Positions 1 to 64,000 of a stretch of DNA of 64,000 nucleotides are shown piece by piece. Under the pieces are notes generated by a model. The model searched no databases. It saw only the letters and a program-made list of their open reading frames with translations, and was not told where the DNA came from. The position numbers and the translations under genes were made by a program. The DNA comes from Perkinsela sp. CCAP 1560/9 (taxonomy: Eukaryota; Protista; Euglenozoa: Kinetoplastea), in contig CBFFSA010000013.1 of NCBI GenBank assembly GCA_965644495.1, forward strand, positions 124,001-188,000, written 5' to 3'. Each line of letters begins with the position of its first letter. The first letter of the stretch is position 1.

Positions 1-476
1 CCGTAGATAGTTCGCCTCAGTTCGTTCTACCAAAGAAATAAGAACGAATATAAAAAAGTTTAGCATTCGAAAGGTTTTTTTGCTACCTATTATAGAGAAA
101 ATCTTGTCCCAAAAAATAGATGAAACGTAATCGCCCAAGAGAGATTATGCCCGTAAAATTAGTATTTAGTATTCCCCCCACGAGCCTTCAGCACTGCCTT
201 CATATGGGCAGGCATACTGTCCACCTGGGCACGACATACTGAGGGTGGTATGTTCGCCCATTCCATTTTTACCCTCTCCCACAACTCTCGGACCCCGCTT
301 GGTGGATCATCGTGCGCTGCAAGGCGCCGCTTGAGTTCTCCTCAAACGTTTTCGATTGCGTTTAAGTCAGGGGACTGCGGGGGCCACCGCATGACTTCAA
401 ACCCGGTACCGCGGTGTGTCTATGAGGTCCATCTCTGATACAGTAAATTTAAGTATCTCAACAATTTCTATGATAT
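1..476 (-). repeat. Near-identical inverted copy of 5949..6424 (Tc1 C-terminus and 3' flank joined to an inverted N-terminal piece)
   Basis: The reverse complement of 1..476 matches 5949..6424 with only a few substitutions. Confidence 0.95.
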
Positions 477-1222
477 TAAAAAAAGAAAGGCCTGATACTC
501 TCAGGATGCAGGGTGGATGCCCTCGAAAGCTTTCCGAGCCGTGCACACGCCGTGTGCGACGACTTGTGTTCTCCGGCAATTCTGCGCAAGAGGTATCATC
601 TCAGCTGCGCCGCGAGGGCGTTGCTGATGTTGTTCCTCAGTCTATCCGAGTTTCGATGCACCGCTTCGGACACAAAGGTAAAAAGCGTGTCCGCAAGCCC
701 TACCTGTCCAAGCGCCATCGCAAGCTTCGGATGGACTTTGCCACGGCCCATGAGCACTGGACAGTGCACGACTGGGCTCCAGTTGTATGGTCGGACGAGA
801 CGAAGATCTCGCGCTTTGAAACGGGGGGAAGTCTTTGGACATGGGGGACCCCGGGGGAGGAACTGGGTGAAAAAGGGGTAATTCCCACGGTAAAGTACGG
901 AGGGGGGCACATCATGATTTGGGTGTGCATGTCCCGAAGCGGTGTGGGGCATGTGCGTCTAGTTCAAGGGAACCTGAACGCCACACAGTACGTCGAGATT
1001 CTTGAAGAGAATCTTGCCCCCTCCATCGAAACTATGGGTCTAGACCCCCCAATGGTCATCTTCCAACAAGATAATGACCCCAAGCACACAAGCCATTGTG
1101 CGCAACGGCACCTCCGGGGTACCGGGTTTGAAGTCATGCGGTGGCCCCCGCAGTCCCCTGACTTAAATCCAATCGAAAACGTTGGGGGGGAACTCAAGCG
1201 GCGCCTTGCAGCGCACGATGAT
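410..1222 (+). pseudogene. Tc1/mariner (DD34E) transposase, central fragment
   Basis: ORF 416..1252 has an HTH region, WSDE, KYGGGHIMIW, FQQDNDPKHT and WPPQSPDLNPIE; 34 residues separate D2 and E. Homology stops at about 1222; N- and C-termini lie elsewhere (5561..5629, 6015..6266, 159..410). Confidence 0.92.
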
Positions 1223-1888
1223 CTTCTTAGTTCCGAAATATATAAAACGTGAATGCAACACGTGCAGCTTTACATTTTGTGGCATACAAATACTGCAAAA
1301 AAGAGGGAAAAACTTATTGGAAAGTGGATCCCTCAACGCAAAGTATTTGGTTCTCGATGTCACGACAACTACGTCCCAACACGAGATTCCAAAATGTTTT
1401 CCCAGCCCACGCTACATAAAAGAGTCTACTTCGCAGCAGTAGATGCCACACCCATACGATTGGCGATCTGGCCAATGAAAAATGGGGACGTCTTAAAAGA
1501 TAAAATTGAGCAGTATCCCGGTAAAATGGATATTATACTAGCGGAAGCTACAGCAATAGCAAATGCTATTCGCTGCGCTCATAACAATGGTTTTCAATTT
1601 GTTGTAATAGATAATGATAATACGGCTGCGTGTCACTCTTTTGTGAAAGGATATTCCCCGTGAGATACACTGGATCACATAATAAAAGGGTGTGAGTGTT
1701 TCAAAGGAAAGCTAGTGCTCTGTGACATACCCAGCGAAGAAAACATCGCTGATGTTGGGACGCGACCAGAGAAAGTGTACACTGAATCAGAATACAACTA
1801 TAGAAAGTTACAGTCGTGGAATCGACTTTGCCGCGCGTGGGACAATTACAAAAGGTTTGGTACGACATTCGCCAGCCGTGAAGAATGA
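1223..1888 (+). pseudogene. DIRS/VIPER/TATE-type retroelement remnant (RT C-terminal piece plus RNase H)
   Basis: FTFCGI (RT tail), then VDATP...IILAEATAI...VVIDNDNTAA...KGYS, an in-frame TGA at 1661, then DIPSEENIADVGTR. This D-E-D-D pattern is typical of tyrosine-recombinase retroelement RNase H. Confidence 0.7.
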
Positions 1889-2294
1889 ATTGACCTATTA
1901 AATTTAGTTTACAAATGCTCGTAGTTCTGCATATTCACTAACCTTATCCCCGCTGTCAACTTACGTACTAAATAATACGCATACAGTATAAAACACAACT
2001 AAAACACACATACGCAACGTATTCTCTGTACCTTTAGAAATTACATGTATAATATTTTTACTATTTATGAATATCGCTAAAAATGCTACGCTCGTGCTTG
2101 ATCAGGAACCCTCCCAGTGGAATTGACACATGGTAGGTTAACCGCGGAGTGCTCTCTGTCACTGGTGAAGGACCTAGGAAGGCCTTGCGTTCCCGTAACC
2201 GCAATAATGCGGGAGCCGGAGTGGTACTTGCGGCGCTTGCATGTGGGGATTGCAGGCGCTCCTGTACCAAACAAACAAATTTTATCGCATCAAA

Positions 2295-4110
2295 CTATGC
2301 ACCCTCTCGGTGCAACAAATCACTTATGAAACACGTGTAATTTGCGTCAATGAGGTCCAAAACCAGGGACGTTCAATTACAGACACTCCTGCTCTTATGA
2401 AATGCAGTGAATCTACTGTCTCTGGATGGGTTAAACGCCACCGGGAGACAGGGGGGTTAGGACGTAGGTATAAAATATATAGGTAAAAATGCAATTGATA
2501 AGGTGGAGTTTCGAATAATGTTAGGATCTATTGTAGATGAAGAAAATCAACGTAGTCCCATTGGCTGTCCATCTTGGAGGTGGGTTCACCGCCAAATCGA
2601 TCAAACCAAGTACCCATGCTCTCTTTAATATGTGAAAAAGTTCCTCACCTTACGCCTCTGCACAAATTCGACCGCCTGGAGTTGGTAAATCGTTTGGAGA
2701 GGCTCACCCTTTTTCAATACGCCCGTATTCTGTGGACGGATGATTTTTTTTTAAAATGCGGGTACTACTCACGCAACATTTGGTACGTTTGCAAAAGGTC
2801 AGATAAACCCCTTGAGGCACAAAAAGATTTTGAGAAATATTGTGGGGAAAAGGGGGTTCATATTTCGATGGCGGTGAGCCTTAAATGGGGGGTTCCCAAG
2901 GTTCACTGTTTTCATGAGTTTGCAGAGAACGAGGCGGTAACTAATGAAAACTTTCTTTCTGTCATGACAAAACGAAATGGTTTCTATAACTGATTAAAGC
3001 GTAAACCAGCGACTACAGTGATCATAGACAACGCTACGGGCCATAATCATACTCGCCGTGTCGGCAGACATGGGTATTAGCATTCCGGATTGGCCTACCA
3101 AGTCCCTGGATTGGTGGGTTGGTGTGTACACCAGTGTTGGGGTCCACCCAAAATCGTCGATGATTTACTGTCTCATACCGCAAGTCGTTTCCCAGGGAGC
3201 GACTCGCTCGCCAGCAATCAGTGCGCGCCACGGCCCGGCTCCCAGCAGACAACTCAATGACTTGTGTATTCAGACTCTCAGCACTTCGATTTTCCAGAGG
3301 GCTTACAAATATTTCCTTCGCTTTCTGATTTCTCGTAGTACTTGTAATCACATGTACCCATTGTGACTCATTCTTACGGACGCGACGTGGTTTGTAGCTG
3401 CCCCCTTTTTTTGGCGTTGAGAAGCATGTTTCGTCTTTTTGCATATGATTTATTGTCCCAGCCGCTTCTATAGTGCGAATGTCATGGGCATGAGAAATCA
3501 TGGACTCCAGCATGTGGGATATGTTCGTTACTGTTCGAGCGCTAAGCTGACATTCTAACGCAATTTGTTCCCGTCCGTTGCGACAGCTCATTCCGTAAAG
3601 AACGTGAAGCACCTGTTTTGCTGTTCGTCGCTTAAATGCAGTAAGAAGAGGTTGTAGGCAGTAGAGTTTTCCTCGACATTTTTTCCTCTCAGGGCATATC
3701 CAGTGCTCTCCTACAAGGTTGCAAGGGAGAGGAGCATGCTGTTTCGCGCAAGTAACTGCTTTGTACAAGAGTCCATGGTTCTTCATCCATTCAACAACGC
3801 GAGATTCCTCCGTTGAACTGAGCAGACTATAGGAAAAAGTGTCAGTACACGCGAAATCATTGCAACGAGCGCAGTTCATAGTGAGAAACCGTGAAAAAAG
3901 ATAATGTTTTTAATGATTTGAGATACTGTAAAAGAAAACACATTTTAAATCAATATTTAAAAAACATAAAAAATATTTTTTTTGGCGCAATAATGCTTCA
4001 CTTTCACCAAATTTACTAATCGAAAATTTGTGGAGCATGATGGACCACCACATCAAATTTACTCTCCGTCCCACAAACCGTAAGGAACTGCAAGCTGCAA
4101 TTCCATGTCC
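2295..4110 (+). pseudogene. Degenerate Tc1/IS630-like transposase interrupted by a Merlin fragment
   Basis: HTH-like GRSITDTPALMKCSESTVSGWVKRHRETGG, then KVPHLTPLHKFDRL..ILWTDD (2574..2993). C-terminal LIENLWSMM..TNRKELQAAI resumes at about 4010..4100. Confidence 0.7.
3034..3879 (-). mobile_element. Merlin (IS1595/ISXO2-like) transposase, C-terminally truncated
   Basis: N-terminal Cys cluster, QKDETCF, ENRSAESL, RTDCWRA, TVNHRRFWVDPNTGVHTN; homology ends before the final catalytic E. Confidence 0.85.
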
Positions 4111-4473
4111 TTTTTTAATCGATAAGGAAAATCAATGATACGAACCTACGGAAGAACACACACGTAAAACCAGAAAAAAAAATCAATTTAGAGTTTATAA
4201 AGTTTATAATATTATTTTGCCACACAATAGAAGCACGCATGGTACAGCGCTTGCTCTGAATAGCGCATAAGTAGTCCATTACCTATAAGTACGAATTTTT
4301 CTGTGTTAAGAACTCTTTGTTGTCTATTATTTTCTAGACTACATATACATGTAATGTAATGTGACTAAATTGTAATAGTAATGTGAACTTGTTTTCTGGA
4401 ATAATAATCATGCACACGTATTAGGAAATTGCATATGTTAGTGCTTTTCGGAAGGATAAAATTTCAACAAAAT

Positions 4474-5244
4474 TTATTGATTTCTGTACCTAAAAGCAAA
4501 ACTCCCTGCGTTTTGTAGCTTATCTACGTACTTCATACGACATAGTAAATCCGGGTTATTTGACAAGCTGACTTCTCTAAGAGATCGAGGCAACTGACTT
4601 AGATCAACAGTACCAGAAAATGCGTTGCTGCTTAATCCCAAGTGAAGCAACAATGGGGGAAGGGCTGTAAGGTCGGGAGTTCCGCACAGACGATTGCGCG
4701 AAAGAAAGAGCTTTTCCAATCGCGGAGGAAGACTTGTGAGACAGACTTCTCCAGTGAAACCATTACAGCTCAGTCGGAGAACTTTCATACTTTGCGGAAG
4801 AACAGTTAAGTCTAGTTCTCCATGAAAATGATTCTTTGTAATAATAAAAGTCTCATGAATTGGAAGAAGATCACCCAGTAAGGCGCGTCCCGTCATATTA
4901 TTATTTTGTGCACTAAAGAGGAACAGAGTTTCTGGAAAATGATGAATAAATAATTCTCCGGATAAGTGCTTCTCGTCCCAATGAATTTCAGTAATGTGAC
5001 TGCACTCGTTACACTTTACACCGAACCACTCACACGCGGGCGTATCGGTGCTCCAGGATGAGTCCAAGTTTTCAAGCTCTTCGACTAGTCGTGCGAGCTT
5101 GTATTCTTCCGGTAGCATAGCCTGATTTATCTTTCCAGTACGTGCTACTGAGATTCTGCAATCAGATTCCGGCGTAGATGGGTCGATGGCACTGATTTTA
5201 CGTCTCTTAGCCGAAACGTCGTGAGAAGTGGTCAAGAGAATCAT
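4474..5244 (-). CDS. Leucine-rich repeat protein (24-aa LRRs, Cys/Trp N-cap), KRRK NLS-like motif
   Basis: WSTDTPACEWFGVKC cap followed by LPxxLxxLxLxxNxFxGxxDL repeats. Confidence 0.9.
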   Translation of the reverse strand: MILLTTSHDVSAKRRKISAIDPSTPESDCRISVARTGKINQAMLPEEYKLARLVEELENLDSSWSTDTPACEWFGVKCNECSHITEIHWDEKHLSGELFIHHFPETLFLFSAQNNNMTGRALLGDLLPIHETFIITKNHFHGELDLTVLPQSMKVLRLSCNGFTGEVCLTSLPPRLEKLFLSRNRLCGTPDLTALPPLLLHLGLSSNAFSGTVDLSQLPRSLREVSLSNNPDLLCRMKYVDKLQNAGSFAFRYRNQ

Positions 5245-5560
5245 GAAAATGATTGAACAGGTATTTAGAACTATTTTTTAAGTGAACTATTACGGTATAC
5301 AAACATGAAAATATCACTTTTCAACATGAAAGATCCTATCTCCGCAAACCGAAACTAAGTCCCTACTTCATTCTGCCCCTTACAATGGAGAATAGCTGCA
5401 GATTGCCGGAGATATGTGGAGATATCTCAATCAAATAACACCAGAAGAAAGAATTGCAGCAGGAGAGTTAAATAGAAGTAGGAGATGTGGGCCATTACTA
5501 CGGGGAAGGCCAGGGCGCGGCTACGGGAACGCCTGCAACTCTATTGCAGTTACAAGAGAA

Positions 5561-5629
5561 CCTCATAGACACACCGCTGTCGTAGAGCTCTGCAATTTGT
5601 TTCTTTACGTAACGTGGTGTGGACCTCAT
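5561..5629 (-). pseudogene. N-terminus of the Tc1 transposase at 410..1222
   Basis: Minus strand reads MRSTPRYVKKQIAELYDSGVSMR, overlapping the GVSMR at the start of the 410..1222 fragment. Confidence 0.85.
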
Positions 5630-5948
5630 AGAAAATAAGAATTTTAGGTAAGAATTTTAGGTTATAGAGTTTATCTTACACTGTTACATTTTGCACTCTA
5701 TACAGGGGGGGCCACGAAAACTGACAAGGTCCGCATTTTAGCGTCCTGAGGCAGTTTGAGCTGATTTTTGTTGCAAACGAGAGATCTCGTTCTGAATATC
5801 GTGTCTACGCTATTTAAAATACAAAAACGTTCGCCGGAAAACATTTCCAATGAGTTACAAAAGTGAAATTTTAAAGATTTTGCAAATTGAAAAACGGGTC
5901 TAAAATTCGTAATTTTTACGTACCACGGCCCAAAAAGTACCCAGAAAT

Positions 5949-6424
5949 ATATCATAGAAATTGTTGAGATACTTAAATTTACTGTATCAGAGATGGACCT
6001 CATAGACACACCGCGGTACCGGGTTTGAAGTCATGCGGTGGCCCCCGCAGTCCCCTGACTTAAATGCAATCGAAAACGTTTGGGGAGAACTCAAGCGGCG
6101 CCTTGCAGTGCACGATGATCCACCAAGCGGGGTCCGAGAGTTGTGGGAGAGGGTAAAAATGGAATGGGCGAACATACCACCCTCAGTATGTCGTGCCCAG
6201 GTGGACAGTATGCCTGCCCATATGAAGGCAGTGCTGAAGGCTCGTGGGGGGAATACTAAATACTAATTTTACGGGCATAATCTCTCTTGGGCGATTACGT
6301 TTCATCTATTTTTTGGGACAAGATTTTCTCTATAATAGGTAGCAAAAAAACCTTTCGAATGCTAAACTTTTTTATATTCGTTCTTATTTCTTTGGTAGAA
6401 CGAACTGAGGTGAACTATCTACGG
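5949..6424 (+). mobile_element. Rearranged Tc1 fragment (transposase C-terminus 6015..6266 plus 3' flank)
   Basis: WPPQSPDLNAIENVW...KARGGNTKY*; inverted twin of 1..476. Confidence 0.9.
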
Positions 6425-6549
6425 GTACTATTCGGTGACACTCATGCCTACACTACTAGCACACATTACCAGCGCAACGGTGATATTTAATCAATAGCTC
6501 TATGCAATAGAAAAAAAACCGAAACATTCGAACGGTTTTTTTGCTGACT

Positions 6550-6657
6550 GTATATGCATTATCAGTGTGCTAATATGCATTATCAGTGTGCCTATATGCA
6601 TTATCAGTGTGCATTATGCAATATCAGTGTGCGAGTTTTATGCGTTATCAGTGTGCG
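6550..6657. repeat. About 20-bp tandem minisatellite (tatgcattatcagtgtgc), about 5 units
   Basis: Directly visible repeats. Confidence 0.85.
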
Positions 6658-6783
6658 GGTGCCCTTACACACCATGTACACGAATTTCCCCAATTTTGTA
6701 CATTAAATTTATAAACATGTTCATACCAATAAGTATCAACGATATCCGCCTATCTTCTATTTGACTACTTTCTATATATTGGA

Positions 6784-7344
6784 CTACGGCCGTAGTTTTC
6801 TACACTGCTCCCTGCGACACACCGTCTCGGCCTGTTTCGGTTCCCCACACAAGGGACAGACATACCACGGCGCGAGGCGCAGGTGGAGCCACTTAAAGTG
6901 CCACCCCCAGGTCGGGCGCCCCTTACGTTCCGGGGAGCGCTTCCCGTGAGGGGTGCCCCCTTTGTTGCCCCACAGAAACGGGTCTTCCGGGGTCAGGGCT
7001 CGGCCCTCTGTGTCCATCCCATCCTCTATACCTGCAGCACTGGTCACAAGACAAGGCGTCTCGTGCAGGGAGGAAGCAACGGGGGGAGAGGGGGGAACGG
7101 GAAAGGGGTGGAGCAGGGAGAAGGGAGAGGGGAGACGGGGGAGGAGGGAAGGGGAGGGGGTGGGTCGAGGGGGTTGGGGCACTCGACGGTGTTTGTAGAG
7201 GAGAGGTTGTGCTGAGGGTTTGATATTTGGAAGAGGGGTGTGAGGGTAGGGGGAGGTAGGGAGCGGAGGAAGGAGTTTTTGAACCAGTCGGCGGAGGGTG
7301 AGACGTGTGTGGTTCAAAAGAGCGTGTGGGCTACGGCAGGACAT
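6784..7344 (-). CDS. bL32m: Mitochondrial ribosomal protein bL32m (kinetoplastid type) with a Pro-rich N-terminal insert
   Basis: C-terminal GNKGGTP..GWHFK..L.L..WY.CPLCGEPK....CRREQCRKLRP matches the trypanosomatid bL32m pattern as I recall it; N-terminus is Arg/Leu-rich like a presequence. Confidence 0.8.
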   Translation of the reverse strand: MSCRSPHALLNHTRLTLRRLVQKLLPPLPTSPYPHTPLPNIKPSAQPLLYKHRRVPQPPRPTPSPSLLPRLPSPFSLLHPFPVPPSPPVASSLHETPCLVTSAAGIEDGMDTEGRALTPEDPFLWGNKGGTPHGKRSPERKGRPTWGWHFKWLHLRLAPWYVCPLCGEPKQAETVCRREQCRKLRP

Positions 7345-7775
7345 GGGAATGGGTTTCGTATTTGGTATGAAAAAAACCGTTTTTTATCGAAAAAGATATA
7401 CTCCCCAGTACCCTACTTATTGCTTTTCGGACGTTGACTCTTGTCGTGAGTGCCGTGAAGTGTACATAGAAGTAATATTGAATGGCTAAAAATGCAGGGT
7501 TCGCGGAAACTTTAATAAGGTAAACACAAGGTGAACACAAAGTAAATTTGGGTGCAATCTGACGTTCATGCCAATTGAATAAAATATTTTTGCAAAACAA
7601 GCGCACAAAGGGCGTTCGCATACGAGAGCTCGTATGCAACAAATAACTTTACTACTCATAAGCGTTCAGAAAACGTTTCGTTTTACGAATCTCTCCTCCC
7701 TATACGAGCGTCCCGGTTTCAGTTAATAGCAACGCTAATATTATAACAAGAGTCAATTCCTCACCAGAAACAACG

Positions 7776-8465
7776 CTAATAAGGAGGGGTAGGCGCCCAA
7801 AGTCTTATTCGTGTCCCTGCTACAGATCTGTAACGCAGTCTTCCCCACTGCGCTACATCAATTACGCCTTCAAGCTCGCGATTATCGGTAAAGAGAATAG
7901 AATCCATTGTCAAGGGAAGTAGTCCAAACAGAAGTCGGGTAAAATTATTAGCTTCTACATCGACGCAACTCATTTGAGGGGGAAGTACCGTCATGTCTAA
8001 CGTACCTGCAAATTTGTTGTGGGCAAGTTGGAGGTGAGTAAAAGTCTGTGGCAAGTCTGGGAGATTTACTTCACCAGTCATCTTATTGGCTCGTACAGTC
8101 AACCATTCCATTGAGCAAGGAAGGTCTCGAAGATTGACACCCCCAATAATGTCATTGTTCGTCAGATAAACAACCACCATACTGCTAGGAATAAATTCCC
8201 ATAATAAAGTTCCTCGTAAAGATCTACTACCCCAATTAAGTTTTATTGCCTTCCCCTCGGAATTGATTTTCACCTCGATCCATTCATGAATAGGTTTACT
8301 GGCGTCCCATGAAGGATCGGGGTTTTCAATATTTCTTATAAATCGAGACAGTTCAATTTCTTGGGACAGAGCAACTCCCCGAAGCTTTCCTAATCGGGAT
8401 GGAGCATCACGATCATGGCACAGAGCGGATAAAGAAATAAAGACGCCCTTGTACAGCGCAACCAT
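7776..8465 (-). CDS. Leucine-rich repeat protein
   Basis: SRLGKLRG..LSQEIEL motif, W..W cap and 24-aa LRRs. Confidence 0.88.
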   Translation of the reverse strand: MVALYKGVFISLSALCHDRDAPSRLGKLRGVALSQEIELSRFIRNIENPDPSWDASKPIHEWIEVKINSEGKAIKLNWGSRSLRGTLLWEFIPSSMVVVYLTNNDIIGGVNLRDLPCSMEWLTVRANKMTGEVNLPDLPQTFTHLQLAHNKFAGTLDMTVLPPQMSCVDVEANNFTRLLFGLLPLTMDSILFTDNRELEGVIDVAQWGRLRYRSVAGTRIRLWAPTPPY

Positions 8466-8906
8466 GAAACTTATGCTTCAAACGAAAACAATATGCGTAC
8501 CCCATCTTTAAAATACTCTGAATATTCACATTACTTTACATACCGTAGAAACGGAAATTCAAGAATAGTTAAATTAAGGAAAATTTCTTTGTGACACAAA
8601 ATTATTTCCTTAATTAAAGTTTTCTTAATTTTCGTCTTCCTTTCCAAACAGGCAGTTTGAGGACTGCTAGTGCAATCCAGGGCCAACCTGTGCCAACCAG
8701 TGCAAGACAGGAAGTGGCTGAGTGTTGAAAGATACCGTAGAAGAATACTTATGAAAATGTTGTGTGGAACCGAGAAAAACATTTTTTCTTCTTTGATCAA
8801 ATCAAAAAAAACTTAGTGTCAGTAAAAATACTATCCTGCAGGTAGCGGGGGTAGAATGAATTTTTTTCATGCTCGTAATGTACGCGTAGAAAAAAATTGC
8901 AACTCC

Positions 8907-9895
8907 CTAGTTTTTCTCCTCTTTGCGTAACTTCTCGTACGTCCGCTTGGAGATTCGAGGAACGGAGGACTCAATCCATTTGACTGGCAGAACAGGCTTG
9001 GGATACACCACTGAAGTAAAATCGTTCTCTTTCAGGTATAACTTAAACTGCCGTGGACCGCCAGGTAGGTGACATAGATCTACGATTCCACTTAATGTGC
9101 TGTTCGTGAGGTCAAGGACTTTCAACCCGGTTGGAAGATGAGTAAGATTTATCTCGCCTTCAAGCCCACGCAACTTGTTGTTTCTGAGATAAAGAACTTT
9201 CAGGGCGGTTGGAAGACGAGTCAGACTTATCTCGCTTTCAAATAGATTATGATTGAGCGCCAAGTCTTCCAAAGTTTCTGGAAGCTCTGTAAGACAGAGA
9301 GGACCTTGAAACAAGTTGTATGCCAAATCGAGTTTTTGTAGAGGAGGGAGGTGACATAAATCAACTTCTCCGATAAAGCGATTCTGCGCAGTATTAAGTT
9401 CTCGCAATGTGTTTGGAAGTTTAGAAAGATCTGCGATTCCTTCAAACCAATTTTTACCAATGACCAAACGTTCTAAGTTGGGAGGAAGTACAGTAAAATC
9501 GAAAGTTTCTGTGTGCATATGACCCCAAATGGAGAAGTTTTGGAGAGGATCGACCAATTCCTCTGAGGGAATATGCCCGATACAACGATATTGATCCATA
9601 TTGACATCGGCTTCAAAAATCACCGTGTGTGAGGGCATAACCCGATAATTTCAAAGTCTTTGTTGCAACGTACCCCATTCCAAGAACACACGCGAATAGA
9701 CTCATTTTTCCATATCAAAGCTAGACAAGTGTGTGTATGAGTATGCTCCACAAAACGTTTCAATTGATCCTCATCAGAGCTTTCAGAGGCTGTATGAGTC
9801 GTGAATTGGTCCAACCGTTTCCGTTTTAGAGGAGGGCTAGTGGTATCAGGTGCGCGTACTCCAAGAAAGCGGACGACAAAGAGGAAAAAGATCAT
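8907..9895 (-). pseudogene. LRR gene split by a frameshift or deletion near 9640 (N-cap ORF 9620..9895 plus LRR ORF 8907..9638)
   Basis: Cap VCSWNGVRCN is in one frame and the LRRs in another; PPLKRKR motif near the N-terminus. Confidence 0.75.
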
Positions 9896-10163
9896 CCAAA
9901 AAACGTTGAATTCACCCTTTCATAAATAACTATAATTATGAAATATAAACTTTATGAAATTACACTGTACTGTACGATTACATACATGTAGTGCCGCGGG
10001 TTTCGACAAAATGGCACTAATAGCGCCCTGAGAGGAAGGGGTTCCATCAGATAAACCATAAAAAGAAATCACAAAACGTAGAATACAAACAGGATGCCAG
10101 TTCAATGCCTACAACTAATATGAATGCGTTCCACGATTCCCTATACCCCACTCACCCCTTCCC

Positions 10164-11927
10164 CTACACTACATCCGCGCACGTTATACTGGACACCACA
10201 ACAATCACCTTAGACATCTTTCCCGGCGCCGCACTCTGCTCCCTTTGGTACGCTTGCGCTGCACCGTACAACCCCTCCCGTCTCCCTTGAGGTCTTGTTT
10301 TCCCTGCACCTGCAACAGCCTCCCACATCCCCCTCCGGTTCCCCGGCCTCTCCCCTCCCTCCGTCGGTGCGTCCCGTTGGCTCGCGTCCCTGGGCAAGGG
10401 CTCGAGGAACGGCAACGAGAGCACCAGGGACTGGACATTTAACTCCAGCACCACGGCCGTACAGAGTACGGTGCCATAGAGTGCATCACTCGCGGTAGCC
10501 CCCCGCATGAGGTACACAACCGTGTGTTGTAAATCCCGAGGCAGCGGGGCGTGAGGGAGAGGGGAAGCCTCGACAACCGAAGCCATCTCCCCCCTCTCCA
10601 TCTCGCTTTTGTTTTTTACCCCCCCGAATACTTTTTCAGAGGTTAGGGGTTTACTCCTTTCCCCTTTCTTCGAGTGTAAACGAAAGAACTCCACCCGTTC
10701 TAACGGAATGGTGTGGGTCGCGGGACTCACCCGCACCGACGCGGCTCCGTAGAACCACCGTTGCAGGTTCTCCCTCACCCGGAAACCGGAGGGAAGTGCC
10801 ACCACCCCGGTCGACACAGGAAGACACTCCACACCTACCTTTAAAAAGGTAGCGGTTCTCCCCTCCCTATTGTTGTTACCCTTTTCTTCATCCCCTGGTT
10901 GACCGCGATTTTGTTGACCGCGATTTTGTTGACCGCGATTTTGTTGCTCGCGATTTTGTTGCTCGCGATTTTGTTGCTCGCGATTTTGTTGACCGCTCCC
11001 CACCCGGCTCGCGATTTCATGCGCCAACCTGTCGTCGCCCAACACGACGACGTGGGTGACACGAAGCCGATCCACCACCCCCCCCACGGTCTCCAGCGCC
11101 ATCCCGGGGGGCGTGTCAATGACCACCCCACCGGAGGCCACCGTGTCGCTGGTGTGATGCGTGAGGCGCTGCTCGGTGAGGTGACAGAGACGCTCGAGGG
11201 CGTGGGCATAAACCGCGGGGTCCTCGAACGGGCGAGCGGTCCCGACCGGGAGATGCAGCCCGTTGGTCCCCGCCACCGCGACCTCATCGATCGCGTTGGG
11301 GTGGTCCCAGGTGCAGGCGGTGAGGACCCCGGGGGGACCGGAGAGGGGGGCGTGGGGGTCGAGCTCGAGAAGCGTGGGGGTGTGACCGCAGCGGGCGGCG
11401 TAGTTCAGGAGGATACGACACAGGGTGGTTTTGCCGGAGCAGGGCGGGCCGAGGACGAGGGTACGGGGCGAGGCCAGAGGGGGTGGGGAGGGGGGAGATG
11501 GGGCCCCGGTGGGGAGGCCACGCAGGCGGGCCTCGTGAAGCAGGCTGTGAAGTTCAGCGTAGAAACGCATGGGGGTGGAGCGTGAAATATACGCAGAGTG
11601 GAGTATTTTCGAATTTGTGCATTGAAATTTTACGGTGCATCCTGTCCAGGAGAAGATGGCGAGGGAGCAGCCCCAAGGCAGGGTGTAGGCCACCCCAGGA
11701 AGAAGGGGAGCGCCAAAGATCTCGGCATGTGCTCTATGCTCCTCAAGTAAAGTGACTTCAGCAAGATGACTCGGTATTGAGGAATCCCCATCATCGCGAG
11801 AAAACGGAATGGGTAGGAAGATGCGGAGTTCGGACTCCGGACACAATACAAAGTTCTGAGTATCTGTGGGCACGTCAAGTTTTCCCTGTAAGTTGAAAGT
11901 TTCATGCCCTCTAGCGAGATAGTGCAT
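10164..11927 (-). CDS. CLP1: Clp1 polyribonucleotide 5'-kinase / cleavage-polyadenylation factor
   Basis: ELR..AEIFG.., AIFSWTGC, TPM..Y, Walker A GPPCSGKTT followed by LCRILLNYAAR, and GGVVIDT. Confidence 0.92.
   Translation of the reverse strand: MHYLARGHETFNLQGKLDVPTDTQNFVLCPESELRIFLPIPFSRDDGDSSIPSHLAEVTLLEEHRAHAEIFGAPLLPGVAYTLPWGCSLAIFSWTGCTVKFQCTNSKILHSAYISRSTPMRFYAELHSLLHEARLRGLPTGAPSPPSPPPLASPRTLVLGPPCSGKTTLCRILLNYAARCGHTPTLLELDPHAPLSGPPGVLTACTWDHPNAIDEVAVAGTNGLHLPVGTARPFEDPAVYAHALERLCHLTEQRLTHHTSDTVASGGVVIDTPPGMALETVGGVVDRLRVTHVVVLGDDRLAHEIASRVGSGQQNREQQNREQQNREQQNRGQQNRGQQNRGQPGDEEKGNNNREGRTATFLKVGVECLPVSTGVVALPSGFRVRENLQRWFYGAASVRVSPATHTIPLERVEFFRLHSKKGERSKPLTSEKVFGGVKNKSEMERGEMASVVEASPLPHAPLPRDLQHTVVYLMRGATASDALYGTVLCTAVVLELNVQSLVLSLPFLEPLPRDASQRDAPTEGGERPGNRRGMWEAVAGAGKTRPQGRREGLYGAAQAYQREQSAAPGKMSKVIVVVSSITCADVV
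10898..10996 (-). repeat. 15-bp coding minisatellite (QQNRE/QQNRG) inside CLP1
   Basis: About 6-7 tandem cgcgattttgttgac/gct units. Confidence 0.95.
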
Positions 11928-12183
11928 AAACTCCTGTAGGATATTTCTATGGATAGAATAACGAAAATCTAATCACTTTTCCGAGTTATGAAAACAAAGA
12001 AAAAGACTAATGAGCTGTATTGTAGAATTCCTATAGACCATATGAACCTTCTCTTTAATGTTTTTAAGTAAGAAGTAGGTATTTCTTAAAAAGTGCGCTC
12101 GGTCTGATCCATTCAATGAATTTCATACAAGTTCTACAAAGGAGATTGTTTATATTTTCTATGAAAACATCGCACATTTCAAT

Positions 12184-13395
12184 CTACGTATCTCCATCAA
12201 ATCCTTTAGGGTGAAGTCGATTGTTGTTTACACCCACACTCAGTACCTGTTTGTCCCAAGTTCTCCGATCCTCACGACTTTGATAGTGTCGCATGCGGTT
12301 CTGTCGCGCACGTTCCTCTTGAGCGTGATTAGCGGTCAACTTTTGTCCACCCGAGTAACACCGCAAAGCTGAAAAACGATCTCGAAACGATGTCATTGAC
12401 GAGTGCGGCGTATTTACAGCATACAGACTTGTCTTCTGTCCTCGAGCATTTATCGTCAAATGATTTCCACTGATTCCTCGTCCAGTCGTATGCCCCCGAT
12501 CAAGTATTTGTCGCAGCTTGCCATCCGCAGTGGATTGCAAGGCAAGTTGCCCCGATTCTCTCTGGGGGCCACTATTACCCACGGAACGATCCAAATAGGA
12601 TTTCACAGGACCGCAGTAACTTTTCCCTCGTTTTGCAAACGGCCCGGTACGTGTTTTTTGGTCCACATTGAGGTCACTGGCTATTGTCTCAAGCCACTCT
12701 GTTTCATAGTACGGGTCATATTCCCCCGTAGACAGAGCAGACAGGGGAATAGCGGTGTGGCGCTGATCCCTCATATGCATTTGGACCGCAGTCAGGGAGT
12801 CAAACTCCTTGGAGGACCTCTCGGAGGACTCACACGTGATGCACAGCCCGGCAGAAATCTTTCGTGCAAGATAACAAAGCAGTCCCTGAAGGTCGTGAAG
12901 ATGGATTTCAAAAGGTATTTCGAAATTGTGGACCGTCTTCATATGGGATATAGTGGTCGTGATGTTTGGAAAGAGAGGGGATCGTAGGCAGAACAGACAG
13001 TGCAGTTCCGTGATGGAACTATCGGAATTGGAAACTGATTCAGCGTACTCGAGAGAGGCTTCTTCTTTACAATCGGATAGCGTTTCATTTTTTCGGGTGG
13101 CGTTTTGTAGCTTATTGTAACGATGTGTCCGGGAACGTACGTGGTCTTGTAAGGTCAATGCAGTGTTAAATGTCTTCTGACACAACTTGCAAAAGTATTG
13201 AGCTGAAGAAACGCGTTGAACGTCAGTGTTGGAAGGTTGCAAAAGCGAAAGCTGAGCCGACCCTGAGGCTCGTGTACGTACACGAAGATTATGAATGTGT
13301 GTCTCACTGGAATAATGTTGTCGCAAGCTGAACAAATCGCCTGAAATAGAGATCGTGCATGTGCTGCAGTAGTGAGGGGCACTCTCGGTGTTCAT
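12184..13395 (-). CDS. REI1: Rei1/ZNF622-like C2H2 zinc-finger 60S biogenesis factor
   Basis: Four C2H2 fingers; HY.SETHIHNL, CLFC..HM..VHNFEIP..DLQGLL.YL..KI, AVQMHM, and terminal VGVNNN.L. Confidence 0.85.
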   Translation of the reverse strand: MNTESAPHYCSTCTISISGDLFSLRQHYSSETHIHNLRVRTRASGSAQLSLLQPSNTDVQRVSSAQYFCKLCQKTFNTALTLQDHVRSRTHRYNKLQNATRKNETLSDCKEEASLEYAESVSNSDSSITELHCLFCLRSPLFPNITTTISHMKTVHNFEIPFEIHLHDLQGLLCYLARKISAGLCITCESSERSSKEFDSLTAVQMHMRDQRHTAIPLSALSTGEYDPYYETEWLETIASDLNVDQKTRTGPFAKRGKSYCGPVKSYLDRSVGNSGPQRESGQLALQSTADGKLRQILDRGHTTGRGISGNHLTINARGQKTSLYAVNTPHSSMTSFRDRFSALRCYSGGQKLTANHAQEERARQNRMRHYQSREDRRTWDKQVLSVGVNNNRLHPKGFDGDT

Positions 13396-13440
13396 TTATA
13401 GTAGAGAAAAAAGAAAGAAATAGAGAAACGAATGTACGTA

Positions 13441-13743
13441 CACCCCCGCTAATTAATTTTTATAAACATAAATTATAAAAATTTTGCATTCGTATTTATA
13501 ATTTAGACAAATTATTTTGTGAAGGTACCGGTTGACGTCACCAATATCACGTACTTTTCCCGACGATAGTGAAAGCATCAGCATTCCCAATACTTTCGGA
13601 ATGCCGTTTCGACCACTTTGATGAAAAAAGCCATACAAGTTTGAAAAAACGTTTTATAAATTACACAACGAAGATTTACTATAATTAAGAAAAGTATAAA
13701 GGTCGAAAAATCACCCGTTCATAAAAATATATTAGCAGGGGTG
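13441..13743. mobile_element. MITE, TA TSD
   Basis: ta|cacccccgctaat ... attagcaggggtg|ta; a shorter relative lies at about 32293..32386. Confidence 0.8.
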
Positions 13744-14049
13744 TAATTTAGAACCCGACAAAAGACGTTACCCGGTGTCAACAGAACTCTCTACATAACT
13801 ATGGTGTCATTGATTAAGAGAGAGATATTCTAAGAAATTCTGAGTAAGGTACTCGCCTATTGCATTTTATTGTCATCACAAAACAACGTTTTTTGAGAGT
13901 TTTGTGGTCGATATCGGAAGTTTTGTGACCTGTAAGTTCCTCTTGCACTGTACCTCTTCCACGTTCACAAGTCGAAGAGACGTGATCACTTCATGAATCC
14001 AGGTGCAGGAGTACTCTCCCTCTCCTTAATTTTTATAAATTATAAATTA

Positions 14050-14228
14050 CTGTCCCCCCCGTTTAAGCGCACCTCGTTTTCCGCGAAAAGTGCGCTTAAA
14101 CGGGGGGGTCTGAATCACTACATAAAAAAGAAATTGGCACCGCTTCGCGGCGCCGGGCTCTTTCCTTCAACTCTATGTGCGCTTAAACGGGGGGGGGGCT
14201 GACCAGGTGCGCTTAAAAGGGGTGGCAG
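14050..14228. mobile_element. pogo-type MITE, TA TSD
   Basis: ta|ctgtccccccc-gtttaagcgcac ... gtgcgcttaaaaggggtggcag|ta. Confidence 0.8.
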
Positions 14229-14260
14229 TATAACAAAAAGTGAGTTATAATTATAATTAT

Positions 14261-14496
14261 AAACCCTGTTCTGGGTTATTGTGACTAGAGATACTTATTG
14301 TGCAGGGGGAGACAATAAGTGGAAACAACCACTATTATTGTGCCCTCCCCTCCAAAATATGGCGCCGCCAGGCGGCGCCAATTTTTTTTACCCTTTTTTG
14401 GGTTTTCCAATATTTAGTTATTGTGCCTAGAGCCAGGTATTGTGCCTAGAGCCAGTTATTGTGCAGGGGGGGGCGCAATAACCCGGAACAGGGTTT
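14261..14496. mobile_element. MITE with about 22-bp TIR and possible 6-bp TSD (aattat)
   Basis: aaaccctgttctgggttattg ... caataacccggaacagggttt. Confidence 0.7.
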
Positions 14497-14900
14497 AATT
14501 ATAAAATTAATGATCCCGTATAAATGACCGCTATTCCAAAAACAGGTCGGCGTTAGTACGATCTGTAAGATGGTAGTGCCAGGGAAGACCGCGAGCAGGT
14601 CCCGACCATGCTTCCCCATGCTGAATTTTTTCGGTGAATCGCGTTTTACAAAAATCAGTATCTTCATCTCAGGAAGAAAATCCCGCCCAAAAAAGATTGT
14701 CTTTTCCCCTACATGAGCATTTTTTCATGAATCAATATCTGAAGCTGAGTCAAATAAGCAAAAGAAATCACATAGAGGTAATGTACTATAAACAAAATAA
14801 AGTTTGTATTTTCTCACCATCTGCCTCCAGCATAGAAATCAACCATTTGCGCTTTTCTGTAAGAATTTTCTTCGTAGGGCGTCTATCCACGTTCACAAAA

Positions 14901-15787
14901 TTTCTTTTTTAGCCTCTTCGTTAAACGCGGTGGTTGTTTTCAACTTAGAAGTCACTCATGCTGCGCGCTTCGCGTTGAAAACTACCGCCGCGTTTAACGA
15001 AGAGCCTAAAAAAGAAAATTTAGCCTGAAAAACGGAAAGATTATAGCCAAAAATAGCCGAATTTCGGGTAAAAATGGGGTGATTTTCGCGTATTTTTGCT
15101 CTCAGAGCACTAAATCCGACATTTGCGCGTGGGAAATCACTCGTAGGCATGAATGAAAGCCTACCGAATGTAAAAGGTAGAGAATGCGACTCCAACCATA
15201 CCATTCTTTCGACACAAAAATGCCCCTTTAGGTCCGAAAAATACTTTTTCACCTTTTTTAGTCAAAAATGGGTCATTTTGAGGGGCGCACCACGGTTTGA
15301 AGAAGGGATACCTTGCGAAAGCAACTGCGGAGAAAGCTAGTGTAGGTCCCAAACTATCAAAATACAATAGGGGAAACGATTTTGGAAAAATATTTTTTTT
15401 GTCATTTTTTTCGCCAAGTTGAAATTTTTTTCAAAAAATTTTTTCCGAAAAAATCCGAACTTGGCGGACCCGTCCTGCGGATACGCGGGGGGGTCACCCC
15501 CGGGTAGGGGTGTGGAAAATGCGCGCCAAGACCCCGGCTACCCTTTCTGCGTTTTTTTTTCGAAAACTAATTTTTTCGAAAAAATTTGCTCGACCATGAA
15601 CCCCCCTGGACCCCCCCCATGGACCCCCCACTTTTTTCAATTTTTTTTTTCAGTTTTGGTCCACCGGAGCCCCCTTTTATATTTTTTTCTTCTATTATAT
15701 TACTGTGTTCCTCTTTATATTTTCACTGTTTTTGTTCACTTTTTTTCAATAATCGAGGGTAGAGCGGTAGTTTTACAACCACCGCAA
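14901..15787 (+). mobile_element. Non-coding hairpin-ended element, copy 1
   Basis: Nearly identical to the reverse complement of 20266..21195; 44-bp-arm palindrome at one end and a short hairpin at the other. Confidence 0.85.
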
Positions 15788-16513
15788 TCCATCTTAAGTA
15801 GAATAATAGAAAAAATTCTTTGGTTTAGAATAAAATTAAGAAATAGCGTTCGATTAATTTCTGATTAATAAAAATTAATGATCCCGCATAAACTAAATTT
15901 TTATAACTCGAAATCCATTTATATAAATTAATGAGAGAGGGAGTATTATAGTAGCTGTCTACTTGAGAACTCTTTCTCGAGTACAGAAACGAACTCTTCT
16001 CGAGTACAGCCGAAGCCAAACCCTCCAGGCAAAAAGGACCGAAACGAGCTCATCTATTGGCCGCAAAATATATAAAAAAAGTTACAAGGTTACAACAAGG
16101 GGGTGACGTATTCAATTGAAATGATTTTCCTCCCCGATTCCATATTCTGATACCTTATGACCCATGGACTCAACGGGACATTAGTACAAGCTTGAAGCGC
16201 GGTACTGTGTAAAATGGGAGCCGCTGTGTTAAGTTTCCATCTTCTGCAAGAAAGAGTTGCTCTATCAACAGAGTTCCCCTATCAACAGAGTTCCTCGGAG
16301 CATTGCACCACCGATCATAAATAATAATAATTCTCTGCACCCTTGTTGATGCTGAGAGATTTAAATGGGTACACAAGACGGTGGACAAGGTACTTTATAG
16401 TTTATATCTGAATACCGTAAGACGGATGGGGTACGTCATTAAGTCTTAATGAACATCTTAAGATGATGTCGCCGTGACTTTTGTGCTCATGACTCCAAAA
16501 TCATTTTTGAAAC

Positions 16514-16626
16514 TCTTTTAGTCGCTTCGGTAAACGAGGTGGTTGTTTTCAACTTCGAAGGCACCAAATCTGCGCGCTTCGCGTTGAAAACTACCTCCGC
16601 GTTTAACGAAGTGACTAAAAAAGAAA
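16514..16626. repeat. Diverged copy of the terminal palindrome of the hairpin-ended element
   Basis: Same arms and gcgcttcgcg loop element. Confidence 0.85.
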
Positions 16627-17259
16627 TAATTGCCAGGAAAAAGGAAGAAACCAGAGAGAATACAAACGAAAATGACCGACTTTTGGGTAAAAATATTAGT
16701 AATATTTTTTAAAAAGTCTTTTTCAGTGGAGGAAAGTTACTTTAAAGTACTTTTTTTTACTATAAAACTTTCAATTTTTTTTTCCGTTTATCCAAAAATT
16801 CGGTAGAGTAGAACTGCCATGACCTTTTCTTCGCATTCGAACTTCAGGTTACCTGTTATCTTGGAAATTGAAAGGGGTGAAAGGAATTGAAAGGGGTGAA
16901 GAGGGTGAAAGGGAGTGAAGGGTCTCGCATTACGCGAATAGGTACTTTTCCATTGAGTGAGTTGAGAGAGAAAAAAATGTGCGTAAAGAAAGATAGTAAA
17001 AATGCTGCTAAAGTGCAACTGATTCGCAAAATGCAGTAAAAAGCAAAAAAAGTACTTTATCAGCCCAAATGCAAAATTGAATACAAAACATTTGAACACC
17101 GAGAAAAGAATCGCGCCTCAACTGCCGATGTGACATCGATTGGTGTTGACATTTTCGATCAATTTTCAATAAATACAACACTGTAAACACCTGGAGAGAT
17201 CAGAAAGTTCGAACTCTTAATCACAGTGTCCAAAGTCGACCACCAACGTGTTTCTTTCT

Positions 17260-17610
17260 TCATGTTCCCGCATCTGACACGACGTGAACAGCAAAGATGC
17301 GTTCAGATTGAAGTTCATCCAATGTTTGCTCAAGCAGAAGCTTGAATGCGGTGGCATCAGTTGATGACACAGGCTTGATAGCCCAACACATCGAGATTCC
17401 TTTACGTACGAGCGTCACGGCACATGTCGTGCGGCGGTGAATAGTGGAGGTATCCATACATACACTTACCATACATTGTTGTTGTGAGAACAAGAACACG
17501 TTCTGGTTCTCAGAATCGAAGAACACTGTTCTCAGAACATCGAGAACACGTGGATTTAACTCAGCGGTCGTCATCTCCTCGTGAGAAAGTGTGGTGATTT
17601 TTGTCCTCAT
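17260..17610 (-). pseudogene. hAT-like transposase fragment (separate subfamily)
   Basis: VSVCMDTSTI..., AVHVVSDAG resemble the D1 and D2 strands of the hAT/DUF659 catalytic core. Confidence 0.5.
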
Positions 17611-18088
17611 AAACTATGTAAACCCTCCCGACGGTTATTGTTCACATTTTTTATTGTTCACATTCTTTATAGTTCACAATTTTTTGAAATAACCTTGGCG
17701 GATCACCGTCTTGATTTGTAAAATCATTTGGATTGCAGAAGGAATTTCATCGGGAAACTTCAAGGTAAATAACATATTGTGTTGTTCCGAGCGACGGTGA
17801 AGCAGGCTCTGTTTCAGCGGATGCGTTGTCAGATGATGATTCTTCCAATATTAGCACAAGTGATGCGACCCTCAACGAAGCAAGATCTGAGGAAAATTCT
17901 TCTGAAACAGAAGCAAACGAATCTTCTGAAACAGATGACTCCAATGAAACTGAGACAGAAGATAGTTCTGCAGGATCCTCGGAATGCTATGGAGTCCTCC
18001 TTATCTCGTCCGGATGTTGTTCTTTCTGCATTTAACAGATTAGGTTACCTTCATCCTTGCAAAGCTTCCATTAGAAACATTGATTATC

Positions 18089-18116
18089 AAGATACAGTTT
18101 CTGTACCTTGTTGGTA
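18089..18116 (+). other. Spliced-leader (mini-exon) 3'-half-like sequence with GT donor
   Basis: aagatacagtttctgtaccttgttg|gta versus kinetoplastid SL ...AAGATACAGTTTCTGTACTTTATTG|GTA (recalled consensus). Confidence 0.6.
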
Positions 18117-20265
18117 AATTTTCCTTTAGCTCATCTTTTCTTTCCCCGGCAACGGGCATAATCTTACTGTTTTATATGCCCGTTGCCGGACGGCACTAAG
18201 GCCGAAACTGTCCCTCTTTCTCGGCGAAGCAGGGGACGCACTTCCACCCCTTCACCCCTCCCCGGATCACTCTTTGAGTGAGTTTACTTCCCTCCCCGAC
18301 TTTCTTACCTTCGCGCCTTTCCTTCCCGGGGAGCCATGCTCCATGGCGGCCTCCCTTGAGGACCACTGGGCGTGGCTCTGCCTCTTCTTATCGCGAGGCA
18401 GCGGTCGGTTGCAGTGCGCCCCTCCGGCTGGGTAAAGAGAGGGCGAGTTGCCTGGACCCCCTCTAACGACAGAGTCCGTGCACCCTTGGTGCGACATCCG
18501 TCATCGCGGAGTGCGCCGATGATATCTGCCGTCGCATCAAGGGCTGTATCTCTGCGTCAACGAGCGCATGGACATCAAACTTGAGGAGCCAGACGATGTG
18601 GTACCCCCAGACGATGTGGCACTCCCAGACGATGTGGCACAAAGTACGCGAAATGCACGCGAACGCGATAACATCGATCGGGCATCGCATACGTTATTAC
18701 AAAACAGAATGCCCGCTAAGCAACGCAAGATTACAGAGTTTGTAAATGTTCAACAGAACGATGACAGTGTTGAAGAACCTCCCCCGTAGAAGGGAGGTAG
18801 ATTGTCCTCTAGGGGCCGAGGTAGATGGGGCTGTCCCATGACTGGAATTCTTGTGAAGCCGGCTGCCGCGTTTGAAGCGGGTCAATGGCGAGAGCCGGGG
18901 AGAGAGATAGAGTAGGAAAGGAAAAGAGGAAGAAGCCAAGAAACGTTTGCCCTTGTGTAAGATTGTAGGTGCACTGCATGTATCCAAAGTTGTTAGTATC
19001 AAAAGATTTTTGATGCCAAGTACGTAATATTGTACCAATGCTACACGTTTGTAAGATGAAACTACAGGCGCGTTGCCCCCCTCTTAGCCCGGAAGGTATG
19101 CAACAACCAGAGCGAACTGTCTGTGAAGTAAATACATACATCTCCGCAGTACGGTACTTCGTACTAAGCGTAGTACAGACCCCGTATTTCGTACTAGTAC
19201 GTACTAAGTACCGTACTATCCGTACTTAGTACGAAGGTCCGTACTTCATGCAGTTTGTCTAACAATTTCAAATAAAGAAACCACACTGAAGTAGTGTACC
19301 ATGTGACGCTGAAGGGCTGCAACCTCTGTCATGAAGGGCATACATGTTAACACTCACAAAATAAAAGCAAATATAGAAGTAATTTAAAAGGAATATAGAA
19401 GAAGTATATGGTGAAAGCATAAAAATTTGAATCAAAAGACACTCTATATTTATCACAATTTTCTCACTTGCTATGAACTAACGAATAGGTGATCGCCGAC
19501 ACCCGCCCAAAAAATGTATAAGAGAACGGAAAGGAAAAGTGAAAGTGATCTAAGAACTTTTAGAAGCTATTTTCATTGAATGTATAGAATGCTGTATATT
19601 TTTTTAACAAAGGTATGCAATCAATATCATACATTACAAGATTCCATTAATTTTAGTTTAATACTACGAAAAATCACCCTAAATTAGTCCAATGAGAGGG
19701 TGGTTACTCTGTAAAATCTTTGTCTTCGCCTTCACCTGTATCGCTACTTTCGTGAAGATCAAACTCACCTTCCTCGGATGATTTATATTGCGTTTTCGGG
19801 CTATGAGTCACTCTTTTAATCTTATTTAGGTTTCCACGCAAAAAAAATCCGGTCAGCAATCACACGTGGAGGGAGTCTGGATTGTCGAGGACTGTACATA
19901 TACGACAATATCGATAGCCATGAGTCACACTTTGTCACGAGAGGTGGCGTCCAAACGTAATGACGCGCGGCGAAAGCAATAGATGGGAAAAGTCTATCAC
20001 CCGTAGTGCACCAGTAATCATTACTGTGCACAGAGGGATCCCACTCAAAGTCAGTACAAGTGACGTACGCTAGCCACTCTGTGTCAGTACTGTGACCCTC
20101 CCCTTTAATATGCACCCCCTTCCCCCCCCCTAAATATGCACAAATTCGATGTTGAATTTTCGGAGCGTTTTTTTGAGAACAGATGTTTTGCCTATTTTTA
20201 CCCAATTTCTTCAAAAGGCTTTGTGCTTTTAAGCCTCTGATGTGCATCTATGTATGTGGAGATAA

Positions 20266-21195
20266 TTGCGGTGGTTGTAAAACTACCGCTCTACACTCGA
20301 TTATTGAAAAAAAAGTGAACAAAAACAGTGAAAATATAAAGGGGAACACAGTAATATAATAGAAGAAAAAATATAAAAGGGGGCTCCGGTGGACCAAAAC
20401 TGAAAAAAAAATTTGAAAAAAATGGGGGGTCCATGGGGGGGGGTCCATGGGGGAGGTCCAGGGGGGGGGTCCAGGGGGGGGGGGTCCAGGGGGGTTCATG
20501 GTCGAGCAAATTTTTTTCGAAAAAATTAGTTTTCGAAAAAAAACCGCAGAAAGGGTAGCCGGGGTCTTGGCGCGCATTTTCCACACCCCTACCCGGGGGT
20601 GACCCCCCCGCGTATCCGCAGGACGGGTCCGCCTAGTTCGGATTTTTTCGGAAAAAAAAATTTGAAAAAAATTTCAACTTGGCGAAAAAAATCGCAAAAA
20701 AAATATTTTTCCAAAATCGTTTCCCCAATTGTAGTTTGATAGTTTGGGACCTACACTAGCTTTCTCCGCAGTTGCTTTCGCAAGGTATCCCTTCTTCAAA
20801 CCGTGGTGCGCCCCTCAAAATGACCCATTTTTGACTAAAAAAGGTGAAAAAGTATTTTTCGGGCCTAAAGGGGCATTTTTGTGTCGAAAGAATGGTATGG
20901 TTGGAGTCGCATTCTCTACCCAATACGTTCGGTAGGCTTCCACTGATGCCTGCGAGTGATTTCCCACGCGCAAATGTCGGATTTAGTGCTCTGAGAGCAA
21001 AAATACGCGAAAATCACCCCATTTTTACCCGAAATTCGGCTATTTTTGGCTATAATCTTTCCGTTTTTCAGGCTAAATTTTCTTTTTTAGGCTCTTCGTT
21101 AAACGCGGCGGTAGTTTTCAACGCGAAGCGCGCAGCATGAGTGACTTCTAAGTTGAAAACAACCACCGCGTTTAACGAAGAGGCTAAAAAAGAAA
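20266..21195 (-). mobile_element. Non-coding hairpin-ended element, copy 2, nested in the pogo 5' region
   Basis: Inverted near-identical copy of 14901..15787; absent from pogo copy 2. Confidence 0.85.
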
Positions 21196-21244
21196 TATAT
21201 ATTTGTATACTTGTTCCTCTCTTTCTCCCGTACTTTTCACCCTT

Positions 21245-23431
21245 ATGTCAGATACTGACGGAGTTCCGACCACAGTTCACTCTGTGCGTGGACCTCTGAC
21301 CACTTGGCTTCGGAAGCTCCCTCCACAACCGCAAGTAGCGGAGCGCACACCCCTTATTATTAACAACACCCCGACGGTAACAGTTCAGGAAAAACGGCAG
21401 CGTACTGAACTTACTATATTCGAGAAACGAGAAATTTGTAGATCTCAAAGTTCTGTAGAGCAAACCGAACAAAAATATGGTATATCACGGAGAGCGGTTT
21501 ATGAAATTCGTAAAACGGGGATTGACCACTACCAAAAGTTAATTAACCGCAACATGGGAAACCAACACCGGAACCGGGGATTCAATGAAAGAGGGGGGGA
21601 TTATAGTAATGCGAATGCCGAAGTCTATGATAAGGCTGAGGCAATGCTGTCTGTTCATCGTGCTTGTGAGCAGGCCTCCGCATTGTGGTGCTCACTGACC
21701 AAGTCGATGGTGATCGACTTGATCCGACAGAAAACGAGATTAACTTCTATAACTGCTTTAGAAGACACTTATCAGCGTTTCAAAAAGCACTATGGATGGG
21801 TGTGGCGGAGATGGGGTCGAACGCAGTGCCTGGCGCCCAGTGACGTAGAATTTCGAATCTCTCAGTGGGCAGAGAAATTTTATACTCAAAACACTGTGCG
21901 TAAGTATCGCTTCGCTTTCTTCGGTGACGAAACTGCGATGTTTGTCAATGGAGAAGTTCAAGGATACACTCATGCTCCGATTCGTTGCCCACAGCCAAAA
22001 GTCGTGGATACCAATCTGAAAGAAACAGTTACAGCTTTTCTTGCAGGTGTGTATGATTTTGCTTTGGATAAGGTATTTCCACTTTACCCAACGGTGATCT
22101 TTGAGCACAATGCAAAGAATCGAGAAAGCTCTACCATTTACACTGAAATGACACGTCTAGCTTATTCTCTGAGCGGGATTTACATCGATGTAAGTCGTTC
22201 TGGGTGGGTTACTGACCATGTCTATGAGCGAATGTTAAAGAAATATTTACCCTATACTCTTGACAACCCCTCGACGGTTATTATCACGGACGATTATACC
22301 GCTCATAGAACGAATAATGTACCAACGAATTGTGATCCACAGACGATACCCGGAGGGTGTACGAAAGCCATACAATTCCATGATCGCGTTTTTAATCGCT
22401 TATTCAAGCGTCAATACAATGAGCTTCTTAGCGCGTGGCGACTTCGAAATAGCGCCCAGAAGGTTACTCGTGCGCTTGTTTTGCAATGGATTAAGGATGC
22501 ACATGCACATGTATGGGCAAAAAACCAGAGCACTTTATTAAAAGTAGCACAAACTTACATTTTGCGACCTGCGACTGAGTACCCTTGGATTGAGTCAAGC
22601 GTTACAGTTGGCTCAAAAGCTACTCTTGGAATATGTCCTGAACATGCCGTCTCATCCTCCTCAATTTCAAAAGGAGAAAAACCCACACAAGAATCCATTG
22701 TGGTAGAAGATAGTGCGGGCAACACGTCCCACTATGACAAAGAGTGGAAACGATTCCGCGGTCGAAAGCGATTTCTTACCACGCATGCTGTTGATACATT
22801 ATGCGAAAATGTATTGCAGGCATACCGTCTAGCCCCTTCCGCAGACAAAAGAATAGTTTTTTTGAACACAGGAAAGACTCGATTACTTTTAGGTTTTCAG
22901 CGCAAAATGTTCAGTCAAATTTTCCCCGACTCACGAATTATTGCGGTGCTCTTCTTTAACAACCATTTTTTTTTCGTGGAACTCCGAAAGCATCTGTTGA
23001 CAATATTTGATAGTTACGAGGATTATTCTCCGATTGCTCGTCAAAATTTTCTTCAGTGCTTTCTAAAATTATTCTGTCCTCTTCTTGGTCACTCAATAGA
23101 GGATGTTCGTCTTCGACATGCTTCAGTCATGCAGCAGGAGCCTACGCTAAATGAATGTGGAATACATGTAGTGAACAATTTATGTTCATTCCTGTTCTAT
23201 CCTGCCACATTCAGTAGAGTGAATAATGTTTTGACCCGAAAGAATCTTTCTAAGTCATGGTGGCCGTGCGGACCAGGAATTCTATCACTTCCTGAAAAAC
23301 AAAGTGCTGACGAAGAAACCGTCGGAGCGCTCCGTGACTCAGATTCCGATTGTGAGTATACAACCAATTTGATAAAAGATGTGCAGCTTGAAGATGCGAC
23401 CGCGGATGGATGGGAGCTGTCCGAAAATTAA
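21245..23431 (+). CDS. pogo/DDE_1 transposase (DD30D) fused to a C-terminal Ulp1/C48-like cysteine protease
   Basis: CENP-B-like HTH (LTIFEKREIC..YGISRRAVYEI), FFGDETA, SGWVT, IITDDYTAH, IPGGCTKAIQFHD. Protease motifs NNHFFFV, TIFDSY, QQEPTLNECG. ORF is uninterrupted. Confidence 0.88.
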   Translation: MSDTDGVPTTVHSVRGPLTTWLRKLPPQPQVAERTPLIINNTPTVTVQEKRQRTELTIFEKREICRSQSSVEQTEQKYGISRRAVYEIRKTGIDHYQKLINRNMGNQHRNRGFNERGGDYSNANAEVYDKAEAMLSVHRACEQASALWCSLTKSMVIDLIRQKTRLTSITALEDTYQRFKKHYGWVWRRWGRTQCLAPSDVEFRISQWAEKFYTQNTVRKYRFAFFGDETAMFVNGEVQGYTHAPIRCPQPKVVDTNLKETVTAFLAGVYDFALDKVFPLYPTVIFEHNAKNRESSTIYTEMTRLAYSLSGIYIDVSRSGWVTDHVYERMLKKYLPYTLDNPSTVIITDDYTAHRTNNVPTNCDPQTIPGGCTKAIQFHDRVFNRLFKRQYNELLSAWRLRNSAQKVTRALVLQWIKDAHAHVWAKNQSTLLKVAQTYILRPATEYPWIESSVTVGSKATLGICPEHAVSSSSISKGEKPTQESIVVEDSAGNTSHYDKEWKRFRGRKRFLTTHAVDTLCENVLQAYRLAPSADKRIVFLNTGKTRLLLGFQRKMFSQIFPDSRIIAVLFFNNHFFFVELRKHLLTIFDSYEDYSPIARQNFLQCFLKLFCPLLGHSIEDVRLRHASVMQQEPTLNECGIHVVNNLCSFLFYPATFSRVNNVLTRKNLSKSWWPCGPGILSLPEKQSADEETVGALRDSDSDCEYTTNLIKDVQLEDATADGWELSEN

Positions 23432-24564
23432 TGACGGAGATACAAATTCCTATCCAAAATAAGTTTATGTGCGCGCTATTATACTCAAATTTTACACAGA
23501 TATTTTTTGTGGGGGTTTTCCATGTTTTGTTCGACGCTTCTACACTTTTTCCCCGCACTAGCTTCTTGTTGCATTAGTACGCACCCTCTTCTTCGTGTTT
23601 CACCATACACGACATTTACTTCATGTATTAATAATAAGAGCTACAACAATTAAACTTACAAATAATATTTTTTATTAAATATTTTAATATTTAATACATA
23701 CAGAACGTGTATGTACACGTTCTTCACATTTTCCATGCTGGCACACACGAACAGTCCCCCCGCCCCGGCCATCATCTCTGCTGAAAAGTACCATACGCTG
23801 TGCGACGTAAGATCAAAACACGCACAGGAGAGAAAGGCGCCGCGAAGCGGCGCAATTCTTTTTTCTTGGGGGGGGGGCGGCGGGTTCTCCCCTCTCTTAC
23901 CCCCCCCCCCCCCGCCCTTGAATATGCAGAAACCCCAAAAACGTGTGCATATTAAAGGGGGGGTCACAGTAATAGAGAATAAGGCGTTTCGCTCTGTTAG
24001 TGCTCCCAAACCTCGATCAAAAAGGTTGTTCGCCCGCTGCACACTGATACTCTTCATGTTATATGGGCGCCCGAATTCAGAAATGAATATTGGATCGAAC
24101 CAAACAATGTCTTTCCAAAATTCCATGTTATGGTTTTTAGAAAGCCGGGCCATATGATGCTTCAGCGCTTCTTTTAAACCTTCAGGCCCGACTCCTTCCT
24201 CTGAATCCTCGAATACCTGTTCCAAAGTTTCGGCAACGTGCGTCGCTGTAGGTTTCCCATTGAGGTCAGAAAATTTGTTCAATGCAACGAAGAGAATATC
24301 GCATTCCTTTAAGAAGGTTAAGCACGAATTGCGAATATTTTCAACTCCGTAACGAACTAGAAGGCTTGAACAGTTCACAATAGACATATTATATAGGTCA
24401 TATTTAAAATATGACCTTCACTGTGTTAGCTTTCTAATAAAACCAGCGATTTAAATTGAAACTTGAGGATGACCATCCAAGTGGGTCCGGGGGTCCCGGA
24501 CCAGGGTCCGGACCAGCACGGACTTGGGTCCATGGACTCACATGGGTCCGGACCTGTCGGACCC

Positions 24565-24870
24565 GCAAAGGTATGACATATGGGATCCGTCCCCACACGC
24601 GAACGAATGTGAGTGATGGTGTGATGTGGGTCGTCACTATTTCCCGAATGTTTTTACTGCTGCACGACATTACTTATGGACGCCGCCGCTGGTCATCAAA
24701 TGTGATAGTGTCTTCCCTGACAGACACTGCCACATCACTGATAGTACTCTGTGTATCGCTGATAATTGGGCACTTGCAGCCAAACGTGTTGATATTGTCT
24801 CTGTAAAACAGTATCAATTCGCCGGTTACTTGCGACATGAATACGCCATATTGGGACCAGCAACAAGTCA
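24565..24870 (+). pseudogene. hAT-like C-terminal fragment
   Basis: FPNVFTAARHYLWTPPLVIKCDS. Confidence 0.75.
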
Positions 24871-25404
24871 CATTTCGAGGCAACAAAATCTTCTCGGTGA
24901 AATTAATGATGACTCGGATGAAGCTGTCGCATGTCGGTCGTTCATACAGGATGGCATGCGTCGCCTACTTTCTGGTAGTAAAAATCCGCGGGACTGGATC
25001 ATGTTCTCCATGACCCGCCCATAAGAAGCGTATTTTCTACGCTGCAGTCGATGCAACAACGGCTCGCTGAATGATTCTATTTTTTCTTCAAAAGCTCATC
25101 GAAACCTTTCAAGTAAAGTGGGTTCATAGAATGATGTTCTCGGTGTTCTGAGAACAAAGAACAGTTCTCAGAACAACATAGTATGACTTACGTCCGAAAA
25201 TTTAAAGCCAAAGTCAATGCATGTTTTGGTACGGATTTGCTTGGCGTACTCAATGGTAAGTTCATTCAGCTTTTCTCTTCGAGGTGGGGTGGGGCACATT
25301 CCACGGACAATTTTGTAACGAAATATTGGGTACTTTCTCCCTTTGTTCCGTGCACCACGCATCATAGCTTCTATCGTGCTTTCGAAGGTGCCTTTCTGCC
25401 GATA

Positions 25405-26333
25405 TAAACCCCCCACAGCGAAAAGTCACCCCCCTCTAAATTTTCAGCCAAGTGTCCGTTTGAGCTGATTTTTGTTGCATTTTGCAGTTCCCAACACAAA
25501 GACTTTGCGCGTTAAAGCATGGAACCAAAACTCTCAAATGCGTGCATCCGATAGATGGATTATCACTTTCTTCACATTTTTCATGAAACCATTTCTCACA
25601 CTTTAACTAATTAAATATTCTCCTCCCATGAGGAAATCAATTATTTCTGTCCGTTTTTGCTGATTTTTGTTGCACACGAGAAATCTCGTTCTCCTAGCAA
25701 AGAGCTTTGCCACCACTTTTTAATATTGACCCACTTGTGCCCCCTGGCCGCGGAGTGTTTGCTTTCTCAAGTTAGTGTGGTGTGGCGATGCAAAAAAATA
25801 AAACCTAAAAATAATTTACATTTTTCAGTTTCTAAAATGATCTAAAAATGGTGGGAACGTGTAAATCTCAGAATTTTGAACGATAAAGTGATATCTTAAC
25901 CCCCTTAGGCCCCTTCAAGCAAAAAGTAAAGGGGACAGCTTAAAAAAGTTGATTTATCACCGTTTCAAGAAAGAACCAATCAAAGACAAATATTCCACCA
26001 CGTGACAAATTGAATGTTTGTTATCTGTTTTTCATCATTTTTGTTGCAATCGAGAGATCTTGTTCCCCTAGCGAAGATCTGTAACGCCATTTTCATGTTG
26101 ACCCCCTTCTTCCCCCCTGGTCGAGGAACATGAGATTTTTCAGGTAATATTGGTATGACTATGTAAAAACGTCATTAAAGAAATGAGTTTTAATTTGTTA
26201 TCTGTGAAGAGGTCTAAAAACAGCGGGAACGTGCAGATCTCAAAATTTTGAACGAAAAAGTGGTGCCGCAACCCCCCTAAGCCTCGTTGTACAAAACAAA
26301 GAGGGGGGTAACTTATTCGCTGTGGGGGGTTTA
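25405..26333. mobile_element. Non-autonomous Tc1-type element related to 59756..61107, TA TSD
   Basis: ta|taaaccccccacagcgaaaagtcaccccc ... ggggggtaacttattcgctgtggggggttta|ta; shares internal blocks with the DD35E element. Confidence 0.82.
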
Positions 26334-26972
26334 TAATCGGTCTGCAGACCTCTTGCCGTCAAAAAACGTTTTTTGCTATTCTCAGGGCGCCAATTGCATT
26401 CCAACATCTGCTTGTCGCCCTCTGCATTAGCTACTTGAGCAAAGAATTCTTTACAAAAACTGCCCCGGGTGAGCTTTTCCATCGGAAAAAAGAGTATTGT
26501 GTATTGTATAGAGGCCTAATAATAAACTGTAATGAATACAGACGAATCAAAATCATGATGAAAGAAAATTCTGCGATTCTAAAGTATACGAAGAAAAAAA
26601 GTTTTTAAAAGTTTTTAGAAAAAAAATAAAGTAACTTTAAAGTACTTTCTTGAAAGTTTTAAAGTTTCCGCGAACCCTGAATATTACCAATTCCCCGTAT
26701 TTTTGCTCCCAGAGCAATAAATGCGATACTTTCGCACAAGAAATCATTCCTTCGCAGAAACGAAGGACTTCAGAACGTAGTGGGAACATAACACGACTCC
26801 AACCAACTCAAAATTCTGAACGAATAAAGAGCTGTATAAATTTCAGGGGTTGCTTACAACCTCTGCCTCTCCCTTCTTTATGGTGTCCGGGATAGGATGT
26901 ATCGAGGAGGGTGGAAAGGGGGGTCTAGCCCCCTTTATACTCGATTTGGGCGCATATCGCTGTGCTTAAGAA

Positions 26973-27071
26973 CGTAGGCCTCGGGATTCGAGCCCAGGTA
27001 GTCCAGCTTATAAGGCATACCGCTCATAATCTGGCGGTCGCAGGTTCGACTCCCGGTGGTGTTACATTTTT
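26973..27071. pseudogene. tRNA-like quasi-palindrome (Met-CAT-like on +, TAT-like on -), stems largely unpaired
   Basis: + strand 26992..27064 has tRNA spacing, a CTCATAA loop, a GGTTCGACTCC B box and a downstream T5; - strand has CTTATAA and GGGCTCGAATCCC. Confidence 0.6.
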
Positions 27072-27862
27072 CGCGGGCCTGAGCCATACGCGGCGTCGTT
27101 AGCGGGAAACAATTTGCAAAGCCCCGTTTACCAACAACCACCGTTTTTTAACGAAGCAACTACCGCCACGACATTCATTCAGCTCGCGCGGTGTACTGGA
27201 GCCTAAATGTATCTAAAGGTGGCCTTTTTTGATCTAAACTTTCAGCACGCACCCGGACGCACCCGCTCGTACCGAGCCCAAATATTTAACGTGAATTTTT
27301 ATCTGTTTTTGCTCATCTTTGCAGCATTCGAGAGATCTCGTTTTCCTAGCGAAGGGCTTTGCCGCCCTTTTTTCATAGGGACCCCCTAGGTCCAAAAACA
27401 TGGTTTTTTGATACCATTTTTCCGGAACGCACCCATTTTTTTTTACATTTTTTTGTGTTTTATGAAATTATGTCCTTCGCATTTTTGCTCGTTTTAATCG
27501 CGTTTGATGAATCTCGTTCTCATAGCGAATAGTCTTGCTGCATTTCTTTCTTAGTGGCTCCTTAGAGTTAATAATGGACAGTTTGTTAATAAAATTTAAT
27601 AGATGATTTGTTTTGAAATAATGCCCCACTTTTCAATAATAGATATAATGAACGTTTCATCTATTATTAGCAGTCGGCCTTTTAGGCTTGTTTCCTACGA
27701 TTATCCCCACGAATAGCCCCACTTTTCATGAAAAAATCTCCTTGAAAGATGATTTTCGCATAAGTTTCCCGTTAGGGAAGCTGCGAAAAAAGAGAAAAAG
27801 CAATTCTTGTTAATAATAGATGAATGTTAATAATAGGTGAAATAATAATACCATTGTTAGTA

Positions 27863-28632
27863 CTCCCCCCTCCATAAGTAATTATAAGTAATTTTTTTTT
27901 TGGAATTTATAATTATAATTATAATTATAATTACTTATGGATGTGAACCTAGTGAACCTGGAGAGGGGTAAAAATTGGAATTTCACACTAATACTCTTCA
28001 TGATGATTTTAGACAGGGCGGGCGAGGAGGCAGCAGACAGGGCGGGCGAGGAGAGCGACAAAGCGGGCGTGCGAAACAAGGGGGGTCTTCCTCTCGGGGT
28101 GAAGGGGGGCATGGGGGGGTAAAATTAAGTTATCCAGTTATATATCAGTTATCCAGTTTACCGGTGAAACGGTTAAGGATAAAAGTAATTAAGGCAGAAC
28201 GGATTTAAAAATTAATTATTGCCTTAATTAAAGTTGCCTTAATTAAAGTGGCGCTGATAAAAGCCCAAAACAGTTCTTATTTAAATATTGTCGTTTGTAG
28301 CATAAACATCGCATTTCTGCTAAAAATGCTCAATTTCTGGTCATTTTTCATGTTTTTCGAACTTTTCTAGACGAGCTTCGCCCGTTTCGCCTACCTTTAC
28401 GGTCTTCAACCAGTTCAACGTGTGAGAGAAAATCTAAAACGATCATTGAAAGGAGAAGTCTGAGACGGAATCATGAAATCAATTTTTCTCAATTTTTCCC
28501 CCAAAATGACGAAAAATTATTTATTGCCTTAATTTATTTATAATTACTTATGAAAGGTATAGGAATCATAAGTCACGAGGGAGTAAAAGTGCTAGTTCGA
28601 GGTGTACTTATAATTACTTATGGAGGGGGGAG
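27863..28632. mobile_element. Stowaway-like MITE, TA TSD
   Basis: ta|ctccccccrich TIR: ctcccccctccataagtaattataagta ... tacttataattacttatggaggggggag|ta. Confidence 0.85.
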
Positions 28633-29233
28633 TAATAGGTGATTGTTAATAATAGATGAACCCCCTCTTTATGTACATGTACTTGTAATCGTTTTTTAAA
28701 AGTTATCATCAAAAGTTCCCAACATGTATCTTATTGATATAAGCCCTCTTTTGTATGTAACGCGTACATTACTATAAGCAGTCCAAACGAGATATCTCGT
28801 ATGGGGCACACTTGCTCTCCCCAGGAGAGGCAAACAAATCACCTCCGCCTAGGCATCGGAGTGCGTGAACTCCGAGCGGTACTTGCTACCGGTAAACGAG
28901 CAGAGGGACTTTCCTCGGAGTGCGTGTGAAACTTAAAAATAAGCTTCAGAGACATCAACACCTGAAGAAAGTTGTTTCGTCTCGTTGCCTCACTCCGTGC
29001 ACGTACAAGATAACTTTGACGGGTAACTTTAAGTCGAGCGCACGGAAACAAATTCCGAGCTCAACTGATGTAATCATGTAGATAAGAATGTGAGTCACGG
29101 ATGAAAGAGTCTAAAAGAATTTTTAATTATTCCCCCTGTTTAATAGGGCTCCGATTTTAGGCAAAATGCCCTATTAAAGAGGGGGTACATGCAAAATTTT
29201 GTGAAAAAAAGTTTTACTATTCAGTTGATCAGT

Positions 29234-30037
29234 CTACTTTAATTTCTCGAAGGCTCGTTCCAGAAAAAACTCTGTTTCATCATAAAAGCGTATGCCCACG
29301 TTCTCCGCGAATTTGCGGTCTGAGTCAGAAAAATCTCTTGCTCGACCAGCGGCATCCCCTACATAAAAACTTTGATGGTAACAAAGTTTGATATTATCTC
29401 TACGAAACAATGATTCTAAGAATAACCACATGCTCTTCTCCGGTTTTCGATAAGATGAAACCTTTTCGGTTGCAACGAGGGCCTGTATAGGAAGAACGCG
29501 TTCCTCTCCTTTTATCGGTGACGAAACACCGGATTCCAAAATCTCAGATTGTACTTTATCAATGAACCCTTTTATGCGCGTCTTAACCTTTGCGACTTGT
29601 TGTGCCCGCGTTTTCGTGGCTCGTCCAATCCCACTTTGATTGGAGAGAATGACTATGGTGTATCCCTTGTCATGTAGAAGCTGTAATGCTTGCACGGTTT
29701 CCGTTGGAAATCGAACGCTCCAGGCATCGGGAGCGGAATTGTATAAAGAAGTCTGTGCTAAACAGCCGTCAAAATCAAAAGCAGCTATTGGGCGTGTTCT
29801 CTGTGTGTTCGATGTAGATACTTGTAGCTGGTAACACATAAGTTCGCCTTGAGCATACCATGCCCAGTTGTCATTGTCACGCTGACAAGGTTGCAAGATA
29901 CTTTGTTGAGTGTGGGGACTACTTAATGTAGGAGATTGGTGGAAGAATCGCAAAGGCATGGTTTTTTTTGCTACAGAAAGACTGCTTTTTCTAGCTTTCG
30001 GAAGTTGCGTATTTCCTGAATTGATGGTTCTTTTCAT
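29234..30037 (-). CDS. Polynucleotide/DNA 3'-phosphatase (PNK3P HAD domain, no kinase domain)
   Basis: AAFDFDGCL, SNQSGI, YRKP, SFYVGDAAGRARDFSDSDRKFAEN. Confidence 0.92.
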   Translation of the reverse strand: MKRTINSGNTQLPKARKSSLSVAKKTMPLRFFHQSPTLSSPHTQQSILQPCQRDNDNWAWYAQGELMCYQLQVSTSNTQRTRPIAAFDFDGCLAQTSLYNSAPDAWSVRFPTETVQALQLLHDKGYTIVILSNQSGIGRATKTRAQQVAKVKTRIKGFIDKVQSEILESGVSSPIKGEERVLPIQALVATEKVSSYRKPEKSMWLFLESLFRRDNIKLCYHQSFYVGDAAGRARDFSDSDRKFAENVGIRFYDETEFFLERAFEKLK

Positions 30038-30061
30038 TTGAATAGCAGCCTCAGAGAAACT

Positions 30062-30126
30062 TTACCACCTATCTCAATATTACCACCTATCTCAATATTA
30101 CCACCTATCTCAATATTACCACCTAT
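30062..30126. repeat. 18-bp tandem repeat (ttaccacctatctcaata) x3.5
   Basis: Directly visible. Confidence 0.9.
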
Positions 30127-30570
30127 TAGTAGAATCTATGCAATACATGATTTTAATGAGATGCAAATACAGTGACCTTCACTCCTTTTTATTAGTTAGG
30201 TTTCTTTCAAATTCTTAAAGATCTTTGCGTACATTATCGGAAAAAATGGTTCTTTAGGCAGAAAACCACATTTTCAGCCGTTATTTACAAAGTTAGTGTC
30301 ATGAGGTTATTTTTGGTTACACTAGAGTGTAGGATTGTCATTTTGCTTTTGAAAATTTGAGTACCACCTCCCACATCGTAAAGAGAAATTGCTTCGCAAA
30401 AAGTAATTAAAACCCTGCACCCTAAAAAAGGATTTCGCAAACGTACCAGAACTCCCTCATAAGCAGGGGGGGGGTATAGAACGTCATTTGAAAATGGAGT
30501 ACTCCGTTGTAATCTAAACCGTACTTCGTTGTATTCTGGACTAACTACGAGATGTTGATTCACCATTGAT

Positions 30571-32274
30571 TCAATAGTACCATGCGATTTGAGTCCGTTG
30601 AAGTCCTAAAACAATTTCATCGGGAAGTAATTTTTCATTCACATGTCCATGAAGGTGTGGATTGTCGTCTAGATTTAATGTACACAAATATTTGGGCAGT
30701 GCAGTCAGCTGTACACTCCCTTCAAAGGAATTGTTATTCAACATAAGAGCACTCAACTGGGGGCTTAACTTTGTTAGATCAGGTGTCCCAGTAAAGTTAT
30801 TGTGACCGAGATTGAGAACTGTGATACCGTAGGGCAGATCTTGTAAATCTATCGGACCTGAAAAGTTATTGTGCTCGACATTGAAATGAGTTATCGAATC
30901 AGAAAGAGTATTGAGGTCAAGAGTACCATGCAGTTGATTATGAGCCATTCGGAATGTATGCAGTGAGTGCGGGATTGACCCTAATTCCAGCAAGCCCGAG
31001 AAAGCGTTTTCACTGAGGTCAATCACTTTCAAGGATTCTGGAACACTACTCATATCCAGATTTCCAGATAGTTTGTTGTTATTCAAGTAGAGAGCCGATA
31101 AAGTACATGGTAAAGTAGAAAACTCGATATTTTTGATATCGTTATAGGAAAGATCTACAGTTCTCAGATCCTGTGGTAGGTCTTGTAGATCTAGTATTTC
31201 GACGAAAGCGTTTCTGCTGAGATCAAGCTTCGTAATATCGGGTGGCAACTGACCTAAACTAAGACTTCCAGTAAATGAATTGTTGTGTGCTTCGAATTCA
31301 AGTAGACCCTCAGGAAGCGTGCTAAGATTAAGTTTTCCGTGAAATCTGTTGCTCGATAATTTCAATTCTGTCAATGACGCGGGTAACTTATCAAGAAAGA
31401 GTCTTCCAGATAAGGAATTGTGCTCCACTTTGAGTGCAGTTAAATGGTTCGGTAACATGCTGAGATCCAGCTCCCCAGAAAGATTGTTGTATGATGTGTT
31501 AAAATGATCCAATCCTTCTGGGAGCATACTTAAGTCCAAAGTATTTTCGAAAAGATTGGTGGTTAGCGTCAAGTCCTGCAGGGCAGTAGGAAGATGCCCA
31601 AGACTTAGGGAACCCGTCAGAAGGTTCATGCCGAGATCTAAGCTCATTAAGGATGTGGGTAACTCACGAAGATTAATTGCTCCTTCAAATCTATTGTTAT
31701 ATGCAGCAAAGCATTCAAGGCTCAGGGGTAAATCGTTCATTTGAATTTCCCCACTAAACAAGTTTAATTCCAGCTTCAGCACCTTTAGCATCGAAGGCAA
31801 ACGAGTGAAATCTATTCCGCCTTCAAATTGGTTATTGGAGAAATCTATAAAAGTTAAATTCTGCGGTAAAACACTTAGATCCGGCCTGCCGGAAAACCCG
31901 TTGCCTTCCACGGAGAGCACTGTCACACTTCTAGGAACGTATTCCAAGTGCAATTCACCCGTCATTCCTATGATAGAGCTCTCCGAGTCCCACTCAATGC
32001 GCTCTACTTCGCCGTTCGTGTTGCAATGTATGCCTTCCCACTCACAGGCAGGTGTTGCTACTTTCCAGGAGGAGTGCTGATTGATTGTTTCCGATATGAG
32101 TCTTTCTAGTTCGTATTCTTGTGGTAAAAGAGCGCCTCGAATCTTTCCGGTGCGAGAATAAATTCTTTGCTTGTTAAGCATTTCTTTACTCGAAGTGCTT
32201 TGGTGTGTCTTTCGACGCTTTGTAGGAGGCTGTTGATCGTCACAGACGCAAATTGAAATTGCCATTCTGAACAT
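30571..32274 (-). CDS. Long LRR protein (about 18 LRRs), PPTKRRK NLS-like motif
   Basis: First ATG at 32274; SRTGKIRGALLPQEYEL, WKVATPACEWEGIHC cap and regular 24-aa repeats. Confidence 0.92.
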   Translation of the reverse strand: MFRMAISICVCDDQQPPTKRRKTHQSTSSKEMLNKQRIYSRTGKIRGALLPQEYELERLISETINQHSSWKVATPACEWEGIHCNTNGEVERIEWDSESSIIGMTGELHLEYVPRSVTVLSVEGNGFSGRPDLSVLPQNLTFIDFSNNQFEGGIDFTRLPSMLKVLKLELNLFSGEIQMNDLPLSLECFAAYNNRFEGAINLRELPTSLMSLDLGMNLLTGSLSLGHLPTALQDLTLTTNLFENTLDLSMLPEGLDHFNTSYNNLSGELDLSMLPNHLTALKVEHNSLSGRLFLDKLPASLTELKLSSNRFHGKLNLSTLPEGLLEFEAHNNSFTGSLSLGQLPPDITKLDLSRNAFVEILDLQDLPQDLRTVDLSYNDIKNIEFSTLPCTLSALYLNNNKLSGNLDMSSVPESLKVIDLSENAFSGLLELGSIPHSLHTFRMAHNQLHGTLDLNTLSDSITHFNVEHNNFSGPIDLQDLPYGITVLNLGHNNFTGTPDLTKLSPQLSALMLNNNSFEGSVQLTALPKYLCTLNLDDNPHLHGHVNEKLLPDEIVLGLQRTQIAWYY

Positions 32275-32389
32275 AGAAATTAATAAATGATGCACCCTCG
32301 CTAATTAATTTTTAGAACTACATTTTATAGAATTATAAAAGTCGAAAATCATCCGTTTATAAAAATAAATTTATATTAGCGGAGGTATA

Positions 32390-33581
32390 GAGGGGGGGGG
32401 GCACGCGTCTGTGGTGATCGGCAGAATATGGCAGAAATGGGCAGTAATCTGCTGTTAACGAGTACTGCAGCGGAGAAAAAGAGTCCCATGTGGAAAACAA
32501 ATCGGTGCCGCTTCGTGACGTAAGTCCTCAGTAACTTAAGCGTGACATCCAGTATGTACTTTGTGCTAAAAAAACAGTTCTTCGCTAAAAATGTACGAAA
32601 ATTATGTTAGATGTGTGTTAAAAGTCTTAAATTTTTAGTATTTGCCTTGTTTTGATTGCAGTTCGAGAGCTTACTTCAGCACATGATTTCTTTTTTACGT
32701 GCACCAAGCAACACACCATGATACGTGATGAGGTCGAGGATTGGCTTTGCAATCCCTTCCTCGCGAAGCGTCACCCGGCATGCAACATAGTCGTCGTAGG
32801 TCCAAACATTAAAAAACAAAATTGAAAAAAATGGGGGGTCCAGGGGGCGCATATGCTCTTTAAAAAATTTATGGTTCGAAATCCAGCGAAGAGAAGTGTT
32901 AGTACGCAGCGGCGATAATTCCCCCCCCCCCCCCACCCCCACTTGGGGGTGACCCCCCCTGGTACGCGCAGGAGGGCCTCGGCAAGTTCGAAATTCCAAA
33001 AGAAATCCAAAAGAAAAGTAAAAATATTATTTTTCCAAAATCGACTCCTAAAACATACAGGGGTGCGAATCTAAAGGTGGGGGGGTCTAAAATTCGTAAA
33101 AGTTGTCCAATTTTGGAAAATAATAAGAGTTTGGGCTACCATTCTACGACGGTTTTTTCGTCAGGTGCGCCTCCTACCCCTACTGGTAAGGCATCAAAGG
33201 CAGCCCAAATTTGGGTCAAAATTTCGTTTTTTTGGCCCAAAAATCGGGCATTTCACCCAAATTGTACAAAAAATTGTATTATTCGTGATCTTTTTGTCAA
33301 TTTTTCTTTTTTAGTCGCTTCATTAAACGCGGAGGTAGTTTTCAACTCGAAGCCCGCAGCATGAGTGACTTCTACGTTGAAAACAACCACCGCGTTTTTT
33401 TATCACATAATACCGGAGGGGTATATAACCACCAAATCAAAAAAAGCTTTTCACACAAAAAAAGCGCGCCGCTTCGCGGCGCGGGGTAGGTTCCAAAAAT
33501 AAAGTACGCCTCAAAAGGACGAAACCCTTGCAATCGGCAGAATATGGCAGAATAGTGCCGCATTGGCGGTGACCCCCTCTC
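32390..33581. mobile_element. GAG-terminated non-autonomous element with 3-bp TSD (ata), PIF/Harbinger-like
   Basis: ata|gagggg...cac ... gtgaccccctctc|ata; subterminal direct repeats atcggcagaatatggcagaa at both ends; contains a diverged hairpin-element copy (about 32820..33394). Confidence 0.6.
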
Positions 33582-33849
33582 ATAGTACTTGGTAAATAGC
33601 AGATAACTTTTCTAGTTAAATAGAACCGAATTTAAACAATTTTTGAAGCTCATCAAGACTGCTATTAACTAAGGGATTTTCTAGGCGAAAGAAATTTACC
33701 CAGACATAACTTTCATACTCTTATAAGGTGGAATTCAAGGAAGATTGCACACTTTTTGAAAAAAAAAGGTAATATCTGTTTTTTCTGAACAAAAATTGTA
33801 CAGAAAAGCATCTTATGAAGTGATATACTTATTGCTACTCACTAAGAAC

Positions 33850-34292
33850 ATTTTTTTCTCGCTTTTCTTGTACTATTTCAATGGTCTGCTCTGGATGCCC
33901 CGACACGAGATGCGCAGAGCAGTTGGCTTTAACGGACGTGGGTGCTTGGAATGATACAAGTGCTCTTATGTAATTAAAATGTCATACAAAATTTGGCGGA
34001 CACGACCCGAGATGCGAAACTAAAACAAATGTTTGTGATTTCCGCACCTGATAGGAGAGCGGAAACGTTGGTACCAATTGTTGAAGAAATGGCTCGTGGA
34101 CCCTGTTGTCGCATCTCGACCGATGGAGCACGCCACAACCAGACAGGTTTCTCAGGCAAGTACCGCTGGATCCAAGTAGTCCATCGGAATGAATGTGTAA
34201 CACCAGAAGGTGTGCACACAAATACCGTTGAGGGAGGCAATTCGATGCCCAAAAAGTACGGAGAAAAGGGAAAAGTGTGCAATCTTCCTTGA
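33850..34292 (+). pseudogene. Merlin transposase fragment
   Basis: PDRRAETLVPIV, ISTDG, VVH..VTPEGVHTNTVEG. Confidence 0.85.
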
Positions 34293-34852
34293 ATGTAACC
34301 TCTTATAATAATATTTTCTCAAAACACATAGAGTCATGCTATATCTTTCTTAACGTCGATTTCTTAACCTTCGATTTACTAGCTACTAATTTGGGCGGGG
34401 GCTTTAGGCCTTGCCATGCAGGTGGAATGCCTTCCTGTAGGTGCAACATACCCCTTCCGGGTCGATGGGTAATTACCCATTAGCGGGTCTGTGCGGGTAA
34501 ATTACCCGGGTCTGTGACCCAGTTACCCGCACCGACCCACACAGACCCGCATCGGCGCACTAGCCATTAAATACAAAATGATTTCCTCTCAAGTGTGCTG
34601 ATTCGTAGGATTGGCACGGAATGCTCTATGTACAGAAACGGTATCTTTAGCGATGAGGAATTCCTTCCATAAGAAGAATTCCTTCTACTGATTTGCTTGT
34701 GTCGCCCATCTATTTTTTTTTTTTTGGTGTGAACCCCCTAGGCCCACCGGAAGCCTACCCCCTAACACTGCAATGGTACCAATTTTTTCTATTTTTTTTG
34801 GCCAGTCGAGTTTACCCTCGAGTCTTAGCAAACTAAGGTGAAACTATAAAGA

Positions 34853-37794
34853 CATACCCCTGCCGGGTAAATGGGTAATTACCCGGGTAAATTACCCATT
34901 TACCCGCTTTATCCACGTTTACCCGCTCGATGACAGGAACTGAAAAGTTGTACCTTAAATGATTTTGAATGTTTTATTTTTGTATATCTATCAGAAAAAT
35001 CTCAGATTCTTTTTCCTTCAATCATAATATCATTTACTTTGCTGATAGCGTTGCACTTTTATCTTCTATTTATTACATGCCCAAACGAAGATCATCGACA
35101 GTCAGTACGCCCGAACCGATCGTTTCATCTGAATCAAGCTCTGAGGATGAGATAGTGACCCCGGACCCAAAGCGATCAAAGCGAAACGAGCGGCACAAGA
35201 TGACGGTGAAGTCTTTGTCTGGGCACTTTAATTTGGCTCGTTGCCCGCCAAACTGTCCGCATGAACACGCGGATGTTCTCACAGACCCCCTTAACCAAAA
35301 AGTACACTTTGTGTGCACGACAGAGGGTTGCACGTTTCAATCTCATTGCCGATTTAAAAACGTCTATCATAAGCATGTACGCAAGTGTCGTGAGGGCGTG
35401 GAGCGAGCTCGCTTGGCGACTGCGCAGGTTTCGTTTATTCAGAGAGCGGCCGTTCAAAGATTCGCTGGGAAGGTGCTCCCATGTCTACAAACCCTAACAA
35501 ACCTTCCGTCGAGTAAATTCGTTTGGCTGATTCGCAAGTATGAGGATCTCCGCCCCGACCTTCCACCGAATGTTATCAAAGAGGCTATTCCGGAAACAAA
35601 TTTGAAGAAGTGGCATCAACACTGTGAAATTTTATCCCACGAAGTCTGGGAGAAGCTTTGCGCTGCCATTGACTTACACATGGTGTACGGAATTGCCGTT
35701 GATGCAGGAATCGACCGAGCTAAGTCTGAGCACATTTTATTGTCCGTCTTATATGTAGGCCCTGAAGAATACGTCTTACCTCCCATTTATTCTCCTAGTC
35801 ATCGTGCTTTTGATGGAAAAACAGTAGCCGAACAACTAGTGTTTACTCTTCAGGCGAATCTTGGTGAGCACCGACTTTTAAAGCTAAAATTCATGATCGC
35901 GGACGGAAGTTCTGTGAATCACGTGGCACGTAACAATTGCGAAGGAGCTCTCAAACGCATATATGACCAAATTTCCCCGATTGGGGAGAGTGACACTGCA
36001 GCACTTCAGCAAGGCATATCTTCTCGTGTCCCTTCGATAATACTCCTGTCTTGCATAGGTCATATGCTGAATAACATTTGCCAAACGACCTTGAAGCCCT
36101 ACGAAGAGTCACCGTGCTTTCTTTTCAAAAAAGCGTTCAGTCAGTCCTTTTATTCAGGAGGACGAGCGAGTGCAGCAAAAGGGAAATACAAGGGAGTTGC
36201 TCTGGATCTCGCTCTGGCTCGCTTCGATCAGGGAGTTCTGAAGGCGGAAGAAACCTTCCGTCAATCGTACCATGGCCTTGGGGAGGATGCCCCAGTTTTC
36301 TGCCGTCAACAACTACAATCTACTCTAATCGGATGCCTCGAAAAGCTGAAGGAGGTATCTCCGGACATGTCCAATTCTCTAATTGCCACACTGTCATGCA
36401 ATGTCACGTCATGGTACGAGAAGCATCGCCAGCTTCTTGCTCAGGGACCGAAATTGATTAGTGCTTTGCAAGTAGCGCGTGAAACTGAGGGTGTCGAAAC
36501 TCCGAAGCTCGGAGGTGTGACGCGCTGGTGTCAGGATAAGTTTACATGTATGCAATTTTTGGCGAAGAATATGGACACAGTATCGGCATTTGTGTACAGC
36601 GAAAGTGAAAAGGCACGGGCGTCAAAGCCCATTATTAAGTGTAAGCGTTTGCTGGACCGGTACGGAGCTTTGGAAATTAAAGCAAGCTGCTTTATTTCTT
36701 GAACAATGCAGCGTTTTGCATTCAGCATTGAACGAATTTTCAGACATGTTGGGGAAACCGATGGCAACTCATGTCGGAACTACGCTGCAGCTCTTGTTCG
36801 AACATAGCGAAAGTGACGAAGCGCCCTCGCGAATGCGAGAAGCACTTCTTTATCACAAGACTCGTCTACAAAAAAATCATAATATGCGCTTTTGGAACGA
36901 TGTTCTCTGGTTCCGTCCCGGATGGATCGTTCAGTTCGCTCGTCCTTGTGGTCTTCTCCCCATCTCGGTAGCTCGAGCAAATAATGTTTTTGACAAAAAT
37001 GCGGACGGTCCGTCGGCCGAGCAGCCGATCTTTCGTATTTCATCCGATGAGTGGGAAAAATACTTAGCATGCCTCGATTTCAGTTGGGATCCGTCTAAGT
37101 TCAGCAACGAGTACGAATGGTGGTGTGGTCCTGGGTGTGAAATGTTCCCAGCGATTTACGAAGCTGCCGTACACTACGTTTGGACGCCACCCCTGGTCAA
37201 CAAGTGCGACTCCTGGCTTTCCGTGCTTGGATATATGTATAGCTCACGCCAGGCCTCCCTTACTCCCGATGTTGTATCGCACCAGATATTCGTGCGAGGA
37301 AATTGCGACAAGCTAGGATATATGACTCAAGGTGATTTTGATTCGCTGGAAAATGATAGTGAGCTTGAATCATTGTCAGATACAGAACATAACTGACTTA
37401 ACATTATGTGGATTGTACGCAGTAGTTGTATTTGATTTTAGTACAGTGATTACTATACAGTATAGTATTAGTACTGTATGAAGCGGGGATTAGCCCGCCA
37501 GGTCAAGAAAAAAATAAAAACAAATAAAAAAAAATAAAATTGTTTGGTTTAGGGGATAGGAAAGGGGGGAAACCGAATGAAAGACGGATTTTTCCTTCTA
37601 TGGATTGAGATACTGTTTCTGTAGCGACAACTTGCTCAGCAAAGTTGGCACAGTCATCGAGCTTTATTCTAGTACGGGATCGTATGGTTGGTTGGTAAAT
37701 CTGGGTGAAAGCGGGTAAATGGGTCAATGACCCGGGTAAATTACCCGAGTTTACCACCACGTGGGTAATTACCCATTTACCCGGCAGGGGTATG
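34853..37794 (+). mobile_element. Full-length hAT-like transposon, 32-bp TIR, 6-bp TSD taaaga
   Basis: taaaga|catacccctgccgggtaaatgggtaattaccc ... gggtaattacccatttacccggcaggggtatg|taaaga. Confidence 0.92.
35077..37396 (+). pseudogene. hAT-like transposase with a single frameshift near 36693
   Basis: N-terminal Cys/His cluster, IAVDAGID, MIADGSSVN, SCIGHMLNN (CxxH), VTRW, and a dimerisation-like C-terminus EWW..FPAI..WTPPLVNKCDSWLS..RQASL. Confidence 0.85.
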
Positions 37795-39262
37795 TAAAGA
37801 ATCACCACATAGAAAACATTTATACGGCAGTGTATGATACTGTGATACTATGCATAGCATTAATATTAACCATAAAATATTATGCATTAATCATTACTGC
37901 ATAACAGATTCATATTCTTCGACATCAGGTACTTCAACATCGCTACCATCCTGAGAAACACCTTCGTCCGGAAGAATATAACCCAATTTGTCGCAATTTC
38001 CACGTACGAAGATCTGGTGAGAAACGACATCAGGAGCCAGGGAAGCCTGTCTGGAACTGTACATGTACCCGATTATAGACAGCCACGAATCACATCTGTT
38101 AACTAAGGGAGGCGTCCATACGTAGTGCGTAGCCGCTTCGCAAACAGAGGGAAACATCTCACTTCCGGGACCACACCACTCGTACTCGTTCAGAAATACC
38201 GTCGGATCCCAACCATAATCGGAGCAGGAGACATACTTCGACCACTCGTCAGCCGAGATTTCAAAGATCGGAGTTTCAGCAGATGTTCCATCCGCATTCT
38301 TATCAAATATGTTGTTCGCTCGACCCACTGAAATGGGTTGTAATGCGCATGGACGAGCGAATTGCACGATCCACGCTGGGAGAAACCATAGAATATCGCT
38401 CCAAAATCGCATGTTATGGTTATTCTGCAAGCGCTTTTTGTGATAAATCAAAGATTCTTTCAGAAGTTCCGGTGCAGATTCACTCTCGCTGTGCTCGAAT
38501 AAAAGTTGCAGCGTTGTTCCAACGTGCGTGGCCATTGGCTTACCAGCATTGTCCGAAAATTTACGCAAGGCGCTGTGTAGGATCTTGCATTGCTGCAGAA
38601 AATCTTCGCAACTGGCATCGATCGCCCTGAAACCCAACTGATCCAGCAAACGTTTACATTTCAGTATGGAGGGTGAAGCCTTGGGCTTCTCACTTTCATT
38701 GTGAACAAATGCCGAGACAGTGGCCATGTTCTCGGCCAAGAACTGCATGCAGGTGAATTTGTCGGTACACCATCGTGCTACACCTCCTAGCTTCGGTGTT
38801 TGAATTCCCCGAGTTTCCCGTACCGCTTGTAAGGACTTCAGCAACTTTACTCCCTCAGAGAGTAGGAGACAATGCTTCTCTTTCCACGTTTTTTGATCTG
38901 TTGACAGTGCCTCAATTATTGTTTCCGACTCGCACGGTGAAACGTCCTTTAATTTCGACACACATTCAAGCAGGGTGTTCTGTAGTTTTTTTCGACAGAA
39001 GGTAGAAACATCTTCGCCAAGTCCATGATATGATTGTCGAAACGTTTCTTCTGCTTTTAGGACACTTCGATCGAAATGGGCGAGCGCCAAATCCAGGGCA
39101 ACACCCCGATATTTGCCTTTCATGGCGCTTGCACGTCCTCCGGAGTAAAAAGCTTGACTGAAAGCTTTTTTAAAGGCGAAGCATGGGAGCTCTTCGTATG
39201 GTTTCAAGGCTGTTTTGGCAAACATTGTTTAGCATATGTCCGATGCAAGATAGGAGCACTGC

Positions 39263-39761
39263 AATGGAAGCTTGCCCTTCACTGTTCCCGTTAGTTCGGG
39301 ATTGTTCGTGAGGTTAAAGGCTCCAAAATCGCGCTCTTGCAGTATAGCGAGATCCACGTGACCACTAAAACAACAGTTTGATAGGCCCAACACCGTGAGA
39401 AATGGGGGGAAATTCTCAAAACAAAGTGCTCCCGAGAACAATTGTTGCCGATCAACATTTTCGTGAGGGCTTCGGGGAGAACAGAAAAATCTACCCCCCC
39501 TCGCAGCTTATTTCTTTGCAAACCAAAATTTCTCAAGGTAGAAGGCAGATATTTCCACTCTACTGTACCTTGAAGTTTTAGTTCAGTCCAAATAAGGGCA
39601 TGAACTTCATTCTCGATATAGCAATACGCACCCATCCACTTACATGCAGGCGTGTCTGTTGTCCATGAGGGGTGGGGGTTTTCTATACCACGGATGAAAT
39701 TCGCCAGCAGATATTCGTTTGGAAGAAAGGTACCACGTACCTTGGCGGGGCGTGACTCCAT
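39263..39761 (-). pseudogene. LRR pseudogene (frameshift near 39435; 3' end fused to the hAT fragment)
   Basis: SRPAKVRGTFLPNEYLL, WTTDTPACKW cap; LRRs continue in a second frame. Confidence 0.8.
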
Positions 39762-40056
39762 GGTATATTGAAGGAATAATACTAGAAAGTGACTAGATAC
39801 AAGAAACTGTACAATTCACTTTTTAAACTCAATGCTGATCGCTATTTAATCATGGGCTTAATACAGTTAAAGACGTAAACGCCAGGAGGCAAAAAGTTTG
39901 ATAATACAACTGTGACTCCCCGCATACATGTATAGTGGCGCGGGTTTGGGAGAAACGGTACCACATACATATGTATGTGGGGGGTCGAATGTGCAAGAAA
40001 AAACATTTAAGAAAACTTATCCACTAAAGAAAGCAAACTAATTTGGTTTGCTCGTA

Positions 40057-41631
40057 TCATGTAAGTGCTCTACTTGCACGATTAAGTGTGCTTTGAGACA
40101 AGCCCAATTTTTTACTTTTCAATTGCGCTATATACGCTAAGTACTCATCTCTGGTTTTCTGTACTTTTTTAAGTTCGTCATGTAAAATTTCCTCATTTTG
40201 CTCATCATGCGCCATTTGCTGAACTTGCAGCTCCAAACTTTCAACATCTCGTTCACACATTTCTTTCTTTCTATGACATGCAGAAATCAATAATTCGATA
40301 GAGGAACGCCAATATGCATCGTAACGACGCGTCCGTGATTGAACTCGAAATATTTCGGACTCAAGTTTTTGCTGGTCCTCCTTCACATCGAAGATAAAAG
40401 ACCGACTGTAATCTTGAAACTTAGTTTTAATCTCATCCGTATCACGTAGGACTTGCTGGACGTGCGAAAGTGTTTTCTCTAAAAGGCGTTCATGATTCTG
40501 CAAGGCAGAATGTTGTCGAGTGCGTTGCATTCTTACAGATTTCTTATCACATGCAAGTTGCATGTATTTTCTTGTATCTGCTTCATGTTGTTCCGTTAAA
40601 TCTTCTATTTGAGAGAGACTTTCGGCCACATGATTCCATAACTGGTCCCTCTTCTGGGAAGTAGCCTGCATACGTTTGCTAAGAAACTCTTGTGTTGTGT
40701 AGACGTTATCATCATCGGTTGAACACAAATACACTTTAAACCTTGAAAGCTTTTGTAAGTCTGATTCTGCTCTTTGTTGCAATTGTTCTACCGAACTTCG
40801 AATTTCGTACGTGCATGTGGATACTTGCCTAATAGGCTCATTGAATACGTCAATGTCAGAGAAATTACGTAATTTGTTGGTGTGAAGGCCCAATGAATGT
40901 ACTTTGCGATGCAGAAACCTCAAGTGTGACTCGATTCGTTCAGAAAGAAAGTTTTCCTCTCGTTTATTGTCCGAAAGTCTTCTTTCAGGGATAGAATTCT
41001 CAGAGGTGCCCTTCAAGCTTAAGGGACGACGCAACATTGCTTGTCTCTGAGCAAAAGAATCGTCGATCTCGGAACTCGTTTTCTCATTTTCATCAGAATC
41101 TTTTGAGGTCTCCAAAATATGGTGGCGCAATTCTAAAAATTCCGTTATTTTATGAAGTTCTGCCTTGACGATCGCCAGCAATGCATTCTGCTCTTTGGAA
41201 TTTTCCAAGAAAATATTTTTCATTAGGCGAATAACCCCTTTCATACTATCAATTGCTTTGTGTAACGAAATGTGCATGCTGTTAGTGATATTCGACAAAT
41301 GAGAAAGTTCGAGCTCTAAAGTACCATAGTAAGAGTCCCCCAGAGTTGATTGCAGGGGAACAGTGCTCTCCCATAGTTCGTGTGGCCAAACTTCTAACCC
41401 GATTTCCTTCATCAATTTAAATTCATCTTGCTCTGCAATGTCTTCAAACTCAATTTGATTTATTGCTTCAATTTGTTGTACTATCTTTTCCGAAGTGAAA
41501 TTTTTTCGAGCATCCTTCACGGACTCTCTGACAGCTTTGAGTAACTTTATATTGAATTCTTTTTGGGCAACCCAATTTTCATTCCAATGTTGCGGTGTCG
41601 TTTTATTCTTTCCTGCCCCCGAAGTTTCCAT
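40057..41631 (-). CDS. Divergent paraflagellar rod (PFR/PAR) family coiled-coil protein
   Basis: QKEFNIKL, KLMKEIGLEV..ELW, ESDL.KL, K.D..W and H..LLE align co-linearly with PFR1/2 motifs QKIHNLKL, KLMRVCGLEL..ELY, EDDL..L, KQDEAW and HKKLLE (recalled sequence). Confidence 0.72.
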   Translation of the reverse strand: METSGAGKNKTTPQHWNENWVAQKEFNIKLLKAVRESVKDARKNFTSEKIVQQIEAINQIEFEDIAEQDEFKLMKEIGLEVWPHELWESTVPLQSTLGDSYYGTLELELSHLSNITNSMHISLHKAIDSMKGVIRLMKNIFLENSKEQNALLAIVKAELHKITEFLELRHHILETSKDSDENEKTSSEIDDSFAQRQAMLRRPLSLKGTSENSIPERRLSDNKREENFLSERIESHLRFLHRKVHSLGLHTNKLRNFSDIDVFNEPIRQVSTCTYEIRSSVEQLQQRAESDLQKLSRFKVYLCSTDDDNVYTTQEFLSKRMQATSQKRDQLWNHVAESLSQIEDLTEQHEADTRKYMQLACDKKSVRMQRTRQHSALQNHERLLEKTLSHVQQVLRDTDEIKTKFQDYSRSFIFDVKEDQQKLESEIFRVQSRTRRYDAYWRSSIELLISACHRKKEMCERDVESLELQVQQMAHDEQNEEILHDELKKVQKTRDEYLAYIAQLKSKKLGLSQSTLNRASRALT

Positions 41632-42042
41632 ACAGAAAATATAATACTGGTATACTGCACGTAAAAAAATCTTTTTAATAATTGTAAGGCTATTTACTGT
41701 GACTAGGGTAGACGAGCGTACAGTATAATCTGCTTAAAATATTTAAAAATTAACATGAAGATAAAATATGAGCGCTATACAAGTATCTTCTTTAAACACA
41801 CACTGAGAGTACGACGTCGCAGTTCCAAGTCGCAAATCTGGAATTCTGGCATACCGATTTAGAATGGCGAAAATGGATTACATGAATACGGTTTCGTTTT
41901 CAGAACTTATTAAATAACAGAAATATTTCTCCCGTAAGAAATAATTATGAAAACGAAAGACAAATTGGCATCACGTCAGTAATTGTAAAAAAATGCAAAA
42001 TATGGTATAATATTCATAATATTCTTTTTAGGGGTCCGTCTT

Positions 42043-42948
42043 TTATATACGTTGCAGTTCCGTCGAAATGTTGTAAGGAATATTCTCTCCAAAGCTTGTT
42101 AGCTGATTCCGGGTAAGGTCAACCCAGAACAGATTCGGTGGTAGGCTACTGAGATCTACACTTCCCTCATACATATTCTTTTGCAGGTGCAAATACCGCA
42201 AACTTTCCGGAAGATTCGCTAAATTAATTTTGCCTTCAAAGCGATTGCAATCTAGTCCCAAGTTGTTTAGATTAGGCGGGAGTGCTGTGAGGTCTGTATT
42301 TCCACAGAAGCGGTTCCCAGAAAGACGTATGCGAATTAATGTGCGTGGAAGATTTGTTAAAGAAACCTCTCCAGCGAATTCATTCGAAGACAGTCGTAGG
42401 TCCATAAGACTCGGAGGAAGATAATTCAAAGAAATTTCCCCCGATAATTGATTATCCGAAAGAATCAAAACATTGAGATCATGCGGTAAATGATTCAAGT
42501 CAATCGACCCTTCGAAGTTATTTTCTGCGAGACAAAGTATTTTCATAATTCGTGGCATCTCCGACAAGTCCAGCTGGCTTACTAATTCACAATCACTTAA
42601 GTATAGAGTGTGTATTTTTTCCGACAAACAACCAAGAGGCAATGACCCCCCTAATTTGTTACGAGAACCTCGAAAGTGCTCGAGTGAGCGTGGCATGTTC
42701 TCCCAGGAAAGCGGACCGCGTAGGCCAATAGAAGCCCAGTTCAGCTCGAGTAGTATACGCTCGTCATCGCAGCGCGCTCCGTACCATTCACAAGCCTCTG
42801 TGTTAGGGGTCCATGTTGGCTCGCTGTGCGAGACATTTCGAACGAAACGAACTAATTCGTACTCTGTGGGAAGCACAGACCCCCGGACTTTACCGGAACG
42901 AGTTAAAGGTGTAGTGTAATCAAAGTCAGCAGCAGAAACTGTGATCAT
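42043..42948 (-). CDS. Leucine-rich repeat protein
   Basis: TRSGKVRGSVLPTEYEL, WTPNTEACEWYGARC cap and 24-aa LRRs. Confidence 0.92.
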   Translation of the reverse strand: MITVSAADFDYTTPLTRSGKVRGSVLPTEYELVRFVRNVSHSEPTWTPNTEACEWYGARCDDERILLELNWASIGLRGPLSWENMPRSLEHFRGSRNKLGGSLPLGCLSEKIHTLYLSDCELVSQLDLSEMPRIMKILCLAENNFEGSIDLNHLPHDLNVLILSDNQLSGEISLNYLPPSLMDLRLSSNEFAGEVSLTNLPRTLIRIRLSGNRFCGNTDLTALPPNLNNLGLDCNRFEGKINLANLPESLRYLHLQKNMYEGSVDLSSLPPNLFWVDLTRNQLTSFGENIPYNISTELQRI

Positions 42949-43191
42949 GTGAGAAGAAATACAAACAAATGTGGTATTGCGGTTTTAATGGGAAGTGACC
43001 GAAGAAAAAAGCGGTTTGATAGTTATGGTGGATTACATAGATGTAGATTTACCAAAAAGAGTGTCTTTCTGTCTTATCTAAAGTACCTCGTAATGCCAAA
43101 ATGAAAGTATGGAACGTGCTGCATATCAAATAAAATTATGTGTTTCGTAAAACGTTGTCCAATGATTTGACGAGTTTGGAGGAAAGCTCTC

Positions 43192-43764
43192 CTATGAGAC
43201 TCCTATGAGACGTAAATGGTGCTGCAGAAACGACATAGCTTCTGGAGGGTAGAGAACCCCTTTTGATGAATAAAAACCGCAAAGCTTCCGCTCGACGTCC
43301 AGTGCCGCTTGAGACGAAACTGAGGCGCCGTAGATCCCCGTCCACTTTCCCAAAGTGGAGGATTCAAAAGTGACAAATCGAACTCGTACAGACTCTCTAT
43401 TTTCAGTTAAGTCAGTGGTTACTTGTAACACATACGGATGTTTTGCTGTAGGAGAGGTTACGAGAAGAGATTTCCTCTCTACAACGGACCCTACGAACCA
43501 AAGAACGACGCTCTGAGCATAATAGCAAGCAATACAAAATGCCATAAGAGTTGTTACTTTGAATAACGGATAGTAAACAGAGTAAACGTGAAGAGCTATT
43601 GCGGTAAAAATTGCGGAAGCACTAAGTAGCTGACGTAACGTCCAAGCAGTACGGTTCTCCACAAAACCATATTGTGTTACAAGAATCTCGTGAATGCATT
43701 CATCGAGTCGCCGATGCATTTGCTCGGGATCGTTAACCGGTACTGGCGCAGCAAGGTCAATCAT
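43192..43764 (-). CDS. SPCS2: Signal peptidase complex subunit 2 (SPC25)
   Basis: First ATG at 43764; LDE.I..IL....GFVEN, two hydrophobic helices, and C-terminal FYSSKGVL. Confidence 0.75.
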   Translation of the reverse strand: MIDLAAPVPVNDPEQMHRRLDECIHEILVTQYGFVENRTAWTLRQLLSASAIFTAIALHVYSVYYPLFKVTTLMAFCIACYYAQSVVLWFVGSVVERKSLLVTSPTAKHPYVLQVTTDLTENRESVRVRFVTFESSTLGKWTGIYGASVSSQAALDVERKLCGFYSSKGVLYPPEAMSFLQHHLRLIGVS

Positions 43765-44544
43765 ATCACAAGTGTTATACAAACAATCGAAGAAAAGTAT
43801 ATGAAACAAGTACGGAAATGAGTATACGAAGGGAAGGGAAGAGATTTCTTCAACGAAGTTAAAATTGTCGAATAGGCTACGTATGCAAAGGTGCACGATT
43901 CAATTCCAAAGAGCATGAAAACAAAAATATTTAGCAATCTTCTTTTACTACACCTTTCTCTGTTTTAAGAAAGTTTAAGGTTTCTTACTTAGTTCGCGGT
44001 GTACGCCGCGAACAAGTCGCCTGTTTCTGCTTGATAACTAATAATAGATTTGAAATCATTTAGGCGTGTACGCTCCTTAATATTGGGATACTTACGTTAC
44101 CTCCTGCAGCATACTTGTATGTACATCACATAGTCTCTTACAATGTAAGATGGATGTAAGATGGACAGAATATGGAAGGAAAAACTGAACACTTTACTCG
44201 GATGAGCTGATTGCTTGTATTGCTTGCCATATGCGTAAAATATAGATTACAGTTCCTGCCCAACAGTATTAACACAATGTACTGCTCAACATCTCAAATG
44301 ACTTTTGGTTCAGTGACATTGGACTTCACGATCCAGACAATTCCCTTCATACTGCATAGCTCAACTTCATGCTGTATTGCTTGTATCCTGATGTAAATGA
44401 GTAGCATTGTTTCCCCAGGTAGAGGAAGATCCAATCAGAAAAAAACCATCGAAAATGCTTACCCTAACAAGAAAAGGTAAAAACCTACGAAGGACCATTT
44501 GCCTAACGACAGTTCACAGAAAGGCTCGGGTACTTCTTACAGGA

Positions 44545-45729
44545 CTATGATATGCAGCATGAAGATTTTCCAGTAAATGTAATGTTTTTCTCATTTTGCG
44601 GATTAAAAGTGAGTTGCAACCCTTTGTATGCAGAAAATATCGTTTCATCAACCTCTCCGGTAAGAAAGTTATTTTGAATCGATAACACGCGCAACAAGGG
44701 CGGCAACTTTGTGAGGCAAAGATTCCCAATAAACAAATTCCCATTCAGGTGCAAAGTTTTTATAGCGGGAGGTAAGTGCAACAGATCCAGCGTGGCACTT
44801 AAAGCATTGTTATCCAGTGCAAGAAACTCAAGACATGACGGCAGCATGTTCAAATAAATACCACCCGCTAGCCTATTCTGCGATAGGTTCAACTCAAGCA
44901 AGGAAAACGGCAAAAAGTTCAAACAAATATCACCACTAAACCGATTATGCCCAGCTCCCACAAATTGCAACCCCGTCGGAAGCGTCGTAAGATCCAGCTC
45001 CCCGGTAAAGCCATTTTCATACACCCCCAGCACCACGAGTTCGCGCGGGAGGGTCTCTGTGCGAATCCCCCCGGTAAACCGGTTCGCCCCGAGCTCCAGC
45101 ACACGCAGCCCCGGTGGGAGCTGTGCGAACTCCACAGCCCCGGTGAACCGATTATGGTGCAGCGAGAGGCGTTGGAGGGCGCGGGAGAGGTACTCGGGGC
45201 TGACCACCCCGCCGAGTTGGTTCTCCCCCACCGAGAGCACCTGGAGCCGTGGGAGTCGATGGGTGGCATAGAGCCCCCCGGAGAAGGTGTTGCGCGCGAG
45301 ACGTAGGGTCTCGAGGGCGGTACACCGCTCCGGGATGTCGATACGCCCGCTGAGGGCGTTGTCTCGGAGGTTAACATGGACCGTGGTGGAGGGGAGCGCG
45401 GGCCAGTGGATACTGCCCTCGAGTCCCATCACGGCCCAGTCAATGGAGATTACGGCGCCATCGGGGCCGCATTTGACCCCACGCCACTGGTGGACGGGGA
45501 GGAAGCAGACGGGGTCGCTGGGGTGGGCGGAGAGCGTGGATTGGAACCACTCCCCGGGGTTGTAGAGGTACTTGACAAAGGCCTGGAGTTGAGTCTCTAC
45601 GGAGGGTGACGCGGTGAAGGAAAGGGAGCGACGGGTGAGTGGAGAGGTTGCTTTTTGGTCTTTGTCGAAGTTGGAAGAGGGATCAAGAGAGTGCACGAAT
45701 GCAGAGGGTGCGCTGTGAAGGAATAGCAT
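44545..45729 (-). CDS. LRR protein with C-terminal CaaX (CCIS)
   Basis: First ATG at 45729; PVHQWRGVKC cap, LRRs, ends KSSCCIS*. Confidence 0.88.
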   Translation of the reverse strand: MLFLHSAPSAFVHSLDPSSNFDKDQKATSPLTRRSLSFTASPSVETQLQAFVKYLYNPGEWFQSTLSAHPSDPVCFLPVHQWRGVKCGPDGAVISIDWAVMGLEGSIHWPALPSTTVHVNLRDNALSGRIDIPERCTALETLRLARNTFSGGLYATHRLPRLQVLSVGENQLGGVVSPEYLSRALQRLSLHHNRFTGAVEFAQLPPGLRVLELGANRFTGGIRTETLPRELVVLGVYENGFTGELDLTTLPTGLQFVGAGHNRFSGDICLNFLPFSLLELNLSQNRLAGGIYLNMLPSCLEFLALDNNALSATLDLLHLPPAIKTLHLNGNLFIGNLCLTKLPPLLRVLSIQNNFLTGEVDETIFSAYKGLQLTFNPQNEKNITFTGKSSCCIS

Positions 45730-46844
45730 GGAGAGAGAAAAAAGAAAAAAAAACACCCCAGTGCTCTTTTCAAGACAGAAAAGTGATGGTTCTTGCGATA
45801 GCTTTTGTACATGTACAAAATGTACATACAGAAAGGGAGGGAATTCGTAAGGGTTCACGTAACGTATACAGAAAGGGAGGGAATTCGTAAGGATTCAGCT
45901 ACTAGTCGTGCTTGTAGAATGTTTATTTTCATAGACAGGCAGAATGCCTGGAGTCCAACGGACCGAAACTATTAATCATCATTTAGAGTAGTTCGTGATA
46001 AGAAAAAGTCCCCCCTTTTTTCTAAGAAAAAACTTACAAAAAAAGTGTGTAAGTGGCTAACTTAGAGGAATGAAACTTAAAAAAACGTCACCTGGACGAA
46101 CCGAAGCGAACCGAGGCGAACCGACCCAATCCCATTGAAACCAATGACGATTTCTACTTGGCGTTTTTTTCAAAGCTAGCTGCAAACTTTCCATGTTCAA
46201 AAAAATGTGCACTTCTATATGATTTTCTTGTATACTCCCACATTACACGCTGCAGTCCTAGAGGCACAGTTCCGGCACTGTGAAGTGAAGTCTTTACTGG
46301 AGGACGGAGAAAACCTCTAGTATCATGGAAATTTTCCTTGCAGTATGGAGGTGCCTGTGATGGTACGGACGCATGTAAGTGTTTGTAAATTTCTTGTTGA
46401 CTTATTTCTCCTTTCCTTCTTTACTCCCCCCCCCCCCCCATGGCAGAACTCCCCAAGGGTCTATTGTTCTGTGCGTACTGTGGCTCGAAGTTCGAACCAC
46501 CCTCCCCTCCCACCGGCTGTGCCCGACGTGTGCACACACAACCGGCCAGGCGTACCGACCCATCTGGGACGCACCCTCATCTCTTGGGCCAGCCCACGGC
46601 GGACGCAAGCAGAACACCTCCTCGCGTGAGTCCTCCCGTTCCCTCTCCCGCGATAGCAGGCCGTGCCTCTTTTGCACGCAGCCGTTCTCCCCTGGACATC
46701 ATTTCCACCGTTTCTGTCCCGTGTGCGCGGAATTGAGGGCCCAGCGCCAGAGCTCGGCCCCCCACCCATCACCCGGATCCAAGTGGACGAAAGGTTCGTT
46801 GGAAAGCGAAAGTAAAAGTAGGCGCCAGCGGAAGAGGATGGTGG

Positions 46845-47200
46845 TTTACCACCGTCATGGAGATCCGCGGACAAGAAATGGGAAGAACCCATTGGAAGTT
46901 ATTCAAACGCAGAGACGCTGAAATATTACATATCTTCATCCTGTCGCACTTGACGAGCGCGAGGGCTGTTGTTTTCACTGACTGTTGGGGGGCGTTTACC
47001 ATTCTGGGGGACTTTAGTCGCCACCACGCTGTCAATCACAACGTTTGTGAACTTCCAAGGCTACCACACTAACACCGCTGAAGAGTCGAATCGCATCATC
47101 AAAGACTGGGTGAGAAAACAGCACTGTAATTTTGGTGAGAAGTGCAACGTAAAGTTGAAGGTGAGCGACAACGATGTGCCATTAAGAATATTTAAGGACA
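46845..47200 (+). pseudogene. Merlin transposase fragment
   Basis: KRRDAEIL, VFTDCWGAF, HHAVNH, GYHTNTAE across a frameshift. Confidence 0.8.
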
Positions 47201-47668
47201 TTCATGATTTTTGTGATTGTATTCATACATTCCAAAGAAATAGAGGAAGTAGTAAAGGTGCGTATAGATCATGGCGGTTTTTTACTTATTAGAGCATGAG
47301 AAGATTTTGTACAAGATTTTATCTTCGTTCTACAACATATTCTTCACAAGTACACATGTGGCCACACCACCGATGACGCGTCCCTTCCGTTGCTGCCTTT
47401 ACTGCAGTGTAAGCAAACATCTTCTGTAAATTGCAGAACATCCTTTTTAGCCTAAATTGACAAAATTGAACAGCCGATTCCGGATGTAAACCGATGAGTG
47501 ATTAAAAACATAGACTTTTAGTAAAATATGCACGGCTAGTGAAATATAATAATTCCCATGCTGTGCGTGTAGTGACTACGTTTCGAAAACGCTTCATTCA
47601 GTGTTCAGTAAGTCCAGTTCCAGATTTCGTATATTTCTCGTTGGCTGCTTGCACCCCATGCGCTTACT

Positions 47669-48778
47669 CTACGATAAGATGCATTTTTCTTTTCCAAGCT
47701 GAAGCGGCCCAGGTCGTTGAGGATTACCTGTAAACTGTGTACCAGTTGGAATTGCGGATTTATCAATAGGGCCCGTAAACTCGTTATTTTGTATTTCAAG
47801 AATTTTAAGCTCGGGCGGCAAATTTTGGATGAACAGGCGACCAAAAAATTGGTTGTCATTAAGTTGAAGAGTGTGAAGCATCTTCGGGAGGTGTGATAAC
47901 TCGAGTGTTCCACTTAGTCTGTTATGCGCCAGAGAAACTGAAACAGAAAAGGGAGGAAGCATGCTCAGATAGATCCCTCCAACCAACTCATTATTGGAAA
48001 GGTGAAGCTCAGTGAGCACCGGTGGTAAATACGACAGGCAGATTTCGCCGTGAAGCCTGTTATACATAACGTCTAGTGACTTCAACCGAGAAGGGAGCTC
48101 GGTGAGGTCTAGAGACCCAATCAGTCGATTGTGATCGAGCCCCAGAATTTCTAAAGCCGGCGGAAGGCCCACCAATGATATCTCCCCTGTGAGGTGATTC
48201 GACCCCAGAAACAGCACGTGCAGCCCTGCGGGAAGTGCGCTCAGCTCGAGGCTTCCCCCCAAAGCATTGTGGTGCAATGAAAGACCACGGAGAGAGGGGG
48301 CCAGTTCCTCCAGCCGCAGCTGACCGCTGAGAAGGTTCTCACTCAGAAACAACCTCCGTAGTACACGGAGCCCCAGAGTGGGATATAATCGTCCGGAAAA
48401 TGTGTTCCTCGAGAGCCGCACAATCTCAAGCGAGGTGCAATGTTCGGGAAGTACGACGGAGCCACCGAGAGCATTCTGGCGCAAGCTGATCTCACGCAGA
48501 CTCCGTGGCAGAGCGGCCCAGTTGATGCCGCCCTCCAGACCCATCTCGCCCCAAGAAATGCGCTGGATTTGACCGTCGGGGTTACATGTGACCCCTTCCC
48601 ATTGGTGAGCGGGGAAGGGGAGATCACACCCGGACGAAGTAGGGCGCAACCACGAGTCGTGAGGATTGTAAATGTATTGAACCAAATTCTGTAGCTGCAG
48701 CTCCGGGGAGAGGTCGGCGTTTAGCGGGGGAAGGGCTTGCGAAGAGGACTCCGAGAGGTGATGGGAAGAGGTATCCAT
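47669..48778 (-). CDS. LRR protein with C-terminal CaaX (CILS), paralog of 44545..45729
   Basis: Co-linear with its neighbour (YNP..W, P.HQW.GV.C, ICL..LP, GGIYL.MLP, NPQ); ends KEKCILS*. Confidence 0.9.
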   Translation of the reverse strand: MDTSSHHLSESSSQALPPLNADLSPELQLQNLVQYIYNPHDSWLRPTSSGCDLPFPAHQWEGVTCNPDGQIQRISWGEMGLEGGINWAALPRSLREISLRQNALGGSVVLPEHCTSLEIVRLSRNTFSGRLYPTLGLRVLRRLFLSENLLSGQLRLEELAPSLRGLSLHHNALGGSLELSALPAGLHVLFLGSNHLTGEISLVGLPPALEILGLDHNRLIGSLDLTELPSRLKSLDVMYNRLHGEICLSYLPPVLTELHLSNNELVGGIYLSMLPPFSVSVSLAHNRLSGTLELSHLPKMLHTLQLNDNQFFGRLFIQNLPPELKILEIQNNEFTGPIDKSAIPTGTQFTGNPQRPGPLQLGKEKCILS

Positions 48779-48883
48779 GAACAGAAAGGAATCCGCGAAG
48801 GATTTACAGAATCTTAGGGTTTTAAAAAACTCTTTTAGATTTTATGATTCTTGTATGAACAATTCAGTTCGAAAAGAAAAGTA

Positions 48884-51800
48884 CTGTATCCTCCTGGTTA
48901 CCTGTCACTACTTTTCGGGAAAAGGTGAAATATACGAAAACAAGAAAAGGTGAGATATACAACTGTATACTGTGACCCCCCCTTTAATATGCACCCCCTT
49001 CTTACCCCCCTTTAATATGCACAAAATGGAGGCTGAAGAAAATATGTGTAGTGGGACCCCCCCTTTAATATGCAGAAAATTGAAGTTGAAGAAAGTTCGT
49101 GTGGTGGGACCGATTTGATTTTTTCTTTTTTTATTCTGTTTGGAAAGTCACTTAGGCTACCAACTTCCAACAATAAACTTCCAACTTCCAACAATAAGTT
49201 ACTCAATACTGTAGACTTTTTAGCTTTCTCTATCTGCTCTATCTGTTTCTCTTCGTCAACACATGCCGCACACGGACGGTGTACCGACAACCGTGTATAT
49301 GATAAAAGGTCCGCTGTCGAGTTGGGCTCGGTCAGCGCCACCCTCCCCCCAGGTAGGGGAACGGGCACCTGTTCTACAAACGAAAGCACCTCCAACGGTA
49401 AACGAAAAAAAGAGGCAGCGAGTTGAACTCACAATTTACGACAAACGCGAGATTTGTCGATCCCAGGATTCGGTGAAGGCTATTCGAGAAAAGTACGGGA
49501 TATCTCGAAGAACAGTGTACGACATCCGTGCGACTGGAATATTGAATTATCAAAAGTTAATAAATCGAGATATGGGGAACCAGCATCGTAACAGAGGGTT
49601 TAACACCAAAGGAGGTGATTACAACGACCCGGAGTCTGTCACGTACAATAAGGCAGAGGCAATGTATGAAATTCATCGTGCTTGTGAAAAGGCATCTTCC
49701 TTGTGGTGTCCCTTGACCAAATCCATTGTAATCGATCTAATACGCCAAAACACGAAGTTGACTTCGGTTTCAGCATTGGAAGACACATATGCACGCTTCC
49801 GGAAGCATTATGGGTGGGTTTGGAGAAGGTGGGGAAGGATACAGTGCCTGGCTCCGGCAGACGTGGAACATAGGATATCACAGTGGGCGCAAAACTTTTA
49901 CTTTCAGAATGCTGTTCGGAAATATTTTTTCCGAATATTTTTTTCGGGGACGAAACGGCGATGTTCGTAAACGGTGAGGTACAAGGATATACGCTAGCGC
50001 AGATCGGATGCCCGCAACCGAAGGTGTTCGACACAAATCCCAAGGAAACTGTTACCGTCTTCCTGGCTGGAATATATGACTTTGCTCTAGATAAGGTTTA
50101 CCCTCTTTACCCAACTGTTATATTCAACCACAGCGCCAAGAATCGTGAAAGTTCTGGCATTTATGCTGAAATGACGCGCCAGGCTTCCGCTCTTACTGGA
50201 ATATACGCGGATGTTAGTCAATCTGGTTGGGTAAAGGGAGTTATTTATCCGCGAATGCTTCATAAGTATCTCCCCTATACGCTCGAAAACCCATCTACCG
50301 TCATTATTACGGATGATTATAGCGGGCACCGAACAGATAATATTCCTCCAAATTGCGATCCACATACGATACCAGGAGGTTGCACAAAGGCGATACAAGT
50401 GCATGACCGAGTTTTTAACCGATTATTCAAGCGTGAATACAATGAGATTCTGACTGGCGACTCGACAACACTTCTCAGAAAGTATCTCGCGCTCTGGTAC
50501 TACAGTGGATAAAAGATGCGCACTCACGCGTGTGGTTGAAAAATAAGAATTCCATATTATCTGTCGTCCGTATATATATCCAGCGACCTGCAACGGAGTA
50601 CCCTTGGGTAGAAAAAGCCAAACCTGGGTCCAAAACATCTGACACGGAAACCAAAAACCAAGACGAAAACTGTTTGACCACGAGCGAAACCTCACAGATC
50701 GATGCTCCTCCCATAATTGGTGTAGATAGTTTACTGAGCACTGGGAGTCATGATAATGAATGGAAGCGCTTTCGCGGTCCTAAGCGCTTCCTTACAACTC
50801 ACGCTGTTGACACGCTGTGTCAAAACGTAATAAGGGCTTATCGGCTGTTATCCCGTGCAGAGAACGAAATAGTTTTTTTGAATACTGGAAAGACAAGATT
50901 GATGTGAGGATTCAATCGCCCACCTTCTGATCTAATCACCACAGATTCACGCATTGTTGCCGTTCTCTTCTTTAACAATCACCTTATTTTGGTAGAACTC
51001 CGAAGGTCCCTGCTCACAGTGTATGACAGCTATGAGGCGTATTCTCCATTCGCCCGAAGCGACTTTTTAAAATTATTCTTGGAACGGGCAACTCCTCTTC
51101 TTGGGCAAGAAAGTGGGAACAATCGTGTTAAATATGAAAAGGTCTTGCAGCAGGAGCCTATGCTAAATGAATGCGGATTGCATGTTGTTAACAACTTATG
51201 CTCTTTGTTATTCTACCCTGCAACTTTTTCTAGGGTTGACAATGTGCTTGTCAGAAAAAATCTTTCCAGGTCCTGGTGGCCTCGTGGTCCAGGAATTCCT
51301 CTACCCCCTGAACGAACAACAAATTCCGAAGAAACCCTTGGAGAAGTGTCCGTGGAGAACGTGTGAAGATGATTCTGATTCTGATTGTTCTATAATTGTG
51401 AATTTAGTGAATGATTTGAACTTTGAAGATGAGTCCGTTAACAGTTGAAAACTTTATGGGGTCAAGGACATTGTCAAGAAAATGTTGGGGCTTAGCGAAC
51501 CTCACCTCCCGAGCTTTATTTCCGTCCACAGCAACGGTTCATATTGTAATATTATTTTTTACCACGGAACTGGGCTTTTCTGTGGTTTTTACTCGGTGTC
51601 GTGTAAGTCCTCGTAGTGATTCTCCAGGCATATTCTACTATGGGCGTTCAACAAACTCGAAATAATATTATAGTATCCTATGAATCAGTTACATTAGTAA
51701 CTAGTATTTAGGTATACACATTTTTTTATATTTTTTACTTTAAGCACTTTCTTGTTTATTAGTGTTACACAAGCTTCATGAAAAATATCTTTGCTCGAGA

Positions 51801-52361
51801 ACAGTTCCTTCACTCTCTTCCCCTCCGTCATCGACCCTTGCTTCGCCACCGATGTCATTGGTACCATGTACGCACTTTCCACCATCCCCCTTGTTTCACC
51901 CTTTTCTTCCCCCCTTTATTATGTACCCCCCCTTATTATGCCCCCCCCCCCCCCTTTATTATGCACCCCCCTTTATTATGCACCCCCCCTTTATTATGCA
52001 CCCCCCCCTTTATTATGCACAAACTCCAAAAACGTGTGCATATTAAAGGGGGGGGTCACAGTAAGTTAACGGGGGGGTACGGTGTGACAGATAACTAGGG
52101 GGTTCAATGTGTGACAGATAACTAGGGGAGGGGGGGGCGGTCACCAAAAAAATAGAAAGAGGAAGTTAGTGACAAAAAAGACGCCTTTAACCCCTATAAG
52201 ATTTTTGTCCACCCGGGATTTCTTTCTTTTCTTCCTATGCACGATCACTCACTTTCAAACTGATAAGAAAGGAAATAAAAGTTTTGTTTTTTTGAAAAAG
52301 ACGAAAAACGTGACAGTTAACTAGTGGGGGGATCACGTGTGACCGATAACTAGGGGGTACA
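48884..52361. mobile_element. Older pogo-type MITE hosting pogo copy 2
   Basis: ta|ctgtatcctcctggttacctgtcac ... gtgaccgataactagggggtacag|ta. Confidence 0.65.
48970..52061 (+). mobile_element. pogo-Ulp1 transposon, copy 2 (decayed ORF 49263..about 51448)
   Basis: Same TIR with TA TSD; ORF pieces co-linear with 21245..23431 but carrying frameshifts and a stop. Confidence 0.92.
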
Positions 52362-52439
52362 GTAAAATAAGCTTGCGTAGAGTAAAATAAAAGTACTGTC
52401 CCCTCTATTTACTATTTAGTACCTTGCCCCCTCTATTTA

Positions 52440-55148
52440 GAGGGTTGAAACCTACGAAAGGCAAAACCTGGCAAAACCCGCATATTCCTCATTGGAGAGT
52501 ATGCAGTAGGTCTGTGTAAGTTCGTGTTGGTCCGTGACGAGCTGTGTAGGTACGTGTAGGTTCGTGGTAATCCGTGTAGATTCGTGTAGGTTCGTGTAAG
52601 TTTTTTTTTGACATTTTTTGAGAAGGTTCATTGGCTCGGCCGCTAGGATGATTGCATGTAACTAAAGTAGACCGAATTAAACCACTGTCCGGGTTAATAT
52701 TCCCGGTAGGAATAATAAGAGGGTATAGGAATACAACGAGGTATAGGATTATTAGAAAATTAGCAGAAAAGGACCAAAACATTTTTCCCGCCGCTTCGCG
52801 GCACGATCTTTGATCTTGTCCTCGTTTGGGTCTTGTGTGTGCTTGAAGCTCGCTATTTTGATGAAAGAAACATACAAAAAAGGGATTTTCGAGGGGTGAG
52901 TTGTGTGGATCTCAAGCAAAGACAGGGTAGGTGTCGGGGAGAGGGGGGTAGGAATATTAAGCACCGTTGGGACGACTTAGAGGGGTGACTCTAGGTGGGA
53001 GCGCCCGGGAGCGCCTAGGATATCTTTCGTTAAATTTTTTTTCCTTAGTTTCTTAATATTTTAGAAGTTTACTGGGAGCGCCTGGGCAGGAGTCACCCCT
53101 CTTAATATTCCTGGTAGGAATAATACGAGGGTGTAGGAATATTAACCCCGCAAAAAAAAGCGAAAAGTTTCAATGATGGACCCGGGCTAAGTTTATGAAG
53201 TTTTGCGAGTGTCTTATAGGACTTAAGTCGTTCTTAATCGATCACGAGTGCCGTGCGCATCTCGGGGCACACGCGGGAGGAAGATAATCACAGGGGGCGG
53301 TGCTTCTTCGCCATGAATCACCAATAAATGTACCAATTTAAAAAAAATGTACTCAGTGAAAAAAAAATCAACTTTTTTGCGGTTACGTTTTCCGGTTTAG
53401 GTATGATACGGGTGTCCACGAGTGAAAAGGACCTTGGATTCGGAACGATTGGGCCGAAAAACAGTCCCAAACAAAATATTTCCAAAATCGGACAAAATAT
53501 GAGACCTGTAGGGGGGGGGGGGTAAAAGAGGCTGAACACTACTGTATAGGGTCGATCATGCGTTTTTGGAACGGTTCTGCAGTCTGCTATGAGATAGATT
53601 TTTGGAAAATAACGGCGAATTCGTGAAGATCTGTGGGAGAGCTCAACCGAAAAAATACTTCCGACCTGAGGAGAACATAAATTGTAAGTTAAATATTAGT
53701 GACAAAACACGTTTTTTCGGATTTTTCAGAAGAAAAATTTCAATAATTCACCGATTTTTATAATTTTTTCCCAACTTTCACCACGCCCACCTAGGACCCA
53801 GGGGGGGTGATAGGCAAAGCAAGGATGGGAAATGCACTAGTTTTCGAGATCTGTTGAATGTCGAAGGAATTAGGTCAAAAGCTCGCACGGTGCGCTCTGG
53901 AGCCCGGGGGGAAACCAATAACTGGACTGTATAGCAACCAATGCGCTGTTCACAAATAGCTCATGTACGAAATAAATGAATAAGAAATCAGTGCGAGTAA
54001 ACGCAGATGAAGATAACTCGCTTGAGGAAAACGAATCTCTTTCATGCACAACTGCGTCACTTGACTCTTCGTCATACAATTCCAGGAAGTTCGCCATATT
54101 TGGAAATTTCGAGGAAAAGTAAAATAAAGGTTAGAGAAAAGCAAAGTAAAATCTCTCGAAAAAAATAGCTCTCCTGATATGCTATTAATAGAGGGAACGT
54201 GAATATCTCAAATTTTTGAACGTTAAAGTGATGCTGTAGCCCCCTAGGCTCCTTCTGATGAAAAAGAAAAGGTTCGCTTATTCATTGTGGGGTATTATTT
54301 CAGACGGTTATATGCAAAAATAGGGGGCTAGACCGTGAATTTTAGGCTGAAAAGATCACATTTCTCCTCCAAGTAATTTTTTTTGCAAAAGTGAAGTTTG
54401 AGAGTATTTTTACGTCGAGTCATTGTCATAAGAAGTACACTGCGGATTTTATTCTTATTATAGCAGCCATGGTACCCCCTGGAGAACCGTTCCATTTTTC
54501 ACGATCGACCTATAAGTTGAAAACAACCACCGCGCTTAACGAAGAGCCTAAAAAAGAAAAATATTAAAAATGAACTAAAGTAAAACTACTAGAAATCGGA
54601 AAAAAAGTGGGTCTGTGTAAATCTGTGTGAATTCGTGTAGATCCGTGTAAGTTCGTGTAGGTTTTTTTTGAACCCCAACCTAGTCCATCTGCAGACTCTC
54701 CATTGACGTGGCGAAGGAAACTACTCTGTCAAAAATAGTGAAGAACATACTTGATCTCCATCGTGCGCTGCAAAACATTTTCGCGCCACAAAAAATTAAA
54801 ATTTTGAAAAAAATATTTTTCGAAATACACCCCCAGAAAGGGTAGCCGAGGCCACCCCCGTACTCGGGCACGACTCCCCCTGGTATCAACAGGACGGGTC
54901 CGCCAAGTTCGTTTTTTTCTGAAAATAAAGTTGAGAGAAAGTCAACTTGGCGAAAAACATGGCTTAAAAAACAGCTTTTCAAAAAAGTTTCACCTAAAGT
55001 AGTTTGAGAGTTTGGGACCTATACTAGCTTTCTACGACGTTGTTTTCACAAGATACCCCTTCTTGAAGACGTAACGCGTCTCCCAAAATGACGCCCACAA
55101 AAATAGTTCCTGGCAAAACCAGGCAAAACTTAACAGGTTTCAACCCTC
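52440..55148. mobile_element. GAG-terminated non-autonomous element, TTA TSD (PIF/Harbinger-like)
   Basis: tta|gagggttgaaacct ... aggtttcaaccctc|tta; excision restores ctatttagtgttt, a repeat of the host element. Confidence 0.75.
52980..53101. mobile_element. 122-bp GAG-terminated MITE, TTA TSD
   Basis: tta|gaggggtgactc ... gagtcacccctc|tta. Confidence 0.8.
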
Positions 55149-56184
55149 TTAGTGTTTAATTTCAAAGGTTCGTAGAAATTGGCGCCGCGAAGCGGCGCCG
55201 TTTTCTTTTCCCCTGTAATATTCGATTTCGTCTAATTTAATCTACTCATTCGAAATAGAAGTGGAAAAAGTTTCTTTTTCTTGATACATTCCTCTTCTTT
55301 GTATGTCGATTGGACCTCTTTCTGGCTGGTGCAGATCAAGACAACCGCTTCCTCGGGTTGGTTCATTGACTAACCAGATTGCCTCAAATGTTGATGTGAC
55401 GTCCGTCCTCGAGGAAGCATTGCCACACACAAAAGCCAGTCTTTCAATGTAAGACAAGCTGACGATTAGCAGATCGAGCGAGAGTGCAAAGTCGCTATCA
55501 AAGAAGTATAAAGTGACAGAGCAGTGTATTTATCAGATCAAGCGAATCGGTTCTTAGTTTATCAAGAACGAGTAAACCGTGGTGGGAGTTCTATAAAAAA
55601 AGAAAGGAACGCTAATCCGTATTGTTTGAGCTAATGGAAAAAGGTGTATTTCGTAGCGACTCGGGCTCCCCTACTTAGTGTTTAATTTTGCCCAATTCTA
55701 CTAAACACTAAATAGGGGGGGGGACGGTGTACACGTAGGCACGCAGAAACACACAGGTAATTTTCTGTGCACACCCTGGAGTAAGTGGCTTGTAAGTTAC
55801 AATACTACCCACTTACAAGGTTGTAAGTTACAATTTTAACTTACAAACTACAAGTAACTTTCATGGGGTGGTAGCGATTGCAAGATACTATTGCAATTCT
55901 CGAAGGCATTTCTCCCTCAGACAAGCTGCGACTTCAAGTCAACCGTGTGTGTTTGTGTTGTGAGTCATATGAAATAGTTAGCGCTGTTCCTACGATAAAA
56001 CGTATTGACAGCATCCTACCAGGTTCCACTCATGACAGGCTGCAACGGATAAGCAACTCTGTGGACAGTGGATAGAGAATGATATTGAAATGCTGACTTC
56101 TACGTAGCCACGAGCTTCAACAGTTTAACATTTTTCAACGTTAAACTACCTTTGCATCACTTTGTGCAGCTGCGAAGTACGTGT

Positions 56185-58164
56185 TCATTGTTTCGCATTG
56201 CTTTCTAGTACGACATCTAGTGCGTTGTTTCCAGTTCTGTTACGAACGTAGGAAAGGAAGGGTGCAGAAAGTTCCCCATAAGGAGGCCGTAGCTTTGTAA
56301 TGAGTAGCGTGAGTCGAGATGCCGAATGCAAGTCGCCAAGAGCCAGAAGCCGCCGAATAAGCACCATCAGAGGATAGGAATCTAGTACGACAGGAGGTTC
56401 ATAGTTTTGCATCAATCTTAGCGTGAGTTCGAGGGCATCGGTCATGTGATCATAGGTTAAAAGTTGCTGAACAGCTAAATCAAGTACTTGAGGTGTGATC
56501 GCCACACCCTTAGCTTCCATTGCTTCCACAACTGAGAGGGTGATTGATGCCTTTATGTGATGATGTCCACATGCATACAATGCACAATGAAATGAAGTTG
56601 CATCAGCATTCAGTCCAAAGATACCTTCAATCGCTTCCAACCTCTCAAAGGTACGAAGTTCGTCGCCTTGCAACGCACATGCTAAAACCACTAAATTGAG
56701 AGAGCCGAGTTTCACCGCAGGAGTTTTTGTCGTGTCGTCTTTACACTGTATCGAATCGCGGTGTACGGTCTCCAGGAAATAATATGCACTATCGACCCGG
56801 GCCTGCGAGCACAGTTCCTGTCCCAGCAGGTGCATGACAGCCATTCCGCGGGAGGACACATCTCCGGACCAATCCTCTAGCATACGCATCCCCCTCTCTA
56901 CGTTTCCCCGGGAGAACAGTGCGTGTACCATTGTGACGACATCACGCTGCTCGGCTAGCACTCGCCGCTGAGTGTTTGGGAGTAATGAAATAATTTTGTC
57001 AAAAGTTTCTACATCACGGTAGCGCCAACACTGCCGTTCCATGTGCCGCAACACAGAGGGAGATAAAGCCCGTGCTACCTCGCTGGTGTGTTTCTCATAT
57101 AGGTTGACCTCGGGGAAGGTGCCAGTAAGATCAGGGTTATTTTGAGCTCCGAGACGTAATGGAGAAAAAAGGGTAGTCGAGGGTCGTTTGTCTTCCCCTA
57201 GTCCGGTAGAGGAATCCCCTACATCCACTTCTGTAGACTTGATCATGACTTTGTCCTTGGCTGCAAAAGAAATATCTTTTTCCGAACTGTCAGTTCTGTC
57301 TTCATCGCTCGTTGACAGAATATTTTTTTGAGGTATGCTTGAAGCGGAGTTTGCTTGCGTGGCAGCAAAGGAAATTGTGCGATACATGAGGTCTAATAAT
57401 TCCGGAAGAACGGAAGGCGCAAAGGAAACATCGCGCGCTGCCCAATAGATCCATAGCGTTAGCCTCTCCGGTGTTAGTTCGGGCTTGTAATCCTGTATCG
57501 GAGCGTCAGGCCACCTCACTTTCTTTTCTATGTTAGTCGAATCTGGTAGGCAACGTGACAAGGTGTCCAACATTACTTGAGAGGACGGCCAACATCGCGC
57601 TAATGCTTGAAATAGACTGTGATAGGCATCGTTCGGGGCGCGTAGTTGCCGGCGCTCCATTTCCTCCCACAGGGCCGTAGGATCCGTACCATTTTGTAGT
57701 TGTAATGCTATCATGTTTTGGTACGTATGGGCATTTTTCTCCAGCCCTAGTGCATGAATTCGTTGCTCCACGTCACACAGTATAGATGGCGTCACAACGT
57801 CGGTGCACTCCAGTAGGCAAGCAAGGTAGGTGTTAAAAAGCTCCAGCACATAGCTCCGGGTGTTACAGCTCAACGTGAGATCAAGTATTTTGTGCAGCCA
57901 GGCGGTGGATGTGCCTCTCGTTGTGTACGCTCGCAGAAGATGGATACCAACTAATGCTGCTTCTTCCGTCTTTCGTACGTAGGATGCCATTGTGCGACCT
58001 TCTTGGAGGAAGGTGTCGAATTCGGTACAAATAGAAAGAGCTACCTCGTTGCGACTACGGTCGGACTGCGTTATCTCTGCGAATCTTACACATGGTCTAA
58101 GCTTCGACACTGTGTCACTTGTGAGTACGCTGTATACCTGCCAACGTCTACATATTGAAAACAT
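56185..58164 (-). CDS. Mitochondrial PPR-like helical repeat protein
   Basis: Short MFSICRR presequence; degenerate PPR motifs (NAHTYQNMI, PNDAYHSLF, SLNLVVLACA..GD...FE...FGLNADATSFHCALYACG). Confidence 0.72.
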   Translation of the reverse strand: MFSICRRWQVYSVLTSDTVSKLRPCVRFAEITQSDRSRNEVALSICTEFDTFLQEGRTMASYVRKTEEAALVGIHLLRAYTTRGTSTAWLHKILDLTLSCNTRSYVLELFNTYLACLLECTDVVTPSILCDVEQRIHALGLEKNAHTYQNMIALQLQNGTDPTALWEEMERRQLRAPNDAYHSLFQALARCWPSSQVMLDTLSRCLPDSTNIEKKVRWPDAPIQDYKPELTPERLTLWIYWAARDVSFAPSVLPELLDLMYRTISFAATQANSASSIPQKNILSTSDEDRTDSSEKDISFAAKDKVMIKSTEVDVGDSSTGLGEDKRPSTTLFSPLRLGAQNNPDLTGTFPEVNLYEKHTSEVARALSPSVLRHMERQCWRYRDVETFDKIISLLPNTQRRVLAEQRDVVTMVHALFSRGNVERGMRMLEDWSGDVSSRGMAVMHLLGQELCSQARVDSAYYFLETVHRDSIQCKDDTTKTPAVKLGSLNLVVLACALQGDELRTFERLEAIEGIFGLNADATSFHCALYACGHHHIKASITLSVVEAMEAKGVAITPQVLDLAVQQLLTYDHMTDALELTLRLMQNYEPPVVLDSYPLMVLIRRLLALGDLHSASRLTLLITKLRPPYGELSAPFLSYVRNRTGNNALDVVLESNAKQ

Positions 58165-58751
58165 ACCGCTTACCGAGCCATTGAATATGTGGAAAATCTC
58201 TAATACTCCATATCATTGTGCTACGTACAAGGGATGGCACTCGTACATGGAGACAAAACATTTATAAAAATCATATACTGTCTCTTTCATAAATAATTAT
58301 AATTATTAAATATAAAACTTTTGGATTTATACTTTGAACGAGAAAGTGATATCTTAGCCCCCTTCAAGCAAAAAGTAAGGGCGGCAGCTTAGAAAAGTTG
58401 ATCTTTCACCGTTTCAAGAAAGAAGCAATCAAAGACAAGTATTCCACCACGTGACAAATCCAATGTTTGATATATGTTTTTGCTCATTTTTTTGGTATTA
58501 AATTACCTTCATCTGCGTATTCCACAAGCGCTCCGGCTCAGTCGATTTCGGACCATCACACCGTTGCTTACTGCAATCTTTGTTCTTGCACTCCCCTTAT
58601 ACTTCCAAGAAACTTACACTTCCGTCAACCGTCATTTTTGAGTCAACCAAGGAAGAGAACTCAGGTAAACTTTAAAAGACCTCAAGAACATTGGAAGCCA
58701 TTTGGGGAAGATTTACGCTCACGTAACAGGACCCGATTGGATGCAAGATGA

Positions 58752-58922
58752 AGACCCCATGAACCCCCTTTTTTTTCAATTTTTCAGTTTTGGACCACCG
58801 GAGCCCCCTTTTATAGTTTTTTCTTCTATTATATTACTGTGTTCCTCTTTGTATTTTGACTGTTTTTGTTCACTTTTTTTTCAATAATCGAGGGTAGAGC
58901 GGTAGTTTTACAACCACCGCAA
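58752..58922 (+). mobile_element. Terminal fragment of the hairpin-ended element
   Basis: Matches about 15615..15787 and stops at the same ...caaccaccgcaa|t end. Confidence 0.85.
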
Positions 58923-58944
58923 TGCATACTAAACGGCACATTTA

Positions 58945-59456
58945 TAATGCATATAGCACATTCAGATGCATATTAGCACATTCACATGCATATAGCACAT
59001 TCAGGTGCATAACAGCACATTCACATGCATAACAGCACATTCTAATGCATATAGCACATTCGCATGCATATAGCACATTCACATGCATATTTCTCAATTT
59101 TGTTGATCCTTCCCTTTTAATCACAAAATTCAAAAAACGTGTAGATATTGTTGGCTCATTGGCCCGGCTGGCCCCTCCGTGCGTTCGGCCTCTCATTTCT
59201 CCCAAAACAACTACCACCTTCCCCCCCTATTTAGCGGGGGTCGCTCGGGTGGAAGGGGGGGAAGGTGGTAGTTGTGGGGTATGGAGGCCTCTCGCAACTC
59301 CGGGGCCTCACCGGGAGCAAAGGTGAGCTTCCATAGCACCCCGCACCAACTTTTCGAAAAAGTTGAAATCTGTGCCTAAAATTTTATGCATTTGAATGTG
59401 GTGTTATGCATGTGAATGTGCTATATGCATGTGAATGTGCCGGATTTATGCATGTA
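58945..59456. repeat. 19-bp minisatellite (gcatatagcacattcacat) arranged as inverted arrays, foldback-like
   Basis: Array at 58945..59090 and its reverse complement at about 59385..59456. Confidence 0.75.
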
Positions 59457-59755
59457 ATATAATTTATATTACAGTTATTTTTAATTACGGTTATTTTTAA
59501 TTAAGATTATTTTTAGCCCCGAAAAAAATAACTTTTTTTTCATGTCTATCACCATCGACCTCACTTTCATACGAAACGTAAACCTTTATAAAATGATCAC
59601 AGACGAATCCAACGGCTTGGTCGCTTAAAAGCTACTCAAAAAGTATGTTCAAAAACTATTAATTTACGAGTGGACTATATTACGGTTAATTTAATTAAGA
59701 TCAATTTTAGCCAAAAATAACCTTAAAAGCGTAATTAAATAATACTGTAATTAAA

Positions 59756-61107
59756 TAAACCCCGCGTCATGAAAAGTGAGCCCCCACTTTTTTTTCGTAC
59801 AAGTGTCCGTTTGAGCTGATTTTTGTTGCATTTTGCAGATCTCAACACAAGGACTTTGCGCGTGAAGAAATGAAACAAAAAGAAGCGAATACGTATATTT
59901 TATTGAGGAATTACCATTTTTTCACCTTTTCGCCTTTCAATCTTATACACTCCTTAAGGCGTGAGTCAAAGCTTAAGACCGTTTTGTCGATCACATTTTG
60001 AGACAAGCGAGACCACGCTTTGCGTACACATCGGATGAGTGAAGGCTTATCCGATGGGGTCTGTTCGTCCACCGCCCCTTGGACCATAGACCAGACGTTT
60101 TCTATTGGGGAAAGATCTGGTGAGTTGGGGGGCCAATTTTTCAGAAGTTCACTCATTGCGCTTTCAATGTACTCCTTTGAGGCACGAGCAGTGTGTGCCG
60201 TTTCCCCATCTTGCTGAAAAATAGGGGGGAATTTTTTTTAGGGGGGAAATCTACCTCTTTTAATGTTTCTATGTACGTCTCACTTGTAATAGATGTGTCA
60301 TTTTGTAGAATTACCAAGTACCTCCACCCCACCCCTACAGCACCCCAAACTTGGCATCTTGGTGCCCGACGTACTTTTTGACGCGGGGCTGCTTTTTGAC
60401 CGCGCCTTACCCACATTTTTCTTCCGCCATCATTCGTATCAAATGTTTTTTCGTCTGTAAAGATGACACGGGAAGTATCCATATTGTAATTCAACTCAAA
60501 TTGAACTCTTTTTACTTTTTGTCGTTCGGTAAGCCCTTGGCATAGCGGTCGAGCGGCATAACTGTAATCCAGGGATGATAAGTCTCTCTGTAGAGTTCTT
60601 TTTGAAACTTGTATATTCTTTTTCTTCAATTCGGCTGCTATGCGCCTTGATGAATTGAGTCTCGGTACTCCAGCGGGGTCAAGAGGGGTTATTATCTTCT
60701 CAATTTTCGTTTTACGAGTTTGCATTATTTTTTTTCGCTCAGGACTCAAAGTGTATGCTGGGGTAGTTTTTTTTCGTTCAAATATTTTTTAACTATCCTT
60801 CTAGAAACGTTGAAATCACGGGCTAACTCTTTTATTGGTACTCCTTGTCCGTGCCTCATCTTTAAAAGAACCTTTCCAGTAGAAGTCAGCCCCCCTCTTG
60901 GGAGTCGATATGGTGATTTTGGCATTTTTGAAAGAAAAGTTGAAAAAATTAATTTTTTTTTACTGAATTTTAAAGTTTTAAAATGAGCTAAAAACAGCGG
61001 GAACGTACAGATCTCAAAATTTTGAACGACAACGTGGTATGATAACCGCCCCACGACCCCCTGTGCTAAAAATAGGGGGGGGTCACTTATTGGTGACGCG
61101 GGGTTTA
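59756..61107 (-). mobile_element. Tc1-like element with a DD35E transposase (59911..60925, two frameshifts)
   Basis: TIR taaaccccgcgtca...; HTH (IKELARDFNVSRRIV), IFTDEKTF, QQDGETAHT..WPPNSPDLSPIE. Confidence 0.88.
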
Positions 61108-61719
61108 TAACACTGTATGTAAACTTATCTGCCAAGTCAGCTGACTGGCAGCTGACTGGACAGTCCACTGTAATATGGTACTGTAAGCTAATATGTCTAA
61201 TATGGTACTGTAAACATTAAAAATCTACTCTAAACAGTATAAATGGTTGATGGTTGCACTGAAAGTGCATATCTAGCGCTCCTTGGTACCATATTGTCTG
61301 ATTGAACCTTAATTTTTCACGCTCAGGGCATCGTTCTGAACATCTTAATAATTATTAATAATTATTAATAATCGTTAATAATTTTTTAATAATAATTATT
61401 ATTAAAGCCTAAAATTATTAATAATTCTTAAATAAATTAAATTCTTAATAATTCGTCTTACGTATACGAAATGCAAAATGCATTTTTTGATAGTCAGCTG
61501 GCTATTTTTCCAGGTGGTGGCCAGCTCACCATTGCTCCAGGGGGTGGCCAGCTGGCCACTTTTTCAAGGCCGAGAAAATCATACCTTTTTTTCGTTCATT
61601 TGTTATGCCGTCGGCGAGTGAAATGCGTTTCAAAAAAAAAGACATTTCTGGAAGTTAGTTAATGAGCTCAAAAATATTCCCCAAACTTTGAAACAGCTGT
61701 AGTCTGTCAATTTTGGGAA

Positions 61720-62430
61720 CCTCTGAGCTGCCTTACAAATCATGTGACCTATACATGACAAAAACGTAATGGTGGGAAACGCAAAACGTAAGCCTTGCTC
61801 AAAGTTCAACAGATCATCTTGGCCAACACCATCAGTCCGATCATAAATTTCGCGCAGATGACCCTCGCAATGCAACCGGGCAACATGGTTAACTGCACTG
61901 CCGTCGACCATGAGAAATTTTAGTTTTTTTAGTCGATCAGCTCCGATGTTAATCATTAAGCTGCTAATGAAAGTCTCGGCCATGAGTTTTCCATCGAACG
62001 CCTTGTGTTGAGGTGAATAAAGTGGTGGAAGAACATATTCTTCAGCCCCCACATATAAGATGCACAAGAGCAAATGTTCACTCTTTACCCGATCAATACC
62101 TGCATCTACCGCTGCACCAAAAAAACGTGATTATCGATGTGGTCTCGAAGAACCCCCCATAATTCATTTGCCAGAACGGACTCGCATTCATGAAGTTTTC
62201 GAGTTGTCTTAGGAAAAAATGCAAGAAATTGTGCGGCAGTCACGTTAGGAGGCCACTGCTCCAAAAAAGAGTGAACAAAAGTGATAAATTGCTGTGATGG
62301 TGTGCTCATAAGAGCGTGCACACATGGAACTACCCGCGTTGCGTACACCTCCGCATTTTGCCGCATTGTTATCGTGCTGTTTCGTTCCTCCTCTTCCATT
62401 CGAACAGTCCGAAGATCACATTCCTTTCTG
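61720..62430 (-). pseudogene. hAT-like transposase N-terminal half (same family as 35077..37396)
   Basis: AVDAGIDRVKSEH, LYVGAEEYVLPP, MVDGSAVNHVAR, LSCIGHM. Confidence 0.88.
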
Positions 62431-62827
62431 TGTCGTTGGTAGTGATTTCGAGCCTTACTGTAAGACTAAAAATCTAAGTCTCTACGTAGAATTTCTACGT
62501 AGAACGCGTAGAATTCTACGTAGACTACCAACTATGCTTACAGTGAGTCTATAATTTATACCAGTATGCACAAGCAACTATACGAGTATGCACATACAAG
62601 CACATGTAGAGGTGCTCAGCACAAGTAGGAACATACGAAGTGAAGCAAATCAACACATCTATGAGATATTGTATAGTTGGTGGTCAACGTCTTTGTAGGA
62701 GTAGTATCTATATTACTCTTTTGCTACTGATATTTATTGCGAAGTGACCTCAGATGTTTTAATTCCTACGGACCAGGATGCTTGTTTTAAGAAGCTCTGT
62801 TCACTGAAGCGCAAGGGCATATAGGTC

Positions 62828-63652
62828 CGAAGTGTACTGGTACGTTGCTTACCAGGTGCTATCCAACACGCTAAGCGAGTAGTCAACGTTGAAAACATTT
62901 TTGAAAAAGTTACCTCTATGGCAGGAAACGGTAAAACTACCGAGGGCGTACAGAAAATGGAACTTGCGTGCGCAGCTTTGCTATCCGGAAACTTTAGTTC
63001 ACGAAACGTAAGTGATGAGATACTCGTCGCTCTACGAGATGCCGTATTTGAAATTGAAGTAGACTCCAAAAACATGGAAACAAAGGAGCCAACGGAGGAA
63101 AAACCCGCGCATGAGCTTTCCTCTGCGCAGAAGCGCCTAAAGGAGATCCAGGATCAGGTTCGGCCGTATATCGGCACCATGGACGATCCTCGTTGTGGAG
63201 AACTGATCCACAAATGCCTTTTGAACGTGGGGTTCGCCAGTGAAAGTTGGATGACCCCAGAAATTGTTGCAAATGTGCGCAACGTAGTAGGAAAGGCTCC
63301 CTACATGCGATATTATGCGCAGCTCTTCACGAAGCATCCAGCTGGAGACCCACTTCCAGATGTGAGTAACAAGGGAGTTCGCCTGGTAATGTGGAGTCTA
63401 TTATGCAAGCTTGGATCTGTAATGATGTCACACCGGCTGGCGCATCACGGAAAGATCATCGCAGCAGAAAAGATAGAAGAAACACTATTGAACAACGAAC
63501 ACATCAAAGTTGATCATAGTATCGTGGCGGTTATTGCAACTGATGAGAGAGCTACGTCACAGGTGAACCTCAAGAGCTCAGCTCAAAAGTGTTATCGGGA
63601 AATTCGTGATTTTATCACCCGCCTCGTTTCACCCACACCCGGCCAACCATAA
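62828..63652 (+). pseudogene. P-loop NTPase-like fragment
   Basis: Walker A-like SMAGNGKTT and Walker B-like VAVIATDE; upstream in-frame TAG; 3' end runs into a repeated sequence. Confidence 0.45.
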
Positions 63653-64000
63653 AGACGAATAGGCAGAGGTTGTAAACAACCCCCGCAATTATAAGCACAT
63701 AATCCCAGAATAAGGTCAAGCCGAAAATAAAATTTGGTTTTACGAACGTCTACTTTATGATGAGTCATTTTGCTCCTCTCTTGAATCATTTGATTCAGAA
63801 GAGCCCGAAGGCTGAGTAAGTCTGTAAGAAAGTAAGAGTTGGAGGGATGAGGGAATCCAAAAAGGGGGGATGAGTAAGTCATTCAGTAATTCAGTAAACA
63901 AGACAATGCTTAATTCAGTAACCCGGGGGTCAGGTTACCATTTAAAGGTGGATTACCGTTTAAATTGCAATTTACAGGTAGAGATGTATTTACGAGTCTC

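Follow-up and report, generated by a model that had tools for sequence, protein, structure and literature searches.

A large leucine-rich repeat family with a conserved, modular N-terminal tail in a Perkinsela-like endosymbiont

The window, as the whole analysed stretch of 64,000 nucleotides is termed here, harbors eight leucine-rich repeat (LRR) loci, A to H (Table 1), which were all found among the minus-strand open reading frames, in agreement with the original prediction, and all of which carry an LRRNT_2-type cap. Each gene is predicted from its sequence to encode a small soluble protein composed of LRRs only. The six Asp-ended leaders previously listed (A, B, C, D, F and G) were recovered exactly as quoted, and E and H are leaderless. 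The basic motif claimed for five loci was located by alignment in A, B, D, E and F and is lacking in C, G and H. The W..C.W.G..C cap is recognizable in all eight, being degenerate in B, which is devoid of the Cys pair and gave no match in a Pfam search, and having its first Cys replaced by His in G and H. The repeat period had been put at 24 residues but was measured as 23, and of the proposed range of about 3 to about 18 repeats the upper end of 18 stands, while the lower end was found at about 4.

Two pseudogenes had also been claimed, and in this haplotype both C and E are indeed frameshifted, the former near 9630, with its two pieces read separately and unjoined, and the latter near 39440, with its 3' end adjoining a transposon-related fragment; E is nevertheless intact elsewhere, as its 201-aa counterpart P0310 lies on a different contig of a public assembly. 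An allele-like copy of A was identified as P0229. Gene D differs from its allele on L003 by nine synonymous and nine non-synonymous changes, four of the latter being located in residues 2-36 and none in the motif or the cap.

The source is a Perkinsela-like endosymbiont inside Paramoeba (Paramoeba atlantica-type culture), which bears out the host-associated kinetoplastid proposed earlier. The PNK3P encoded in the window has Perkinsela as its best named match (43% identity), a spliced-leader mini-exon copy is present that deviates from the conserved kinetoplastid 3' half at 2 of 19 nt (about 0.06 such matches expected by chance), and a family member occurs in the Paramoeba atlantica MMETSP transcriptome. 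The mini-exon copy also provides the spliced-leader sequence by which 5' ends of mRNAs can be mapped.

Table 1. The LRR loci and the spliced-leader-like sequence of the window, with the positions of their parts
Feature	Position	Strand	Size and repeats	N-terminus	KRRK-type box	Basic box	Cap	Other
LRR gene A	4474-5244	-	256 aa; ~6 repeats of 23 aa	leader MILLTTSHD, 5218-5244	KRRK, 5197-5208	5095-5142, with cap helix	5011-5055	
LRR gene B	7776-8465	-	229 aa; ~4-5 repeats	18-aa leader, last residue Asp (17 residues before Asp)		8349-8396	8265-8309	
LRR locus C	8907-9895	-		16-residue leader and terminal Asp	KRKR, 9815-9826	absent	present in N-terminal piece	broken: N-terminal piece 9623-9895; LRR piece 8907-9638, other frame
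LRR gene D	30571-32265	-	564 aa; 18 repeats	leader MAISICVCD(D)	KRRK, 32209-32220	32107-32154, with helix	32023-32067	
LRR locus E	39253-39761	-		Met-Glu, no leader		39705-39752	39621-39665	ORF 39291-39761, then other frame to ~39253
LRR gene F	42043-42948	-	301 aa; ~9 repeats	leader MITVSAAD, 42925-42948		42853-42900, with helix	42769-42813	
LRR gene G	44545-45729	-	394 aa from first ATG; ~11 repeats	leader with terminal Asp		absent		C-terminus CCIS, CaaX box, 44548-44559
LRR gene H	47669-48778	-	369 aa; ~11 repeats	Met-Asp		absent		C-terminus CILS, CaaX box, 47672-47683
Spliced-leader mini-exon-like sequence	18076-18113	+	38 nt					GT donor directly after

With a cut-off of E <= 1e-3, a profile of the basic motif and the cap, built from the LRR loci of the window, yielded 11049 matches, and with E <= 1e-30 it yielded 316 representatives. 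Among the best 150 matches, about 100 are short proteins with pairwise identities below 50% and a common layout, in which Met is followed by the leader, in some members by PPxKRRK, and then by a spacer, the basic box and the cap. The tail ahead of the fold consists of short linear modules and spans 4-76 residues. The leader is a hydrophobic stretch of 6-12 residues after Met, mostly small or hydrophobic, terminated by [A/S]-Asp, with a length mode of 7-9 before the Asp. Of 94 representatives, 74 have Asp and 20 have Glu as their first acidic residue (p = 2e-10 against spacer composition), and this residue follows Ala or Ser in 46 of 82 members (p = 7e-11); both p-values overstate the significance, since the sequences are paralogues rather than independent samples. 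A real leader is missing from 18 of the 94, where the first acidic residue stands at position 2 or 3 (Met-Asp, Met-Glu); one of these members sits on a transcriptome contig. The NLS-like KRRK-type box (PPxKRRK) was found in about a quarter (24/94), and CaaX-type C-termini in G, H, P0332, P0338 and P0359. The spacer between leader and basic box evolves freely. In its full form the basic motif reads [RK]x[GAS][KR][VI][RS][GA]xxLPQEYxL, and the columns of the basic box are conserved to about the degree of the LRR consensus positions, nearing the Cys/Trp columns of the cap. The folded part is constructed from the LRRNT_2 N-cap, 4-18 repeats of LxxLxLxxNxFxGxLDLxxLPxx and a family-specific C-terminal cap (..GTxIx..).

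The family is large and modular and, as already suspected from the window, shows birth and death; the N-terminal design is conserved and family-specific, and it extends well beyond the window. The LRR family itself has been reported for the Perkinsela lineage as hundreds of small leucine-rich proteins: 462 were counted in Perkinsela, many of them expressed and of unclear significance (PMC5601477, Supplementary Note 1.4, 2017). Neither an N-terminal architecture nor an NLS or CaaX is mentioned in that note, and the modular N-terminal tail is a real, conserved and previously undescribed element. In the supplementary table of the same work, the P0309 sequence is entered as cytosolic with all targeting-prediction columns negative (PMC5601477).

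Of 83 members, 54 are matched by Pfam LRRNT_2, and the coordinates along that model put LPQEYxL at the beginning of the domain. In the two AlphaFold models (A and F, mean pLDDT about 89), the tail is a low-confidence coil and the cap helix begins directly after Leu-Pro: in A, residues 1-40 have pLDDT 60-67 and the helix occupies residues 46-53, and in F, residues 1-22 fall below 50 and the helix occupies residues 28-35. The N-cap thus opens with a helix formed by the LPxEYxL half of the motif; the basic half, [RK]x[GAS][KR][VI][RS][GA], is conserved, lies just outside the fold and is predicted to be disordered. The objection foreseen with the original prediction, that the motif might be nothing more than the opening helix of the LRR N-cap, consequently applies to the C-terminal half but not to the basic one. 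The best Foldseek matches of LRR F were plant LRR ectodomains (MIK2, PSKR, BRL) and PGIP. The family cap has a conserved Cys pair and an N-x-S/T sequon, as do extracellular plant LRR caps, a resemblance that speaks against a location on the cytosolic side.

The notion that the leader acts as an ER signal peptide is not supported, as the leaders are too short and too weakly hydrophobic: hydrophobic runs of at least 7 residues were detected in 2/93 members and of at least 10 in 0/93. RxLR and RxLx[EQD] patterns occurred at background frequency only (2/93 and 6/93 members). The tail does not look like a secretion signal, the case against secretion resting on hydrophobic-run length and the one published table entry mentioned above, and the CaaX boxes of G and H suggest modification on the cytosolic side. 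The CaaX-type ends and KRRK-type boxes of other family members likewise count against secretion. The proposed design of one leader with variable payloads was abandoned as well, for the leader-Asp-KRRK module was confined to LRR genes and was found on no non-LRR gene in the 118 kb scanned. What is left of the suggested undescribed targeting or export signal is a tail that is conserved and undescribed, while its leaders are unlike signal peptides and half of its motif is structural. Leader length and the [A/S]-Asp end, together with the occurrence of leaders in two divergent Perkinsela lineages, suggest that the leader is selected as a peptide. This apparent selection weighs against a purely cytosolic-side role, which gives the leader no function.

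The genes belong to a lineage-specific LRR family of Perkinsela-type endosymbiotic kinetoplastids, and on balance we lean to the reading that its proteins are made on the cytosolic side and, judging by their sequences, sorted by short terminal motifs. The proteins would be translated on free ribosomes and remain on the cytosolic side; the KRRK box would send a subset to a nucleus and the CaaX boxes another to membranes, and the variable surface positions of the LRRs would bind many different partners. Against this stands the observation that hundreds of genes in a reduced endosymbiont genome are more easily explained by dealings with the host. In a rival reading, which follows the original prediction, the leader, alone or together with the basic box, would serve as a novel non-classical signal for export and deliver the LRR repertoire to the amoeba cytoplasm, where KRRK members would enter the host nucleus and CaaX members would be prenylated by the host. 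We regard this as unlikely, even though the leader is family-specific next to housekeeping genes with ordinary polar N-termini, its length and [A/S]-Asp end are kept among paralogues of about 30% identity and in Perkinsela sp. CCAP 1560/4, its pyrimidine enrichment peaks at codon position 2 (0.73 in leaders vs 0.49 downstream) as fits peptide selection, and the family is very large for a reduced-genome lineage, lying among transposons with presence/absence and frameshift variation between haplotypes. Possible secretion of Perkinsela proteins into the host cytoplasm has been proposed (PMC5601477), and the title of a 2025 article places the endosymbiont in close association with the host nucleus (PMC12079164), both of which count in favor of export. 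It is opposed by the missing signal-peptide-like hydrophobic core, by the members without a real leader, the one on the transcriptome contig having an out-of-frame leader remnant upstream, by the Glu at leader position 2 in the allele of D, by the absence of the module from non-LRR payloads in the 118 kb, by a basic box whose conservation does not extend to the CCAP 1560/4 branch and by the half of the motif that is cap helix.

The leader might alternatively be no signal at all and instead a by-product of the pyrimidine tract used in trans-splicing, either through a start codon that drifted upstream into the tract and lengthened the disordered tail by an innocuous hydrophobic stretch, or by lying upstream of the real acceptor and being absent from the mature mRNA. 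The pyrimidine fraction of leader DNA by codon position is 0.53/0.73/0.65 against 0.45/0.49/0.51 downstream, an equally high pyrimidine content is seen in frame upstream of the ATG, and in the leaderless E and H the tract stops directly at ATG-GAx. Moreover, F, G, C and L002:315 have their first AG past the tract within the leader, no AG precedes the ATG of F over the 110 nt displayed, and the leader sequences are poorly conserved and differ between alleles; the very short UTRs and mostly non-AG acceptors of Perkinsela render the 5' ends of gene models uncertain (PMC5601477). We nonetheless doubt this origin, since in most members no further in-frame ATG separates the leader from the basic box, which is conserved and clearly translated, leader lengths cluster around a peak instead of falling off geometrically, the [A/S]-Asp end departs strongly from randomness, the enrichment is greatest at codon position 2, and such leaders are missing from other genes of the same genome. 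The leader ATG is also the first ATG of one transcriptome contig, a contig that runs collinear with the genome and could represent unprocessed RNA. Far less probable still is a leader that represents a translated spliced-leader fossil, derived from reverse-transcribed and reinserted trans-spliced family mRNAs. Read in one of its frames, the 38-nt mini-exon yields a hydrophobic 12-mer, and the last G of the mini-exon would open the Asp codon; the leader DNA of F matches the mini-exon 3' half with a 10-nt exact core (local alignment p ~0.005-0.007 vs shuffles), the second residue is Ile, Leu or Phe in 37/93 members, and fragments of the spliced leader are scattered by the hundreds through Perkinsela genomes, a part of them overlapping protein genes (PMC5601477). 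Clear significance was reached, however, in only 1 of 21 family 5' regions, the combined p is about 0.09 by hand calculation with regions that are not independent, and residue 2 is marginally enriched in Ile/Leu/Phe (p = 0.07).

Expanded LRR-only or LRR-rich families are familiar from other parasites, namely the nuclear LRR proteins ESAG8 and LRRP of Trypanosoma brucei and the LRR expansions of microsporidia, some of which carry an NLS and which often lie in dynamic, repeat-rich genome regions; they belong to different LRR classes and are not known to have the LRRNT_2 cap or the Perkinsela tail modules. In oomycete RxLR-dEER, CRN LFLAK and Plasmodium PEXEL proteins, a true ER signal sequence comes first and many unrelated payloads follow. 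The Perkinsela family resembles them in its short N-terminal hydrophobic element, spacer and conserved charged motif, and as a fast-evolving family of a host-associated eukaryote, but its leader is not signal-peptide-like, its motif is half structural and its payload is always LRR. With plant LRR receptor ectodomains and PGIP it shares the LRRNT_2 N-cap helix, SWNxS and CxWxGVxC, whereas its period is 23 residues rather than 24, it has no signal peptide, transmembrane segment or kinase, a disordered N-terminal tail precedes the fold and the LP of each repeat stands at the repeat boundary. The leucine-rich proteins of Perkinsela sp. CCAP 1560/4 are likewise hundreds of divergent small LRR paralogues in an endosymbiont nuclear genome (Tanifuji et al. 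2017, PMC5601477). The window belongs to a different, much more transposon-rich lineage tied to the Paramoeba atlantica-type culture (PNK3P 43% identical), and its pre-cap box, GKVRGxxLPQEY, differs from SRLDxxxLSQQALMEMF in CCAP 1560/4; even so, KNH04475.1 and KNH07988.1 of that strain are significant matches of the window-derived profile and start with a short hydrophobic leader ended by Ala-Asp or Asp-Asp.

All eight leucine-rich repeat (LRR) loci of the original prediction, termed A to H here, are present in the window, and the leaders and motifs quoted for them proved identical in sequence to the translated open reading frames. The repeat unit was determined as LxxLxLxxNxFxGxLDLxxLPxx, which occurs in about 4 to 18 copies per locus, and successive repeats follow each other at intervals of 23 residues in 8/8 loci instead of the 24 residues proposed; the range proposed for the copy number was about 3 to about 18. 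Loci C and E, each of which is split by one frameshift, were read as separate pieces and left unjoined. An intact 201-aa version of E, the family protein P0310, was found on a different public contig, so that the break in E, at least, is specific to the haplotype or to the assembly. Moreover, G and H constitute a sub-branch lacking the basic motif and carrying CaaX ends, which was absent from the original prediction.

To place these genes, a profile of the motif-plus-cap region (alignment A1) was searched against 1.84 billion representatives, resulting in 11049 matches at E <= 1e-3, of which 316 reached E <= 1e-30. Among the best 150 matches, about 100 are proteins of 200-330 aa that are organized like the window genes, indicating that the family extends far beyond the window. 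The family members looked up all derive from ENA contigs, and every traced one lies in assembly ERZ24900291; two named 'leucine-rich repeat proteins' of Perkinsela sp. CCAP 1560/4 (KNH04475.1 and KNH07988.1) were also matched at about E 1e-38 to 1e-39. The expansion itself is already known: Supplementary Note 1.4 of Tanifuji et al. 2017 counts 462 leucine-rich genes in Perkinsela, to which tBLASTn adds hundreds, and describes many of them as expressed, unrelated to the bodonins of Bodo and of unclear significance (PMC5601477). The window genes share the hallmarks of this expansion, since they are intronless same-strand genes in a Perkinsela-type nuclear genome with named homologues and hundreds of paralogues. 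The text of the Supplementary Note devoted to the leucine-rich proteins describes no N-terminal signal (PMC5601477), and no description of an N-terminal design in Perkinsela was found in the literature searched beyond this 2017 note on the expansion; as far as these searches reach, the modular N-terminal tail is therefore newly described.

The window is transposon-rich eukaryotic DNA, in which the non-transposon genes are intronless and nearly all located on the minus strand. Its polynucleotide 3'-phosphatase (PNK3P) has its best named relative in Perkinsela sp. CCAP 1560/4 (43% identity, E = 1e-47); its exact sequence is missing from the records, and a copy at 99% identity is found in ERZ24900291, further contigs of which harbor the transposon families of the window at up to 93% identity together with additional family members. 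A locus of the same assembly, L003, matches the window at 94-98% DNA identity but differs by many indels and by a single stretch of about 3 kb that does not align, and is taken as a second haplotype or a sister strain on the basis of this comparison. In addition, the MMETSP0151 transcriptome of Paramoeba atlantica contributes one protein to a paralogue cluster formed at 90% identity or more, and a 38-nt mini-exon copy was identified in transposon-rich surroundings, in which the conserved kinetoplastid 3' half is followed by a GT donor (GTAAAT). It was concluded from such sequence comparisons that the window is nuclear DNA of a Perkinsela-like endosymbiont from a Paramoeba atlantica-type holobiont; the PNK3P relative, the MMETSP0151 paralogue and the mini-exon copy bear out the earlier assignment to a host-associated kinetoplastid.

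Several other elements were observed. The DNA transposons of the window comprise Tc1/mariner DDE_3 copies, including a frameshifted one, as well as a pogo-like DDE_1 open reading frame and a two-ORF element without any Pfam match, a truncated inverted copy of which adjoins locus E. A repeat of ~690 bp occurs as a mutually inverted pair about 5 kb apart, flanking the region that holds the mini-exon copy, and recurs in another genomic locus (L002) at 86-87% identity. For about 3 kb of L003 the window offers no matching sequence, and a segment of L003 pairs with a distant transposon copy near 60 kb. The Clp1 homologue is interrupted by a low-complexity insert composed of QQNRE/QQNRG repeats and is situated in a local G+C-rich block (0.58 vs about 0.43); in a homologue search for taxonomic placement, this insert dominated the candidates, and a single unnamed match resulted. 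An Rfam scan and a tRNA scan of the window found nothing. L002 also encodes a protein that combines an N-terminal half of FHA-like appearance (by eye) with a parvulin (Rotamase) domain after it, an architecture which we take to resemble that of kinetoplastid Par42; farther downstream, L002 contains an RPB2 gene of RNA polymerase II with a called length of 1697 residues.

Features of the window and of related loci (L002 and L006, genomic loci; L005, a transcriptome contig)
Feature	Location	Strand	Remark
LRR locus A	4474-5244	-	KRRK box
LRR locus B	7776-8465	-	
LRR locus C	8907-9895	-	frameshift near 9630; KRRK box
LRR locus D	30571-32265	-	KRRK box
LRR locus E	39253-39761	-	frameshift near 39440
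LRR locus F	42043-42948	-	no AG in the 110 nt upstream of the ATG
LRR locus G	44545-45729	-	
LRR locus H	47669-48778	-	
Leader of F	42925-42948	-	Met-Ile-Thr-Val-Ser-Ala-Ala-Asp
CaaX end of G	44548-44559	-	CCIS
CaaX end of H	47672-47683	-	CILS
C-terminal cap motif, example	30571-30610	-	
C-terminal cap motif, example	L006:10850-10891		
Mini-exon copy	18076-18113	+	
Mini-exon core, weaker partial match	34630-34645	-	beside transposon-like element
Mini-exon core, weaker partial match	37609-37624	+	beside transposon-like element
Transposon-like DNA element	416-1252	+	
Transposon-like DNA element	21203-23431	+	
Transposon-like DNA element	34969-37396	+	
Transposon-like DNA element	37894-39225	-	
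Transposon-like DNA element	60153-61168	-	
~690 bp repeat	14903-15589		
~690 bp repeat	20509-21193		
~690 bp repeat	L002:4051-4732		
Clp1 homologue	10164-11927	-	
Range compared with L003	18472-32554		
FHA-like and parvulin ORF	L002:17463-18830	+	
Leader-like ORF	L005:52-140	+	Met-Ile-Thr-Val... ending Ser-Asp; upstream of the Met-Asp start, out of frame
Acceptor, strong pyrimidine tract plus AG	L005, 2 nt upstream of the real ATG		

The motif preceding the cap had been proposed as a targeting signal, and its two halves turned out to be of different nature. AlphaFold models of F (from 10 sequences) and A (from 83), with a mean pLDDT of about 89 each (88.9 in F), revealed a confident LRR solenoid, the first element of which is a helix starting immediately after Leu-Pro (residues 28-35, TEYELVRF, in F and 46-53, EEYKLARL, in A). 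The region N-terminal of this helix is low-confidence coil, with pLDDT below 50 over residues 1-22 in F and 60-67 over residues 1-40 in A. Pfam PF08263 (LRRNT_2; helix ... SW ... CxWxGVxC) was detected at E <= 0.01 in 54/83 members, where the best one scored 27.4 bits, the cut-off being 20.7, and gene A, at 19.9, remained slightly below it. In the furthest-extending match, model position 10 pairs nine residues past Leu-Pro, which places LPQEYxL at the first positions of LRRNT_2. The helix start and this placement together assign the LPQEYxL half to the first cap helix. The alternative named beforehand, that the motif is simply the first helix of the N-cap, thus describes one half of it according to AlphaFold and LRRNT_2; the basic half is also conserved and lies outside the modelled fold. 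In the 83-member alignment, its Lys-Val-Arg columns hold about as much information as LRR consensus positions and approach the Cys/Trp columns of the cap.

The region before the cap spans 4-76 residues with a median of 27 (n=94 representatives). Its first acidic residue is Asp in 74/94 and Glu in 20/94 (p = 2e-10 against spacer composition, a value overstated by the fact that the members are paralogues), and it is found most often at the 8th-10th residue; a typical leader thus consists of Met and 6-8 residues before Asp. Ala or Ser directly precedes this residue in 46/82 members (p = 7e-11, likewise overstated for paralogues). Leu, Ser, Ala, Phe and Cys are abundant in the leaders, the last at 4.1% vs 1.4% in the spacers, while 18/94 members have no real leader, since an acidic residue already follows at position 2 or 3 (for example Met-Asp or Met-Glu). 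Soon after the Asp, a PPxKRRK-type box, absent from the original prediction, occurs in 24/94 members and agrees with the classical monopartite pattern K-[KR]-x-[KR], often after Pro, of a predicted nuclear localization signal (NLS). The spacer is variable: between the D alleles, residues 2-36 hold 4/9 non-synonymous differences, and the motif and cap hold 0. The CCAP 1560/4 branch retains the Asp-terminated leader but not the basic box, SRLDxxxLSQQALMEMF standing in the place of the latter. At the other terminus, putative prenylation sites of the CaaX type are found in P0332 (CIVL), P0338 (CVIM) and P0359 (CVIL) outside the window, as in G and H. A C-terminal cap motif, ..G-T-x-I-x-[VIL].., lies a few residues before the stop in most members, and a sub-branch of the family ends in C[QR]IA.

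The leader might be a by-product of the pyrimidine tract or of the spliced leader. Its DNA is pyrimidine-rich, as is the in-frame stretch immediately upstream of the ATG; the tract stops exactly at ATG-GAx in the leaderless E and H, and in F, G, C and the gene at L002:315 the first AG past the tract falls within the leader, as an artefact of the tract would have it. Against this, the pyrimidine enrichment peaks at codon position 2 (0.73 vs 0.49), a pattern that selection for hydrophobic and small residues would produce, leader length has a peaked distribution, neighbouring non-LRR genes possess ordinary N-termini, and in most members no other in-frame ATG precedes the clearly translated basic box. 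AG acceptors are given as only 27% and UTRs as very short in the part of the 2017 report concerned with Perkinsela transcripts (PMC5601477), and acceptors are therefore not predictable from sequence. The transcriptome contig L004 carries no spliced leader and is collinear with the genome, and no leader sequence is evident at the 5' end of L005, which includes the upstream pyrimidine tract. The spliced leader was ruled out as an AUG donor because the 38-nt mini-exon contains no ATG. It might still persist as a fossil, in that one frame of the mini-exon encodes a hydrophobic 12-mer and the last G of the mini-exon could start an Asp codon; in F, the leader closely resembles the 3' half of the mini-exon at the DNA level, with 10 nt identical at its core (p about 0.005-0.007), but over 21 family genes the similarity is weak (combined p about 0.09, by hand calculation) and significant only for F.

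An export or effector signal is an unlikely reading of the leader, and the evidence at hand leans against a secretory one. Ahead of the motif, 2/93 members contain a stretch of 7 or more strictly hydrophobic residues and 0/93 one of 10 or more; judged by run length, the leader falls short of the hydrophobic core of about 7-15 residues in a classical ER signal peptide. Unrelated LRRNT_2 proteins from the same profile search display obvious long hydrophobic signal peptides at the N-terminus, which makes the contrast with the family visible within one result set. In a table of the 2017 supplement, the sequence of the Perkinsela member P0309 is classed as cytosolic, and each of its targeting predictions is negative (PMC5601477). 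A D allele carries Glu at leader position 2, and the Paramoeba atlantica contig L005 encodes a leaderless member starting Met-Asp-Asn..., upstream of which a remnant of a Met-Ile-Thr-Val leader persists out of frame; the leader could be lost at this locus if the contig represents an expressed functional copy. The CaaX boxes of G, H, P0332, P0338 and P0359, as predicted sites, would imply modification on the cytosolic side. RxLR (2/93) and RxLx[EQD] (6/93) occur in the first 100 residues at background level and at no fixed position. No leader-Asp-KRRK module was found on non-LRR genes in 118 kb (the window, L002, L003 and L006); since the module is restricted to LRR genes there, the proposed 'variable payload' part of the effector analogy fails. 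Inspection by eye also led us to reject PTS2, mitochondrial presequence and N-myristoylation readings, as neither a PTS2 consensus nor an Arg-rich pattern nor Gly at position 2 was seen.

The best-supported reading is that the family, within the known Perkinsela LRR expansion, consists of cytosolic-side proteins addressed by short terminal motifs. A more far-reaching one, which we consider improbable, would make the leader ending in [A/S]-Asp a new non-classical signal that sends hundreds of LRR proteins through the single plasma membrane of the endosymbiont into the amoeba, the KRRK-bearing quarter going on to the adjacent host nucleus; the leader may then be cleaved before Asp and act together with the basic box. 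If true, this would be a eukaryote-to-eukaryote effector system controlling the host. To our knowledge, no other non-photosynthetic endosymbiosis of a eukaryote within a eukaryote is as well studied as that of Perkinsela in Paramoeba, which is the only such case. The LRR family, to which about 9% of the Perkinsela genes published so far belong, now has a defined architecture of cap, 23-residue repeat, C-terminal cap, modular tail and CaaX subsets. A conserved peptide usable as an epitope and a spliced-leader sequence for mapping mRNA 5' ends are also obtained, which open the way from 'significance unclear' to direct localisation experiments. Proteins reaching the host would represent a host-targeting system of a new kind, and proteins staying inside would represent an unusually heavy investment of a reduced genome in an internal LRR repertoire.

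In RxLR and PEXEL systems, the motif follows a signal sequence and is joined to diverse payloads, and neither feature was found here, in 93 members and in 118 kb, respectively; such systems are further marked by proteolysis at the motif and by delivery to the host cell. Its structural likeness lies elsewhere: the top Foldseek matches of the F model are the plant LRR receptor ectodomains MIK2, PSKR and BRL2 together with PGIP, with a TM-score of up to 0.72, and plant LRRNT_2-capped LRR proteins have the cap and solenoid fold in common with the window family, with a period of 24 residues there and 23 here.
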